DNA of 64,000 nucleotides from Anthoceros angustus (taxonomy: Eukaryota; Plantae; Anthocerotophyta), in contig VJWM01000117.1 of the NCBI GenBank assembly GCA_010909165.1, positions 682,001 to 746,000 of the forward strand, in the 5' to 3' direction. The position numbers were made by a program, and so were the translations under genes. Below, one piece after another: positions 1 through 64,000 of this stretch. Under the pieces are notes generated by a model. It did not search any database. It saw only the letters and a program-made list of their open reading frames with translations, and was not told the DNA's origin. Positions within the stretch are counted from its first letter, which is position 1. Every line of letters starts with the position of its first letter.

Positions 1-89
1 TGATGCTAGTGGGCAGAGGATTAGGGCGTCTTCTTGCAGGGCGTAAGAAGTTTTTGTGCGCCTTCTCTTCCAAGAGCGGTGCCTGTGAC

Positions 90-2801
90 ATGGCCACAGT
101 ATGGCAACCTGATGCAATGTGGACCCAGCAAATTGGTGAGTGTTCAGGGATTTTACGAGGAGCTCCTGCTCACCTCATCACCGTAGAGAGTCAACTGTTC
201 GGAGACAACCAAGCCTCCAGGTGCAGCGGTTTAAGGATCCCAGCATTTCCACTTCCCAGGAATTGTGTGGGTTGGGAAGGATTTTGCACCGATGGTCGTC
301 GACAAAAGCAGGAGCAGGAGCTCCTCTGGGAACAACTTTTTCTGGACCCTACCATGTGGTGGGACAACAGGCGAGATAAGAAGAGCTCCCGTTCGCCTGA
401 CTTCCGGCGTAAGGGATCTGGCGGCGAGGTCCTGTGGTTGAACAACATGTTCAAGCCAGCTTGGGTGGATGAGCAGCTCGTTACTTTGGATATGCAGATG
501 GGTCATGGTGCTTCTCCTCTTAAGGCGAGCTCACCGGATAAGCCCGAGGCTGGCAGGCGTGCAGAATTGGAAATGGACGTCGAAATGGCTGCAACAGTGA
601 GCACGTTATGCCAGCAGGGTAAGCTTGCTGAGGCCGTTGGAACCCTGGAATCTCTGGCGCAGACAGACTCCCCTGTTTCTCCGTCTCTGCTTTATACTGT
701 GCTGAAGCTGTGTACAGCTAGAAGAGATTTGGTTGTGGGGAAACGACTTCATGACCTCACTGTCAAACTTGGGTACGAGTCGAATGCATACTTGGGCAAC
801 CATCTCTTGCGCATGTATGCATGTGGAGGTAGGTTACAGGAGGCCATGGATGTGTTCACCAGGGTAGGCAAACCGGATGCCTTTATGTGGGGTTCCATAA
901 TTTCCGCATATGCTAAGCAAGGGAAACCAAAGGAGGCCATACAACTTTACCATGAGATGCGCAGGTCAGGTGTGAAGGCGGATGCTCACGTCTTTGCAGC
1001 TGCCCTTCAAGCGTGTGCGTTTGCTGCCGATTTGGAATCTGGCAGAAGAGTGCACTGTGATCTGTTGCATAGTCGTATTTCTCTTAACTTGTTTGTGGGT
1101 ACCTGCTTGGTGGATATGTACGCAAAATGTGGTCAACTGGACGATGCACGCGGGGTTTTTGACAGCTTGGAAACAAAAAATGTGGTGACATGGACGGCCC
1201 TTATAGATGGGTATGCAAAATGTGGCGAACTGGACGGTGCACGTCAGGTTTTTGACAGCTTGCCCACAAAAAATGTGGTGACATGGAATGCCCTGATTGC
1301 TGGGTATACACAGCAAGGGCTCGGTCAAGAGGCACTTCTTCTGTATGGACAAATGGAGCAGGAGGGCCTGACTTTGGCTGACGATGTCACTTTTGCTTGC
1401 CTTCTGAAGGCCTGCGCAAGCACTGGTGCTTTACTGAGAGGCAGGCAGCTGCACTCACAGATTGTGGAAAGGGGACTGCTAGATAACATACTTGTTGGCA
1501 CCTGCCTGGTGGACATGTATGCAAAATGTGGCAAACTGGATGATGCACGCATGGTTTTTGACAGCTTAGCCAGGAAGGATGTGGTGACATGGAATGCCCT
1601 GATTGCTGGGTATACACAGCAAGGGCTCGGTCAAGAGGCACTTGTTCTGTATGGACAAATGGAGCAGGAGGGCCTGAATTTGGCTGACGATGTCACTTTT
1701 GCTTGCCTTCTGAGGGCCTGTGCAAGCACTGGTGCCTTACAGAGGGGCAGGCAGCTGCACTCACAGATTGTGGAAAGAGGACTGCTAGATAACATACTTG
1801 TTGGCACCTGCCTGGTGGACATGTATGCAAAATGTGGCAAACTGGATGATGCACGCATGGTTTTTGACAGCTTAGCCAGGAAGGATGTTGTGACATGGAC
1901 GGCCCTGATATCTGGGTATGGTGCTTGTGATGAAACTCAGCTCGCACGAGGTTGTTTCCGGGAGATGTTAGTGGCCGGTATTCAGCCCGATGATGCTGCT
2001 TTTACTGCCCTTTTAGCAGCATGCAGTCATGGGGGACTGGTGCATGAGGGTCGTGAGCACTTCGATTCCATGACTAAACAGCATGGCATCAAACCTACTT
2101 TTGAGCATTACAATTGCATGATTGATCTTCTTGGGCGAGCAGGCCATCTGGACGAGGCAGAAAACATGGTATTATTATGTGAGGGCCAAGGTAATATTGT
2201 GGGCCTGACGTCTCTGCTGAATGCCTGCAAAAATCACGGGGATCTAGAGAGGGCGAAGCGATGCTTTGAAAGCCTTGTTAGACTGGACCCTCAGCGGGCA
2301 CCCGCATATGTGCTCATGGCCAATGCTTATGCAGATGCAGGTAGGTGGACCGATGCAGAGAGGATTGAAACACAGAGAATGATAGTAGGAGCTAGCAAGA
2401 AACCTGCAGTGTCCACCATTGAGGTGAAGAATGAAGTACATACGTTTGCGGTGGGAGAAAGAAGAAACGATATTGCGCTAAAGGTAGAGAGCACGAATGC
2501 ACGGCTGAAGCAGGAAGGGGGACATGTACCACAGACAAAGTTGGTGTTGAAGCCACTGTCCGAGAAGGAAAAGGAAGATGAGCTTTGTGGGCATGCTGAG
2601 AAGCTAGCCCTGGCGTTTGGTCTCTTGAACACTCCGAGTGGAACTCCTCTGGTGGTAACAAAAAACCTACGCATGTGCAGTGACTGTCACAGGTCCACAG
2701 AGATCATGTCAAGGCTTGAAAAGAGAGACATCGTTGTAAGGGATGCGTACCGTGTTCATCGATTCGCAGCTGGAGGTTGCAGTTGTAAGGGTCGACCGTG
2801 A
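90..2801 (+). CDS. PLS-class PPR protein with N-terminal PDF(OSB)-like motif and C-terminal DYW:KP (GRP-type) domain; candidate U-to-C editing factor (paralog 1)
   Basis: Intronless ORF. P/L/S repeats (VVTWNALIAGY.., DVTFACLLKAC.., LVDMYAKCG..), E1/E2, then KKPAV..HAEKLALAFGL..NLRMCSDCH..CSCKGRP*. The frame is open back to position 3, but the ATG at 90 (MATVWQPD) is the one conserved across paralogs. Confidence 0.92.
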   Translation: MATVWQPDAMWTQQIGECSGILRGAPAHLITVESQLFGDNQASRCSGLRIPAFPLPRNCVGWEGFCTDGRRQKQEQELLWEQLFLDPTMWWDNRRDKKSSRSPDFRRKGSGGEVLWLNNMFKPAWVDEQLVTLDMQMGHGASPLKASSPDKPEAGRRAELEMDVEMAATVSTLCQQGKLAEAVGTLESLAQTDSPVSPSLLYTVLKLCTARRDLVVGKRLHDLTVKLGYESNAYLGNHLLRMYACGGRLQEAMDVFTRVGKPDAFMWGSIISAYAKQGKPKEAIQLYHEMRRSGVKADAHVFAAALQACAFAADLESGRRVHCDLLHSRISLNLFVGTCLVDMYAKCGQLDDARGVFDSLETKNVVTWTALIDGYAKCGELDGARQVFDSLPTKNVVTWNALIAGYTQQGLGQEALLLYGQMEQEGLTLADDVTFACLLKACASTGALLRGRQLHSQIVERGLLDNILVGTCLVDMYAKCGKLDDARMVFDSLARKDVVTWNALIAGYTQQGLGQEALVLYGQMEQEGLNLADDVTFACLLRACASTGALQRGRQLHSQIVERGLLDNILVGTCLVDMYAKCGKLDDARMVFDSLARKDVVTWTALISGYGACDETQLARGCFREMLVAGIQPDDAAFTALLAACSHGGLVHEGREHFDSMTKQHGIKPTFEHYNCMIDLLGRAGHLDEAENMVLLCEGQGNIVGLTSLLNACKNHGDLERAKRCFESLVRLDPQRAPAYVLMANAYADAGRWTDAERIETQRMIVGASKKPAVSTIEVKNEVHTFAVGERRNDIALKVESTNARLKQEGGHVPQTKLVLKPLSEKEKEDELCGHAEKLALAFGLLNTPSGTPLVVTKNLRMCSDCHRSTEIMSRLEKRDIVVRDAYRVHRFAAGGCSCKGRP

Positions 2802-2958
2802 GAATGAAAACAAACTTGACCGTGAGAATGAAAGCAAACTTGACCGTGAGAATGAAAAAAAAACTTGACCGTGGGAATGAAAAAAAAACTTGACTGTGAG
2901 AATTAAAGAATACTTGACAGTGAGAATGAAAAAAAACTTGAGCATGAGAATGAAGAAA
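2795..2958 (+). repeat. Tandem repeat (~23-25 bp, ~7 copies) spanning the stop codon of paralog 1
   Basis: Unit cttgaccgTGAgaatgaaaaaaaa; the first copy overlaps the Arg-Pro-stop codons. Confidence 0.85.
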
Positions 2959-3383
2959 GGCTTTAGGCCGGAGGAGTAACGCCCCTCACTACACAGCAAT
3001 TAAGGAGGCGACAAGTGTCGGCTTCCTTGTGGACTAGGACTTCATCAATTTACTCCATAAGAGATAGTCAATTCACTCCACAAGAGATAGTCAATTCACT
3101 CCACAAGGAACATGCACAATTTTCAGCACTCCAAGTAACCCTGCCGTCCACTAACAACTAACAGGCCACGTCCTTGAGGTGCTGCTCTTTATTGAGAGAA
3201 TATACACTTGTAAAAATCTATATTTATTGAGAGAATACACACTTGTAGAAAGCCGTAGAATACACACTTGAGTCTGGCGATCTATTGAGAGAATAGACAC
3301 TTGTAGATAGCCATAGAATAGACACTTGAGTCTGGCTATCTACGGCCAACTGGCTACTGCCCTTGAGTCTGGCTAGTGCCCTT

Positions 3384-3586
3384 GACTCAAGGGCAAGCTC
3401 ACAAGCTAAGACTCAAGGGCAAGCTCACGAGCAAAGACTCAAGGGCAAGCTCACAAGCTAAGATTCAAGGGGCTTGTGAGACTCAAGGGCAAGCTCACAA
3501 GCTAAGATTCAAGGGGCTTGTGAGACTCAAGGGCAAGCTCACAAGCTAAGATTCAAGGGGCTTGTGAGACTCAAGGGCAAGCTCAC
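3384..3586. repeat. Minisatellite (gactcaagggcaagctcacaagctaag.. units, three near-identical ~44-bp copies plus shorter ones)
   Basis: Direct inspection; further short tandem repeats flank it at about 3050-3330 and 3720-3790. Confidence 0.8.
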
Positions 3587-4343
3587 TAATGAAGCTCTTT
3601 TTCAACATAAGGCTTGTAGCATACACTTGCTCTCTCATGTCCTCAAAGCATTTGCTCTAGCCCTTAAATATCCTCAACTAGGCAACTATTAACTTAGGGG
3701 ATTCTTACATACCACTAATCACTAAGAGTCTTTTCTAGGCAGCTCACTAAGAGTCTTTTTTAGGCAGCTTTCTAAGAGTCTTTTTTAAGCAGCTCTTTAT
3801 TAGTGGCTGTACCAATTCCTCTCTAATAGAAAATTGCGTGAAGCATGCAACACATGCATTTCTTTATATGGTAGCTATTAATTATTTTTTTATTTTTTTA
3901 TTTTTTTACTACGTTTCTTGAGATAGAAAGGTGAGCACTGCTGCTTGAACGAGCACTACCTGCACAAAGCGCCTTATCCAGAAATGGCTGAGAATAAAGC
4001 CTGTTCATTCAGCGTTTAGCACTCAACGCCAGATATTTTTGATGACGATGTTCTGTGCTGGCAATGTAGACTAGATGAGAAGGAAAGGCAAATGGACTGA
4101 TTTCGCTGTGTAACTGATTTCGTTGGCGGGATGGGGAAAAAGTTTCAAACTCCCACAACGATTTCTAACCTAGGTGCCAAGAGCTTAAGCATGCTTGGAA
4201 CACCTCCAAAGCCGGACATGCCTCGGATTTATTTTTGGTGTTTGGGGAGTGTTGAACACTCTTCTCCACACATTGAACTGGAATTGTCACAAATTGTAAG
4301 TGCGGATTGTGTAGCAAAGTGTTCAAATTACGCTTCGAACCAA

Positions 4344-7300
4344 CTGGCACACGGTAGTCGCTGATTGCTTTTGTGAGGTGTGCAGACCGGTCACCTCAGC
4401 AGGGTAGGGGCAACCTGGCTCTGTCCAGCATCGCTGAAAACCCTCTCGAACAAGTTCTCCAGGAAGAAACTCCTCCACCAGAAACCTCAGCTGATCACTA
4501 CCTCTCCTATGTCCTCAACATGCATCCAGGCTGGGCCGGCAGTGGATGCCTTCCATGCAAACCATCCTCAACTACAACGCTAATTTCTTGCCTCCCTACA
4601 ATCCAGCTTACATCAGGCCCGTCACCTAAGGATGGGATGCGTAGAGCGCCCTTGATGAACAGAGGAACGGCAGTCCAGTCTATGAGCAAGACTTTGATGT
4701 GATTGGCTTTTCGTCGAAAGACATTAACATGACTTGTCCTCTCGAGAGAGAGAGCCATGTCAGTGGATTGTACTGTGGTCTTAATTTCTATGCTAGATAG
4801 GTCCTCCAAATGATGCATTCAAGCAGTTTTCAACCCGATATATCCTCCAGGCTAACCTGATTTTTAGTCCCTGGCCTGCTAATAAAATTTCACAGTCTAC
4901 CTTGACACAGCCTGGGACGATGGTAACGGCAGATCTGGAAGACCCTTTCCTTCCAGTGCAGGTTAGACCCTTTCCGTTCTGAATCACTAAGGGTTGTGAA
5001 GGCCCAGCTTTTGGACAGTATACCTGCAATGCTGCAGAACACACTCCATATGGAGTCAGCTTTAGGCACCCTGACCTAGCCTAGCTCCAGGCCTTCTTGC
5101 CACCTCTTGACTGCTCTGGTAACGCAAGAAATGGTTTACCAGCTAGGTTCTGGCGGCCTTGTGCTTTTGTAGGTTTGTTAGTTCGTTGGCAGTAGTGACC
5201 TATAGTTGAATTTCTCAGGAAGAAGTACCGGTTGTCAATTTTGGGGCTTCAGATATCGGAAGATCCAGGCGGTATCACACTTATACACATCCTTACGTTG
5301 TTTTTCTGGATGGTGGAAGAAAGTGGCGTTGCAACTTAGCAGGTGCTCTACTGAATGAGGGTACTACACTGGCCTTGTTCAGTGGATACATATCTTCCAC
5401 GAGACCCAGAAAGGTCGTACCTACATTCATTTCATTCAGATAGATTTTCTGTATCATGAAAAGAGGTGGATCCGTTTTAGAGACCTACATATGTCTGTTT
5501 CAGTTTTAACAGGGATAGCTTACCCCTCAGAAGCAAGCAATACTCTGTCGCATACACAATTGAGCATTGGGTAGTCCATCATCATTCTCACGGTCGACCT
5601 TTACAACTGCAACAGCCAGCTGCGAATCGATGCACGCGGTACCCATCCCTTACAACAATGTCTCTTTTTTCAAGCCTTGACATGATCTCCGTAGAACTGT
5701 GACAGTCACTGCACATCCGTAAATTCTTTGTTACCACCAAAGGGGCGCCACTCGGAGTGTTCAAGAGACCAAACGCCAGGGCTAGCTTCTCAGCATGCCC
5801 ACAAAGCTCATCTTCCTTTTCCTTCTCGGACAGTGGCTTTAACACCAACTTTGTCTGTGGTACATGTCCCCCTTCCTGCTTCAGCCGCGCATTCGTGCTC
5901 TCTACCTTAAGCGCAATGGAATCTGTCCTATCTCCTACCACAAAAATATGAACCTTCTCCTTCACCTCAATGCCTGCCACTGCAGGTTTCCTGGCACACG
6001 GTAGTCGCTGATTGCTTTTGTGAGGTGTGCAGACCGGTCACCTCAGCAGGGTAGGGGCAACCTGGTTCTGTTCAGCATCGCTGGAAACCCTCTCGAACAA
6101 GTTCTCCAGGAAGAAACTCCTCCACCAGAAACCTCACCTGATCACTACCTCTCCTATGTCCTCAACATGCATCCAGGCTGGGCCGGCAGTGGATGCCTTC
6201 CATGCAAACCATCCTCAACTACAACGCTAATTTCTTGCCTCCCTACAATCCAGCTTACATCAGGCCCGTCACCTAAGGATGGGATGCGTAGAGCGCCCTT
6301 GATGAACAGAGGAACGGCAGTCCAGTCTATGAGCAAGACTTTGATGTGATTGGCTTTTCGTCGAAAGACATTAACATGACTTGTCCTCTCGAGAGAGAGA
6401 GCCATGTCAGTGGATTGTACTGTGGTCTTAATTTCTATGCTAGATAGGTCCTCCAAATGATGCATTCAAGTAGTTTTCAACCCGATATATCCTACAGGCT
6501 AACCTGATTTTTAGTCCCTGGCCTGCTAATAAAATTTCACAGTCTACCTTGACACAGCCTTGGACGATGGTAACGGCAGATCTGGAAGACCCTTTCCTTC
6601 CAGTGCAGGTTAGACCCTTTCCGTTCTGAATCACTAAGGGTTGTGAAGGCCCAGCTTTTGGACAGTATACCTGCAATGCTGCAGAACACACTCCATATGG
6701 AGTCAGCTTTAGGCACCCTGACCTATCCTAGCTCCAGGCCTGCTTGCCACCTCTTGACTGCTCTGGTAACGCAAGAAATGGTTTGCCAGCTAGGTTCTGG
6801 CGGCCTTGTGCTTTTGTAGGTTTGTTAGTTCGTTGGCAGTAGTGACCTATAGTTGAATTTCTCAGGAAGAAGTACCGGTTGTCAATTTTGGGGCTTCAGA
6901 TATCGGAAGATCCAGGCGGTATCACACTTATATACATCCTTACGTTGTTTTTCTGGATGGTGGAAGAAAGTGGCGTTGCAACTTAGCAGGTGCTCTACTG
7001 AATGAGGTACTACACTGGCCTTGTTCAGTGGATACATATCTTCCACGAGACCCAGAAAGGTCGTGTACCTACATTCATTTCATTCAGATAGATTTTCTGT
7101 ATCATGAAAAGAGGTGGATCCGTTTTAGAGACCTACATATGTCTGTTTCAGTTTTAACAGGGATAGCTTACCCTCAGAAGCAAGCAATACTCTGTCGCAT
7201 ACACAATTGAGCATTGGGTAGTCCATCATCATTCTCACGGTCGACCTTTACAGCTGCAACAGCCAGCTGCGAATCGATGCACGCGGTACCCATCCCTTAC

Positions 7301-7637
7301 AACAATGTCTCTTTTTTCAAGCCTTGACATGATCTCCGTAGAACTGTGACAGTCACTGCACATCCGTAAATTCTTTGTTACCACCAAAGGGGTGCCACTC
7401 GGAGTGTTCAAGAGACCAAACGCCAGGGCTAGCTTCTCAGCATGCCCACAAAGCTCATCTTCCTTTTCCTTCTCGGACAGTGGCTTCAACACCAACTTTG
7501 TCTGTGGTACATGTCCCCCTTCCTGCTTCAGCCGCGCATTCGTGCTCTCTACCTTAAGCGCAATGGAATCTGTCCTATCTCCTACCACAAATGTATGAAC
7601 CTTCTCCTTCACCTCAATGCCTGCCACTGCAGGTTTC
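4344..7637. repeat. Head-to-tail tandem duplication, 1647-bp unit (4344-5990 / 5991-7637)
   Basis: Both copies start ctggcacacggtagtcg and end tgcaggtttc. They are near-identical, with scattered substitutions. Confidence 0.93.
5588..5990 (-). pseudogene. Isolated DYW:KP(GRP) domain fragment copied from the 3' end of paralog 2
   Basis: KPAVAGIEVKEKVH..HAEK..CSDCH..CSCKGRP*. It begins exactly at the duplication junction and has no PPR tract upstream. Confidence 0.85.
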
Positions 7638-9943
7638 TTGTTAGCTCCTGCTGTCGTTCGCTGTGTTTCAATCCTTTCGACATCGGTCCACCTACCTGCA
7701 TCTGCATAGGCATTGGCCATGAGCACATATGCAGGCGCTTGCTGAGGGTCCAGTGTCACAAGCCTTTCAAAACACCGTGTCGCCCTATCTATATCGCAGT
7801 GACTTTTTGAGGCAGTCAGCAAAGACGTCCACCCAACAACATTACTGTGGCCCTCACATGATAATAGCATCTTCTCTGCCTCATCTAAATGGCCTGCACG
7901 CCCCAGAAGATCAATCATGCAGTTGTAATGCTCAAGACTAGGTTTGACGCCATGCTGTTCAGCCATGGATTCAAAGTGCTTGCGACCCTCTTGGACCAGT
8001 CCCTCGTGACTACATGCCACTAAAAGGCAAGTAAAAGTGGCATCATCAGGCTGAATACCGGCAACTAACATCTCCTCAAAACAGGCTAGTGCCTTGTAAC
8101 CTTCATCACAAGCACCATACCCAGATATCAGGGACGTCCATGTCACTACATCCTTTGTGGCCAAGCTGTCAAAAACCGCTCGTGCTTCTTTGAGTTCCCC
8201 ACATTTTGCATACATGTCCACCAAGCACGTGCCAACGAGTAGATTATCTAGCAGTCCTTTTGCCCCAATCTGTAAGTGCAACTGTCTGCCCTTCTGTAAG
8301 GCACCGGCGCTTGCACAGGCCTTCAGAAGGAAAGCTAAAGTAACATAATCAGCCACAACCAGGCCCTCCTGCTCCATTTGTCCATACAGAACAAGGGCCT
8401 CGTGACCAAGTCCCTGCTGGGTATACCCAGCAATCAGGGCCGTCCATGTGACCACATCCTTTGTGGCCAAGCTGTCAAAAACTCTGCGAGCATCTTCCAG
8501 TTCGCCACATTTTGCATACATGTCCACCAGGGAGTTGCCAACTAGTTTGGTATCCAGCAGCCCTCTTTCCACAATCTGTGAGTGGAGCTGCCTGCCCTTC
8601 TGTAAGGCACCAGTGCTTGCACAGGCCTGCAGAAGACAAGCAAAAGTAACATAGTCCGCAACAATCTCGCCCTCCTGCTCCATTTTACCATACAGGACAA
8701 GCGCCTCTTGGCCTTGCCCTTGCTGTGTATACCCAGCAATCAGAGCATTCCATGTCACCACACTTTTCGTGGCCAAGCCGTCAAAAATCTGGCGTGCAGT
8801 TTCCAGTTCTCCAGATTTTGCATACCCAGCTATGAGGGCCGTCCATGTCACCACATTCTTTGTGGCCAAGCTGTCAAACACCCTGCGTGCATCTTCCAGT
8901 TTGCCACATTTTGCATACATGTCCACCACGCAGGTGCCAACAAACAAGTCCAGAGGAATGCCACTGTGCAACACATCCCTGTGCAGTTTCCTGCCAGATT
9001 CCAAGTCGGCAGCAAATGCACAAGCTTGAAGGGCAGCTGCAAACACGTGAGCATCCGCCTTCACACCCGACCTTCGCATCTCATGGTACAGTTGTATGGC
9101 CTCATGAGGTTTCCCATGTTTAGCATACGCGGAGATTATGGAAGACCACATGAAGGCATCTGGTTTGCCTACCCTGGTGAACACATCCATGGCCTCCTGT
9201 AGCCTACCTCCACATGCATACATGCGCAAGAGATGATTCCCCAAGTATGCATTCGACTCGTATCCAAGTTTGACGGTGAGATCATGGACTCGTTGCCCCA
9301 CAACCAAATCCTTCTGAGCTGTACACAGTTTGAGAACAGTATAGATCAGAGACGGAGGGACAGGACAGTCTGTCAGCGCCAGAGATTCCAGGGCTCCTAC
9401 AGCCTCAGTGAGCTTCCCGTGCTCACATAACGTGCTCACGGTTACAGCCGTTACAACGCCCATTTCCGGTCGTGTACGCCACCCAGGCTCAGGCTTCTCC
9501 GGAGAGCTGGACTGGGAAGGAGAGGCACCATGACCCATCTGCCTATCCAAACAAATGAGCTGCTCATCCACCCAAGCTGGCTTGAACATGTTGTTTAACC
9601 ACAAGACCCCGTCGCCAGACCCCTTACGCCGGAAGTCAGGCGACCGGGAGCTCTTCTTATCTAGCCTGTTGTCCCACCACATGGCAGGGTCCAGAAAAAA
9701 TTGCTGCCACAAGCGCTCCTGCTCTTGCTCCTGGCAACGACCATCATTGGAAAATCCTTCCCCACCCACAAATTCTCTCGGAAGTGGAAGTGCTGGTTTC
9801 CTTACACTGCTGCACCTGGAAGCGTGATTGATTCCCAGGGGACTCCCTGAGGTGACGAGGTGAGCGGGAGCTCCTCGTAGAATCCCGGTACACTCACCCG
9901 TTTGTTGGATCCACCATGGATCCAGTTGCCATGCGGTGGCCAT
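7235..9943 (-). CDS. PDF-PLS-PPR-DYW:KP(GRP) protein, paralog 2 (902 aa)
   Basis: Intact intronless ORF MATAWQLD..WWDNRLDKK..PDFRRK..PPR array..HAEK..CSDCH..CSCKGRP*. Confidence 0.93.
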   Translation of the reverse strand: MATAWQLDPWWIQQTGECTGILRGAPAHLVTSGSPLGINHASRCSSVRKPALPLPREFVGGEGFSNDGRCQEQEQERLWQQFFLDPAMWWDNRLDKKSSRSPDFRRKGSGDGVLWLNNMFKPAWVDEQLICLDRQMGHGASPSQSSSPEKPEPGWRTRPEMGVVTAVTVSTLCEHGKLTEAVGALESLALTDCPVPPSLIYTVLKLCTAQKDLVVGQRVHDLTVKLGYESNAYLGNHLLRMYACGGRLQEAMDVFTRVGKPDAFMWSSIISAYAKHGKPHEAIQLYHEMRRSGVKADAHVFAAALQACAFAADLESGRKLHRDVLHSGIPLDLFVGTCVVDMYAKCGKLEDARRVFDSLATKNVVTWTALIAGYAKSGELETARQIFDGLATKSVVTWNALIAGYTQQGQGQEALVLYGKMEQEGEIVADYVTFACLLQACASTGALQKGRQLHSQIVERGLLDTKLVGNSLVDMYAKCGELEDARRVFDSLATKDVVTWTALIAGYTQQGLGHEALVLYGQMEQEGLVVADYVTLAFLLKACASAGALQKGRQLHLQIGAKGLLDNLLVGTCLVDMYAKCGELKEARAVFDSLATKDVVTWTSLISGYGACDEGYKALACFEEMLVAGIQPDDATFTCLLVACSHEGLVQEGRKHFESMAEQHGVKPSLEHYNCMIDLLGRAGHLDEAEKMLLSCEGHSNVVGWTSLLTASKSHCDIDRATRCFERLVTLDPQQAPAYVLMANAYADAGRWTDVERIETQRTTAGANKKPAVAGIEVKEKVHTFVVGDRTDSIALKVESTNARLKQEGGHVPQTKLVLKPLSEKEKEDELCGHAEKLALAFGLLNTPSGTPLVVTKNLRMCSDCHSSTEIMSRLEKRDIVVRDGYRVHRFAAGCCSCKGRP

Positions 9944-10001
9944 GTTACAGGCAATGGTTTCGGAACTCCCAACACACTATTCACGCCATGCCAATTTTTT
10001 T

Positions 10002-10187
10002 CAGCCGGACGGATGGTCTTATGCACTAGTTCCGAATGGCTTAGGCCAAAGAGACACATTTATCAGTCGATCGGTACTTAGATGGGTCCCTAAAGCGAGT
10101 GGATGCCTTGGTGCAAGTAGCTTAAGCAGACCATGATACAAGTTGTTAAGTACTAAGTCCCATCACAGGAAAAAATCCGTCCGGCTG
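10002..10187. repeat. Short element bounded by a 13-bp perfect inverted repeat
   Basis: cagccggacggat (10002-10014) and atccgtccggctg (10175-10187); no TSD seen. Confidence 0.55.
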
Positions 10188-11400
10188 GACTATAATTATA
10201 ATATATTCTTCTTCTTCTTCTTCCAAGTTCCCTTTGGCATTTGTCTGCAGGTGTACCATAACCCAGCCGTTCAGCATTAGACTTTCATGGGCTTTCCCAA
10301 TTCATCTCCACTGGCGTTCGTCCAATTCAACAGCGCAATTCGACGAATCTTGTGGTAATAGTGAATTCGGTTTGAAGTACCTAATATTCGGATTGGAGCA
10401 GTAAATTGAATAGAGTGAAAATTATATCGGGTCACTTCGCTATCTTCCAATATTTCTTGATTTCTTGAGGCAAGTCATCAACTTCATTTGGGATTTATTT
10501 CTTGCATGCATTGGTCACTCAGTATCACCCAGCATCTCGTTTGGGCAAGCCGGCAGTTCCATTTGGTCCCTTGTTTTTCGCGTGCTATTGACCCTTAACC
10601 CCATATGGATCGTGGGACTCAAATTGTATCTATGGGTGTGTTGAGTCTATAAATTTTTAAAATTCCAGCATTTTTCAAAGTGGATCTAATAACCATTTTG
10701 TTCCTCGTGTCTTGATCTACCCATCTCCTATTTTCAAAAAAATAATTGAAACAAAAAAATTGAAAAGAATCTCATTCTAAACTCGGTTGGGTCTCCAAAC
10801 CCACGGTGACAAGTGGTAGCAAGTGCGTTTTCAGTTGGAATGGCTGTCCGCACATTGTGCACTCATTATTAGGCTACGCCACATTTTGCATTGTGGGAAA
10901 GCCAGCAAACCAAATGTTGCCAGGGATTCCCGATCTTCCCGTGTCATTGGCACTTCGTTCATGCCCCAACGGCAAGGGGTCTCAATACAAAGTGCATGGG
11001 CCAGATATGCACCCATGGTTTGCGTCATGTGGGTTTCACTGGAGCACAACACAATTGTAGTTGGACGATGCTTGACGATTCTCGACATTTCTGTTGACAT
11101 TTGAAGGACATGGAGGCTGTGAGTGGTTGCAATTTTTGGTGAGGATGTGTAGCAACCTGTTTTCTTCTCCATGGTGAAAGGGCAAGACCAGTCTGTTCTG
11201 CAGCTGAGAGATGTGGTCTTATGTGTTCGGTTGAGGAAACATCGTGGACAAGACAATGGGCTTGGGTTTATATCTAGTTTTTTCCATGGTTTTCCAGTGC
11301 TAATTCTATCATAAACGAAAAGAAACGTCAAACACATTTTTTTTCAAAAACGTAGTCGGCTCATTTGGGGTTAACCCCGTTAACACTCTCTCTCCTGGGT

Positions 11401-12138
11401 GACCTAGTGGCTCCGTACGGGCCCCAGTGACCTTTACGATCACCTGGTGCCCCGCTCACTGTCACCTCTCTCTCCTAGCTCTTTGTCAATCTCTCTCCCC
11501 GACCCGCTCTACTCTTTCCTCGCCACAACCCGTCCTCAGGCTGAGGGTTTCTTCAAGTCGGGTGGTACCATGCTTAGGGTTGCGCAATTGAGCCTTCTTT
11601 GCTCTAAGAAGCGCTTGGCATTGGCTACCACCGTCACTGAAATGCTTAGCTTCAGCGCAGGAGAAACCAGACATGAGGTTAATGTGAAAAAAGAACCTCC
11701 ACATCCACACTATATAGTTAGAGTACGAAAAAAACCGCAATGGAGGTGGTGGAGGTATCACATATCATTTGTGGAAGCCGTCATGGTGGCTAAGGCACCC
11801 TCGCATCCCAACCCTACATATATATAATGAAGGAATGTAGGTCCTCAGGCACCACTGTGATCCCCAAGAATTCAAATGTGTACATCAGGGGAAAACCCCA
11901 CGGCTTGAGGACGCGTACAATCGGGGAAAGACAAGCTGTGAAGGCGGGTCAAGGAGAGAGACTTTGTGACCGGGAGGAGGTCCTTGGGGCACCGGGTAAT
12001 CGAAAGCGGGGCATCGGGTCACCATAAGGGTGACTGCGAGCGAGGCACCAAGTGATCGATTACGGTCACCAGTGCCCATATGGGGGGACCCCGTTCACGA
12101 GGTCTCCCGCACCTGGGACGGTACGGAGCCACTAGGTC
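11401..12138. mobile_element. Foldback / possible non-autonomous MULE-like element
   Basis: gacctagtggctccgtac (11401-11418) is the exact reverse complement of 12121-12138. A second imperfect IR pair lies at 11427-11459 / 12036-12069. ctctcctgg occurs as a direct repeat on both flanks (11390-11398, 12145-12153). Confidence 0.5.
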
Positions 12139-12559
12139 CTCCCCCTCTCCTGGCCTGCGTGCATCGTCTTCTCTCCTTTCTCATGTCATATGACATTAAT
12201 TTGAGCAATTGGGTTTAGTGTTTGATTAGTATTAATTAATCTAGCTCCTGTCCTTAGTCAGTATGGAGCATGTGCAAAAGTTCTCACTGACGAGGGCAAA
12301 GAATTTTGTAGAGAATTTCAAGACTTTCTTAACAGGAGCTTGATTGATCATCAACAGACGTCGAGAGATCATCCTCAAGCCGATGGCCTTGCTGAACGCT
12401 TGGTGCAGACCTTCAAGCGAGCCTTGCGGAAATATTATCTCACGAATGACCCGAAGACATGGGACGAAGATATGCTGTACCTAGTGCTAGGGTACAAGGT
12501 GAACAATCAACCAGCCTTGAGCAACTTTTCGCCATACTACTCGTTGTATGGGCGATAAC

Positions 12560-15500
12560 CAGGGTGTCATTTTGACCCCGTCAAAAGCTCGGTCCCGGTC
12601 CCGGCATGTGTTAAAAAAAACATGGGACCGGAGGTTCTTCAGGAGTCCGATCCACACCCTCGGTCCCCGAAAAGATAGGGGACCGAGGGTTCATAAAAGG
12701 TCCGGTTTAAAATTAGTAAATTACTTAATTTTATATCCAAGGATTTATATTTATTATGGACACATGGACCCATCTTATAATTGGTATGGTCATAAAGACA
12801 CTTACCATGGATCTATGGGCTATGTCTTTATTTATCTAATACCATCCATGGCCTATTAATACAGCCTTTATTCTATGAGATTTTATTAGCTTATTTTGAT
12901 ACATCTATAAAAAGTAGATATGTAATATTTTGCTTTGAATGTAGTTATTAATGTATACAATAATTTGTTGATATGCACGCTCATCCATGAAGATGGACTA
13001 AGATATGGTATCTCAACCATAGGCTTACATAGGACTCTTATCCTATTATGCTATGAATAGACACCCTTCAAGAGTACATAAGGCCACAACACTAGCATTT
13101 GGAGCATCACTCATTGTTGCTCTCCTCATTGTGGTGTGCTTGTTATTTTTCTTTCTTGCTTCTTATTCTTCTTCCTTGCTCCTTGTTGTTCTTTCTTGGT
13201 AAGGGCTCTTCTTTTTTAGAGCTCATCTCTTTTGAGCTCTTTAGGTTTAGAGTTCATTTTGTTTGAGCTCATCTCTTTTAAGCTCTTCTCTTTTAAAGCT
13301 TTGTTTTTGGCTCTTCATTGCTATATTAATTTTTTAAAAATTTGCGGTAAAGATGGCTCATTTTCTCAAAGTTCAGATCCGGGTTTTTGGAGGGCTCCAC
13401 GTGATGACCAAACAAGGAGTGGCGACAATAGCCAAACAAGCCAACCGAGTCAAAAGAGACAAAAGGTGCAAAAGGCAAGAGTCTTCAAGGAAGAATGGAA
13501 GGTTGCATTTCATTGGGTGGAGTTGCGCTCAATCAATGGAGAGAATCGAATGTTTTGTGTTGTTTGTGAAAAACATGGTCATGGTGTAGTGGGACAAGCT
13601 AAGGCTGCGACTCAAGCTTGGGTAAAAGTTGGCAGTCAGAACTTTCAGAAGAGTGCATTGGAGGACCATGCAAGGAGTACATATCATTTAGCGTCACTGA
13701 AGATGGAGCAAGCCCAAGCCAAGGCTCAACAACCAACCATGCAACGAACTTTGGAAATGCATTTTTCCAAAAAGGATAAGGAGATTCTCAACTTGTTGAA
13801 GTTCGCTTATTTCATTGCTAAGAAGGATTTGAGTTTCCATATGTACGAGGACCTTTGTGAGTTCATGGGGGATATTGGAGTGGAAGGCATTCCAGAGGTG
13901 AAGACATATGGTTCATATCTTACGAGATAGTGCTTGCAAGGAGCATGTGGTTCTCATAGCCAATTTTTTACGCGAACAACAGAAGGAGAGGTTGCGTGCA
14001 AGTCCATGGTATGGGATACTCATAGATGAGGGGACAGACAAGGCGATGGTGCAACACATAATTATTTATGTGTATTATTTGCATAATGGGACGGTACGAA
14101 CGGAGTTTTTGAAGCTAGCCAACATAACAAGTGCACGTGCGGAAGGGATCTTCAACGCCTTGGTTGAGCAATTGCAACTCTTTGATCTGGACATCAAAAA
14201 ATGAGTGGATTTGCAAGCGATGGAGCATCACATGATTGGCAAGGGGAAGGCCAAGGAGATCACAATGTTGTGAAGTTTGCGGAATGTGAATCCGTATTTT
14301 GCTCAAACTCATTGTGTTGCTCACGGCTTTGCTTGCAGAGGCGATCCAAGGTTCCGACTTTGAGGTGGCGGACAAGATTGTCAAGAAATTGCGCTCTTCA
14401 TCATTCAAGTAAGAAGACTACGACTTTTGCGTGAATTGCAAGTGCAATTAGAAATGCAAGTCTTAAGCATGTGGTTCTCATAGCCAATTTTTTACGCGAA
14501 CAACGGAGAGGTTGCGTGCAAGTCCATGGTATGATACTCATAGATGAGGGGAGACAAGGCGATGGTGCAACACATAATTATTTATGTATTATTTGCATAA
14601 TGGGGGATGCAACGGAGTTTTGAAGCTAGCCAACATAACAAGTGCACGTGGAAGGGATCTTCAACGCCTTGGTTGAGCAATTGCAACTCTTTGATCGGAC
14701 ATCAAAAAATGAGTGGATTTGCAAGCGATGGAGCATCGATCATGATTGGCAAGGGGAAGGCCATCACAATGTTGTGAAGTTTGCGGAATGTGAATCCGTA
14801 TTTTGCTCAAACTCATTGTGTTGCTCACCGGCTTGCAGAGGCGATCCAAGGTTCCGACTTTGAGGTGGCGGACAAGATTGTCAAGAAATTGCGCTCTTCA
14901 TCATTCAAGTAAGAAGACTACGGCTTTGCGTGAATTGCAAGTGCAATTAGAAATGCAAGTCTTAATCAGAATTCATGATGTCCGTTGGTTGTCTAGAGGT
15001 CAAGCCATAAGTAGAATAGTTTGTCTATTACCAGCTTTACTTAAATTTGCTCAAGAGGATGAGAGCCTAAATTGGCCAAAAGCCAATAAGGGTCCAAGTA
15101 GTTCTTCTTCTTTGCAGGGAAGACTGTCTTCCAAGCTTTACTAACTACTAAGGCCTTGTTTTCATTTCACTTTTTATCGATATTTTAGAGGTCCTTAATT
15201 CCTTGAATACTAACTTTCAACGTGATTATCTGGAGCCGTTAGCATAGCTCCCTCATAGATTCTGTTGTTGAACAGTCAAAAGTATGTATAAAGTTGATAG
15301 GGTGAGTATGGGAAGTAGAAAGCTTTTCTTTCATTGAAAACTTGAAAAAAGTCATGGAGTGTATGAGGGTTTTGTAATATCGACTACTGAAAGTGAACTA
15401 AGTTCTTGCATTGCTAGTGCTAACAAATATGCTTTAGCTGTTGTTGATGCAATGAATAATAAGTTTCCTGATCTTTGTGTGTTGCATGCTTGTCGTCTAT

Positions 15501-16141
15501 TCATCCTAAATTTTATCCACGAAGATGCGGATGAGCATACATTAGTTAATAGTTTGTTAGAGGTATTGTTGAAAAAGTTTGGAACTAACTCTTTGGATGC
15601 AAATACTAATGTTGTCGACCCTTTTGTAGTTGATGAGGTGTGTCAAGCTGAGTTGCTAACATTTGTGTCCATCTTGAAGTCTTCTTGTGCTGGATTGAGT
15701 ATGTTAGCAGCTTACAAAATATACTCAACAACTCGGGAGTGGGTAGTACTGACACCCTCTATGTTACGTCTTTGGGAATTATGTTTGGTCATACCTTGTA
15801 GTACTGCTATATGTGAGCGGGGATTTTCTAAACAAAACTTTGTGATGAATAACATGAGAACTAATCTTAATATTTTGACCCTTGATGCATTGATGAGTAT
15901 ATCCATCAATGGTCCGCCTGTTAAGGAGATAGATTGGAATGGTATTTTTAAAGCTTGGAAAGACCAGCCCCGACGATAGAATATACTAGACATTTGTATT
16001 TTATATTATAATTTATAATTTATTTATTTATTTATTATATTTTAGTGACCAAGGGTCGCAAAGGCACTCCACTGTCCGGGACCGAGCGTAGCTAAACTAG
16101 CGGTCCGGGACCGAGCTAGTACTCGGTCAAAATGACACTCG
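12560..16141 (+). mobile_element. hAT-superfamily DNA transposon (ZNF862/TTF-zinc-finger type transposase, frameshifted)
   Basis: TIR CAGGGTGTCATTTTGACC / GGTCAAAATGACAC(C)CTG. 8-bp TSD GCGATAAC at 12552-12559 and 16142-16149. Subterminal GGTCCC/GGGACC repeats. ORF pieces: FKEEW..FCVVC..H zinc finger, YGILIDEGTD, and the dimerisation motif IPCSTAICERGFSKQN. Confidence 0.92.
13942..14965. repeat. Tandem duplication (~520/500 bp) inside the hAT transposase
   Basis: agcatgtggttctcatagcc starts both copies (13942, 14466); the copies differ by many 1-4 nt indels. Confidence 0.85.
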
Positions 16142-18656
16142 GCGATAACCATTTTACCGACGCGGCAAGCAATGCTACAAGCCTGCATACGCTATCCAAC
16201 TACGAGACTGGAAAGGCGGGTAGAGCTTTTCAGATGGATCATGTCCATGGCAATGGAGAACCTTGTCATAACGCAGCACAGGGATCAAATGCGCTATGCT
16301 TACACAAGAGGAGGGACATGGGCACCCAAGGTACCCGAGTTCAAAGTTGGAAACTATATCTAGCTAGCTGCATCAGAAGCCAGCCAACACCTTGGAGGTA
16401 TCCACCAGTAAAGTCATCTTGCGGGTCGCGTAAGTAGGCAAAGATGGAGTGCTTGAGCTTGAAGAATTCGATGGTCGAAGATGGAAGGATCACCTCAAGA
16501 CCAGCGCACCATGCCACTTACCCAATTTGGACCTCAAATTCCGCCTACAATGTGGCGTCCACCCAAAGACTTAGAGTGTCAGGTTTGTGGACATACTGAT
16601 GATGATGATGTGATGCTTCTTTGTGATTAGTGCAAATGAGGATACTATATGTTTTGTGTTTAGCCACTTCAGGATGAGGTTCCCGAAGAAGATTGGTTTT
16701 GTGCACAATACGCTACATAAGGTGCGTACGTGTGTAGTGCTACTAATAATAATGTTTTGACTTGGAGTCTCACATTATCAAGGGGGGATTGGTTTGCACC
16801 TATATTTACATATTAGATTTGTTTTGCTTAGTTGTCTGTTGAGGAAGTGCTCACATGAATTCAAGTACTTACCTCGTGAGATAGCTGTCATGCCGTGTGA
16901 CACTAATCTGAGCGTTTGGTTTTAGTGGCTGATTAGTGTTAATTAATCTAATTAATTGTTTTAATAAGTAATTAATATTAATTAATTCATTAATTAGTGT
17001 TAAATGAACATTGTTAGCAATAGCTAAGTGGATAAACACAAGTAATATGCTTTAGGATATTTTTTTATTATAGTGTATTTTTAAGATATTTCCGCATATA
17101 TGCTAATGCTAATAAGATATCTTAAGAGAATATGCATGCCCAAGACTAGTATATATACCCTTTCATAGAGGACAAGCTCATATCATGGTTTTGTTCTCTA
17201 GATATGCAAGATACAAGAGCGATGTGAGGAAGTCAAAGGTATGACCAGGAAGCATGTGAGGAATATTTTGACCCTTGATGCATTGATGAGTATATCCATC
17301 AATGGTCCTACTGTAAGGAGAGATAGATTGAATGGTATTTTTAAAGCTTGGAAAGACCAGCCCGACGATAGAATATACTAGACATTTGTATTTTTATATT
17401 ATAATTTATAATTTATTTATTTATTTATTATATTTAGTGACCAAGGGTCGCAAAAAGGCACGGTCCCTACTCGGTCCGGGACCGAGCGTAGCTAGGCTAG
17501 GCGGTCCCGGGAACCGAGCTAGTACTCGGTCAAAATGACACCCTGGCGATAACCATTTTTACCGAATGCGAAGCAAGCAATGCTACAAGCACCAGTGCAT
17601 TGGCGCTATCCAACTACGAGACCTGGAAAGGCGGGTAGAGCTTTTCAGATGGATCATGTCCATGGCAATGGAGAACCTTGTCATAACGCAGCACAGGGAT
17701 CAAATGCGCTATGCTTACACAAGAGGAGGGACATGGGCACCCAAGGTACCCGAGTTCAAAGTTGGAAACTATATCTAGCTAGTCGCATGGTTGACCAACA
17801 CCTTGGAGGTATCCACCAGTAAAGTCATCTTGCGGGTCGCGTAAGTAGGCAAAGATGGAGTGCTTGAGCTTGAAGAATTCGATGGTCGAAGATGGAAGGA
17901 TCACCTCAAGACCAGCACCATGCCACTTACCCAATTTGGACCTCAAATTCGCCTACAATGTCCCACCCAAAGACTTAGAGTGTTTGTGGACATACCGATG
18001 ATGATGATGTGATGCTTCTTTGTGATTAGTGCAAATGAGGATACTATATGTTTTGTGTTTAGCCACTTCAGGATGAGGTTCCCGAAGAAGATTGGTTTTG
18101 TGCACAATACGCTACATAAGGTGCGTACGTGTGTAGTGCTACTAATAATAATGTTTTGACTTGGAGTCTCACATTATCAAGGGGGGATTGGTTTGCACCT
18201 ATATTTACATATTAGATTTGTTTTACTGTATTTGCATTTTGTTCTGTGAGGAAGTGCTCACATGAATTCAAGTACTTACCTCGTGAGATAGCTGTCATGC
18301 CGTGTGACACTAATCTGAGCGTTTGGTTTTAGTGGCTGATTAGTGTTAATTAATCTAATTAATTGTTTTAATAAGTAATTAATATTAATTAATTCATTAA
18401 TTAGTGTTAAATGAACATTGTTAGCAATAGCTAAGTGGATAAACACAAGTAATATGCTTTAGGATATTTTTTTTATTATAGTGTATTTTTAAGATATTTC
18501 CGGCATATATGCTAATGCTAATAAGATATCTTAAGAGAATATGCCGATGCCCAAGACTAGTATATATACCCTTTCATAGAGGACAAGCTCATATCATAGT
18601 TTGTTCTCTAGATATGCAAGATACAAGAGCGATGTGAGGAAGTCAAAGGTATGACC
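15869..18656. repeat. Tandem duplication (~1393 bp) covering the hAT right end, integrase-PHD and LTR-like sequence
   Basis: aatattttgacccttgatgc starts at 15869 and 17262. A second hAT right TIR plus TSD is present at about 17528-17553. Confidence 0.88.
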
Positions 18657-18760
18657 CCGAGAGCACTGTGTGAGGAATTTGCATTTTGTTCTCGTGGGGA
18701 GAGTGTGTTTGTGTCACGATGTGCGAGCTACTCTCAGCTCCTATTCTTATTGATTTGCGC

Positions 18761-19088
18761 CTATATTTGCATATTAGATTTGTTTTGCACCTATATTTGC
18801 ATATTAGATTTGTTTTGCACCTATATTTGCATATTAGATTTGTTTTGCACCTATATTTGCATATTAGATTTGTTTTGCACCTATATTTGCATATTAGATT
18901 TGTTTTGCACCTATATTTGCATATTAGATTTGTTTTGCACCTATATTTGCATATTAGATTTGTTTTGCACCTATATTTGCATATTAGATTTGTTTTGCAC
19001 CTGTATTTGCATATTAGATTTGTTTTGCACCTATATTTGCATATTAGATTTGTTTTGCACCTATATTTTCATATTAGATTTGTTTTGC
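18761..19088. repeat. 30-bp minisatellite, ~11 copies, within LTR-like sequence
   Basis: Unit ctatatttgcatattagatttgttttgcac; a single copy of the same unit occurs at ~16799 in the Gypsy LTR-like region. Confidence 0.92.
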
Positions 19089-20258
19089 TTGGTTATCTGT
19101 TGAGGAAGTGTTCATATGAATGCAAGTACTTTTTACAAAGTCGGAGGTCAATGATTTTTTTATACTGCAAGTGGGGCAAGGAAGGTGTCGCACGAGGAGA
19201 TTTCCGCTCATGAGCCACCTGAGATTCATGATAGTGTGCAAGAAGTGGCGTTGTTTGTTGTCCGACCTGCGTTCACTAGCTGAAAATGACAATATCGATA
19301 TTTCTCCTCCTCCTTACGTGGCCCGAGTCTGGACTATCCGGTGGAGAGCTGTGTTGCCCTAGTCCGACCTCGGGCCACAAATTTGATCATCCTTCCTACC
19401 ATTAGACCATTTGGACTGGCAGGCGGCGTCCTCATTCTTGACAGCGGAAGCATTCATATGGTGAGGCATGCTTAGGGATCTGCAACCTATCAGGGAGAAT
19501 CATCTTTAAAGATTCACCTCCAACAACAATTCTAACAAGCTGAAAATCATAAAATAAATCAAAACACACCTAATGCAAATACATATAGATCCGGGCTTGT
19601 TTTCATCCTTGGACGCCAATTTGTGGCCGACTGAGGTAGTGCACCAACTCTAGCTTTCAAATTTAGGTTGCACTAGCTCCTCCAACTACTTTACCCGATT
19701 GCAAAATCAAAGTTTCGTGTTGCTTCTTGTTGCTTCGTGTTGCTTCTTGTTTTTTTGAATCAGGAATTGCACAGCCCGTTGTCTATGTGGTAACATAATT
19801 CTCTCCTTCGATAAAGAGTCGGGCACATTCTCGAGTTTACTGCAAACTTTGATCTTATCTAGTGCACTTTTCCTATGGGTTTGACATTTATGGCAAAGAG
19901 AGACAAAAGGACTTAAAGTATGAGTGCAGGTAGAGCACTAGCACTCCCACTCAATGTACGCGTGCATCCAAGTCGAGAGAATAGACCACGATAGGATAGT
20001 CGGTAGCTTTGTGTGTTATAATGTAGCTGTTACAAGCTGCAAGTTTTCAGGGGACTGCCGAAGTGGCGGTCAAATTCCAGCGATGCCCGGGTCTGCCTAG
20101 CAGCGGGGAGATCCCACGCCTACCGGTGTTTTCTTGGAATGGGATGTGGATTTCGAAAGCCATCACCCCCGCCCACTCGAGGGTAGCTCGTTCGGGGACC
20201 CCTTCAGAGGAGGCACCCCTTGAGACGAACGCCACCCTGGCTACTTCTGCATTTGTTC

Positions 20259-22862
20259 TCAAGGTCGACCATTACAACTGCAACAACCGGCTGCAAATCG
20301 ATGCACGCGATACCCATCCCTTACAACAATGTCTCTCTTCTCAAGCCTCGACATGATCTCCGTGGAACTGTGGCAGTCACTGCACATGCGTAGATTCTTC
20401 GTTACCACCAGAGGTGTGCCACTCGGAGTGTTCAGGAGACCAAACGCCAGGGCTAGCTTCTCAGCATGCCCGCAAAGCACATCTTCCTTTTCCTTCTCAG
20501 ACAGTGGCTTCAACACCAACTTTGTCTGTGGCACATGTCCCCCTTCCTGCTTCAGCCGCGCATTCGTGCTCTCTACCTTGAGCGCAATGTCGTCTGTCTT
20601 TTCTCCTACCACAAATGTATGTACCTGCTCCTTCACCTCAATGCCTGCCACTGCAGGTTTCTTGTTAGCTCCTGCGGCCGTTCGCTGTGTTTCAATCCTC
20701 TCTACATCGGTCCACCTTCCAGCATCTGCATAGGCATTGGCCATGAGCACATATGAGGTTGCCTGCTGAGGGTCCAGCCTAACAAGGCTCTCAAAACAGC
20801 GTTTCGCCCTCTCGATATCCCTGTGACTTTTGCAGGCAGTCAGCAAAGACGTCAACCCCACAACATTGCTTTGGCCCTCAGATGATAACAGCATCTTCTC
20901 TGCCTCGTCTAAATGGCCTGCACGCCCAAGGAGATCAATCATGCAATTATAATGCTCGATAGTAGGTTGGACGCCGTGCTGTTTAGACATGGAATCAAAG
21001 TGCTTGCGACCCTCGTGCACCAGTCCCTCATGACTACATGCCGCTAAAAGGGAAGTAAAAGTGGCATCATCAGGCTGAATGCCGGCAAGTAACATCTCCT
21101 CAAAACAGGCTAGTGCCTTGTGACCTTTGTCACAAGTACCATACCCAGATATCAGGGCTGTCCATGACACCACATCCTTTGTGGCCAAGCTGTCGAAAAC
21201 CCGGCGTGCATCTTCCAGTTCGCCACATTTTGCATACATGTCGACCAGGCAGGTACCAACCAGTAGGTTATCTAGCATTCCTCTTTTCACAATCTGTAAG
21301 TGCAGGTGCCTGCCCTTCTGTAAGGCACCAGCGCTTGCACAGGCCTTCAGAAGGCAAGATAAAGTAACGTGGTCAGCCACAATCAGGCCCTCCTGCTCCA
21401 TCTGTCCATACAGAAGGAGCGCCTCCTGACCAAGCCCTTGCTGGGTATAGCCAGCAAGCAGGGACGTCCATGTCACCACATCCTTTGTGGCCAAGCTATC
21501 AAAAACCCTGCGTGCATCTTCCATTTCGCCACATTTTGCATACATGTCGACCAGGCAGTTGCCAACCGGTATGGTATCTAACAGTCCTCTTTCCACAATC
21601 TGTGAGTGCAGCTGCCTACCCTTTTGTAAGGAACCAGTGCTGGCACAGGCCTTCAGAAGGCAAGCAAACGTAACATGGGTAGCCAGAACCAGGGCTTCTT
21701 GCTCCATTTGTCTATACAGAAGAAACACCTCTTGACTGAGGCCATGATTTGCGTATCCGACTATGAGGGCGTTCCATGTCACAACATTTTTTGTGGCCAA
21801 GCTGTCAAATACCTGGCGTGCATCTTCCAGTTCGCCACATTTTGCATACATGTCCACTAGGCAGCTGCCAACAAAGAAGTTAAGAGGAATGCCACTTTGC
21901 AACAAATCAGAGTGCAGTTTTCTCCCAGATTCCAAGTCGGTGGCAAAGGCACATGCTTGAAGGGCAGCTATGAAGACATGACCATCCGCCTTCACACCTG
22001 ACCTGCGCATCTCATGGTACAGTCGTATGGCCTCATGAGGTTTCCCATGTTTAGCATGTGCAGAGATTATGGAAGACCACATGAAAACATCCGGTTTGCC
22101 TACCCTGGTGAACACATCCATGGCCTCCTGTAGCCTACCTCGACATGCATACATTCGCAGGATATGGTTGCCCAAGTATGCATTCGACTCGTACCCAAGT
22201 TTGACGGTGAGAGCATGAACTCTTTGCCCCACAATCAAATCCTTCTTAGCTATACAGAGTTTTAGCACAGTATAAAACAGAGACGGAGGAATAGGACAGT
22301 CTGTCAGCGCCAGAGATTCCAGGGCTCCAACAGCCTCAGTAAGCTTCCCCTGCTCACATAACGTGCACACGGTAGCTTCACCCACTTCCGATCCTGTACG
22401 CCGGTCAGGCTCAAGCTCATACAGGGAGCTCGATGTGGAAGGAGAGGCACCATGACCCATCAGCTTGTCCAAAGGAATAAGCTGCTCATCCACCCAAGCT
22501 GGCTTGAACATGTTGTTTAACCACAGGGCCTCCCCGCCAGACCCCTTACGCCGGAAGTCAGGAGAACGAGAGCTCTTCTTATCTCGCCTGTTGTCCCACC
22601 ACAAGGTAGGGTCCAGAAAAAATTGTTCCCACAGATGCTCCTGCTCCTGGCGACGACCATCGCTGGAGAATCGTTCCCCACCCACAAATTTTCTCGGAAG
22701 TGCAACTGCTGGGTCCCTAACACTGCTGCACCTGGTGCCTTGGTTGCTTCCCAGAGATTGACTCGCTGAGGTGATGTGGTGAGCGGGAGCTCCTCGTAGA
22801 ATTCCTGTACACTCACCAAATTGTTGGGTCCACAACGGATCCGGTTGCCACATTGTGGTCAT
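20259..22862 (-). CDS. PDF-PLS-PPR-DYW:KP(GRP) protein, paralog 3 (867 aa)
   Basis: Intact intronless ORF MTTMWQPD..WWDNRRDKK..PDFRRK..GEALWL..HAEK..CSDCH..CSCNGRP*. Confidence 0.93.
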   Translation of the reverse strand: MTTMWQPDPLWTQQFGECTGILRGAPAHHITSASQSLGSNQGTRCSSVRDPAVALPRKFVGGERFSSDGRRQEQEHLWEQFFLDPTLWWDNRRDKKSSRSPDFRRKGSGGEALWLNNMFKPAWVDEQLIPLDKLMGHGASPSTSSSLYELEPDRRTGSEVGEATVCTLCEQGKLTEAVGALESLALTDCPIPPSLFYTVLKLCIAKKDLIVGQRVHALTVKLGYESNAYLGNHILRMYACRGRLQEAMDVFTRVGKPDVFMWSSIISAHAKHGKPHEAIRLYHEMRRSGVKADGHVFIAALQACAFATDLESGRKLHSDLLQSGIPLNFFVGSCLVDMYAKCGELEDARQVFDSLATKNVVTWNALIVGYANHGLSQEVFLLYRQMEQEALVLATHVTFACLLKACASTGSLQKGRQLHSQIVERGLLDTIPVGNCLVDMYAKCGEMEDARRVFDSLATKDVVTWTSLLAGYTQQGLGQEALLLYGQMEQEGLIVADHVTLSCLLKACASAGALQKGRHLHLQIVKRGMLDNLLVGTCLVDMYAKCGELEDARRVFDSLATKDVVSWTALISGYGTCDKGHKALACFEEMLLAGIQPDDATFTSLLAACSHEGLVHEGRKHFDSMSKQHGVQPTIEHYNCMIDLLGRAGHLDEAEKMLLSSEGQSNVVGLTSLLTACKSHRDIERAKRCFESLVRLDPQQATSYVLMANAYADAGRWTDVERIETQRTAAGANKKPAVAGIEVKEQVHTFVVGEKTDDIALKVESTNARLKQEGGHVPQTKLVLKPLSEKEKEDVLCGHAEKLALAFGLLNTPSGTPLVVTKNLRMCSDCHSSTEIMSRLEKRDIVVRDGYRVHRFAAGCCSCNGRP

Positions 22863-23244
22863 GTTATACAGGCACAGCTCTCAGAAGATGAGGCGCACAA
22901 CTAACTATGCAACCTGAGGCAGGAATCGACGTAATGCTCTGGCCTTGTCATCAGCCAGACAGCATGAGCTCTTCATTCATCCCTTCCCTTCCAGGTACAG
23001 ATAATGCAACCAAGCATTCTACAAAGTGTTATCCGTGAAGTGAAACACAAAGTTAGCAGCAAGGAGGTGGACGTTGCCTGTTTTGTGTGTGGATGTTGGA
23101 TGTTGAGACGCATGTTTGTTTGTGTACCTACTACCTACATTTGCGTGATGTGGAAGGGTGCGATGGGCTTGTTGCATGTGATGGGCAATGATGTGATATG
23201 TACCTATATGGTTCTTTCTTATTTTAAAATATTGGGCACTCCAA

Positions 23245-25847
23245 TCACGGACGACCGCCACAACTGCAACAACCATCTGCGAACCGATGCACACGGTACC
23301 CATCCCTTACAACAATGTCTCTCTGTTCTATCCTTGACATGATCTCCGTGGAACTGTGGCAGTCACTGCACATGCGTAGATTCTTCGTTACCACCAGAGG
23401 TGTCCCACTCGGAGTGTTCAACAGACCAAACGCCAGAGCTAGCTTCTCAGCATGCCCACAAAGCGCATCTTCCTTTTCCTTCTCACCCAGTGGTTTCAAC
23501 ACCAACTTTGTATGAGGTACATGGCCGCCTTCCTCCTTCAGACGGGCACTCGTGCTCTCTACCTTCAGCGCAAGATCGTCTCTTCTTTCTCCCACCACAA
23601 ATGTATGTACCTGCTTCCTCACCTCAATGGTTGCCATTGCAGGTTTCTTGTTAGCTCCTGCTACCACCCTCTGAGTTTCAATCCTTTCTACATCGGTCCA
23701 CCTACCTGCATCTGCATAGGCATTAGCCATGAGCACATATCCAGATGCCCTGAGGTCCAGCTAACAATGCTTTCAAAACACCACGCCCTCTCTAAATCCC
23801 CGTGACTCTTGCAGGCATTCAGCAAAGACGTCAACCCCACAGTATTGGTTTGGCTCTCACATGACAAGAGCATGTTCTCTGCCTCATCTAACTGGCCTGC
23901 ACGCCCAAGAAGATCAATCATGCAATTGTAATGCTCAACAGTAGGTTTGATGCCATGCTGTTCAGCGATGGAATCAAAGTGCTTGCTACCCTCATGGACG
24001 AGTCCCCCATGACTGCATGCTGCTAAAAGGCAAGTAAAAGTAGTATTATCAGGCTGAATACCAGCGGCTAACATCTCCTCAAAACAAGCTAGTGCCTTGT
24101 GACCGTCGTCACAAGTACCACACCCAGCTATCAAGGCATTCCACGTCACCACATCCTTTGTGGCCAAGCTGTCAAAAACCCGGCGTGCCTCTTTCAGCTC
24201 GCCACATTTTGCATACATGTCCACCAGGCCATTGCAAACCAGTATGTTATCTAGCTGTCCCCGTTCCACAATTTGTGAGTGCAGCTGCCGGCCCTGCTGC
24301 AAGGCACCGGCGCTTGCACAGGCTTTTAGAAGGCAAGCGAAGGTAACATGGTTAGGCAAAACCAGGCCATCCTGCTCCATTTGTCCATACAGAACAAGGG
24401 CCTCTTGACCGAGCCCTTGCTCAGTACACCCAGCTATCAGGGCATTCCATGTCACCACATCCTTTGTGGCCAAGCTATCAAAAACCTGGCGTGCATCTTT
24501 CATTTCGCCACATTTTGCATACATGTCCACCAGACAGTTGCCTAACACTACGTCACCCAGCAGTCCTCTTTCCACGATCTGTGAATGCAGCTGCCTGCCT
24601 TTCTGTAAGGCGCTGGTGCTTGCACAGGCCTTTAGAAGGCAGGCGAAAGTAACTTGATCAGCCACAAGCAAGCCCTCTTGCTGCATTTGTTCATACAGGA
24701 CAAGCGCCTGTTGGCCGCAACCATGATTCGCATACCCAGCAATCAGGGCCGTCCATGTCACCACATCCTTCGTGACCAAGCTGTCAAAAACCTGGCGTGC
24801 ATCTTTAAGGTCGCCACATTTCGCATACATGTCCACCAGGCAGTTCCCAACAATCAAGTTAGGAGGAATCCTACTGTGCAACACATCACTGTGCACTTTC
24901 CTGCCAGATTCCAAATCCGCAGCAAATGCACAAGCTTGAAGGGCAGCTACAAAGACGTGTCCATCTGCCTTCACACCTGACCCACGCATATCATGGTACA
25001 GTTGTATGGCCTCGTTCGGCTTCCCGTGTTGAGCATATGCGGAGATCATGGAACCCCACATGAAAGCATCTGGTTTGCCTACCCTGGTGAACACATCCAT
25101 AGCCTCCTGTACCCTACCTGCACATGCATACATGCGCAAGAGATGGTTCCCCAAGTATGCATTCGACTCATACCCAAGTTTGACGGTGAGATCATGAACT
25201 CGTCGTCCCAAAACCAAGTCCTTCTTAGCTGTGCACAGTTTTAGCACGGCATAAAACAGAGGCGGAGAAACGGGGCAGTCTGTCTGCGCCAGACATTCCA
25301 GGGCTCCAACGGCCTCAGCAAGCTTCCCCTGCTTACATAACGTGCTCACTGTTACAACCGTGACAACGCCCGATCCTACAGGCCTGCCAGGATCAGGATT
25401 ATCCGTAGGGCTCAACTTGGACGGAGAGGCACCATGACCCATCTGCATATCCAAAGAAACTAGCTGCTCATCCACCCAAGCTGGCTTGAACATATTGTTT
25501 AACCAGAGAACCTCACCGCCGGACCCCTTACGCCGGAAGTCAGGAGAACGAGAGCTCTTCTTATCTCGCCTGTTGTCCCACCACATTGCAGGGTTCAGAA
25601 AAAGTTGTTGCCACAATAGCTCTTGCTCCTGCTCCTGGCGACGACAATCGCTGGAAAATCCGTCCCCACCTACAGATTCTCTTGGAAGTGGAACTGCTGG
25701 GCTCCTTACACTGTTGCACCTGGGAGCTTGGTTATTTGCCAGAGGTTGAATCCCTATGATGAGGTGAGCGGGAGCTCCTCGTAGAATCCCTGAACACAAA
25801 CCAATTTGTTGGGTGCTTACCGGGTCCGGTTGCCATACTGTGGCCAT
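23245..25847 (-). CDS. PDF-PLS-PPR-DYW:KP(GRP) protein, paralog 4, frameshifted near the E1/E2 junction (pseudogene or sequence error)
   Basis: ORFs 23688-25847 and 23245-23736 join into a full paralog. Several small deletions cluster at ~23735-23780. The protein ends CSCGGRP*. Confidence 0.8.
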
Positions 25848-25961
25848 CGTTCAGGACCGCTGAGGGAAAAATGAGTTGCAAGAAAAATAATGGCAGGATG
25901 CCTAGGTACTGTGCACGGGCACACCACCCTGAAGGTAGTCACTGCAGACGGTGTTTCATGA

Positions 25962-28900
25962 GCCGGAGGCTAGTTCTCCCTGCAAAGTAATGGCGCTCTT
26001 CTCCCGAGGTGGTGGGCCCCATCGCCTAGCCTTGCCTCGCATCATGACCCATCCCATGTCCATAGCACCCTGTCTAGGTGAATACACGTATGAGCGCATA
26101 CTATACCATACACGGCAACCCGTAGCGGCGTGCGTCGTTCATGGCTCCGGTTTGTGGAATGGCCGGTTGGGGTTCATTTTAAGCGCGAAACGTGCCCTAA
26201 TCAGTTCGCCAAACAGCCACATTTTAAACGGCCGCAAATCAGACACAATCCGCTTGGCAACGCGACGGGGCCTCCACCTCTTCTTGGGCGCATGGGATCG
26301 GACTCTTATCGGCAGACGTCCGCTTGGCAACGCGACGGGGCCTCCACCTCTTCTTGGAGCGCATGGGATCGGACTCTTATCGGCAGACGGAGCGTGACTC
26401 TGATAGCTCATGTTCCACGCTGACTGGCAGAAAATGGTGAAACATACAACTGAGAGGAGAACATCCAAGACTGTAGAGCAAAATTCCAAGGCTCAGTAAC
26501 TTCAGGCAGTTGCCATGTTCGCACAACTTTCTAAGCTTAGCCTCGGAGCTATAGGCAGTTCTATGTGCTAAGGCCTAGGAACTATAGGCAGTTGTATGTT
26601 TGACCTACTGGAATTTCACTTTCTGATCTTGGGGCCGTTCTTCCTCTGCCGACTCCTCCGTTTCCCAAAAGGCTTTTCCGTTTAAGAGAATTGTCTGTAT
26701 GAGCAGGATTGTGGTGTAGAATTGGTGTTTCATGCAACTGGTGAAGATGAAGATCAGCGCCCAACCCTTGGACCTGCCTTACTAATTGTCCCATCATGGC
26801 AGCAACATGATTTTCTAACTGTGGCCACTTCTCCACCATTCCCCTAATCTCTGCCCAACTCACGTCCATGGACTGGACACCCTGGTTCAGGCAAGGTACT
26901 TGGGGCCCTTCTTGGACAACATCCTGTTTGGGGCAGCGTAATTCATGCCCATCCTGGCAAACATTCACTGCAGGCTCCTCATAACTTGTTGTGTGCATGA
27001 CCTGACTTGCCAAATTGAAATTATCAGTACCATGTTCCTTCAACATATCCATCAGTTTGTGCACAAGCATCTGTGTAGCTGTCATTCGATTTAACATCAG
27101 CAAAACCTTCACTTGATGTTTGCAAACAAAGCCATTCAATCCTTGTTTGCAGTTGCAAGCAGCCCACTGCCTTCCGCCATTTAGCACCTCGTACTCCACT
27201 GTTGACCCGTTAAGTGCCTTCTGACTTTTAACGTATGCTGAAGCATTATCCGTTGTCGGGAGTGTGACATCCACATTTGGAATTTGCAGTGCCTTAGTAA
27301 TTGCATGGTGCACAAGTCTCTCCAACTTGGTGTTGTGAACAATATTCAGCAACTTGCATTGTGATTGGAACCAAAATGCCGATTGACTTCATCCACAAGG
27401 ATATGAAGTAACCAATCTAAACGTCTACACAGTAAGCCGCTTCTTCGTAGCGACATCCGAATTTCAAGTGCTGGTGGTAGGCTTCTATGCTCATTGCGTC
27501 TTGGCCAGCATGTGGGACTTCCAGCTTTGATCCACATAGTCATAATCGCCCCATTGCCGCTTAAAATAAGTCACAAATTCGGCTCATATTGCGTATGTCG
27601 AGTAGAATCGTCAAGCTCCGCCACTTCTCCATACCGCAGCCTTGCTCCTCCATATACATAATTTTACCAAGTGTGCTCATCATCTCGCTCTCCCGACTTT
27701 ATTTTTCACCTTCTTTATGAGTTGTCTCAACCAAGCACGCACATGCCACAAACACAAAACACCAACATGTTAGAGCCGAATACTTGTCGATAGCGTTAAT
27801 CTCGGCAGCAATCGTCCACCAAGAAAGCATTGGGCTTCCACTGGATCGACTTCTCCAACATCGCTTTAAAGCCCCACCATGCACTAATATTGTCAAAGCT
27901 GTTGTCGAAATGATCCATGCCCGGTAGCGTTCATGTGGTCATCAAGACCAACACGTAAACAAGCGAAATTTCCATTTGTTAGTCCCGAACGTGGCATCCA
28001 TAGAGACAATCGAGTTATGGCCCCACCTCAACATACATGAGTCTTTGAAATGGTGTCGAATACCGATTAAAGTGACACCGTCGATAGACTTAGAGCTGAA
28101 GGAAGAAAAGAAAATCTCATGCTTGTGTAAGTCCATCCATATTCTCACACTTTCCTCATCGATGATGCAATCTCCATGTCCTGCAATCAAGCTCTGTATG
28201 TTTCTTATATCCTTGGGCAATAAGAAATCATCCGGACCAAGTGGCATCTTGGGTTGTCCTTCTTCTGCGATACATCCTCCTCATGATCACACATAATTTG
28301 GTAATTGGTCAGCTGGCATAAGAGCTTGTGCTTTACCCATTCCCGCTTTGCCATAGATAAAACAGGAGCAAGAGAAACATTAGCAGGGGCATCAGTAGCT
28401 AACAAATCATGGCAGAAATCACCATTCATGTCTATGTGGTGCCATTCGTGAATTCGTATCTCTGCAATTCCTGGCCATTGCAATAATCTGCTGATGAAGA
28501 ACTGGAATTTACAGCCCCTTTTCCTATTGCGGCCAGTCTTCATGCGTGACGGCCTGCTGCCTTTCCCCTTTTTTGGACGGTTTGTCACATCAATGAAAGG
28601 CTCCACACCTGTAAGACGAAAATCTTGTGGTCCGTAAGCACATTCATATTTAATATATGAGCTTGGTGAATTAGGCAGCACGATATCGGGTCCGTGGACC
28701 GTTTCAGACATTACGTCTTACAAGCGTTGTGGGGAGCAGAGAGTTCTCGCTTCCCGCAAGAAAATCGTCCACTCTATCCCGAAACGTAGGCTATTTTGAC
28801 ATTCGTAACCATCTTCCTGCATGCTTGAGGGCAACCATAAATCTTCTTCTTGAAATGCCCAACAATCGGAAGGCATGGCGGAGGCATGTATCCATACTCA

Positions 28901-29623
28901 CAAAGTGCAGGGCGATTGTAGACATAACAGCCTTAGATCCTTGCTCACAAAGGGTGCCATTTCGACCATGAATGAAATTGCAATATGCGAAGAATGCAAA
29001 GTTACGAGGTAAAGATCCTTCAAGGAGCCTTGCGCCTTGCGAATGCTTGAGCCTGAGTGTTGGATGGCGTCACATCAGCGTGTGTCTCACCATCTTCGCA
29101 GACGTGAGCGTGGAGCATCGAAAGTAGAAATTACACGTCTTCAAGCTCTTCACCTCACCATTCTCGAAACAATTCCATTGGCAATGCGGGATGGACAAGC
29201 CTTCCATTGAACACATTGGTTCCACCAGTCTCCCTCTGCCGTCGCCAGCGAAAGTCCGATGCAATTCATGCTCACACCACGAAGAGATCGCGGCACATCG
29301 TGCGGCCAAGCCGTTGTGTCGTGATACACGTTCCCAATGTTGGGAACACGTTTGATTTTGGACAAACTGCGGATTGTGTCGATTCGCGGCCGATTAGGGC
29401 ACGCCGCGCTTAAATGAACCCCAACCGGCCATTCCACAAACCGGAGCCATGAGCAGCCGCTACGGGTTGCCGTGTATGGTATAGTATGCGCTCATACGTA
29501 TATTCACCTAGACAGGGTGCTATGGACATGGGATGGGTCATGGCGCGAGGCAAGGCTAGGCGATGGGGCCCACCACCTCGGGAGAAGAGCGCCATTACTT
29601 TGCAGGGAGAACTAGCCTCCGGC
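25962..29623 (-). mobile_element. Mutator-like (MULE) DNA transposon with ~250-290 bp TIRs and a degenerate SWIM-type transposase
   Basis: TIR starts GCCGGAGGCTAG and ends CTAGCCTCCGGC. 9-bp TSD GTTTCATGA at 25953-25961 and 29624-29632. Minus-strand ORF pieces include ..KRGCKFQF..HHID.., SMDATFGTNK and the SWIM motif CNC..G.VCKH. Confidence 0.92.
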
Positions 29624-29937
29624 GTTTCATGACCAGTTGTAGAAGACACCAAAACAACACCATTGCAACAGTACCTATATGATGCAACCAGGTCGAACAA
29701 TACCACAATTATATTATATCTATATTCATATGAAAGAAACGTGAAGACTTTAAAAATATGCAGAGATGGGAAGTCCCATAGAGGACAATGGAGAACAACC
29801 CTTTAGAGGGCCGGGCAAGTAGGACTAGGCCCCTTGAATGTCCACTATGAAGCTAACTACCCCTCTCAAGATGACATAGTGTGGAATAAGAAAGGGCATA
29901 TTGACCACCGGAGCTGAAGATGCTACGTTCGCAGCTG

Positions 29938-30880
29938 TCAATGCCCTTTGCAGAGCAATGGATACTCATTGTTGGAAAGAATGCAGAGCAATGGGCATAA
30001 CAATGGATACTCATTGTTGGAAAGAATGCAGAGCAATGGGCATAGCAATGGATACTCATTGTTGGAAAGAATGCAGAGCAATGGGCATAGCAATGGATAC
30101 TCATTGTCGGAAAGAATGTCCTCAAGATTGCCAATGCCCTTTGCAGAGCAATGGATACTCATTGTTGGAAAGAATGCAAAGCAATGGGAATAGCAATGGA
30201 TACTCATTGTCGGAAAGAATGCATAGCAATGGGCAGAGAAATGGATACTCATTGTCGGAAAGAATGCATAGCAATGGGCAGAGAAATGGATACTCATTGT
30301 TGGAAAGAGTGCAGAGCAATGGTTGGAAAGAATGCAGAGCAATGGGCATAGCAATGGATACTCATTGTCGGAAAGAATGCACAGCAATGGGTAGAGAAAT
30401 GGATACTTATTGTTGGAAAGAGTGTAGAGCAATGGATACTCATTGGCGAAAAGAATGCAGAGCAATGGGCAGAGAAATTGACACTCATTGTCGGAAAGAA
30501 TGCAAAGCAATGGGCAGAGCAATGGATACTCACTGTTGGAAAGAATGCACAGCAATGGGCAGAGAAATGGATACTCATTGTTGGAAAGAGTGCAGAGCAA
30601 TGGATACTCATTGTCGGAAAGAATGCACAGCAATGGGCAGAGAAATGGATACTCATTGTTGGAAAGAGTGCAGAACAATGGATACTCGTTGTCGAAAAGA
30701 ATGCAGAGCAATGGGCAGAGCAATGGATACTTATTGTCGGAAAGAATGCACACCACTGGGTAGAGCAATGGATACTCGTTGCCAGCTGCAAAGGGTACTC
30801 GTTGCCAGCTGCAAAGGATACTCGTTGCTTAAACTCTGCAAAGGATACTTGTTGCCAGAAAAAGGATACTCATTGCCGGA
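29938..30880. repeat. Large minisatellite (45- and 33-bp variants of gcaatggatactcattgttggaaagaatgcaga..)
   Basis: About 20 units, degenerating toward the 3' end. Confidence 0.9.
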
Positions 30881-31547
30881 AGAAAGGCACCACACAGGAA
30901 AGAAAGGAATAGAGGAGACTTTAGTATGAAAAAGAGATGAAAAACCCATCTACCCACACAGGAAAGAGGGAGACCTACCTCATTCTTGCGGATTTGGTAT
31001 ACTTTAGCACAAACCTGACCTACCCCATTCTTGCGGATTTGGAATGCTTTAGCACAAACTTGATAAACCTCGAGAAGTCCTTGGATAGATATTCATATAG
31101 ACTTATTAAAATACATAAAAATAGTGAGCCCATTTATATACCTACTCATAAGCCAAGTTATCTTGATGCGTGTCTCTACTATTACGTGTAAGCTTTTATA
31201 GGTCTCTAAAAACCTCATAGTTGATATTCCATATCTGATATTATAATAAATTATTTAAAAACTAAAAAGGATAAAAAATGATTTTACACGTGAGTCCCAG
31301 CATGGAACAAACCAGAGCAGCGAAACATGAGCTCGATATTATATTACATTATTTAATAAATAATAAAATTAACAAAAAAATGAATATACATATCAGCCCC
31401 CAACATGGAAACAAACCAAAGCAACGAAACATATGCTACGAACTACGGGCTACCAGACACAACGCAAGGTCACCGAGTCCTATCTAACAAGAGCCAACCA
31501 ACAAGTACCTTCAGTCAGGGCAGGATGGGTGGGAATTCAAGTCTCCA

Positions 31548-31760
31548 GCTTAACATTGTCAACACAATGCTGAAGAGGAACCTTGAGGAGCTCACATTGT
31601 CAACACAATGCGGAAGAGGAACCTTGAAGAGGTCACATTGTCAATACATTGCCGAAGGGGAACCTTGAAGTGAGCTCCTACCTTAACATTGTCAACACTG
31701 CGCTGAAGAAGAACCTTTGAAGTGGTTTCCTAAGAGGAACCCACGACGAAGAACCTTGAA
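31548..31760. repeat. Degenerate ~40-bp tandem repeat (acattgtcaacacaatgc.gaagaggaaccttga)
   Basis: Direct inspection, 4-5 copies. Confidence 0.7.
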
Positions 31761-32841
31761 ATGAGCCACCTGTGAATCGCAAGTCGGGTATCGATGGCCA
31801 TTAATGCTAGCTCGTATCATGAGAGTGCCACATCGTCATCCGTTGGGACACAGGGATGGACAGAGAACCAGAAGCACAAGAACTTCCGCGCGGGTTTCGA
31901 GCGGATATCACAAGACAAGACAAGTTCTCAAGAGAGAGAGAACTCAAGGGCCAACAATGCCCCCCAACATGGCTGCCATGGGATTGAGCATTGCCCTGCC
32001 AAGTGCTTCAGAGTCTCAAGCTTTTGCTCACTCCAGGCGTCATTGACATCTCTAGCCTGAATGGCATCCTTCGGAAATGCCGGGATTGGCAATGTTCCCA
32101 TCTTGCACTGGAATACATCGAGTGCCTGGAAGTTCTGGAACACTACGTGCAGCAAAGGTGGCCCGTTGAATTTTGAGTGCTCGCTCACAAGAAACTAAGG
32201 ACCTTGGGCCCGCGTAACTGTAGGAGTAGACATCTCTAACCGAACTTGTGCTACTGCTGCTGCCGCTTTTGATCGTGGTGTTAGCGGAGATGGGGCGGAT
32301 GGATGGCATCTTAGCCGCCGCCGGCTTGCGTTGATGAGCAAATGGGTCCTTGGATATGAAGATGGGCATTCCGCTTGCCTCCGTGCTAAAGGACGCTTGC
32401 CTCACTCCTGGAAGGGAGGACGCAATGTCATTTCGTATTAGGTACTATTCTCTCACAAACGGAAAGACTTGTCGAGATTTTATACAATTCTGGTGTGGCA
32501 AGAGGGAACTAGCGTGCAAAAAATGTGCAAAGTCAGGGGGGAACGGCGGGCTATGTACAGGCCTACTTTACAACATGACACGTCGTTGATCTGGAGATTG
32601 ATGAAACAGACCACGGCTGAGGCCGGAAATCTCTCGAAGAGACAGGGGTTGAAGATTTCTGAAGCCAGTCTTCCATTTCTACGACTAAATATTTGGACAT
32701 GGGTGTTCAGAGTTGCTTATCTCGTTTTTGGTGTCTCTTTTTCTGAGGGTGGTGTGGTCATGCACAGTAGGTACCTAAGCATGTTGCCACGGTCTAAATC
32801 GTTTGTTGGGCGCCTCCTCTTCTGAGAACGGTCCCTATAGG

Positions 32842-35800
32842 ATGACCACAGTATGGCAACCGGACCCATTGTGGACCCAGCAAATTGGTGGGTTTACAGG
32901 GATTCTACGAGGAGCGCCTGCTCACCTCACCTTAAGGAGTCAGCCGCTGGGAAACAGTCAAACCTCCAGGTGCAGCAGTGTAAGCAACCCAGAAGTTCCA
33001 CCTCGGGGAGAATGTTTGGGTGAGGAACGATTCTCCAGCGATGGCCTTCGCCAGGAGCAGGAGCTCTTGTGGCAACAGTTTTTTCTGGACCCTACCATGT
33101 GGTGGGACAACAGGCGAGATAGAAAGAGCTCCCGTTGGCCTGACTTCCGGCGTAAGGGGTCAGGCGAGGTCCTGTGGTTAAACAACATGTTCAAGCCTGA
33201 TTGGGTGGATGAGCAGCTCGTTTCTTTGGATGTACAGATGGGTCATGGTGCCTCTCCTTCCAAGTGGAGCTCTTCGAAGAAGGCTGAGCCTGGCAGGCAT
33301 GTAGGGTCGGAAATGGGCGTCACAAAGGCTGTAACCGTGAGCATGTTATGCAAGCAGGGGAAGCTTGGTGAGGCCGTTGAAGCCCTGGATTCTCTGGCGC
33401 AGAGTGACTGTCCTGTTTCTGTGTCTCTGTTTTATTCCGTCCTAAAACTGTGTACAGCGAAGAAGGATTTGGTTGTGGGGCGGCGAGTTCATGATTTAAC
33501 TGTGAAACTTGGGTACGAGTCAAATACATACTTGGGGAACCATATCTTGCGCATGTATGCATGCGTAGGTAGGCTGCAGGAGGCCATGGATGTGTTCACC
33601 AGGGTAGGCAAACCAGATGCCTTCATGTGGTTTTCCATAATCTCCGCACATGCTAAACATGGGAAGCATTACGAGGCCATACAGCTATACGGTGAGATGT
33701 GTAGGTCAGGGGTGAAACCAGATGGTCACGTCTTTGTAGCTGCCCTTCAAGCTTGTGCATTAGCCACCGACCTGGAATCTGGCAGAAAAGTGCACTCTCA
33801 TGTGTTGCACAGTGATATTCCTCCTGACTTATTTGTTGGTGCCTGCCTGGTGGACATGTATGCGAAATGTGGCGAAATGGAACATGCGCGTGAGGTATTT
33901 GACAGCTTGGCCACAAAAAATGTGGTGACATGGAATGCCCTGATTGCTGGCTATGCAAATCATGGGCTTGCTCAAGAGGCGCTTGTTCTGTATGAACAAA
34001 TGGAGCAGGAGGGCGTGCTTGAGCCTGACCAGGTTACGTTTGCTGGCCTTCTGAAGGCCTGTGCAAGCATTCGTGCCTTATCGAAGGGCAGGCAACTGCA
34101 CTTCCAGATTGTGGAACGAGGACAGCTAGATAACATAGTGTTGGGCACCTGCCTGGTGGACATGTATGCAAAATGTGGCGCACTGGAAGATGCACGCCTG
34201 GTTTTTGACAGATTGGCCAGAAAGGACGTGGTGGCATGGAATGCCCTGATTGGGGGGTATGCCCAGCAAGGGCTTGGGCATGAGGCACTTGTTTTGTATG
34301 GACAGATGGAGCAGGAGGGCCTGGCTGTGGCTGACCACATTACTTTTGCTTGCCTTCTGAAGGCCTGCACACTGGTGCCTTACAGGGGCAGGCAACTGCA
34401 CTCAGATTGGAAAGAGGACTGCTGGATAACATACTGGTGGCATGCCTGGTGGACATGTATGCAAAATGTGGTGAACTGGAAGATGCACCAGGTTTTTGAC
34501 AGCTTGCCACAAAGGATGTGGTGACATGGAATGCCTGATTGCTGGGTATGCAGCAAGGGCTTGGCCAGAGGCGCTTCTGTATGGACAAATGGAGCAGGAG
34601 GGCCTCATTTGGCTGACCATGTTACTTTTGCTTGCCTTCTGAAGGCCTGTGCAAGCACTGGTGCCTTACAGAAGGGCAGGCAGCTGCACTCACAGATTGT
34701 GGAAGAGGACAGCTAGATAACATACTGGTGGTCAATTGCCTGGTGCACATGTTTGCCAAATGTGGCGAACTGGAATGTGCACGCCAGATGTTTGACAGCT
34801 TGCCCACAAAGGATGTGGTGACATGGAATGCCGTGATTGCAGGGTACGCACAACAAGGGCTTGGCCAGGAGGCGCTTCTTCTGTATGGACAAATGGAGCA
34901 GGAGGGCCTCATGTTGGCTGACGATGTTACTTTTGCTTGCCTTCTGAATGCCTGTGCAAGCACTGGTGCCTTACAAAAGGGCAGGCAGCTGCACTCACAA
35001 ATTATGGAAAGAGGACTGCTTGATAACATAGTGCTGGGCAACTGCCTTGTGGACATGTATGCAAAATGTGGTGAACTGAAAGATGCACACCAGGTTTTTG
35101 ACGGCTTGATCAGAAAGGATGTGGTGACATGGAATGCCCTGATTGCTGGTTATGCACAGCAAGGGCTTGGCCAAGAGGCGCTTTTCTTGTATGATCAAAT
35201 GGAGCACGAGGGCCTGGTTGTTGCTGACCAAGTTACTTTTGCTTGCCTTCTGAAGGCCTGTGCGAGCGCTGGTGCCTTACAAAAGGGCCGGCAGCTGCAC
35301 TCACACATTGTGGAACGAGGACTGCTAGACAACATACTGGTTTCCAACTGCCTGGTGGACATGTATGCAAAATGTGGCGAGCTGAAAGAAGCTCGCCAGG
35401 TTTTTGATAGCTTGCCCACAAAGGATGTGGTGACATGGAATGCCTTGATAGCTGGTTGTGGTACTTGTGATGAAGGTCACCAGGCACTAGCTTGTTTTGA
35501 GATGATGTTAGCCGCTGGTATTCAGCCTGATGATGCTACTTTCACTTGCCTTCTAGCAGCATGCAGCCATGAGGGACTTGTGCATGAGGGTCGCAAGCAC
35601 TTTGATTCCATGGCTCAACAGTATGGCATCAAACCTACTATTGAGCATTACAATTGCATGATTGATCTTCTTGGGCGTGCAGGCCAGTTGGATGAGGCAG
35701 AGAACATGCTCTTATCATGTGAGAGCCAAAGCAATACTGTGGGGTTGACGTCTTTGCTGAATGCCTGCAAGAGTCATGGGGATTTAGTGAGGGCGGCCCG

Positions 35801-36341
35801 GTGTTTTGAAAGTCTTGTTAGACTGGAGCCTCAGTGTGCATCTGGATATGTGCTCATGGCCAATGCCTATGCAGATGCAGGTAGGTGGACCGATGTAGAG
35901 AGGATTGAAACACAAAGGGTGGTAGCAGGAGCTAACAAGAAACCTGCGGTGGCGACCATTGAGGTGAAGACGCAGGTACATACATTTGTGGTGGGAGAAA
36001 GCAGAGATGATCTTGCACTGAAGGTAGAGAGCACGAATGCGCGTTTGAAAGAGGAAGGCGGCCATGTACCCCATACGAAGTTGGTGTTGAAGCCACTGGG
36101 TGAGAAGGAAAAGGAAGATGCGCTTTGTGGGCATGCTGAGAAGCTAGCTCTGGCGTTTGGTCTCTTGAACACTCCAAGTGGGACACCTCTGGTGGTAACG
36201 AAGAATCTACGCATGTGCAGTGACTGCCACAATTCCACGGAGATCATGTCAAGGGTTGAAAGGAGAGACATTGTTGTAAGGGATGGGTACCGTGTGCATC
36301 GATTCGCAGCTGGCTCTTGCAGTTGCAATGGGCGACCATGA
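32842..36341 (+). CDS. PDF-PLS-PPR-DYW:KP(GRP) protein, paralog 5, with a longer PPR array; frameshifts at ~34365-34640
   Basis: ORFs 32803-34524 and 34632-36341 plus an intervening frame form one gene with six xMxAKCG S-motifs. It ends CSCNGRP*. The conserved start MTTVWQPD is at 32842. Confidence 0.82.
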
Positions 36342-36654
36342 GAATGAAGAAGAGCTAGCCAATGCTGAGAAGACTTCACCGATGCTCAAAGAGCTTTTCA
36401 TTATAGTTCCAGCATTGACCCTTGTCTACCGAAAAAGGGGTCTACAAACCCTTTAGGTGCACTCCCATGGGGCGGACGTCCTTACACCTGATTTCACACA
36501 TTTTCACAAACTTAGGTGGGTGCTTGATCTGCGCCCGCTTGTCTAATGGACATAAACACAACTCATTTAACCCCAGTCTGCCTGAGGTAATTTTCAGTGT
36601 ATTTTTTTTGCTGTCATTATGTTTCCCTGTTTTCACATATTCCTTATGGCACCA

Positions 36655-37200
36655 AGAGAAAGGCATGGCTGCACCCAATTCTGTGACGTTTTTGTTTTGT
36701 CCCTTCCGCAGGCATGTTCAGGTGTGGGCGGCCTTGCTTTGGAGAAGGGGACGCAGCGTCATATGCAGACTACGGAAGAGGAGCTCAGTAGTTGTAGGTG
36801 GGAGCCTGAATATGTATGCAAAGTGTGGCAGTCTAGAGGATGCAAGGGACATGTTTGATGCACTTGGTCAAAAAAATGTGATGACGCGGAATGCCCCATG
36901 ATAGCAGCATTTTGCTAGCAGGGCAGGGACGAGGAAGCCGTTCAACTTGGCATGTGCAACTTTGGGCAGCCGTGCTTTACAGATCCGGAGGTAGCTGCAT
37001 GCACACATTGCAGAAAGTTACACCCAATTCTGTGACATTTGTGTGTCTCTTCGAGGCATGTTCGCATATGGGCACCCTGGTTTTGGAGAGGGAAAGCATC
37101 TTCATTCTCGAATCAAGGAATGAAAGCTTCAGGCCGGTGTGTTTGTTGGCAACAGCTTGGTACAACGGCCTGGTGAGCTACGACGACGGCTATAGGAGTA
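36655..37200 (+). pseudogene. Decayed PLS-PPR fragment
   Basis: Broken frames containing NMYAKCGSLEDARDMFDALGQKNVMT and PNSVTFVCLFEACSHMG. Confidence 0.7.
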
Positions 37201-37419
37201 CATGGAACTCTTCGGAAGTGAAATGGTGACCGAGGAGCAAGTCTCTTGTTGCAGGTGTGCATCATGACCGAGATGCATCATGTGGGGGCGAGGTTTTGTG
37301 ATTCCCATATTTCTAACTAGAGTTGAGTGTTGACCTGTACGTGATGCTTGTGATCCTACTTTGCCTTGTTAGAGCGCTACATTGGGAGCGATCCTTGTCT
37401 GCCCTAGAGCTTGAATGAT

Positions 37420-37625
37420 TGCACTGGGGCATGGTTTTGTGGCTCTATGTCTCCAGCTGCCTTCGAGTGACTTGCACCGGGGGACGAAGTTTTCAGCTGC
37501 CTTGGAGCTTGAGTGACTTGCACTGGGGGGCGAAGTTGCCTTGGAGCCGAGTGACTGGCACTGGGGGGCGAGGTTGCCTTGGAGCTCGAGTGACTTGCAC
37601 TGGAGGGCAAAGTTTCGTGATTCCC
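37420..37625. repeat. ~37-bp tandem repeat (gagtgacttgcactggggggcgaagttgccttggagc), ~5 copies
   Basis: Direct inspection. Confidence 0.75.
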
Positions 37626-37829
37626 ATATTGGGAAATCACGAAACCTCGCCTATCACCAGCCATGATACGTGGCTTAGACGTATCTTAGAAACCTCGCCT
37701 ATTGCTCCTACCACCAGCCATGTTGGTGGGCATTGTTGGCCATTGAGTTCTTGTCTTGAGAACTTGTTTTGTGATGGCATTCTTTTGAGTACTGCAGTGG
37801 AAATGCTTCCTTTGAAGCCCATTTCTCGG

Positions 37830-38950
37830 GGAAAGGAAGATTTTATTATAAAAAATAGATGGGAAAAATTCATCCACCCCAAAAACAAAAGGGAAAAACC
37901 CAACAAAGGGCACCATGCCCGGGGGACTAGCCCCATGATCACGCATTTCAAAACTATCGACCGCCCGAAGAGCTTCGTGGTCAGGGATGTGAAAAGGCCT
38001 ACTTACCACCGGTGTCGAAGAAGCTGCATCTCCCACGCTCGCTGTCGTTCTATATATTGTGTTAGCCAACGCCCTCTACAGAGGGATGGAAACCCTCTGC
38101 TGGAAGAAAGCAACAATACAAGAAAGGGGGAGGCCAACCCCGTTCCTACGACTATGATAAGCCTTGGCGCAGGCCTTGACGAACCTAGAGAAATCCTTGC
38201 CCATGGCTCCGTGAGTCTCAATGGCAAGGGGACGGTGGCCGTGCATGGGAGAGTACTTGTGGACCTTAGCCGTGCATCCCTCCGCCCAACGGAGGGTTAA
38301 GAATAACATGTTCAGACACTCTCCGGGTGGGATCGGTTACCACCACATCGAATCAAACTGATCCGGGTCAAAATAGGTCTGCCCTAAGCGAAACCCTGTT
38401 GAGCAAGGTGTAAGGGCGCTTCCTAAATGGAAGGAACTCGCCTTCCCTAGCAATAGAGAACATGACGTCCCAAACGGCGTCATGTGTAGCGATACGCTGC
38501 CCACCCGCGGGACAGCGAGCCAAGTGCATCCCAAAGTCATCGAGAGGGCCCCCGCAGCTACAAGTTGAAACAAAGTAAGCTAGAGGATGGACCAAGCCAA
38601 GGCGAAAATGCATCGTGGTAGAAAAAGTTGCTGGTGCGATGCGGAATGCCTGAATACTAGGTCGAGCCCAAAGCCATGAACCTACCCCTTTTCCTGAGCA
38701 AGAGCGGAGACGGGCCCGAGTGGGCTTAGGAATGGAGGAATCCCGGAGGAGGGCCAATTGCGCCTGCTCGTACTGTTTCTCCAGGAGGGACGCCTGAAGC
38801 CCCCAGAGCCCAACCTCGGAAAGCGAGGAAAAAGACGGCATGGCAGCCCTCGCCTCGGAGGATAAAGAGTCCCTGGCTAATCTTAGTGAGGCCTACATAG
38901 AAAAAGTCCCCTCCTCAACGCCCGCGACAAAAGCCTCCAAGATAAGTGAA
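37830..38950 (-). mobile_element. 5'-truncated CRE/NeSL-like non-LTR retrotransposon (CCHC knuckle plus restriction-like endonuclease)
   Basis: RARLRSCSGKGVGSWL..FRLGL, CSCGGPLDDFGMHLARCPAGGQRIATHD, RADL, PLAIETHGAMG, followed by a 3' UTR with AATAAA. Confidence 0.72.
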
Positions 38951-41469
38951 TGCCGAATTAAGAAACGGGAGGACAAGACGGGCAGAGAGAGCCCAGCTCC
39001 CTGAGAAAATTGCTAGTGCGGAGGCCTTCGTGGCCAACAAACCAGTGCATTTCTCCCTTTATGAGGTTCGCGATATGATGCTCAAAGATGCATGTATCAA
39101 ACCCTAACATTGGGCCGACCTTTTCATTAATTAAGTCAAATTTTAACATAATCCTTAACTAGCGACCGAACTGCTGTCTTAATCAGAATTAAAGGCTTTG
39201 GTATCAAACTACTGTTTTGATAAGAATGAAAGAAGTGAGGCGACTGGTATTGTGAGATGTCATTCTCATTTAAGGGCGAAGCTCAGACAGCCCTTCACTC
39301 GTACATCATTGAAATTCAATAACGCCTAACAATGCTGGCCAAGCTTTCTTAAAGCCCTTTCATTAATTTTGTAAAACACACTTGTAATACATAAGCTTGT
39401 AATCCCTTGTGATGATACAAATGGGCTGCTAGCAAGAGCTCCTCGCTCTAATTTTCCAGCCACATGGAGTACAAGGAAGAAGGGGTGCATGAGAATGGAG
39501 CTACCTAGCGTGCAACTATAGCCCACACATGTGCCTATCTGACAAGACTACTAACCAACCAAGGGCTCCTTCTAACGAGCTCATGGGCAAGCGGATAGGA
39601 GGCACTGGGGGTGAGACAATTACACACGCTGGTAGGACGTGACGAGGAGCATCCACAATCAGATGGTAGGACAACTTCCACTTACACCAACGTGAGGAAG
39701 AGGAGCTTGGTTGACTCCGCAAGGATCTGATTCATTAGAATCTTCAAAGTCTTCAATATCACATCTATGAACAAGGTCTTTTCAATATTTGATGCTAATT
39801 AGTCTTCAAAGTCTTCAATATCAGATCCATAAATAATATCTTTCCAATATTTGATGGCTCGTAATCGAGATCCCTGAGGATTTGATTCATCAGAGTCTGA
39901 ATCAAGTTCATCTTGCACAGGAGGAGCTCGCTCATTGTGGACTGTCTTGTTCTTGAATCCTTGAGGTTGATTACTACTATTTGCAGCTCTTCCTTGCATC
40001 TCAAATCTCGTCGACCCATTGTTCACCTTGTATATAGTTGTGGCAGTTGGAGTTTCAATCTGCGGTGGAATTCTTGTTGCTGCATGTTCAGTTGAAACAG
40101 CTGTATTTGCTACAAATCCAATTATTTTAATTTGTTCTTTTACAAGAGTTTTCTTGTTTTTTGATCCTTTCGGACGACCTAGAGTTCAGAAAAATAAGTT
40201 ATGTTAACAACATCAACAAGCAAACTTCAAAAAACTTAAAGTATGAATATTAGACAACATCAAACTTAAAGTATGCATATGGGATAACATTAACTAACAA
40301 ATGTCAAACTTAAAGTATGCATATGAGACAACATCAACTAGCAAAATTCAAACTTAAATTATGCATATAGACAACATCAACTAATAAACTAAGTGCGACA
40401 TAAAGCCTTTTCGTCAATATTATATAAATATAAATGGCTCCACTACTATCTTGGATCATCTATGAGATGTCCCCTCATACATGGAGTGTTTCAACACTTT
40501 CAATAGTAACAATCTATGACACCTCAATCCTCATGATTATTCCTTTAAAAAACACCTCTCATCATAATACACATAACAAAGCAAAATTTCAAGTCTCAAG
40601 GCAACTATGTGATGATTTAACCACTTTGTAGGAATGAGTTATAAACTCAGTACACTAATTTACCATAAGTAGAAATGTCAAAATATCATATTTACCCATT
40701 TATACGAAGTTTTGAATCACCAAACTCGTTACGCGGGACTCACACAAGTTGCGCTATAATAAATTGCGTTATAATTGTTCGAGAGCTTCTTATCCTAGCT
40801 TGTTACTGAATTTGTCCCAAACAATTCAATTATTAAAAAAAGGCATACATATATAGATAGTTATTTAAATCTCAAAAAACAACAAGATTACGAGAAAGTA
40901 AAAATAATAAAAAAATGATTAAAAATTACAATTAATAAACTGAAGTATGATATATAAAGGGATTACCTATGTTTTGGTCATTGCTGTGGGTGTTCCATTA
41001 CTATGAGGCCTTTTCTCATTTCTTGTAGAAGATAAAAAACCATCCGACCTGGGTAGTTTACGTAAGTGTCTACTATATATATAGGTGATGTGCGTGAATC
41101 CATGTGCACCCCTTGTCTCTATTTATTTAGATGTTCGCAATATAGCATATACTTATTTAAGTGTGCCACACCTTGTCTCTATTTATTTAGATTGTTCCCA
41201 ATATAGTATATACTTATTTGAGTGCACACCTTGTCTCTATTTATTTAGCTTGTTCCAATATAATATGTACTTATTTGAGCGCAGACCTTGTCTCTACATT
41301 ATTAAGAGGCCTTTTCTCATTTTTTTTAGAAGATAAAAACCATTCATCTTGGGTAGCTCACGTGTGTGTGCACTATATATGGGTGATGTGCATGAATCCA
41401 TGTACATACCTTGTATCTATTTATTTAACTTATTCTAATATAATAAATATTTATTTAAGTACATACCTT

Positions 41470-41560
41470 CCTTAAACCCTAAGTTAAACCGAACCACCAC
41501 CACTTACAACTTACTAAACTAGATCTAGGGCTGCGAGCCTCTCATGCAAGGCTTCTTACA
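41470..41560 (-). mobile_element. Start of an LTR of the same family as the LTR at ~59080-59330
   Basis: The minus strand reads TGTAAGAAGCCTTGCATGAGAGGCTCGCAGCCCTAGATCTA, matching the sequence that follows the PPT at 59330. The left boundary was not determined. Confidence 0.5.
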
Positions 41561-41757
41561 TTCGCCCTTTAATTTTAAGGCGCTTTACAATAATTCGATA
41601 AAATTACGGACGTGTGATTTCTTTTCCTGGTTTTCTGCGACATTTACGAGCACACCCGCTAGCCTACATACCCCCACAAGGCTTCTTACTGATAGGGCTT
41701 CTGCTTCCTCTGCATACCGCTGGCGCCGCTGCTTCCGCCGGCTTGCGTCTCGTCGCC

Positions 41758-42573
41758 ATGGGTATCGACTTGGTCGCCGGTGGGCGCAACAAGAAGACGA
41801 AGCGCACAGCTCCGAAGAGTGACAATCCGTATCTCAAGCTTCTCGTGAAGGTGAGCATGGGGTGTTAGGGTTTCAGGCGTTCTCTCGATACTTCGACGGT
41901 GATGGCTGAGTCCAATTTTCGGGGGATCTGCTGCTGCAGCTGTACAGGTTTTTGGTGAGGCGGACTGAAAGTCCCTTCAACAAAGTCATTCTGAAGCGTT
42001 TGTTTATGAGTCGAACGAACAGGCCTCCGATTTCTCTTTCTCGACTTGTGAGGTACACCAAGGGCAAGGTTAGGGCACTTTTCAGAACCTCCAATCTCTG
42101 GCTATGGATGTCTGTGAGTAAGGAGTAACGGAAGCTTTTGTGGAGTTCAGGAGGATAAGATCGCCGTGGTAGTCGGGACTGTGACGGACGATATCAGATT
42201 GTATGAGCTGCCTGCTCTGCGGGTTGCTGCCCTGCGCTTCACTGAAACAGCCCGAGCACGTATCCTGAAGGCTGGTGGCGAGGTGTTAACTTTCGATCAG
42301 CTCGCGTTGAAGGCTCCAACAGGCTCCAACACTGTAAGTCCATCATGGGAACCTAGTAAATCTTTTGAACTTGCTGGTATGCAACTGACTCATTGAATGC
42401 CCATATTGGCCCAGCTTTTGTTGAGGGGACCTAAGAATGCACGCGAAGCAGTGAAGCACTTTGGAAGGGCACCTGGCGTACCTCACAGCCACACAAAGCC
42501 CTATGTCAGGTCCAAGGGCAGGAAGTTTGAGAAGGCTCGTGGACGCCGTAACAGCAGAGGCTTCAAGGTGTAG
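41758..42573 (+). CDS. RPL18: 60S ribosomal protein L18 (eL18), 187 aa, 4 exons
   Basis: Exons 41758-41850, 41940-42068, 42151-42333, 42415-42573, all GT-AG. Translation [46 protein letters not shown]. Confidence 0.97.
41866..41873 (-). promoter_or_regulatory. Telo-box (AAACCCTA) in RPL18 intron 1
   Basis: TAGGGTTT on the + strand. Telo-boxes are typical of plant ribosomal-protein gene 5' regions; another lies upstream of calmodulin (63142-63149). Confidence 0.4.
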
Positions 42574-44373
42574 GCTCATTTGGGAGACAGGACCCGCCTC
42601 TAGGGGAATTTTGTTAGTTGAGTTACGGGAATGCTGTGTTAACCAGCTTCGTACTTGAAAGGCTTTGGCTGAAGTGCTTGCTGCTGGTGTAAAAATTGGG
42701 TTGCCTCCTCGGCTGCACAAGTTTTGTGTACCCTGTTTGGGCCGCGTTTACAGATCTGTAACATGTCGGTTTGTGGTGAGATACTGATGCTGATGAAACG
42801 TTGGTGCAAGAGTACGGATGCCATTCTTGTTGGGTTCGCTTTGAAGAGGTGGATCTGTGATCAAACTGATTGATCTTGTGGCAAGCTTTTATTTCCATCC
42901 ATCAAGTGCAGCTTTGCTGGTAGCAAATCTGGATCATACAAGGTTGTGGAAGACGCTTGGCTGGAGCTGGGGACTCATTTTTCATGAGCAGCAAGGGACA
43001 CCCTGGAGTGCATGCTCCTTATGCTTGCTTGCAGGAGGCGTGGTAGGGGCCAGGTGGCCATGTGTTGTAACAGCAATTCAGCAGGCTTTTTCAAGGACAG
43101 CCGCCTCCAGAACTGGGCAGCAGGCGCATGGTGAATGAGAATGGAATTAGTCAAGGGCAGGGATGGAAGGGTACAAGGCTGGAAGAATCAGACATGGCTG
43201 CCTACAATTTCCTCTTCACTCTGGGGACGCTGCTTATCCCCAACAGCAAGTCTGTGAACCAGGCCACCTTGAGCTGTCCTCCAGCTCTACCCCGGCTGCT
43301 TCCAACATGCCCTTATGCTATTTGAGGTGCCAAGTCTCAGATTCGAGACCTCAGGCATGGCACATCAGACACAAGCTCTCGTGGCATACTTTTTTGCATA
43401 GAGAGCCGAGCCGCCCTTTGCTCGAACGAGGAGAAACACCAGACGGAGGATTAGATCAGACTAATAAATTGAACCATGATTGAGGGCCCGTCCTGGGGCT
43501 TAGGGTCCTGCTGCCAGCCATGGCGCAGCTAAGCGTGTCTGGTGGACGGATTTCAGAGAGCGGGAGGGTGGCTGGCCTGCACGAGGCGAAGACGGAAGTC
43601 TGATGCCCTGGGGTAACACGCACGACAAAAAGATACCACTGTCCACACGACAAGAGGAAACTGAAGAGGTTCGCTATTACCACGAAAAGCAGTTTATGTA
43701 ACATAACTCACTTCGCAAGAAAAACCTGACCGGAACTGGTAAATGCGTGGCCACTTGAACACTCAACGCACACACCAACACACAAGCTTCTCCTCATGTC
43801 GTCCTTGGGGAGCTCACGACTGTTGCAAGTGGCATGCATGTTGCGCGTTTCGAAACCTCTTGCGCCCTGATTCATTCTGAAGCTGCTGCGAGCTCGTAGG
43901 TTTCTGCTCCGCCCGCGCCTTTGCTGGCTGCGAAATTTCCACCTCAAAGCCTTCTGAATGTGTGCAGATTGCTGGTGAGATGTAATTGAAGAAGAGGTAA
44001 TCCTCCTCCTGTCCTTTGGATCCTCGGAAGGTCTACTCCCATCGCCACGCTGCACGGCTTCCTCATTCCTCTCGACGATCTCACCAGGGAATTGGTACGT
44101 GTGAAACCTGGTCCAGCAAAGTGAGGACCTGGAATGACGGGACTTGCTTGTTTTCGTCGTTGTAGTCGCTCAGTTGGGGTTTGGTTAATTCAGCCTCGTG
44201 AGGATACCCGGGGCGTATTGTTGCTCAGGGAATATTTGTGCAGCTACGAGTAAGTGATGTTATGGGGAATATGGCGCTCTATGTCGTTTCTTTGGAAGTG
44301 ACTTCCGTGGTTATGTGACGTTGTTTTCCCCTTGCCAGTAGAGTGTGGATGAAGTATAACTCAACAAGTCAGA

Positions 44374-47232
44374 ATGGGTCAAAGCTCGCCCGAGACGCCG
44401 GCTGGTGCTTTGGATTCGACTGTTAAGCTCCTGTACTGTGCCAGTCAGGGGGACAAAGAGGGTCTGAAGGGCGTTTTAGCGGACGGAGCTTCTGTTAACG
44501 CAGCAGACTATGACGGCAGAACAGCATTGCATCTTGCTGCTTGTGTGGGGAATGTACCTGTGGTTGAATTGTTACTGCAACATAAGGCGTTTATCAACCC
44601 AATTGATCGGTGGGGCCGGACGGTGAGATGCGGTTGTGGATGTGATCCTCTGTCGGTTTGCCCTGCCAAGACGTTATTTTGTCGCTGTCAGTGAATCGAT
44701 TGAACTTGGAATATAATATAATATGTGATATAATCAACTCAAAGAAATTCTTCATGCTGCAGCCTCTAGAAGATGCACAGCGATACGGCTTCACGGAAGT
44801 TTGCAAGCTGTTGGAAGACAATGGAGGATCTGTTTGTTCTTCTGCTTTCTCTCCTTGCTGAAATTTTTACAATTTTTTACAGTTTTCAAGTGCTATATAT
44901 CTGAAATTGGCAGTATCTCATGTTAGACTTCGCATGATGTTAAGAAAGAGTAATTAGAAAAGCTCTTCTTGTCTGACAGGTCAACTCTACGGGTTACGAG
45001 CCTCCAGGTGCTACGGGAGCTGAATGGGAAATTGACTATTCTGAACTTGATTTCTCAAACAGTCGCTGCATTGGCAAGGTGAAAAGGACTTCGACACTGT
45101 ACTGACATCTTGTCTGAGGTTATCGTAGCCACCAGTCAGAGGGTAGATAGGACATAAGTATCAATATCGGGGAAAAAAAGCTCACACCGTAAATTGGAGT
45201 TCTGAAATGGTGAAGTTGTCTTACCTTCTTACAAAAGACTGCGGTGTGACCATCAATAGGGTGCTTTTGGAGAAATACATCTGGTTAACTGGCGAGGTAC
45301 TAGAGTGGCGGCGAAGACTATTTTGAGCTCGTTGAATTCAGATCCTAAAGTCCGGTGATTTTCCCATTTGTTGTGCCCACAAGCTCGTGATATGCATTTT
45401 AGATTTGAGGCTCAGAAGAAGGTTATGCTTCTTGGAAGTCGTCCATTGCTGGGTATGCGATATGCGTTTGATCTGACACATTTGCTGCTTACCTGCTGTT
45501 CATCCTACCCTTGTTCATGTAGTGCAGGAAAGAATTTATTGAGGAGCTGGGTCTGCTCCAAAAACTTCGACACCCAAATATTGTTCAGTTTTTGGGTGCT
45601 GTGACTAAGAGCGATCCGCTTGTCATTGTGACCGAGTACTTGCCCAGGGTTGTGTGACGATTCTCCCCTTGTTTTGTTCTATAGGTTTGTGTTTAAACGC
45701 TCATGTTTGCCAATAATCTTTCTTACTCTGAATTAGCAGGGTGATCTCCATAGGATTCTGCAAAAGGAGGGTCGGTTGAGCGCAGCCCAAGCCATCCGTT
45801 TTGCCCTTGATATTGCCCGGTAGACTCATGTGCTTCTCAGGTTAATTTCAGAGGGAAGGACGTCTTGGGTTTATTGCGTCACAGTAACGTTGAGTGCAAA
45901 AGCTGTGCAAAGCTTTCATTGACCTCCCTTCTTTCGGTTTTGCAGGGGCATGAATTATCTTCATGAACATAAGCCCAAGCCAGTATTGCATCGTGATTTG
46001 AAGCCCAGGTATGCCCCTACACACTCAGTAACTGTCATGATGTAGGCTTTGGTAGCCCAGCTCATGCAGTTCTTGTCGCTAGTGACTATGTTAACGTTGA
46101 CTTACTTTGTGAACTATATAAGTGAATTTGATTGTGTTTTGTTCTTGGAACCAGAAATTTGCTACAGGACGAAGCAGGTCATCTTAAGGTCGCAGATTTT
46201 GGGTTGGGGAAACTGGTGGAGGCTAAATCAAATGTTCATGAAGTGTATAGAATGACTGGAGAGACTGGATCATGTGCGTTTCTTGTTGTCCGATTCCTTT
46301 TTGTGTATAATGTCATTGGTTGTGTGCCACTTCTACTGATGTAAAATTCTCAACGCGGACAGCTTGGCTGTGAGGGGATACTCTGCTTGTTTGCTGGTCT
46401 ACAGGGTCTGTGACTCCGTCAGTAGGTTGTTAGCATTTGGACATGTTTTTTATTATAATTGGTCCATATGGTGAGGCCTAAGGCTGATTATGTGTGGCTT
46501 GAGTTCCTCCTAGTGTGCATGTGATGTCAAGTACTTTCTTGACTGAAGATATGGTCGGCTCACGTGATTATCAGTGCGCTGGTTCATGAGTTCAGAAAAG
46601 TGACACCACATCTGGACTGTAAAACGAATTAGCACTGATGACATCTGCGGACTGGCAGATCGATATATGGCTCCGGAGGTTTTCAAGCATGAGGAATATG
46701 ACAAAAGCGTTGATGTGTTTTCATTTGCAATCATTGTGCACGAGGTATTGCTCAAAGTTCCATTGTGAGTTTCAGGGCTTACCCTGGTCTATTCGCTGAG
46801 AAATTGAAGGTGTGTTTTATCTTGGCAGATGTTCGAGGGGACTTCATCTTATTCTCCTCAGTTATCCCATCAATTAGCGAGGGCCAGGGCGCTTGACAAC
46901 GTGAGGCCAGCTTTCACAGTTAACAACTATCCAGAGAAGATGAAAGAGTGAGATCTTCCTTCTCTCATCTTAGGGTGCTGGTTACACAAGAACAGTCTGT
47001 CATGTATGGGGAACGTGATTTCTTTTCCTGGTCCGAACCTTTTAACATGTAACCATAACTTTCTGCTTCTTTTTTGTTTGAACCCAAACCATGTCGCAGG
47101 CTTTTGCAGGAGTGCTGGCATCAAGATCCTAAGCAGCGGCCTACGTTTTTGGATATAATTTTGTCCATGGAAGAGATTGAGAAGTCATTGAATAGCTTCA
47201 GTCTCCAAAGGTGTACGTGTCTTGTTGTGTAG
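44374..47232 (+). CDS. Ankyrin-repeat Raf-like Ser/Thr kinase (VIK/ILK-like group), 11 exons
   Basis: Exons 44374-44622, 44763-44831, 44980-45078, 45260-45354, 45528-45648, 45740-45819, 45946-46008, 46155-46273, 46659-46744, 46829-46947, 47100-47232 splice in frame with GT-AG. Ankyrin DYDGRTALHLAA; kinase motifs GKGAFG, VAAK, HRDLKPRN, DFG, TGSYRYMAPE. Confidence 0.93.
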
Positions 47233-48438
47233 ATGGTAATGCAGGTATAGTGGGGTTCTGGTTCCAAAAGTTTGCCGCACTTGTGTCATGACAAGGGTGG
47301 ACCAGACCCAGCAGTTTAGCGAAACCTTCTTTTAGGATTTAACACACGCACGTTTCTACTCAGTTTGCGTCCTAGTTTTTGGGCCTGTAGCAGTTCAGCT
47401 GGAGGATGTAAATAGTGGTAGGGAGGTAGTGGAGGGGTTAGGGAGACCATCCAGCGCAGGTTCGGAATGTCGCTTGAGGGTCGTTAATCAGTGCGGGTAG
47501 GTTGGTTCATCGGATTCTGCATAAACTGGCTCACATATTTGGATTGGCTCGCATAGTTACGAATGTGGATACCTGTATGGCAGTGATCCTCATGACATCA
47601 CAGCCTCAGTGCTCGCAAACAGCCAAAGCACGACTTGGCGACTTTCGTCGCAATCACTCCTATTACCCCAAACACAGGGATGCTGTGTGCTGCCCGCTGA
47701 TGCCAGAGGAAAGAGACTTCATAGTACTTACAGCACAGAGAACGGTTTCCTTAGTATCCCTATGATACAACTGGAATGGAAAGTGAACAATGCTTGACAT
47801 CGTCTGATATTTTGCTTAGAATTGAAGAAAAAGGTTGAGGATTTATCCTTCCCCGTTTAAGGTTAAAGCTGGTGTCCAGATGAAGAAGGGACAATGTGGA
47901 GGTTTAGGGTGGTGGTCCCACGCCGCAACCATCTCGCGGCATTTGCCGAGCATGGCAGCCTAGGCGTTGTCGGCGAGGGGGAGAGATGGCGCAGCCTGGG
48001 TTCCTGTTCACGCCTCTGTGCTTCGCTGCAGCTCAACCATGCACTCCGAACAGTGATGCAGCTGGAGTGATGGTGGAAGAGGGAGATCCTGAGCTCAACA
48101 GAAATATGGACCTAACAAGAAAGCGCGCATTGGTAACTCCCCGCTGCTCCGCGCGCATCGGTAACATGGATGTCGCTGGTGTGAGACCTACAGACTGTGA
48201 GAGCTTCTTTCAGTTGTGAGCATATAGAAATTCAGATCGTAAGATTGTGTGTGCCAAGAGTGCAGATAGGTAGGTAGTGTGTGTCAAGAGTGAAGATCGG
48301 CAAGTAGTGTGTGGCAAGAGTGAATCAGATTGCAAGCTGGTTCAAAGCAATGTCCTGAGATTTCCCCTCGTCTTCATAGAATTGGAGGAAGATTCTGGAA
48401 GATTGAATACTTCGGCAGTCTAGCTTTCTCCTAGCTTG

Positions 48439-49230
48439 CTAGGACCAGCCATCGGGATCAGCGTCTTCGAAAGTAGAGCCCGCACCGATCTGATCATACC
48501 ACACCTCGCGCGAGCCCTGGGACCCGACCATGTGGCCGCTGTCGTGCCAGCCATTGGCGTAGAGGCCGGTGCGGAACTGGAAAGGGCGGCCATCATCTTG
48601 AACCGTGGTGGCCAGGTTGTAGTTCTCCGTCACCAATTTGCCATCGAACCAGAGCTTGAAGAAGCCCGTGTTGTCGCTCTTCCAGGAGGCTTGAATCACG
48701 ATCTTGTGCCACTTCCCGGCCGAGACAGTGGCCAGATTAGGGAAGTCGGTGACGGAGGCCTCGCACGGCGGGCCGGACTTGACGCGGGAGTAGAGCTGGT
48801 CGCCGCGCAACCACACCATGGTGCTCGGGATGTATTTGCTGCACGGGTAATCGTTGAAGTTGGCGATGAATTGCGCGATGTTGTAGGACTGATCGTCGAA
48901 CTCCCACGCCTCCTGCAAATGGAACGCGAATCCGTAGAACCCCGTCTGCCCGCGCTCGTACACGTTGAACTTCGCCGCCTCGGAGTGGTAGCGGCCGGTG
49001 TAGGACGGGTCGTAGATCTGCGTGCATTTGATGGAAGTGGAGCCCTTGTACACCACGTTGGTTCTTTCCGTCACCGTCCCCTCATGCTCTTGGATGATGT
49101 TGTCCCACCCGGACAGAGTGCCCGTGTTGTGGAACAAAACCTTGGCCTGGATCGAAGTCAGGCCCCGGCATATCATTACTGCCATTGCCAGCAGCTGCAG
49201 CACTTCCAGCTTGAGCACGCTCTCCATCAT
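48439..49230 (-). CDS. Secreted polysaccharide lyase family 20-like protein (endo-beta-1,4-glucuronan lyase-like), 263 aa
   Basis: Signal-peptide-like N-terminus (MMESVLKLEVLQLLAMAVMICRGLTSIQA). Motifs YTGRYHSE, FYGFAF, SYNIAQFIAN, PSTMVW, WKSDNTGFFKLWFDG, FQFRTGLYANGWHD and EVWYD match what I recall of fungal PL20 enzymes. Intronless. Confidence 0.85.
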   Translation of the reverse strand: MMESVLKLEVLQLLAMAVMICRGLTSIQAKVLFHNTGTLSGWDNIIQEHEGTVTERTNVVYKGSTSIKCTQIYDPSYTGRYHSEAAKFNVYERGQTGFYGFAFHLQEAWEFDDQSYNIAQFIANFNDYPCSKYIPSTMVWLRGDQLYSRVKSGPPCEASVTDFPNLATVSAGKWHKIVIQASWKSDNTGFFKLWFDGKLVTENYNLATTVQDDGRPFQFRTGLYANGWHDSGHMVGSQGSREVWYDQIGAGSTFEDADPDGWS

Positions 49231-49495
49231 CTCCACTGAAAGCTGCACTTGTGATTGCGAGAAGGAGAGCTTTGAATTCACGCTGGCTTGGCTTGGCTTG
49301 GATTGGATTGTGAGATTGTGCTGCGTTTGCGGTATTCAGCCATTCTCCCTTAAAAGGACGCAGAGCTACAAGTGGTCGTCATTCAAGTCTTCCGGTCTTC
49401 AGCAGGTCTTCCCTTGTCGATTCAGAACAGACTTGACAGGCCGCAGTGTCGTGTTCTGTTACTCGGAGTGGTACCCACCATACACGTGACTGATC

Positions 49496-49570
49496 TCAAG
49501 TGACCTCTTTTCCTTGTCACACACGGACGTTTTCACCACTTTTATAAAACAAGGAAAAGAGGTCACTTGA
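49496..49570. repeat. Perfect 22-bp inverted repeat with a 31-nt loop
   Basis: tcaagtgacctcttttccttgt (49496-49517) / acaaggaaaagaggtcacttga (49549-49570). Confidence 0.85.
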
Positions 49571-49779
49571 AACAACATGAAAATTGACGTTAAGGTAGAC
49601 TTGTATGGTTCATGTGGTCTCTCCTATGCAATTGGGACATGTTTGATTATAATTATCTAGCCAACGCATAATGCATGTCATGTGAAAATGGTGAAGATAC
49701 ACATTCATTTTGGTGATCTCTTTTTTGTTTTTTCAAGAGAATTCGAAGACTTTATATAGATATTTCGAAGTATAATCGA

Positions 49780-50340
49780 AGTCCCACACGGGAGTTTTTT
49801 TCATATGAAGTAACCCCGTAAGACACTAACACTTGGTGGCCAAGTCCCACACGGGAGTTTTTTTCATATGAAGTAACCCTGTAAGACACTAACACTTGGT
49901 GGCCAAGTCCCACACGGGAGTTTTTTTCATATGAAGTAACCCTGTAAGACACTAACAGTTGGTGGCCCCGCATACTACGGAGACGAGGGCACCCTTTATA
50001 AGCGGTGGCCCCACAAGGCCATGGAAATGGAGAATGAGTGGCACCCCATTCGAGCATTCATACATCCCAAGGATGCTTGACTGCGGAGTCCTTCATGCAC
50101 TAATCTATCCAAAGGACGATTGATTGGAGTTTCAAAGAACCCATGTTTGGATGTCACTCCTGAGGTAGCTTGGAGGTGATTGATTGTGGAGTTGCAAAGA
50201 ACCCATGTTTGGATGTCACTCCTGAGACAGCTTGGTGACGATTGATTGTGGAGTTGCAAAGAACCCATGTTTGGATGTCACTCCTGAGACAGCTTGGTGA
50301 CGATTGATTGTGGAGTTGCAAAGAACCCATGTTTGGATGT
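49780..50340. repeat. Two minisatellites: 63 bp x3 (49780-49965) and 62 bp x~4 (50125-50340)
   Basis: Periods read from tcatatgaag at 49801/49864/49927 and cctgagacag at 50221/50283. Confidence 0.85.
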
Positions 50341-51189
50341 CCCTGCTGAGGCAGCTTGGTTCCGTCTTCAGGAAAAAGAGCACACATTCATTTTGGTGAC
50401 CTCTTCATTTTTTTCAATTACATTAAGACAGATGCTTCAAATAATAGAATCATCATGGCCTTAGCCATCATATATTGTTGTTATATTTATTTGTCCAATA
50501 AACTTATCACTTTTGATGTTATCACACATGCCCATGACATCATATTTAGTTGTCATGGAATTGAAGAGAACATTACAGTTGTAGCGTTGGTTTGTGTACC
50601 TAGTAAAATTGCCATGTGGTTGTATGATAGTTGTGTAGTGGGTGCGTAGTGTGTGCGTAGTGTACTTATCCTTATAAGCCCTTACTTATATTACCTTGTC
50701 AACCTATATTTAAGAGGTTGTAGGTAAGGAGTGATAAGGGGTACGTAGGTTATAGGTAAGATTGAAACCCTCTGACATGCTAACATTTATCAGCGCTGAT
50801 CACACTAATCGGGAGGCGGAACATATCACATCTATCTTCAATTCGAACAGCCGCGCATGCTCCTTAATACCTATCCACTTTCTAGAAAAGATCAGCGACA
50901 CTAATTTTCTTTTAATCGAAATTGAGCACCGTTATTTGTGCTCAACACCCCATTTGAGCGTTTCGCAATCGGTTGGCTTCTCTTGAACAGATGGTCCAGG
51001 CAGGTCTCTCAATCAGTCAGATTGTATGCGCGGATGCATATCGTGGAGGAAAGGGCTAGTGAAATCCTTGGTAGGAGAAGCTCAATTTATTTTGTTGTTG
51101 CACCTCAACCTCTTGGGGGTTAATGATCCCCCTGCTCCTTCTTATCCCGGTGGCAACACAATATCGGAAGTTGTTTCTGAGACAGCGGA

Positions 51190-51500
51190 CCATGCTCGCT
51201 GCGCTTTAAACTTGAGAATTTATGGTCTTGGTAATGGCATTGTTGCACCATTTGTCGCTGCAAAGGAGTTTCTTAATAAGCTAGAGGCCGATGTGGTCGT
51301 TCCTCGTGCCTTCTGGCTTCGAAGGTATCCTGATAGAGAGCACATATTGATTATGACTTTTCACTCTATGGGTGATCGCCTCCAGGTTATGAAGGCTAGT
51401 CTGTTACGAACAACTCAGTTATATATTAATGAGGATCTTCTACCATTGCAATGGAAGACTAAGAAGGAGAAGTTACGCGCTTTCAGAGAGCTGCTCGTGC
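51190..51500 (+). mobile_element. Possible LINE ORF1-like remnant
   Basis: NLRIYGL..HILIMTFHSMGDRLQVMK..QLYINEDLLPLQWKTKKEKL resembles the RRM/CTD region of LINE ORF1 proteins. Confidence 0.4.
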
Positions 51501-52164
51501 TGCACGTCAAGTGGATTTCTTTTGTGGGGATGAATTGGTGGTGTTTAGCCCTAATTCACGCATTTTCATTCACATTGTTCATTAATTGAAGATTATTTGT
51601 TTTGTTTGAATTTTACCTTTACATTTGTCCAGACTATTTTACAAGTTTTTATTCAGGTGAAAAAACGTTGGGAAGAGCCCATCCATGAGGGGACAACAAA
51701 AGGGGACCCGGCGGTCGAGGTGGAGAGGAGCAACTGAGCTCCCTACCTAAAGTCACCTACTACACCCACAATGTCATATGCAGGAAGAATAAACGGCTAG
51801 CAAACCATGGAGGTAGAGGAAGATGCATCACCTACTGTCGCCGCCTTGGAGAGGATCGCCGTTGAGAGCGCCCGTTGAAGGGCAATTGGACTATTTTACC
51901 GTAATCTATATGTAGTTGCCATGTTTTAGTCCCATGATAGAAATCCATCCTTAATGAACTTATAAAATTTTTCTTTCTTGTATTTTGTTGCTCCGCTTCC
52001 CTCAGTTCCTACGCGAAGGTGTTTGTGGCTGTGGGAGGAGGATATGGGTGCAACGGACATGTACCATATGTGACCAGACGACGTTTAGTATGTTTGGCGT
52101 GAACGGTGCCTTAGCTGCACAAGCCCAAAGGTTTAGCAGTGCGTGCAAAATTCAGGAGGAGTTG

Positions 52165-52375
52165 GGAGTTAGGACAACGGCGAGCGCAAGGCAGACGGCT
52201 TCTACGGCACCGGTGATGGGTAGACCTTTTCGCATCCCCGATTTTGATATCCTTAGTGCAATAGGCAATTACAAAGATTGGCGACAATGGGTTAGTCCTC
52301 ATGGTATAGTGCCTTCGTAAGGGTTGTTCCCTTCTCTTGGGTTTGATGTTTTCATCTGTTTTTCATAATAAAGTC
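52165..52375 (+). mobile_element. Short 3' remnant of the same CRE-like LINE family
   Basis: RTTASARQTASTAPVMGRPFRIPDFDIL aligns with RTTASVGDAASSTPVVSRPFHIPDHEAL at ~38050 (minus). A similar T-rich UTR with AATAAA follows. Confidence 0.6.
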
Positions 52376-52399
52376 TTCTGTTCTCCGTCAAGCTCTTGG

Positions 52400-52660
52400 C
52401 CCAAAACTATGTATGATGTTCTCGGTAAGCATCTTCAGCTTGTCCAGCTGCAGCATGCACATCTCCCATAAGCACATGGGCAGCAGCATTTCCTGGATCC
52501 ATGGCACTGCAAATTTAAAATAGCCTGAAAAGTCTTGGCTATGTGACGAGGCTGTAGAGACTCGACAAGTTCCTGGAACCAATCGTCGGGGCCACAGTGG
52601 TGAGGAACACAGGCCGTCGAATGTGCACTGCGGCTTCCAGGTTCCCATTTGGCATGCATG
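52400..52660 (-). pseudogene. PPR E-domain remnant
   Basis: AMDPGNAAAHVLMGDVHAAAG, similar to the E2 motif at ~54030. Confidence 0.5.
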
Positions 52661-52779
52661 GAGGAGTTAATTTTGTGTTTCTGAAGTCACCTACAAGGAC
52701 TGCACCTGGGATGTGCAAGCAAGCCTTGTTTTGTTGTACGTGATACGTGATGTTTCCACCGACTTATTTCTTGGCGGAT

Positions 52780-54309
52780 GCGGTACGCCAAGAAAACCTC
52801 GGATGGTGGCGGTGCATGCCCTCATCGTCTTAAGTGGACTCAGCCCTACTCCTTCTTGGGGAATCGCCTGATCTGCTTCTATGTTTGCTGTGGACGTTTG
52901 GTGGAAGCAACAAGAGTTTTCACACAGTTGCCAGGTTCAGCGAGGGATAACTTCGAGTGGGCTGCTATCATCTCCGCACATGGCAATCACGGCTGGCCTC
53001 AGCAGGCTGTCCAGTTCTATGATCAAATGCATAGATTATCGAATGGAAGACCTGACTATACTGTGTTTGTGGCTGCACTCAAGGCATGATTGTCGATGCC
53101 ACGGCCTTGTCAATGGCGAGCTAATTCGAATTCATGCCCACGTAAAGAGAACATGGGTGTGCATCACGGGCTTTGGGTTACCTGGCGGTCAACATGTATG
53201 CCAAGTGTGGGAGGCTGCAGAATGCGCTCACAGTATTTGCCAGGTTGCCTACAAGAGATGCAGTAACATGGAATGCCATGATCGCAGGCTACATCCAGCA
53301 CGGATGCATCCTCAAGGCGTGTTCCAGCATGGCAGCAAAGGAGCAGGGCCAGCTGATTATCAAAAGCGGCCTGGAGCTAGATGAGTTTGTTGGAAGCAGC
53401 CTTATTGACATGTATGCCAAATGTGGGAACCTGGAAGCCGCACGTCACGTATTCGACGGCTTAGCCACCAGGGGCCTGGTCACCTGGACGGCATTGATGG
53501 CTGGAGTGCCATGATTGTTGGCTATGCTCATCATGATGGAGGCCTGGAGGTACCGGAGCTTTTTAGGCAAATTTAAATGCAACAGGAGGGCATTGAGACA
53601 GACAATATTATGCTCCTTTAACGTTCTCAGAGCGTGTTCAGGAGTGGCAGCGTTGGACCTAGGCAAACTCATTCATGCTCACATCAGGGAAGTTGGTTCA
53701 TGTCAAATGTGGTAGTCTAGATGAAGCTCGGGCTTTCTTTGACAGGTGTCGGCAAGAGATATGGTAACATGGACTTCCTTGATTGCTGGATATGCCAATG
53801 AGGGCAATGGTCAAGAGGCCCTGAGGCTCTATCAGGAGATCAAACAAATGGGACTGCAGCCGAACGAGGTGACCCTTGTCAGCCTTCTCAAGGCATGTTC
53901 CACCATGACAGCTCTCCATCAGGGTACGCTGGTGCACGCCAGAATCATCCTGGATGGTTTTTAGCTCGTAAATGATCTCGTGTCCTGGTATGGAGCATTA
54001 AGACAGAAGTGTTTTAAAGCTATTTTGGAGATGGATCCAGGAAATGCTACACCCCACGTGCTCATTGGAGATGTGTATGCTGTATCTGGAAGGTGGGAAG
54101 ATAGAGCGGCCATCCGAAAGCAGATGCAGGGCCTTTGTGCCAAGAAGGAGCCTGGTCGCACCTGGATGGAGTTGGATAGCAAGGTGCAAATATTCGGGGT
54201 CGGGGTAGAGGAAAGATCACATCCTGGCAGAAGACAATTAAGTGACAAGCTGAAAATGCTTACCGAGACCATCACAAACAACTTTCACAGACTTGGCCCC
54301 AGAGAGTGA
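52780..54309 (+). pseudogene. Decayed PLS-PPR-E/E+ gene of PG-box type
   Basis: Many frameshifted PPR pieces (MYAKCGRLQNA.., SSLIDMYAKCGNLEAAR.., VTWTSLIAGYANEG) ending in GRWEDRAAIRKQM..KKEPGRTWME. Confidence 0.8.
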
Positions 54310-54968
54310 TGACATGCCTGAAGATATGATGCTCATCCATTACCGTGGCAAACCAGAATGTGTCATCCTTGTAATGCCAAAATAGTAAGTTATATACTAG
54401 CCTAACCACACCATGTGGATCTGAGTTTTAGGGTAGACATAGCTTTCAGGAACATTGGAGTCCCCTTTTCCACCTGGGTAAATTAAATAAACTGCATTGG
54501 TTAAATCACCAGAGTCCCCTTTTCCACCTGGGAAAATTAAATAAACTGCATTGGTTAAGTCACCAGTAGGCAGGTGTTGTTTGGGGATCCAATACCCCAC
54601 CTTAATGGGAGTAGGCAGGTGTTGTTTGGGGATCCAATACCCCACCTTAATGGGAGCCATCCGAGGATGACTGACCCTCAGATTAGAGCTTCCTACACAC
54701 TTGTCATCTTATGCCATTAAATATTGAACTAATAATCTAACAAGTTTTAACAGAAATTCCTAAAGACTCGCATATCCAAGCGGACATACTTAGACAGTTG
54801 GACACCAACGAAATTTCTAAAGACGCATATAATACGTACGGCATGGTGTCCAACTATCCAAGCAGATCACACATGGACTTTAACTAAAACTGCCTCATAT
54901 ATCTTCTTCTGAGATGCATAGCGATTGTTCTCACACAAAATATCTATTTCAAACCAATTGGATGGTAG

Positions 54969-55109
54969 GATACTTGAGCTCACACTAAGATATGATACTT
55001 GAGCCCACACTAAGGTATACTTAAGCTCACAGTAAGGTATGATACTTGAGCTCACACTAAGGTATACTTGAGCTCACACTAGGGTATACTTGAGCTCACA
55101 CTAAGGTAT
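54969..55109. repeat. 23-25 bp tandem repeat (gatacttgagctcacactaaggtat), ~6 copies
   Basis: Direct inspection. Confidence 0.8.
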
Positions 55110-55380
55110 TTCATGAATTTCTACACTTGTCTCTTTGCTAAGTAGAGTTGAAAAGAGAAAAGCTTGTGAATGCCTTCCGTACTATACACCAGAGTACAAG
55201 GAGTTGGTAAGTTGTTAAGTACCAACTCCCCTGATAGAAAATTTCCATACAAGTGGATTATAATAAACTTCTCTTCTTCTTATGGTGGAGCCGAGGCGCC
55301 ATGATATGGAAATTTCCATCCAAGTCGACTATAATAGACTTCTTCTTATCGTGGAGTTGTCGACTATAATAGACTTCTTC

Positions 55381-56352
55381 TTATCGTGGAGTTCTTGAGG
55401 TTGTTATGGAGTTGGAGCTGGTTCTTGTTGTGGAGCTGGAGCTGGAGCTGGTTTCTGTTGTGGAGCTGGAGCCGGAGCTGGAGCTGTTGCTGGAGCTGGG
55501 GCGCCAGAAAAAAGTGGAAACATGACGCATGTCAGAATCGGTACACCATACTCTGGCCTTATTCCTCGACAAATCTCTTCCCTCCCATTTGCACCAACCG
55601 AACAACTTGGTTTCTTCGAGCAAGGGAGTGGTCCGCAGCATTAGATCAACATATGGCACGAGCCCAACTTCGTGGCAAACAACGTGCAGCCTGACGATGG
55701 ATGTGTTGAGCTTCCCATTCTCGCCCGGTTCACGCAATCCTGTTTGAAGCAGCGTACCCAGAGCTTGCACATCGTCATTCCCAGCCTTCACCTTGCAGAG
55801 CGTGGTGTTGCTGGCCAGGGCGTGTCCGATCATTGTCGCCCCTTTCACGTCCAACCCTATGTGCATTATTCGCAATTTGTGGAGGGAGGGGCAGACTCCA
55901 TTCTGGAGCAATCCCACCAGCTGTGACGCGCCTCCTCCTGCATCACCGCCGCCCAAACCCTCATTATTCGACAGCTCCAGGTAGCGGAGCGCGGAGTGGG
56001 GGTTGGCCTGCAGCCCGCGCACCAGCTGGGCCAACCCGCCCGCTCGCATCCAAGTGGAGAGCAAATTCAGTTTGCAGATTTTCCGGCTTCGACGCAGGAG
56101 GCCGCCTAGAGCTGCACCTGCAGCCTCACTACTCATGTCCATAAATGCCAAATCCAGGTCTTGCAGTGAGGCAGAGATGTTGGATGCGGATGCCAGCCCT
56201 CCCAACACAGCCTGCCACTCTTCCGCTCCGCCGTCCTCGCCTCTCTTGATGTCCCGCCCATCCAGCTGTCTGGTCTTGAGGGCACAAAGAAGGAGCGGGC
56301 TTGAATCCAACGACCCCTTGCCAGCGCTTGCCATGCCTCCACATAGCGACAA
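55381..56352 (-). CDS. RNI-like leucine-rich-repeat protein with a Ser-rich tail (true start uncertain; possibly truncated)
   Basis: LQDLDLAF..G AALGGLL, ICKLNLLST..GGLAQLVRGLQAN..LRYLELSNN, LHKLRIMHIGLDVKGATMIGHALASNTTL. GC-rich intronless ORF. Confidence 0.5.
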   Translation of the reverse strand: MSLCGGMASAGKGSLDSSPLLLCALKTRQLDGRDIKRGEDGGAEEWQAVLGGLASASNISASLQDLDLAFMDMSSEAAGAALGGLLRRSRKICKLNLLSTWMRAGGLAQLVRGLQANPHSALRYLELSNNEGLGGGDAGGGASQLVGLLQNGVCPSLHKLRIMHIGLDVKGATMIGHALASNTTLCKVKAGNDDVQALGTLLQTGLREPGENGKLNTSIVRLHVVCHEVGLVPYVDLMLRTTPLLEETKLFGWCKWEGRDLSRNKARVWCTDSDMRHVSTFFWRPSSSNSSSSGSSSTTETSSSSSSTTRTSSNSITTSRTPR

Positions 56353-57697
56353 TCAGGCACGCACTTAGACTCTCTCACCAAGGCCCATAGCCAGCCACCA
56401 GTGCCGCTTGATATCATGGCGCAAAACGCGCTTGAGAAGTTTCGCAGCACCTCTGGAACACGTCTTCATACACTTCAAAGGCAAGCCACCTCTCTGTCGC
56501 ATTCGCATTCGCCATGGAAATGAACGGACCCGCCTTCCCCACTTCAGCGCGAGATGACGGGATGTGCTCATTACGTCGGGACGGAGCCCGTTGGATTCGG
56601 ACGGCTGCTAAGTTCGACAAAGTTGGAACGGGACGGGACCCGTTGGATCCGGATGAAGCCGCGTTAAGTGTACTGCATTGTTTACTAAATATCTGATTAA
56701 TTATACTATATTTATTAAATATAAAATTAATCATTAATAATTACAATTATTCATTAAGAATTAAAATTAATCGTTAAGAATTAAATTCATCCCTTAAGAA
56801 TTACCCGGACCTAGCCGTACCTATATTCACAACAAACGAGGCATGGCTCCGAACCTAAGAAACAACGCCTTTTCCAATCGTTGTTTTGGAGCATTGTTTT
56901 GGGGTGCAAAATGCAGTAGTGTCTGACTATGACCTCCTGGTCTTCCCAAGCTGGTTGGTACAAGGTATTTTCAGAGGATGGGTATCCGATCACTGTATAC
57001 AACAATAGAAGGAAACAACCCACAAAATGCAAACGCTCTCTCTTAAACAACCCACAAACTGCAAACGTCCTCTCCTACTGCCTCTGAAGTGGAGAAGACC
57101 TTAGGGTGCAATACTTTCTTCAATATTTTGGAGTTTGAGCTTCTCCTCTATGCCATGACAATATAATACGTATGTGAGATGCATTCAGGAGCGGGGTCAA
57201 TCTAGCTATCTGGACAAGGAACGGGGGAGTGGGAATACGATTCAAAGAGATTTGCTGCATTTCGGGGTCGCCTTTGAGTCGGAAGTTGAAGAGAGGCTTG
57301 CAGACATTTCAGGGTCGCATGGACTTAGACTTGCAATAATGGCACATTTTGGATCCGGACTAGTAGATGATGGTGCAGGGTAGATCAAGACAGTAGTCAG
57401 AGTTGATGAGTGGGCACTGGGGATTTGCGATCATGTGCCCCGGAGCTGTACAAACAGGAAGTTGGTAACCGTGTCTTGGACGACACGCTTATGAATTATA
57501 TGAAGGATTTGGGGCGGTTTTGGCTTGCACACATGACATCAGAAATCAAATTTAATAAAATAGTGCTTGTTGGGTTATGGGCTGCAAAGCAATCTTGTTG
57601 TTCTCAACGTCCCAAAAGTTGGATGGTAAATCCCAGTGTCATACAATAATATAGATATATAATATATATAATAATAATATAGATATATATATAATAT

Positions 57698-57916
57698 ACC
57701 TATATTGTATGATGCAATGTGCTCGATGGAGTCTACTCTAAAGAGTTTTGGGTAATGGGTTTTGGACTATACATGATAGGATGTACATGGATAACCCTAA
57801 ACCTTAATATCGTGTATCTATGTATGTATGTATATTCATTCATATAGTCCAAAACCCTTTACCCTAAACTGTTTCGAATATACTGCATCAAGCAGATTGC
57901 ATCATACAATATAGGT
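57698..57916. repeat. ~220-bp foldback (MITE-like) with ~75-bp imperfect arms
   Basis: acctatattgtatgatgcaat (57698-57718) pairs perfectly with 57896-57916; the inner arm ..gggttttggactata pairs with tatagtccaaaaccc. Confidence 0.8.
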
Positions 57917-58739
57917 TATCATGTACATATCTTAATTGTATGACGCAGTGCATTTACCAACAAACTTCTAGGAAGTTGAGAATAAGAAGATTTCTTTGTT
58001 TCGATTCCTTTCTTTCCACCCTTGCCTTCAAAAACAATCGAAGTAAAAAAAATAAACTTATGAATGGTGCTGCAACATTTCCGTCAAATTATCCTTACTA
58101 GAGGATTCCTTTGTTTCCATCCTTGGCTTCAAAAAACAACGGGAGTCAAAACAAAAAAAACTTATGAAGGCTGCAGCAACATACTGGTCAGATTATCCTT
58201 ACCACATCATACTGGTAAAATTATCCTTGCTGCCATATGCTGGTCAGATTATTCTTACTACATCGTACTAGTCAAATTATCCTTGCTGCCATATACTTGT
58301 CAAATATTATTCTTACTACATCGTACTAGTCAAATTATCCTTGCTGCCCTATACTTATCAAATATCAATCCTTGCTGCTTCATACTAGTCAAATTATCTA
58401 GACAGCTTCAATCCTTGTGTGTATAATGAGCCCGATTGAATGCACTTCCAACTCTCCGTACGAAAGAATGAGACCACTTTACACAAAAAGAAATATCCCC
58501 TTTCTTACAAGGCATGCAACAATACATACACCGGGCACCAACACTACGCTTCCAAGTAGTCCACTGTCCTCCCAAGGATGACTCAGACAACTCCTCCATT
58601 GCTACTCTTTACTATAACAAAAGTACATGAAAGATCAAAGAAATCCCCATCTTCGCCTGAGCTAAGTGCTTAACTCTCCTCTCGATCTTCTCTTCAAAGC
58701 TCTCCTCTATAAAGCTCTCCTCTAGACACTCTAAACACT

Positions 58740-58955
58740 CTAAGCTCCCACAACCTCTAAACACACTCTAGGCCCCCACAACCTCTAAACACACTCTAGG
58801 CTCCCACAACCTCTAAACACACTCTAAGCTCCCACAACCTCTAAACACACTGTAGGCCCCCACAACCTCTAAACACACTGTAGGCCCCCGCAACCTCTAA
58901 ACACACTCTAGGCTCCCACAACCTCTAAACACACTCTAGGCTCTCACAACCTCTA
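58740..58955. repeat. 28-bp minisatellite, ~8 copies
   Basis: Unit cccacaacctctaaacacactctaggct. Confidence 0.9.
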
Positions 58956-59079
58956 GGGACCCCAGACCTACTTAACAAGAGTGTGGCATAAGTATTGGGA
59001 CAAGATTAGAGCGAGCCTCGTCCCTTAAATAGGGAGGCTCATTTCATCCCCAAATAGCAGCGTAAAGCAAAGTAGACTG

Positions 59080-60220
59080 TCTTTCTTAAACCCTAAGCCA
59101 AGCCTCACTAACACTAACCTCGTATTTTAGTAACTTAGATCTAGGGCTTGCATGCCTCTAGTTCATGCATGGCTCCTTACTTATTAATTTAGATCTAGGG
59201 CTTGCATGCCTCTCATGCATGGCTCTTTACTTATTAATTTAGATCTAGGGCTTGCATGCCCCTCATGCATGGCTCTTTACTTATTAATTTAGATCTAGGG
59301 CTTGCATGCCTCTCATGCATGACTCCTTACTTCTCCCCCAATAGAAAAAAGATCATTGCCCTCAACGATATAGCCTGCATTTTGAGAGATCATCTATAAT
59401 GCTTTTTGGATATCTTCCGATGTCACCCAAATGTGAGATATGGATTTGAAATAATTCCACGCAGCTTTTAGCATGTGCTATGGTTTGATTCTACATTTCA
59501 TAGGCATGCAAGGAATTCCTCAATTTCCCGCAGTCCTTGAGTGTGTTACCTGAGAATAATGCACTTCTTTTTGTCCATGTCCTCCATCTGCTTGCCGAGC
59601 CCAAATAGTTTCCATAGAGATACATAAATCACATTGCGTGTAAAAAAAGCTATAGCTTGAAAGCCACTTCTCCAATGCACTTAAAGGACCTCCATTTCTT
59701 GGTCTTAGCTCAAGAGAGAACCCCTATGGTAATGTGAAATGCGCTAATTTTGCCCACACCTTGTCCTCTACATTGAAAACAGTTTCTTTCATGTACCAGT
59801 CAGCATATTTCCTCTGACCCGCCTGAGCTTTGGCTAAATCCCTATGACAATATCATGACTAGCCTTCAATTGCTCAATAGCTTTGGCTAAATCCCTTTGG
59901 AAATCTCATGACTAGCCTTCAATTGCTCAATAGCTCAAGCCAAATCCCTTCGACAATCTCATGACTACCCTTCAATTGCTCAATAAACTGGCATAGATAT
60001 CTTGTGGTTGTATTGAAAACTTCAGCATCTAGCATGGATACTACGTCCAGCGCTCAATTTTCTGCCATCTTAAGAGGGATGAAACCCACAAAAAAACAAC
60101 ACATCGTCGAGATGATCAAGGTTGTAATTCTCAAGTCAGGTTGTCCAGTGAGGAAAGATAGGCTTAGGGCTCTTTCAAAGGCCATGTCAAAGAGGTTGTT
60201 GGTCAAAGCTTTAAGTTGGT
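59080..60220 (-). mobile_element. Degenerate Ty3/Gypsy 3' end (integrase C-terminus, PPT, LTR start with ~4 tandem ~52-bp units)
   Basis: Minus strand: AKAQAGQRKYADW..FNVEDKVW..ELRPRNGGPL, then GGGGGAGAA followed by GTAAGGAG..CATGCATGAGAGGCATGCAAGCCCTAGATCT repeats. Confidence 0.65.
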
Positions 60221-60349
60221 AGATATGAAGTTTTTCACTTCCGGTTACGCTCCAGTTACAGTTGGCAGCTTAGGTTTCCATGCTGGCCCACTCAGTGTGA
60301 GCTCTCTTATCTTGCCTTCACTTGGTTGTTGCTTGGTTGTTGACGTTTC

Positions 60350-60770
60350 TGTGACCAGCTGATACTGGATGATAGTCACATCTACTCATCTACTGCCCAG
60401 TTGATACTGGATGATAGTCACATCCATCTTATTCTCTGATTAGGTACTGACCAGTTGATACCAAATGATAGTCACATCTACTGACCAGCTGATACTAGAT
60501 GATAATCACATCTACCTTATTCTGTGATCAAGTACTGACCAGTTGATACTGGATGACAGTTACATCTACCTTATTCTCTGATCAGGTACTGACCAGTTGA
60601 TACCAAATGATAGTCACATCTACTGACCAGCTGATACTAGATGATAATCACATCTACCTTATTTTGTGATCAATCTTGACCGATTGATCTTGGATGATTA
60701 CATCTACCTTATTCTCTGATCAGGTATTGACCAGTTGATACTAGATGATAGTCACATCTACTGACCAACT
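60350..60770. repeat. Complex tandem repeat (ttgatactggatgatagtcacatctac core)
   Basis: Direct inspection, ~8 cores. Confidence 0.75.
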
Positions 60771-61249
60771 GAGCAGGTTATTGCAAATGCCCACGTACCT
60801 ATTGCGGGCCTATTCTAGGATAGCAACTTTGGCTCGAGTAGAGTTTAGCATTTTGATTAGTCCTTCTTCCCTTTTGATGAAGCTTTGACGTTACAAATGG
60901 CCCACAAGGATTTCTAACCACTGCACCATTATCCTGCTGTAACAGGAAGCCATGGATCAATTACCACCGCTGAAGCATCTCCGTCTTGTGCTGAAGATTT
61001 TCCTTCAGCAAAGGGAGGTAAATGAGGTCTGCAGAGTTATCCTCTGGTTGTGTCCTTGACAACCTGACAGCAGCAGTAGTCTTTCTGGTTTGCAATCCAG
61101 TCACACGAATATGAATGTTCTAAGTTCTGTTCAGGTATACTCTCGACGCTCTTCCTGTTGCTACCCTCGCTCCCGGAAGGCATCCTCCTCCACCGAAAGC
61201 GGCCTCCGACTGACTCCACATCAAGCCGTTAAAGCCCACAAACCTCTCA

Positions 61250-62290
61250 AGCTTCCAGCTTCCAAACTTTTGGCTGCAGCCTTGTGGATACGTATGAAAG
61301 CTGCGGCAGCCTGGAAGAACCTCAGCAAGTATTTGAACAAGTTGTAGCACCAGATCTTGTAACCTGGAATGCATTGATAGCAGCATATGCCTGTGGGGAT
61401 GGTCACATGGCTTTGCAACTCTTCGACTGCATGCAGTCAGTGGGCATGAAAGCCAGCTGCTATGATGCACATGTTCTTCTTGCAAGGACTTAGGGTCATC
61501 GACATGTATCTCATGTGTGGGAAGGTTACATTCGTTGCATTGCTATCTGCATGAGGCCACTCTGGTACGGTGGCAGAAGGCAGTCAGTTGTTCCAAGCCA
61601 TGTCTAAAGGGTTTGGAATCACTCGGGGACTGAGCATTATGTGTGATCTGGTGAGTCTTCGCGGCTGAGCAGGGCTGTTGTCCGAGGCGGCTAGCTTTGT
61701 CCACCATCTGCCCTGGAGCCGGAACCCGAGGTGTGGATTTCGCTCCTTGCGGCTTGCTGAAGTCATGGAGATGCAGAAAGTTGGAAGACATGCATTCAAC
61801 GCTGTCATGAATCTGGATCCTCTCAATACCGCAGAATATGTTCTCATGTAAGAAACTTATGCAGCGGTCGGGAGATGGGAAGATGAAGCCGCCGTGAGGA
61901 GGAAAATGCAGAGAGCAGGTGTGAGGAAGGAACCAGGACGCACCTGGATGGAGGTAGGTGATCATCTTCACAGTTTTGTTGTGGAAGACGAGGAGCATCT
62001 TGAAAGACACCAAATCTACTCCAAGCTAGCGCAATTGCCTGAGAGCATGAGTGAAAAGTCAGGACAAACGACCAGCTGCGAGGACGAGCTGCTGAACGCT
62101 GTTTGGACTCGGAAATGTTCACATTCGGATCCATTAGACCGACGGTCTGCCATGCTCGGCAATCATGTAAGAGGGAAACCGTGTCTGCAATACGGAACAA
62201 GAGCAGAGCGGCATACAAATCCTGTCACTGCTATCACTTGAAGATACTTCAAGAGTTTAAATCCGCATCTGATCAGTTGATTCATCCACT
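61250..62290 (+). pseudogene. Decayed PLS-PPR-DYW gene of PG-box type
   Basis: YESCGSLEE..DLVTWNALIAAY; RWEDEAAVRRKMQRAGVRKEPGRTWMEVG..; CSHSD remnant of the HSE motif; many frameshifts. Confidence 0.75.
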
Positions 62291-63371
62291 TTGCCACACA
62301 GCTTGTTTTGGTAGGGTAGCTTCTGCTTGACAGGCTAGCAGATGGTTGCTACAGTCTTTTCTAGCGGATAGGCTACCTGACGTGTGATGTTGTGAATCAC
62401 CACAGCAATGTTCTCTGAGCTTGTAATGCTGTCAGCTCAATGCTTGAGACTCTTGCTTGCGGATACTCACAAACGCTCGATGCCAGACAGTGTTGAGTGG
62501 CCATCTGGCGGTGGCTCCACTGGTATCTAGCTGGCCTCCATGTTGGCCTTCAATTTTCGTCTGCTTTCTTGCATCCGCCAGGTGGGCCTACAAGCGTCAC
62601 CGTGACTCAAGCAAGATCGTGTAAGCACATGCTGCAAACCGTAGGCCGTAGAAGGTGATCGGCTAAGGATGTGCATCATCCCAACCGCTTCCCCTGCTGA
62701 CCACCGAGTTATCGGACACAAGCACTGCCCGAGATCTATTCCGGCATTTACATCACAGCACTCAGCTATACAATTTTTTGTTTTACATGTGAAGAGATGT
62801 CGAACCCATCCACCATGCTTCCACCATAGCCAGCTGCTGGCTTGGCTAGACCCAAGGCTCTCAGTACAGGAAGTAATGGCACCTTGGGAGGTAACGACAA
62901 CAATCATGTTAAGGTGGCGGAAGAACGAAGAAGAGGAAGAGCCTCTTATAGCCATACGTATTCCGTACTTCAGATTGTTAAAAATCTTACAAAACATTCC
63001 AAATAAGATCGAGATATTTGGAAGAACAGAGCCAGACACTGGACAGCAGAGCAGGCAGCATCTCTCTCCGCATGGCTGCTGCTCATCGAGAGGCGCCGTG
63101 ATGACAGGGCCGTACACGCGGAGTCTGGTGCGTTACGCGTTTAGGGTTTCCGAGTCCTGACGACCGGACGCGCGTCATTTGCGCGCGCTGCCCCCGCCTT
63201 GGCCATCCACAGCTAGTGTGAGTCCTTGCCCCCGCCTTCATCGCTCGCAGCGCACCAGTGCCGTCGCATCGTCGCTTTGGTTTTCGTCCGCAGGGTGCGG
63301 GTCCGCAGAAGATCGCAACTCCGGTCAAAGAAACAAGGCCGGGACTGATTGGCGCCAGCGGCAGGGTGTAG

Positions 63372-64000
<629 letters not shown>

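Follow-up and report, generated by a model that had tools for sequence, protein, structure and literature searches.

An OSB-type PDF domain precedes the PPR array in predicted editing factors of hornworts and other seedless plants

INTRODUCTION

PPR-DYW editors are usually viewed as a PPR array plus a deaminase, and the arrays bind RNA in parallel, with the N terminus toward the 5′ side. The DYW:KP class of deaminase, which is tied to U-to-C editing, is confined to hornworts, lycophytes, and ferns, and designer proteins of its GRP subgroup that carry no PDF module edit U to C when expressed in E. coli (PMC9478123). When editors are assayed in heterologous hosts, the constructs routinely drop all sequence upstream of the first repeat (e.g., PMC10482289).

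The PDF motif, ~50 amino acids with a conserved P-D-F triplet and a flanking W/WDNR/K/LW/P.W signature, is known from the OSB proteins. It mediates their binding to ssDNA, for which it suffices in AtOSB1; OSB1 and OSB2 prefer ssDNA over dsDNA or RNA (PMC6963530, PMC4166229, PMC13393729). Here, we describe a hornwort locus in which this motif stands ahead of the PPR array of DYW:KP-type proteins, and we compare it with PPR proteins of other land plants.

RESULTS

Five related PPR-DYW copies in one hornwort locus

The window, by which we mean the whole 64,000-nucleotide stretch of Anthoceros angustus DNA that was analyzed (contig VJWM01000117.1), contains five copies of one gene. The first, c1 (90..2801, + strand), is an intact ORF of 903 amino acids that encodes a short presequence, a PDF module, a PLS-PPR array, an E motif, and a DYW:KP domain with a GRP end. 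Its paralogs c2 (7235..9943, − strand, 902 amino acids) and c3 (20259..22862, − strand, 867 amino acids) are also uninterrupted. The full-length c4 (23248..25847, − strand) carries one frameshift near 23751-23763, within the E region, and its DYW part is found in another frame and runs to 23248. The frame of c5 (32842..36341, + strand) is broken as well, with long ORFs at 32803-34524 and 34632-36341 and the change of frame between about 34300 and 34700. Thus, of the five full paralogs claimed in a sequence-only reading of this DNA, c1 to c3 stand as intact ORFs, while c4 and c5 do not. A tblastn search of the window with c1 also located an orphan DYW:KP fragment (5591..5995, − strand), which corresponds to amino acids 769-903 of c1 with 88% identity and comes without a PPR or PDF part.

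The copies begin with a conserved start, M(A/T)T.WQ. The c1 ORF is open upstream of this start, through 3-89; however, we rejected this extension as coding because the homologous stretch in c2 to c5 has in-frame stops just upstream of the start. The comparison suggests that the upstream part of the c1 ORF is noncoding, and on this basis, the start of c1 was placed at 90.

Pfam detected PPR (1.7e-83), E_motif (1.8e-14), and DYW_deaminase (4.4e-32) in c1, the last of these (PF14432) spanning 2520..2792 on the + strand, or amino acids 811-901. This domain contains HAE and CSDCH, with a KPAVS box just upstream and the GRP end of the protein just downstream. We found KKPAV, HAE, CSDCH, and a C-terminal KGRP (NGRP in c3) in all three intact copies, and the DYW domain of the window scored higher against the GRP-ended protein P0138 than against PG-type domains. 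Pfam and the motifs thus uphold the earlier assignment of the C-terminal domains to the DYW:KP class, GRP subgroup; judged by their sequences, c1 to c5 encode PLS-class PPR editing factors of this hornwort subgroup.

Assembled RNA contigs yielded short pieces common to the gene family, with a few exact ones confined to run X1, and two RNA-seq runs of another species label ("organism B") gave zero raw reads at 95% or more. Apparent joints within the contigs connect one paralog to another and resemble chimeras of the assembly rather than introns.

The PDF module is under purifying selection

Translation, alignment, and a six-frame scan place the module ahead of the PPR array in all five paralogs, where it had first been noticed: at 324..491 in c1 (+ strand), 9545..9712 in c2, 22467..22634 in c3, and 25449..25616 in c4 (all three on the − strand), and 33067..33231 in c5 (+ strand), in which it is one residue shorter. 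The pattern WW[DE]N[RK] has exactly five matches in all six frames of the window, and these are the five module sites. Common to all copies is LW.Q.FL.P..WWDNR.D.KS.R.PDFRRKGSG.E.LWLNNMFKP.WVDEQL, within a module of ~57 amino acids that lies ~77 amino acids downstream of the conserved start and is followed by the first PPR after a further ~35-40 amino acids.

We compared the constraint on the different parts of the protein by the Nei-Gojobori method, with differences summed over the 10 pairs among the five paralogs. The pN/pS of the PDF module was 0.20 (84 nonsynonymous and 104 synonymous differences), as compared to 0.72 in the N-terminal 73 amino acids, 0.90 in the linker, and 0.33 in the PPR array. 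The impression that the module is better conserved than the neighboring linkers is therefore borne out, and the PDF module is under purifying selection in c1 to c5.

The module is a PDF domain by sequence and predicted fold

When the 70-amino acid module was compared by phmmer with 1.84 billion representatives, 538 matches reached E<=1e-3, and 115 reached E<=1e-10. These include the Chenopodium "protein OSB3" (P0004), which has four PDF repeats as well as an SSB domain and scores E 2.3e-43 over the repeats. In an alignment of 111 modules, c1 to c4 keep all 12 invariant or near-invariant columns, and in c5, one near-invariant column has changed from K to R. Identity to the Arabidopsis PDF copies is 37-43%. 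No Pfam-A model matched any of the 111 modules, no PHROG family covered the module, and sequence searches of the PDB returned no relative of it.

The AF2 model of the module has pLDDT 89.5 and pTM 0.75. The predicted domain, of ~55-70 amino acids, is laid out as a helix, three short strands, and a helix. In a Foldseek search of the Swiss-Prot part of AFDB, the only matches at E<1e-3 were AtOSB1-4 at their PDF regions (residues 180-246 in AtOSB1), with TM scores of 0.64-0.82 and rmsd of 0.9-1.6 Å, predicted models standing on both sides of the comparison. OSB clusters in the AFDB clusters and the ESM Atlas share the fold, and the ESM Atlas also yielded PPR/DYW clusters that have it. Together, the sequence matches and the predicted fold confirm the proposed homology with the OSB motif: the module is a genuine PDF domain.

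Among solved structures, neither Foldseek nor a wide VIA-align search (best Z 4.1) found a PDB relative. The order of the elements is similar to that of the dsRBD; because no dsRBD matched, we do not claim this fold. The ESM-Atlas shape search also returned two phage clusters (TM 0.62-0.65), and the feature search gave phage clusters below threshold only. A phage relationship of the PDF fold, for which BFVD Foldseek, PHROGs, and Pfam gave no support, is a weak lead.

PDF-PPR proteins occur in several lineages of land plants

Relatives were found by a whole-protein search with Selaginella P0133; word-index searches that took only the PDF part of full-length PPRs gave nothing useful. In five further lineages, we found PPRs with a PDF placed as in the window. 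Intact proteins with a PG box and a DYW end occur in Diphasiastrum, whose PDF-PPRs include P0172, P0198, and P0211, and in the liverwort Calypogeia fissa, with P0175 and P0196 among the Calypogeia PDF-PPRs. The Selaginella P0133 and Sphagnum P0299 proteins are E-ended, their gene models stopping within the E1 motif or directly behind it. The fern Ceratopteris has P0156, and the hornwort-like P0138 combines the PDF with a DYW:KP domain and a GRP end. Diphasiastrum L001 and the Logan loci L002 and L003 also encode a PDF-PPR followed by PG-type E/DYW parts; because they are split in frame, the evidence for PG-type fusions was taken from the intact annotated proteins. In public databases, the PDF-PPRs of other seedless plants are annotated only as PPR or hypothetical proteins.

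In the module tree, PPR-linked modules cluster, with 9 label changes as compared to 41.5 in shuffles, and may have a single origin. On this sequence evidence, the fusion is old, being present in hornwort, liverwort, moss, lycophytes, and ferns and on both PG- and KP-type editors. It would have spread along with expansions of the PPR family.

These proteins bear directly on the proposal that reverse (U-to-C) editors are what the architecture belongs to, against which an equal frequency of the module on PG-type PPRs was to count; of this, the presence of the module on PG-type proteins is what was seen. As the PDF occurs on intact DYW:PG editors of the C-to-U type and on E-ended PPRs, it shows no link specific to the U-to-C direction. 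The proposal thus finds no support: the fusion is not special to U-to-C editors and would not determine the direction of editing. Because the fusion is uninformative on this point, it matters less for the window than the sequence-only reading had hoped.

The literature searched contained no paper on a PDF-PPR fusion, in agreement with the suspected novelty, and the pairing is apparently undescribed. Fusions among editing helpers and between these and PPRs are documented in a kingdom-wide survey, in which neither OSB nor PDF is mentioned (PMC13386178). Since no Pfam-A model matches PDF modules, such surveys may miss them.

DISCUSSION

We consider it reasonably probable that the PDF serves these proteins as a putative accessory at the 5′ edge of the PPR footprint, either binding single-stranded nucleic acid independently of sequence or tethering the factor to the nucleoid. 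The position follows from the parallel binding of RNA by PPR arrays, which would bring an N-terminal PDF to that edge. There, the module would add sequence-independent single-strand affinity, keeping the upstream RNA open, and/or gather the editing factor at the nucleoid, where the nascent transcript emerges. It would act as an accessory outside catalysis. Because designer GRP proteins edit without it, catalysis does not require the PDF module, which could contribute little or matter only under the conditions inside the organelle. Given the preference of OSBs for ssDNA over RNA, a role on the RNA side is not the obvious one.

A possible, if unlikely, alternative is that on PPRs, the PDF acts as a protein-protein or oligomerization module. 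By associating with OSBs or with further proteins that carry a PDF, or by dimerizing editors, it would recruit the editor to a nucleoid or editosome complex without itself contacting nucleic acid. PDF arrays reach 13 tandem copies in varied contexts among the phmmer relatives, some PDF-PPRs (P0003, P0162, P0174, and P0231) have two or three copies, and AtOSB2 is reportedly a tetramer (PMC6963530), all of which would suit such a module. However, the literature attributes ssDNA binding to the PDF itself, and its conserved W, W, R, K, F, and W are aromatic or basic residues typical of stacking and phosphate contacts.

It is improbable that the module is a passenger, a functionless relic of one old exon-shuffling event copied by PPR duplication or retroposition. 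The PPR families here do expand in tandem, c4 and c5 are in decay, and 93 of the 119 PPR relatives sampled, including all 10 gymnosperm proteins, are missing the module. Against this, its pN/pS is far below that of the adjoining segments and below that of the PPR array too, and the near-invariant residues are kept across bryophytes, lycophytes, and ferns. Slightly less probable still is an adaptation of U-to-C editors, whether to hold the aminating enzyme at the transcription bubble or to let it act on DNA: all five GRP-type paralogs and P0138 carry the module, but so do the DYW:PG proteins of Diphasiastrum and Calypogeia and the E-ended ones of Selaginella and Sphagnum, the range of DYW:KP takes in neither the liverwort nor the moss, and the designer proteins edit U-to-C without it.

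An accessory that is under selection adds a third part to many bryophyte, lycophyte, and fern editors and connects the editing machinery to the nucleoid and ssDNA-binding toolkit. The PDF is a concrete variable to consider where a native editor from these plants, be it for U-to-C or C-to-U, performs badly once removed from its organelle. More speculatively, and we think this rather doubtful, the PDF might be the built-in helper of PLS-PPR editors in seedless plants, a sequence-independent single-strand clamp or nucleoid anchor that does part of the work of MORF/RIP and ORRM proteins and was lost from seed-plant PPRs. In that case, the full activity of native editors from hornworts, ferns, and lycophytes, those for U-to-C among them, may depend on it, and assays in heterologous hosts with trimmed N termini have been discarding it.

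Comparison with known systems

The PDF of the Arabidopsis OSB1-4 proteins, as far as Zaegel et al. (2006) is cited in PMC6963530, PMC4166229, and PMC13393729, has the same module size (~50-70 amino acids) and signature as that of the window, with LW..F..P..WWDNR..K....PDF.[HR]K..G..LWL.....P.WV common to both. In OSBs, the PDF follows an OB-fold/SSB-like domain on its C-terminal side and is often repeated, whereas in the window, it stands once, ahead of the PPR array. Pfam found no SSB domain in c1 (PPR, E, and DYW only); thus, c1 to c5 are not OSB proteins and have the PDF domain alone in common with them. The OSBs are DNA-maintenance proteins, whereas the partner of the PDF in the window is an RNA-editing enzyme. 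The MORF/RIP, ORRM, and OZ proteins of seed-plant editosomes are likewise accessory and noncatalytic but have no sequence or fold relation to the PDF.

Hornwort DYW:KP GRP editors, in the account of Gutmann/Gerke (2020) that is cited by Ichinose et al. (2022; PMC9478123), are alike in PLS-PPR, E, KP box, HxE, the CxxCH zinc site, and GRP. The published GRP descriptions and designer proteins begin at the PPR array, and an N-terminal PDF is unmentioned in the literature searched. The other seedless-plant PDF-PPRs share the order of parts with the window copies: a presequence, one to three PDF modules, PLS-PPRs, and E, with or without DYW. Where the named proteins have a DYW domain, it is DYW:PG except in P0138 (DYW:KP); the rest end in or just after E1 or are truncated.

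Results

A tblastn search with c1 showed that the window carries PLS-class PPR genes arranged as a tandem family, with five paralogs of full length and, in addition, one orphaned C-terminal fragment. Uninterrupted ORFs encode c1 (90-2801, forward strand; 903 aa), c2 (7235-9943, reverse; 902 aa), and c3 (20259-22862, reverse; 867 aa); c4 (23248-25847, reverse) carries a single frameshift in the E region, and c5 (32842-36341, forward) is split into two long ORFs. The orphan DYW:KP fragment (5591-5995, reverse), which is 88% identical to c1 residues 769-903 and has neither PPR nor PDF upstream, is probably the leftover of a sixth paralog. Pfam detected PPR (1.7e-83), E_motif (1.8e-14), and DYW_deaminase (4.4e-32) in c1. 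The deaminase part contains the KP box KKPAV together with HAE and CSDCH, and the C terminus of the protein is GRP; this sequence places it in the hornwort GRP subgroup of DYW:KP, as in PMC9478123. A 24-nt tandem repeat (6.8 copies; 2794-2958) starts within the last codons of c1 and extends past its stop codon, downstream of which lies a perfect 44-nt tandem repeat (3.5 copies; 3435-3586). Elsewhere in the window, an intronless 280-aa ORF (48439-49281, reverse) matches Pfam Polysacc_lyase (PF14099; E = 2.6e-65).

Read mapping covered 6,000 nt of sequence. In run X1, c3 and c4 were matched exactly by a few short pieces, two raw RNA-seq runs labeled as another species returned zero reads, and the many apparent "joints" connected paralogs to one another. 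GRP genes are reported to be under-represented in transcriptomes (PMC9478123).

Scanning all six frames with the expression WW[DE]N[RK] returned exactly five sites in the window, the same places where the sequence-only reading had located a PDF module: 324-491 in c1, 9545-9712 in c2, 22467-22634 in c3, 25449-25616 in c4, and 33067-33231 in c5. The aligned N termini share the near-invariant block LW.Q.FL.P..WWDNR.D.KSSR.PDFRRKGS...LWLNNMFKP.WVDEQL. Because c2-c5 have in-frame stops immediately 5' of the common M(A/T)T.WQ start, we place the true start of c1 at 90; its ORF extension (3-89) is probably non-coding. The module follows a presequence of ~77 aa and precedes the first PPR by ~35-40 aa. 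The claim that it is better conserved than the linkers around it was confirmed by Nei-Gojobori pN/pS over ten paralog pairs, which was 0.20 for the module and 0.33 for the PPR array, as compared to 0.72 for the presequence and 0.90 for the linker; the pairs are non-independent, but the contrast between regions is large. These values indicate that the PDF module is under purifying selection. Within the otherwise fast-evolving presequence, GILRGAPAH is invariant in all five paralogs (e.g., window 144-176) and could function as a signal for import or processing.

We searched a 70-aa segment with phmmer against 1.84 billion cluster representatives and found 538 related proteins at E<=1e-3, of which 115 reached E<=1e-10; many of the 538 carry several repeats. 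Among them, P0004, a Chenopodium quinoa "protein OSB3, chloroplastic/mitochondrial-like", combines a Pfam SSB domain with four repeats of this signature at its C-terminal end. Across 111 diverse modules, one D and one R column are invariant, and W, W, K, P, D, F, L, W, P, and W are at least 90% conserved; the window copies keep all these positions except for one K-to-R change in c5. The AlphaFold2 model built from this alignment for window 297-518 is of high confidence (pLDDT 89.5; pTM 0.75) and comprises a helix, three short strands, and a helix. Among Swiss-Prot AlphaFold models, it significantly matched only the PDF regions of Arabidopsis OSB1 (residues 180-246), OSB2, OSB3, and OSB4 (TM 0.64-0.82; rmsd 0.9-1.6 A; 37-43% identity), and OSB-named proteins were also returned from AFDB clusters. 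Thus, sequence matches, conserved positions, and predicted fold agree that the module is the OSB PDF motif.

Pfam-A and PHROGs gave no consistent match for any of the 111 modules, and no PDB relative was found by sequence, Foldseek, or VIA-align wide (best Z 4.1). In the ESM Atlas, hypothetical tailed-phage proteins came near the fold by feature search (score 0.73) and by shape search (TM 0.62-0.65); BFVD, PHROGs, and Pfam did not support the resemblance, and we treat a phage link to the origin of the fold as a weak lead. PDF repeats also occur in the long non-OSB, non-PPR gene models P0040, P0060, and P0002 (a Striga "Interactor of constitutive active ROPs 2", a kinesin-motor protein from Coptis, and a protein of 719 aa that has nine repeats), which may be gene-model fusions or additional architectures.

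PPR repeats followed an N-terminal PDF in 15 of the best 150 matches of the first search; these 15 belong to ferns (Ceratopteris, Adiantum, and Pteridium) or lycophytes (Selaginella and Diphasiastrum). Querying with the whole PDF-PPR protein P0133 of Selaginella added 119 PPR proteins, 26 of which carried the module according to a purpose-built PDF HMM; because this sample is biased toward PDF-PPR relatives, it gives no valid frequencies. All ten gymnosperm PPRs in it were without the module. Ten of the 26, all complete proteins, had a canonical DYW:PG domain: seven from Diphasiastrum (P0172, P0186, P0198, P0202, P0211, P0247, and P0261), two from the liverwort Calypogeia fissa (P0175 and P0196), and one metagenomic bryophyte-like protein (P0230). 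Their PG box is PGCSWIEV, PGRTWIEV, or a near variant (LPDCSW in P0186 and LGRTW in P0230), and nine end in DYW, P0230 in DSW. Further PDF-PPRs included a 953-aa protein of Sphagnum species, with a gene model terminating in the E1 motif, and several Selaginella proteins terminating in or just past it. An independent ESM-Atlas shape search returned three PPR/DYW clusters with the PDF fold (127, 57, and 63 members). Frame-split PDF-PPR loci were seen in Diphasiastrum (L001, 4001-7400) and a Logan sample (L002, 3045-6001; L003, 404-3807); the frame change, which could stem from an intron, assembly error, or decay, separates the PDF/first-PPR part from a remainder terminating in a PG-type E/DYW.

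On the module tree, PPR-linked modules cluster (9 label changes versus 41.5 in shuffles), and those nearest to the window copies belong to the fern PDF-PPRs P0086/P0156 and P0095. A single origin of the PPR-linked modules is compatible with this tree, whose 65 columns give little resolution.

Discussion

A PPR array and the RNA it binds run parallel, and the deaminase lies at the footprint's 3' end. A PDF immediately N-terminal to the array would therefore sit at the 5' margin of the RNA that the array contacts, where it could add non-specific single-strand affinity or hold upstream RNA unfolded. Alternatively, it may bind exposed nucleoid ssDNA and thereby concentrate the editor at the site of transcript synthesis. 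In OSBs, the PDF is the ssDNA-binding part, sufficient alone in AtOSB1, and OSB1/2 prefer ssDNA over dsDNA or RNA (PMC6963530, PMC4166229, PMC13393729). Because designer GRP proteins without any PDF perform U-to-C editing in E. coli at 22-26% (PMC9478123), an essential catalytic role is disfavored.

Instead of contacting nucleic acid, the PDF on PPRs could serve as an interaction or oligomerization module. The view that it is an adaptation specific to U-to-C editing, a possibility raised by the sequence-only reading, fits the five window copies, all on DYW:KP proteins, but fails on the same module in DYW:PG proteins, E1-ended PPRs, and liverwort and moss PPRs; since DYW:KP and U-to-C editing are confined to hornworts, lycophytes, and ferns (PMC9478123), the latter lie outside the U-to-C range. 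A passenger without function is contradicted by the selection on the module.

The same reading knew of no description of the fusion. In full text, no paper combining the PDF motif or domain with PPR, DYW, or RNA editing was found, the motif string retrieved only an unrelated Actinomycete paper, and the papers returned by a broader search on PPR, DYW, OSB, and ferns did not connect the two; the fusion also goes unmentioned in a 2026 OSB evolution paper and in a 2026 survey, kingdom-wide in scope, of domain fusions among editing factors. The fusion is thus undescribed in the full text searched, while an earlier mention is possible in Zaegel 2006 or Gutmann 2020, which lay outside that scope. Public databases already list the PDF-PPR proteins, where they bear generic PPR names.

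Pfam found no SSB/OB domain in c1, and the window proteins are therefore distinct from OSB proteins: the PDF domain is the sole part common to both.

Follow-up and report, generated by a model that had tools for sequence, protein, structure and literature searches.

To our knowledge, U-to-C is the only pyrimidine transition that lacks a well-understood natural enzyme. The DYW:KP variant of the DYW domain is limited to lineages with U-to-C editing, and its two subgroups in hornworts are GRP and DRH (PMC9478123), where the hornwort GRP subgroup is credited to Gerke et al. 2020. Designer proteins based on the GRP consensus, KP2 and KP3, performed U-to-C editing in E. coli at 26% and 22%, respectively, with no C-to-U editing, an efficiency below that of the fern-based KP6 (PMC9478123). 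Lys88 of the domain is essential, and the K88A replacement flips the activity to C-to-U (PMC11845758). A model in which this type of editing proceeds via a Lys-uridine Schiff base has been proposed, and designer activity, unlike native fern editing, was found to produce RNA-protein crosslinks (PMC11332814). The published U-to-C activity is that of these crosslinking consensus designs and not of native proteins. In Anthoceros angustus, PLS-PPR genes make up ~7.9% of the gene content (PMC7027989).

The PPR gene cluster and its DYW:KP domains

The window, i.e. the whole 64,000-nt stretch of A. angustus DNA analysed here, includes five intronless PLS-class PPR paralogs in the order + - - - + between positions 90 and 36341, as the preliminary description had claimed. 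They were recovered from the ORF listing and by tblastn with g2, and Pfam matches were obtained to DYW_deaminase (PF14432, E ~1e-32), E_motif and PPR repeats. As assembled, only g1 (90-2801, + strand, 903 aa), g2 (7235-9943, - strand, 902 aa) and g3 (20259-22862, - strand, 867 aa) are uninterrupted ORFs. As judged by ORF, Pfam and a motif table, these three are intact; g1 has the PLS-PPR/E1/E2/DYW:KP (GRP) architecture, and g3 has one S-type motif fewer than g1 and g2. In g4 (23245-25847, - strand), the E1 motif is frame-broken, and E2 and the DYW domain, which ends in GGRP, are intact in another frame. The longest paralog, g5 (32842-36341, + strand, ~1166 codons), has 5.4 PLS triplets of 306 nt and is present as two ORFs in the assembly. 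Motif segmentation and the Pfam E_motif match place P2-L2-S2, E1 and E2 ahead of the DYW domain in the copies. Elsewhere in the window, there is a PPR scrap (36743-37094), and two stretches, 52.8-54.3 kb and 61.3-62.2 kb, have decayed remnants of PG-box PPR genes.

The DYW:KP domains are located at 2397-2798 in g1 (+), 7238-7639 in g2 (-), 20262-20663 in g3 (-), 23248-23649 in g4 (-) and 35937-36338 in g5 (+), and a sixth copy is found in a fragment, frag6. The g1 domain reads KKPA ... HAEK ... KNLRMCSDCH ... CSCKGRP. A KP-type box, KKPA in g1-g5 and RKPA in frag6, replaces the PG box, while HAEK and CSDCH occur in all six copies, the HAE/CxxC site being invariant over 40 KP-type domains. Between the 'IE' of the box and HxE, every window copy has a spacing of 59 residues, compared with 62 for 48 of 58 HSE-type domains, and a 4-residue gap opens at the xHP position in alignments to DYW structures from the PDB. 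Counted from the second Lys, the window domain is 133 residues long and is missing the xHP residues of the PG type. Lys88, the K of KNLRMC, is kept in all copies and is invariant among the KP-type domains compared. The further hallmarks H65-A66-E67, M92, C93/C96 and the second zinc site HxF...CSC are likewise present in six of six copies, and after CxxCH a Glu stands where PG-type domains have Lys (K103), as described for the GRP type in PMC9478123; the Glu of ..steims.. aligns to the Lys of ..tatkfis.. in 9kfx. The domains end in KGRP, NGRP or GGRP, the last three residues being GRP. Thus, the KP box, HAEK, intact CxxCH, shortened region between KP and the catalytic motif and GRP end previously ascribed to the genes were confirmed in all five.

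The window domain matches the solved DYW deaminase 7o4e in sequence (E 3.5e-29), and a model of the g2 domain (pLDDT 81) has a fold matching 9kfx, 7o4e/7o4f and 7w86, with Foldseek values of 1.8e-17 for 9kfx and 3.9e-12 for 7o4e. These structures represent DYW:PG proteins, namely a synthetic PPR-DYW (9kfx), OTP86 (7o4e/7o4f) and DYW1 (7w86), for which the known activity is C-to-U. The fold, the zinc ligands and the Lys before CxxC are common to both types. However, the DYW:PG proteins differ from the window copies in having a PG box, HSE, three extra residues (xHP) and a DYW end, and in belonging to a separate clade.

Classification and predicted editing activity

A tree was built from 157 DYW domains, with reference classes assigned by motif and not from a curated PG/WW/KP set. 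The six domains of the window cluster as a single clade (SH-aLRT 99) nested in a 10-member GRP clade (SH-aLRT 97), in which they group with the GRP-ending proteins P0018, P0043, P0051 and P0122. The GRP clade neighbours DRH-type domains within an HAE clade that is separate from the 93 HSE/DYW (PG) domains. A phylogeny had been called for in the preliminary description as a check on the DYW:KP assignment and, since the domains fall with the GRP/HAE clade and not with the PG type under these motif-assigned classes, the assignment stands. Identity to the closest protein in the database is only 55% over the full length and 72% over the DYW region. The contigs carrying the nearest GRP relatives are short, with a single gene each, and are uninformative on clustering elsewhere.

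On sequence grounds, the window genes are members of the already described hornwort GRP-type DYW:KP family. They share with the GRP subgroup, represented by KP2 and KP3 as described in the literature, the KP box, HAE, CxxCH, the length of 133 residues, Lys88, the Glu after CxxCH, the GRP end and the PLS-E1-E2 arrangement but, unlike KP2 and KP3, they are native genes and not consensus designs. The HAE active site, a KP-type box, a shortened domain and a common larger clade are further shared with the DRH and the fern and lycophyte DYW:KP proteins (KP1, KP4-KP6), which differ in having Asp at the third-last position, a DRH or similar end, and a branch separate from GRP. The genes are unexceptional representatives of this large, known family, and their novelty had been overstated. 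Hornwort genomes contain hundreds of GRP-type genes. As this is so, and as earlier publications cover the subgroup together with its motifs and likely activity, the cluster adds examples and no new principle. Nevertheless, the intact native g1, g2 and g3 could serve as material for testing how plants complete the U-to-C reaction, with native PPR tracts, a PDF-type module (see below) and readable PPR codes.

The link between GRP-type DYW:KP domains and U-to-C editing is stronger than originally stated, given the activity of KP2 and KP3 in E. coli and the essential role of Lys88 (PMC9478123, PMC11845758). The window genes are quite probably hornwort nuclear PPR-DYW:KP genes of the GRP subgroup, with a domain that, by analogy with these designer proteins, would convert uridine to cytidine at organellar targets. 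Beyond the observed architecture, motifs, fold, clade and selection of the genes, we infer the organelle targeting, target sites, editing direction and activity of their products. The first 60 residues are only weakly basic, an ambiguous composition, so that organelle import is an assumption. In each protein, the N-terminal PDF-type module is followed by the PLS tract (P1-L1-S1 triplets, P2-L2-S2, E1, E2) and the 133-residue DYW:KP domain. The tract would read ~14-17 nt of one organellar transcript via residue 5 and the last residue of each motif, placing the DYW:KP domain over the nucleotide that lies 4 nt downstream of the one recognised by S2. A uridine at that nucleotide would then be converted to cytidine, as by the GRP-based designers, in an active site that has a zinc site (HAE...CxxC) and in which Lys88 would attack C4 of the uridine.

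The same active site could suggest that the window proteins edit C to U, or in both directions. The window copies have kept the deaminase site with its zinc ligands and glutamate, the fern-based KP6 also performs C-to-U editing, and the single K88A replacement is enough to make KP2, KP3 and KP6 C-to-U editors. Yet Lys88 is retained in every window copy, the GRP-based KP2 and KP3 edited U to C without C to U in E. coli (PMC9478123), and DYW:KP domains are found solely where U-to-C editing occurs, which makes this reading improbable.

The N-terminal PDF-type module

Each of g1-g5 begins with an OSB-type PDF module that was missed in the preliminary description. It is found at 297-512 in g1 (+), where it reads LW..FF.DP..WWDNR...PDF..K....LW....P.WV, at 9524-9739 in g2 (-), 22446-22661 in g3 (-), 25428-25643 in g4 (-) and 33040-33255 in g5 (+). 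In the module alignment, which covers ~50-60 residues, W, WWD.R, PDF and P.W are invariant. A profile search with the module matched proteins of 340-380 aa in which an SSB/OB fold (PF00436) is followed by two C-terminal copies; an SSB/OB fold with C-terminal PDF motifs is the OSB architecture (PMC6963530). Compared with a 272-aa plant SSB-domain cluster, the model of the module gave a TM of 0.84. A feature search with the N-terminal module returned no usable match, and the first 200 residues, used on their own in a word-index search, gave no match at E <= 0.01.

As judged by sequence and model, the module resembles the plant organellar ssDNA-binding proteins OSB1-4 in its homologous PDF motif with the conserved Pro-Asp-Phe. 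Unlike the OSB proteins, the window proteins have one PDF copy, N-terminal on a PPR editing factor, and the OB fold is absent. Among the OSBs, single-stranded nucleic-acid binding is known for AtOSB1 only (PMC6963530). The fusion of a PDF module to a PLS-PPR protein is widespread, being found in hornworts, lycophytes, ferns and one liverwort, and we found no paper describing it. All five window genes have the module, whereas it is apparently missing from two of four further GRP proteins examined. It is rather unlikely that native GRP-type editors use the module as a second functional part for binding nucleic acid. If they did, it could help to hold single-stranded RNA or aid its release, and could explain how native U-to-C editing is completed without the RNA-protein crosslink of the module-less consensus designers.

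Paralog divergence, frame breaks and a recent duplication

The paralogs are old and under purifying selection, with between-copy dS of 0.24-0.45. Their dN/dS is 0.08-0.23 for E2+DYW and, when the final 350 codons are taken, 0.18-0.26. Homology between them stops 10-45 nt beyond the coding sequence. A retroposition signature was sought and rejected, as poly(A) follows none of the copies and the shared 3' sequence is just ~10-25 nt. The copies probably arose from old local duplications, later diverging at specificity residues and gaining or losing PLS triplets of 306 nt, and on the basis of that divergence and triplet turnover they probably serve different editing sites. PPR-code residues vary between the copies, S2 being NN in all. 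Roughly decoded 5' to 3' and ending at position -4, the predicted targets of the P/S motifs are U g n A A U n G U n G G n Y for g1, U G n A ? U n U G n G G n Y for g2 and U G n A C n U G a G G n Y for g3. In a by-eye count, no enrichment of changes at PPR-code positions was seen between g1 and g2; ~20% of their P and S code residues differ, which equals the overall protein divergence and so indicates no special diversifying pressure.

The selection data also bear on two alternatives, namely PPR proteins that lack catalysis (RNA-binding ones, for example) and a decaying array no longer in use. Debris does lie nearby, comprising frag6, the PPR scrap and the decayed PG-box remnants. However, three ORFs of 867-903 codons are uninterrupted, constraint is strongest exactly at the catalytic domain (the dN/dS of 0.08-0.23), and the catalytic and zinc-binding residues are all invariant, so that a non-catalytic role or disuse is very unlikely.

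Relative to the other four copies, the g4 break (23745-23790, - strand) consists of a 3-nt deletion and further deletions totalling ~4 nt, net -1, and alignment of the broken PLS unit of g5 (34365-34720, + strand) revealed ~ten deletions, each 1-4 nt long, but not a single insertion. Were these breaks genuine, g4 and g5 would be young pseudogenes, and the locus would otherwise hold three working genes and one fragment. The breaks are present in the sequence as given, several are 2-4 nt deletions outside homopolymers, and no read evidence contradicts them, the available contigs being short pieces of the paralog family. This possibility is a serious one, though it falls somewhat short of an even chance, because the changes are exclusively deletions and are confined to ~45 nt in g4 and ~350 nt in g5, the other 2.5-3.1 kb of each gene have no stops or indels, and the g4-g5 dN/dS of 0.16 in E2+DYW resembles that of intact pairs. 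In addition, related contigs, though paralog-derived, supply the missing letters at matching places, with extra letters at 34385-34607, within the g5 break. We therefore lean slightly towards a noisy assembly with local errors in its consensus over pseudogenes, in which case all five genes would be intact. The best read run covered 0.29 of the sampled words. The aligned contigs were ~100 nt long at 92-99% identity; they belong to a paralog family of very large size and are not locus-specific. Exact read pieces came from run X1 only and correspond to 35426-35552, 35750-35860 and 36296-36500.

The sixth DYW:KP copy, frag6 (5588-5992, - strand), is a start-less, DYW:KP-only reading frame of 134 codons plus stop and is 98% identical to the g2 DYW domain. 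A role as a stand-alone, trans-acting DYW protein similar to DYW1 or MEF8 was ruled out, as the frame has a stop 17 codons ahead of the domain and no Met between that stop and the domain. The fragment originated from a partial tandem duplication (4344-7643), in which two ~98.7% identical copies of a 1.65-kb unit, 4344-5995 and 5991-7643, are arranged head to tail. This is the sole recent event at the locus, and the proposal of a locally expanding array is unsupported because the paralogs are old, as seen from their dS; their homology ends within 10-45 nt of the coding sequence, and only three of the five copies are intact as assembled. The duplicated unit comprises the 3' flank of g2 and its DYW-coding end, with the junction at the KKPA codons.

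Gene content, domain type and family placement

The window includes five paralogous intronless PLS-class PPR genes, identified by ORF listing and tblastn: g1 (90-2801, forward strand), g2 (7235-9943, reverse), g3 (20259-22862, reverse), g4 (23245-25847, reverse) and g5 (32842-36341, forward). PPR repeats, an E motif and DYW_deaminase (PF14432, E ~1e-32) were matched in the genes by Pfam. Motif-by-motif segmentation gave an identical order in every copy, namely degenerate N-terminal motifs, S, P1-L1-S1 triplets, P2-L2-S2, E1, E2 and the DYW domain, with one additional S-type motif in g1 and g2. The triplets repeat in tandem with a unit of 306 nt, in 2.3-2.4 copies in g1-g4 and 5.4 copies in g5. 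The two central triplets of g1 (1211-1919), which have identical PPR codes, are 94% identical to each other, as compared with 83% in g2-g4, which suggests that they were recently duplicated within the gene or homogenised.

A sixth, DYW-only copy was found by tblastn at 5588-5992 (reverse strand). All six domains include HAEK, CSDCH and a GRP end, preceded by KKPA in g1-g5 and RKPA in the sixth copy. The domain has 133 residues when numbered from the second Lys, and includes H65-A66-E67, K88, M92 and C93/C96. HxE follows the box at a spacing of 59 residues, as compared with 62 in most HSE-type domains, and alignments to solved DYW structures have a gap at the xHP position. The AlphaFold model of the E2+DYW part of g2 (pLDDT 81) matched DYW structures 9kfx, 7o4e/7o4f and 7w86, and ordinary cytidine deaminases more weakly. 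The preliminary description of five intronless DYW:KP paralogs, with a KP box, HAEK, CxxCH, a short region between the box and the catalytic motif, and a GRP end, was thus borne out by the ORFs, Pfam and motif checks.

Two database searches supplied 157 DYW domains, which were classed by motif and not from a curated set, and a tree of them was built with IQ-TREE. The six window domains formed one clade (SH-aLRT 99), nested within a clade of all GRP-ending domains (SH-aLRT 97) that includes P0018, P0043, P0051 and P0122 from public run assemblies. Inside the HAE clade, this GRP clade adjoins the DRH-ending domains, and the opposite side of the tree contains 93 of the 97 HSE/DYW-type domains. 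Hence, with classes defined by motif, the window domains do not group with PG/WW domains, and their assignment to DYW:KP of the GRP type stands.

Hornwort DYW:KP proteins fall into two subgroups, DRH and GRP, and two designer proteins based on the GRP type, KP2 and KP3, catalyse U-to-C editing in E. coli at 26% and 22%, without C-to-U (PMC9478123). GRP proteins have Glu at the position of Lys103 in PG-type domains (PMC9478123), and the window domains likewise have Glu there, following CxxCH, where the PG type has Lys. Lys88 is essential, and K88A switches the activity to C-to-U (PMC11845758). Designer proteins crosslink to RNA, and attack of the lysine on C4 of uridine was proposed; native fern edits occur without a crosslink (PMC11332814). 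As the subgroup and the designer-protein activity are published, the class, subgroup and likely activity were already known. The window genes are additional members. In Anthoceros angustus, ~7.9% of genes are PLS-PPR genes (PMC7027989).

Frame breaks, duplication and age of the cluster

Neither g4 nor g5 is a single ORF as assembled. Relative to the other copies, g4 lacks 3 nt and ~4 nt within ~45 nt of the E1 motif (23745-23790, reverse strand; net -1), and its E2+DYW part is intact and continues in another frame. In g5, one PLS unit (~34365-34720, forward strand) carries ~10 deletions of 1-4 nt and no insertions, which splits the gene into two ORFs; the remaining ~3.1 kb is clean. Short contigs from paralogs of this very large family have additional nucleotides at precisely the sites of the g5 deletions (34385-34607). 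These deletion clusters reflect either a local consensus error of the assembly or a local mutational event. Consensus error is the slightly favoured reading, as only deletions occur, tightly clustered, other stops are absent from both genes, and dN/dS between g4 and g5 in E2+DYW (0.16) is similar to that of intact pairs. Against this reading, several deletions span 2-4 nt and do not fall in homopolymers.

The sixth copy lies in one of two head-to-tail 1.65-kb units (4344-5995 and 5991-7643, ~98.7% identical), each consisting of the 3' flank of g2 and exactly its DYW-coding end. The two units join at the KKPA codons, where a short CTGGCA is shared. The copy lacks a start codon, and 17 codons upstream of it lies an in-frame stop; it is a dead fragment produced by this duplication, the sole young event of the cluster (dS = 0.033).

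Pairwise dS between the genes is 0.24-0.45. For E2+DYW dN/dS is 0.08-0.23, for the last 350 codons 0.18-0.26 and for the N-terminal third 0.28-0.44. Outside the coding sequence the copies remain homologous for 10-45 nt before the shared ATG and ~10-25 nt past the stop; poly(A) tracts were looked for after the copies and not found. The array is thus old, maintained by selection and not expanding at present, and the earlier proposal of a locally expanding array was not upheld.

PPR-code residues vary among the copies, though S2 is NN in all. Over the last seven motifs g2 and g3 share a code, from which g1 differs at two motifs; the codes of g4 and g5 are for pyrimidine-rich targets. Judged by these codes, the copies likely have different targets, and those of g2 and g3 may overlap.

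An OSB-type PDF motif at the N-terminus

A conserved module of ~60 residues begins after ~60 residues in each of the five genes, at 297-512 (g1, forward), 9524-9739 (g2, reverse), 22446-22661 (g3, reverse), 25428-25643 (g4, reverse) and 33040-33255 (g5, forward) by alignment. It had no match in Pfam, the Atlas feature search or a word search. A profile of 23 module copies searched against 1.84 billion representatives matched 1320 proteins (E <= 0.001). Among the best matches were proteins of 340-380 aa in which an SSB/OB-fold domain (PF00436) precedes two module copies at the C-terminus, the architecture of OSB, plant organellar ssDNA-binding proteins (PMC6963530). A confident model of the module (pLDDT 87; helix-small sheet-helix) matched three PPR/DYW clusters as well as a plant SSB-domain cluster of 272 aa (TM 0.84). 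The profile and structural matches identify the module as an OSB-type PDF motif, which lies N-terminal of the PPR tract in the window genes, whereas in OSB proteins it is C-terminal of the OB fold.

The module was present at the N-terminus of 22 of 218 fetched PPR proteins, from the lycophyte Diphasiastrum, the fern Adiantum and a liverwort (with DYW:PG), as well as another GRP protein. The motif is thus widespread on PLS-PPR proteins and not GRP-specific. Some proteins carry up to 13 copies, and it also occurs in a kinesin. A description of the PDF-PPR fusion was not found in the literature searched.

Other features of the window

Remnants of a hAT-type transposon (zf-C17orf113 and hAT dimerisation domain) lie between g2 and g3 at 13232-15979 (forward). 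Tandem repeats include an array of 45/78/123 nt at 29950-30781, between g4 and g5, a 30-nt x 11 array (18750-19088) and an A-rich array (24-nt x 7; 2794-2958) beginning in the last codons of g1. A 256-aa ORF at 26582-27352 (reverse), with no Pfam match, includes a CxC...CxH pattern reminiscent of the SWIM zinc finger of Mutator-like transposases. An intact 280-aa ORF at 48442-49281 (reverse) strongly matched Polysacc_lyase (PF14099, E 2.6e-65). Just downstream of g5, a PPR scrap at 36743-37094 (forward) consists of one S-type motif with stops. Two decayed PLS-PPR remnants at 52778-54309 and 61284-62241 (both forward) are heavily frame-broken and truncated, and their DYW starts, KKEPGRTWME and RKEPGRTWME, are PG-type.

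Follow-up and report, generated by a model that had tools for sequence, protein, structure and literature searches.

Two questions are raised by the open reading frame on the minus strand of this hornwort DNA (Anthoceros angustus; the whole stretch analysed, 64,000 nt, is referred to here as the window): does it encode a glucuronan lyase of polysaccharide lyase family 20 (PL20), and, if so, how did a gene of a family defined on a fungal enzyme come to lie in a plant chromosome? An earlier note on the same letters had proposed a horizontally acquired, fungal-like gene. We examined the ORF, its predicted product, its surroundings and its relatives in turn.

The ORF list and translation give a complete coding sequence at 48439..49230 (minus strand), with an ATG at 49230, 263 codons and a stop at 48439–48441. 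It contains no internal stops, introns or frame breaks and is single-copy in the window. Pfam PF14099 (Polysacc_lyase) matched the translation with an E value of 2.2e-65 and 220.9 bits (gathering score 29.9 bits) over profile positions 2–209 of 210, and phmmer aligned residues 33–260 to residues 4–236 of 2ZZJ_A, glucuronan lyase A of Trichoderma reesei (TrGL; E value 3.2e-88), the sole good match among solved structures. No NCBIfam model matched the protein. TrGL (BAG80639, PDB 2ZZJ, EC 4.2.2.14) is the founding member of PL20 and shows full-length homology to the hornwort protein at approximately 56–60 % identity. CAZy families are defined by sequence, with significant full-length similarity to TrGL marking PL20, and the hornwort protein displays such similarity; judged from its sequence, the ORF is by family a putative PL20 endo-β-1,4-glucuronan lyase. 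The accessible part of a 2023 survey of the family (PMC10483417) tallies 54 CAZy entries (22 bacterial and 32 eukaryotic), names TrGL as the only characterised enzyme, makes no mention of plants and reports a mean pairwise identity of 55 % for 'canonical group A', a range within which the hornwort protein falls.

The first ~29 codons (49144..49230, minus strand) encode a signal-peptide-like hydrophobic leader preceding the part that aligns to mature TrGL, the alignment to 2ZZJ beginning only at residue 33. The structural model likewise has a lone helix at residues 3–23 ahead of the jelly roll, and hydrophobic N-termini are common to all plant and bacterial homologues in the alignment. From this leader, we infer that the lyase is probably secreted.

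An AlphaFold2 model built from an 83-sequence alignment reached a pLDDT of 94.4, where an 11-sequence alignment gave only 61.5, and consists of an N-terminal helix followed by an all-β sandwich. Its top Foldseek match is 2ZZJ (E value 2e-32, TM 0.86/0.95 with 0.95 on the target, rmsd 1.2 Å, 56 % identity), and the runners-up, comprising PL7, PL13 and PL14 lyases together with lectin-like domains and generic jelly rolls, have TM scores of ~0.56 or less. The receptor-binding domains of clostridial neurotoxins were also returned (TM ~0.4–0.5, 11–15 % identity); we regard this as a generic lectin-like jelly-roll resemblance and uninformative.

Six residues form the active site of TrGL (Arg51, His53, Glu55, Gln91, Tyr200 and Asp206; PMC7601620). 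In the alignment to 2ZZJ, they correspond to R80, H82, E84, Q120, Y224 and D230 of the hornwort lyase, where 6/6 are kept, and conservation at these positions across 83 homologues is complete or no lower than 90 %. The first three lie in the run R80-Y81-H82-S83-E84 (codons at 48979..48993, minus strand; HMMER alignment); these three are invariant in the 11-sequence alignment, with E84 nearly invariant in the 83-sequence alignment. The codon for Q120 is at 48871..48873 and those for Y224–D230, part of a GLYANGWHD motif, are at 48541..48561 (both minus strand). Two invariant cysteines (C130 and C156) are also retained. In addition to the fold, the six residues and both cysteines, the two proteins have in common a similar size and an N-terminal leader.

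The lyase also shows departures from the family pattern. Of 77 positions with a conservation of 95 % or more across 147 homologues, it differs at only 4 (V56R, A66S, R104H and D124N), and in two of these cases, V56R and R104H, the residue replaced is invariant elsewhere in the alignment; TrGL has Arg75 where the lyase has His104. A near-invariant Asp-Asp following Cys130, situated at the rim of the cleft and including TrGL Asp104, is Ser-Lys in the lyase, the GGDD loop of TrGL being shortened here. The lyase looks intact as an enzyme, although R104H and the Ser-Lys replacement at the cleft rim mean that its activity or specificity may differ.

Genes of plant type lie on both sides of the ORF. 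An intron-split gene for 60S ribosomal protein L18 (RPL18) is represented by two tested exon pieces at 41614..42396 (plus strand) that match separate parts of profile PF17135 (E value 3e-28 at 42166–42396 and 4.8e-5 at 41614–41868). Closer to the lyase, and tail-to-tail with it, is an intron-split plant gene with ankyrin-repeat and protein-kinase exons at 44374..46344 (plus strand), for which the tested exon pieces returned Pfam matches to Ank (E value 3.5e-11 at 44374–44694) and Pkinase (E value 6.6e-4 at 46132–46344). On the other side, a broken PLS-type PPR editing-factor gene occupies 52778..54309 (plus strand), its PPR repeats (PF01535, E value 8e-15) and E motif (PF20431, E value 8e-13) lying on ORFs in differing frames within 52.8–54.3 kb. 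Minisatellites are found between the lyase and the PPR/E-motif pieces. The G+C content at third codon positions (GC3) of the lyase is 0.84, with 30-codon blocks at 0.80–0.93 and the last 23 codons at 0.61; the neighbouring exons and ORFs have values of 0.34–0.65, save for one short RPL18 exon at 0.77. On this evidence, the lyase sits within plant DNA and belongs to the plant's nuclear genome. Much of the earlier description thus stands: the intronless frame is intact, the PL20 assignment passed the profile check and is upheld by the structural homologue, the strongly G/C-ending codons are evident against the values nearby, and the plant kinase and PPR pseudogene flanks are recovered as Ank/Pkinase and PF01535/PF20431 matches.

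A word-indexed search of 5.8 billion proteins returned 338 matches, and a second, run with a profile of plant sequences, returned 595; the best 120 of each were examined. The top match is a protein of Oleiharenicola sp. Vm1 (WP_415910647; Opitutales, Verrucomicrobiota) at 71 % identity, followed by proteins from the fern Ceratopteris richardii and the moss Ceratodon purpureus (67 % each) and the liverwort Riccia fluitans (66 % and 60 %), and then by Myxococcota (60–64 %) and many Ascomycota (54–66 %). Named plant proteins number four, from three species, among the best 120 of 338 and 595; the plant profile brought no additional one into its best 120, and Physcomitrium, Marchantia, lycophyte, seed-plant and algal proteins are absent from the best 120 of either search. 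There is an apparent annotation gap in the hornwort, since no hornwort orthologue is among the matches listed in either search, and the exact protein, sought with each of four possible start codons, is absent from a collection of 15 billion proteins, which likewise yielded no evidence of a transcript.

The plant homologues reside on chromosome-scale sequences: Ceratopteris KAH7281604 on 142 Mb, Ceratodon KAG0558699 on 17 Mb and the two Riccia copies, KAL2628671 and KAL2611182, on 57 and 55 Mb. Eukaryotic genes (Med31, CRAL-TRIO) are located near the Riccia and Ceratodon homologues. With Ceratodon KAG0602835, these uncharacterised PF14099 proteins are 60–67 % identical to the hornwort lyase and resemble it in their high GC3, secretory-type N-termini and presence as single small genes on plant chromosomes. 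GC3 is 0.65–0.92 in the plant copies vs a total GC of 0.36–0.49 in their flanks, indicating that the high GC3 of the hornwort lyase is a property of the clade and no mark of recency. We looked for a gene order common to the hornwort, Ceratopteris, Ceratodon and Riccia loci and saw none.

The moss and liverwort homologues are, like the hornwort gene, intronless. The fern gene, in contrast, carries an 89-nt GT-AG phase-0 intron between Gln and Glu codons at about residue 47 of the hornwort lyase, and excising it in silico reproduces the deposited Ceratopteris protein. The sister sequence of the fern gene is carried by five low-coverage metagenome contigs, in which coding breaks at the same codon as the fern intron and ends after an AT-rich stretch closing in TTAG; their flanks are also AT-rich. 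These contigs look like fern-type DNA with the same intron.

The Oleiharenicola gene, for its part, is found on a 4.6-Mb chromosome of 72–73 % GC, has a GC3 of 0.96 and adjoins the gene for a large DUF4450 protein, an arrangement repeated in two further contigs. This gene is truly bacterial, unlike the plant-hosted lyase with which it shares a strongly supported clade.

Our main tree (64 rows, mature domain only, LG+C20+F+G4, unrooted; support given as ultrafast bootstrap/SH-aLRT), with which a quick 121-sequence tree agrees, unites the hornwort lyase, all plant and plant-like sequences and three Opitutales sequences in one clade (99/89). Two bacterial or unnamed clades, of which one includes the Myxococcota, fall with it on one side of a branch that sets the fungi apart (99/94). 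Within the clade of plants and Opitutales, the hornwort lyase groups with the fern pair (97/72) and the Opitutales are their neighbour (97/95), and the mosses and Riccia split at a near-zero-length node. Read as an unrooted topology, the plants divide into (moss, liverwort / hornwort, fern), as they do in the unrooted species tree. The terminal branch of the hornwort lyase, at 0.44, is the longest in the clade (others 0.10–0.32), making it the most diverged copy. As the protein is short and conserved, the resolution of these trees is limited, and an approximately unbiased (AU) test that kept the eight plant rows monophyletic with the Opitutales outside did not reject that arrangement (ΔlnL 6.1, p=0.37). 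PL20 is placed in hornwort, moss, liverwort and fern, four major lineages of non-seed plants, as one clade.

Synonymous divergence of the hornwort lyase from every homologue is high or saturated. NG86 estimates of dS between the hornwort lyase and its homologues run from 0.76 to above 2 or are undefined; across all pairs dS is at least 0.59 and mostly saturated, and the lowest values come from pairs sharing extreme GC3, which biases dS downwards. The dN/dS ratio, likewise from NG86 with its saturated dS (YN00 was saturated for almost all pairs), is 0.11–0.37 for the hornwort lyase and 0.08–0.37 overall where dS is defined.

How, then, did the gene reach the hornwort? Its foreign, microbial ancestry is supported by these sequence comparisons, and that part of the earlier proposal of horizontal transfer stands; a fungal donor and a restriction to the hornwort are not supported. 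The homologues in Ceratopteris, Ceratodon and Riccia show that the gene is no hornwort peculiarity. The earlier note had also held that best hits forming a vertically inherited streptophyte family would speak against transfer, and we did find copies in moss, liverwort and fern falling in one clade, so that this description fits in part. The best reading, and in our judgement the probable one, is a single old bacterium-to-plant transfer, retained patchily in non-seed plants. We infer the number and the date of the transfers as follows. The related copies in moss, liverwort and fern would place the event long ago; a soil bacterium akin to present Opitutales or Myxococcota would have been the donor, and one transfer would have reached an early land plant before bryophytes and ferns diverged. 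Vertical inheritance would have followed: ferns would have acquired the intron, the Riccia gene would have duplicated, and many lineages would have lost the gene, Marchantia, Physcomitrium and the seed plants among them. The Oleiharenicola lineage may represent the donor, a recipient or just kin of the donor.

The main rival to a single transfer is a series of independent, lineage-specific transfers from related, Opitutales-like soil bacteria into hornwort, fern, moss and liverwort, or, in its minimum form, separate gifts to hornwort/fern and to moss/liverwort. We give this a real though minor chance. The Opitutales are nested within the plant clade, a topology that fits two or more transfers (or transfer from plant to bacterium), and the very patchy distribution of plant copies among the best 120 of 338 or 595 matches tells against one event. 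The hornwort gene is moreover intronless, with a GC3 approaching that of Oleiharenicola, and sits on the longest branch of the clade, all of which could mean a separate and younger acquisition; bryophytes have also been reported, in the accessible part of PMC12513842, as continuous takers of foreign genes. Against this, one plant clade is not rejected by the AU test, the plant branching follows the unrooted species-tree order, and a GC3 of 0.65–0.92 common to all plant copies gives no sign of recency. The hornwort and Oleiharenicola proteins are just 71 % identical, and dS is at least 0.76 despite their common GC3 bias.

Under a single old transfer or several, the hornwort copy could by now be a decaying or silent relic, with its ORF open yet unexpressed or inactive. 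This we hold to be improbable. It would agree with the lack of an exact protein copy in a collection that includes assemblies of public sequencing runs, with the long terminal branch and with the replacement of two otherwise invariant positions and the cleft-rim Asp-Asp. It sits poorly, however, with 263 codons without a stop, with the retention of the six active-site residues and both invariant cysteines, with dN/dS of 0.11–0.37 vs every homologue and with a GC3 bias that is held through nearly the whole gene and is weakest in the last 23 codons.

Direct transfer from a fungus to the hornwort, for example from a symbiont or pathogen, appears very improbable. PL20 takes its definition from a fungal enzyme and is frequent in Ascomycota, and the fungal proteins among the best 120 of 338 matches are up to 66 % identical to the lyase; in the AU test, a tree forcing the lyase to the fungal side is disfavoured, being 21 lnL units worse, and is formally unrejected (p=0.082). 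The free tree nevertheless unites plants with Opitutales and sets this bacterial side against the fungi, and the best non-plant match is bacterial. The label 'fungal-like' was therefore right as to family and wrong as to nearest kin: TrGL is fungal, whereas the closest relatives of the plant-hosted lyase are plant and bacterial. Least credible of all is an assembly chimera, in which a bacterial or fungal fragment was misjoined to plant DNA. GC does change abruptly, from 0.40–0.50 in the surroundings to 0.61 within the gene, but the window holds zero N, and the lone ORF is bordered to either side by AT-richer, non-bacterial sequence that carries repeats, past which plant genes follow. Three further plants, in which the gene is arranged alike, are among the closest named relatives, and the maximum identity to a known bacterial protein is just 71 %.

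A single old transfer would add one more microbial carbohydrate enzyme to those that entered early land plants, a type of event that is well known (>1,800 families in streptophytes; 1,809 transferred families are catalogued in the accessible part of PMC12513842). A close parallel is the bacterial glucuronyl hydrolase family PF07470, which was transferred and occurs in each of the three bryophyte groups (hornworts, mosses and liverworts; Zhang et al. 2020, PMC7027989); as with the lyase, a microbial glycan-degrading enzyme has come to be present in bryophytes. The same study describes transferred genes in A. angustus as exceeding the host's own genes in GC and codon bias, with few or no introns and with plant flanks; setting aside part of the tables, its text and supplement name neither PL20 nor PF14099. 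Among the papers covered, none names either in plants, though the large catalogues of Ma 2022 and Dong 2025 may list it.

By homology to TrGL, the hornwort lyase would cut β-1,4-polyglucuronic acid endolytically via β-elimination in the jelly-roll cleft, with catalysis by Arg80, His82, Glu84, Gln120, Tyr224 and Asp230 and with products bearing 4,5-unsaturated uronate ends. Its natural substrate would then be the wall glucuronan of Mucoromycota or a bacterial glucuronan exopolysaccharide. Hornworts host Mucoromycotina and Glomeromycotina, and a role directed at the walls of these fungi is an attractive hypothesis. The roles put forward in the earlier note, on symbiont or pathogen walls or on the plant's own mucilage, are likewise possible ones. 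Mucoromycota walls have chitosan as their second hallmark polymer. More speculatively, and in our judgement improbably, the lyase may belong to a bacterial-derived hornwort toolkit against two signature polymers of Mucoromycota walls, policing or digesting fungal partners or zygomycete pathogens. PF07470 glucuronyl hydrolase might complete such a toolkit, only if it accepts the unsaturated products of the lyase. If true, PL20 in land plants would be an ancient innovation, bound up with the earliest plant–fungus symbioses and lost where the biology shifted.

The literature on TrGL bears on both candidate substrates: glucuronan is reported in Mucorales walls and as a bacterial exopolysaccharide, and TrGL has been considered as a potential degrader of fungal walls, as well as in relation to polysaccharide monooxygenases (PMC7601620). 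The question raised is whether hornworts, mosses, liverworts and ferns use a glucuronan lyase against, or together with, Mucoromycota, which have polyglucuronic acid in their walls, or against the glucuronan slime of bacteria.

Finally, a perfect 22-nt inverted repeat enclosing a 31-nt loop with a TATAAA-like motif (49496..49570, no strand assigned) is positioned 270–340 nt upstream of the lyase ATG and represents a possible promoter-region element of the gene.

The PL20 gene of the fern Ceratopteris richardii contains an 89-nt, phase-0 GT-AG intron (CM035441.1; L001, 10127–10215) that is absent from the moss, liverwort and hornwort copies, and is a gain in the fern gene. A sister sequence to this gene was present on five low-coverage contigs (L006–L010) from ENA metagenome assemblies (ERZ1034393/399/401 and ERZ27227294/296). 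On these contigs, the coding sequence is bordered by AT-rich DNA and stops at the codon where the fern gene has its intron; the ~490 nt upstream contained no first exon. The contigs probably represent fern-type plant DNA within metagenomes. A further homologue, P0020 (L004, 3–761; Logan SRR33208216), clusters with the two Ceratodon proteins (KAG0558699 and KAG0602835), and the organism sampled in SRR33208216 is probably a moss. On the same contig, 1.8 kb from P0020, is part of a gene that encodes an ALO (lactone oxidase) domain.

Among bacteria, the PL20 genes of Oleiharenicola sp. Vm1 (L011, 1683–6768) and of two related contigs (L013, 314–4661; L014, 4421–8768) each adjoin, in divergent orientation, a gene for a DUF4450 protein of 1136–1288 aa, and are followed by two unannotated genes of 307–356 aa (3/3 loci for both features). 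This arrangement may constitute a bacterial glucuronan-utilisation locus. The wall polymers of Mucoromycota include both glucuronan and chitosan.

Within the window, three minisatellites flank the hornwort lyase gene and give rise to spurious repeated ORFs: one directly beyond the stop codon (3×30 nt, 48233–48324) and two upstream (3×63 nt, 49779–49967; 4×62 nt, 50115–50360), the upstream pair with matches of 93–98 %. At 270–340 nt upstream of the lyase start codon is a perfect inverted repeat (49496–49570) with 22-nt arms and a 31-nt loop containing a TATAAA-like motif. This repeat may form a hairpin, belong to a promoter or be what is left of a small transposon.

Elsewhere in the window, a 323-aa ORF on the minus strand (55381–56352) returned no match in Pfam. 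Its GC content (0.55–0.59) exceeds that of its surroundings, and its product is leucine-rich-repeat-like in appearance, with a long Ser/Thr-rich tail.
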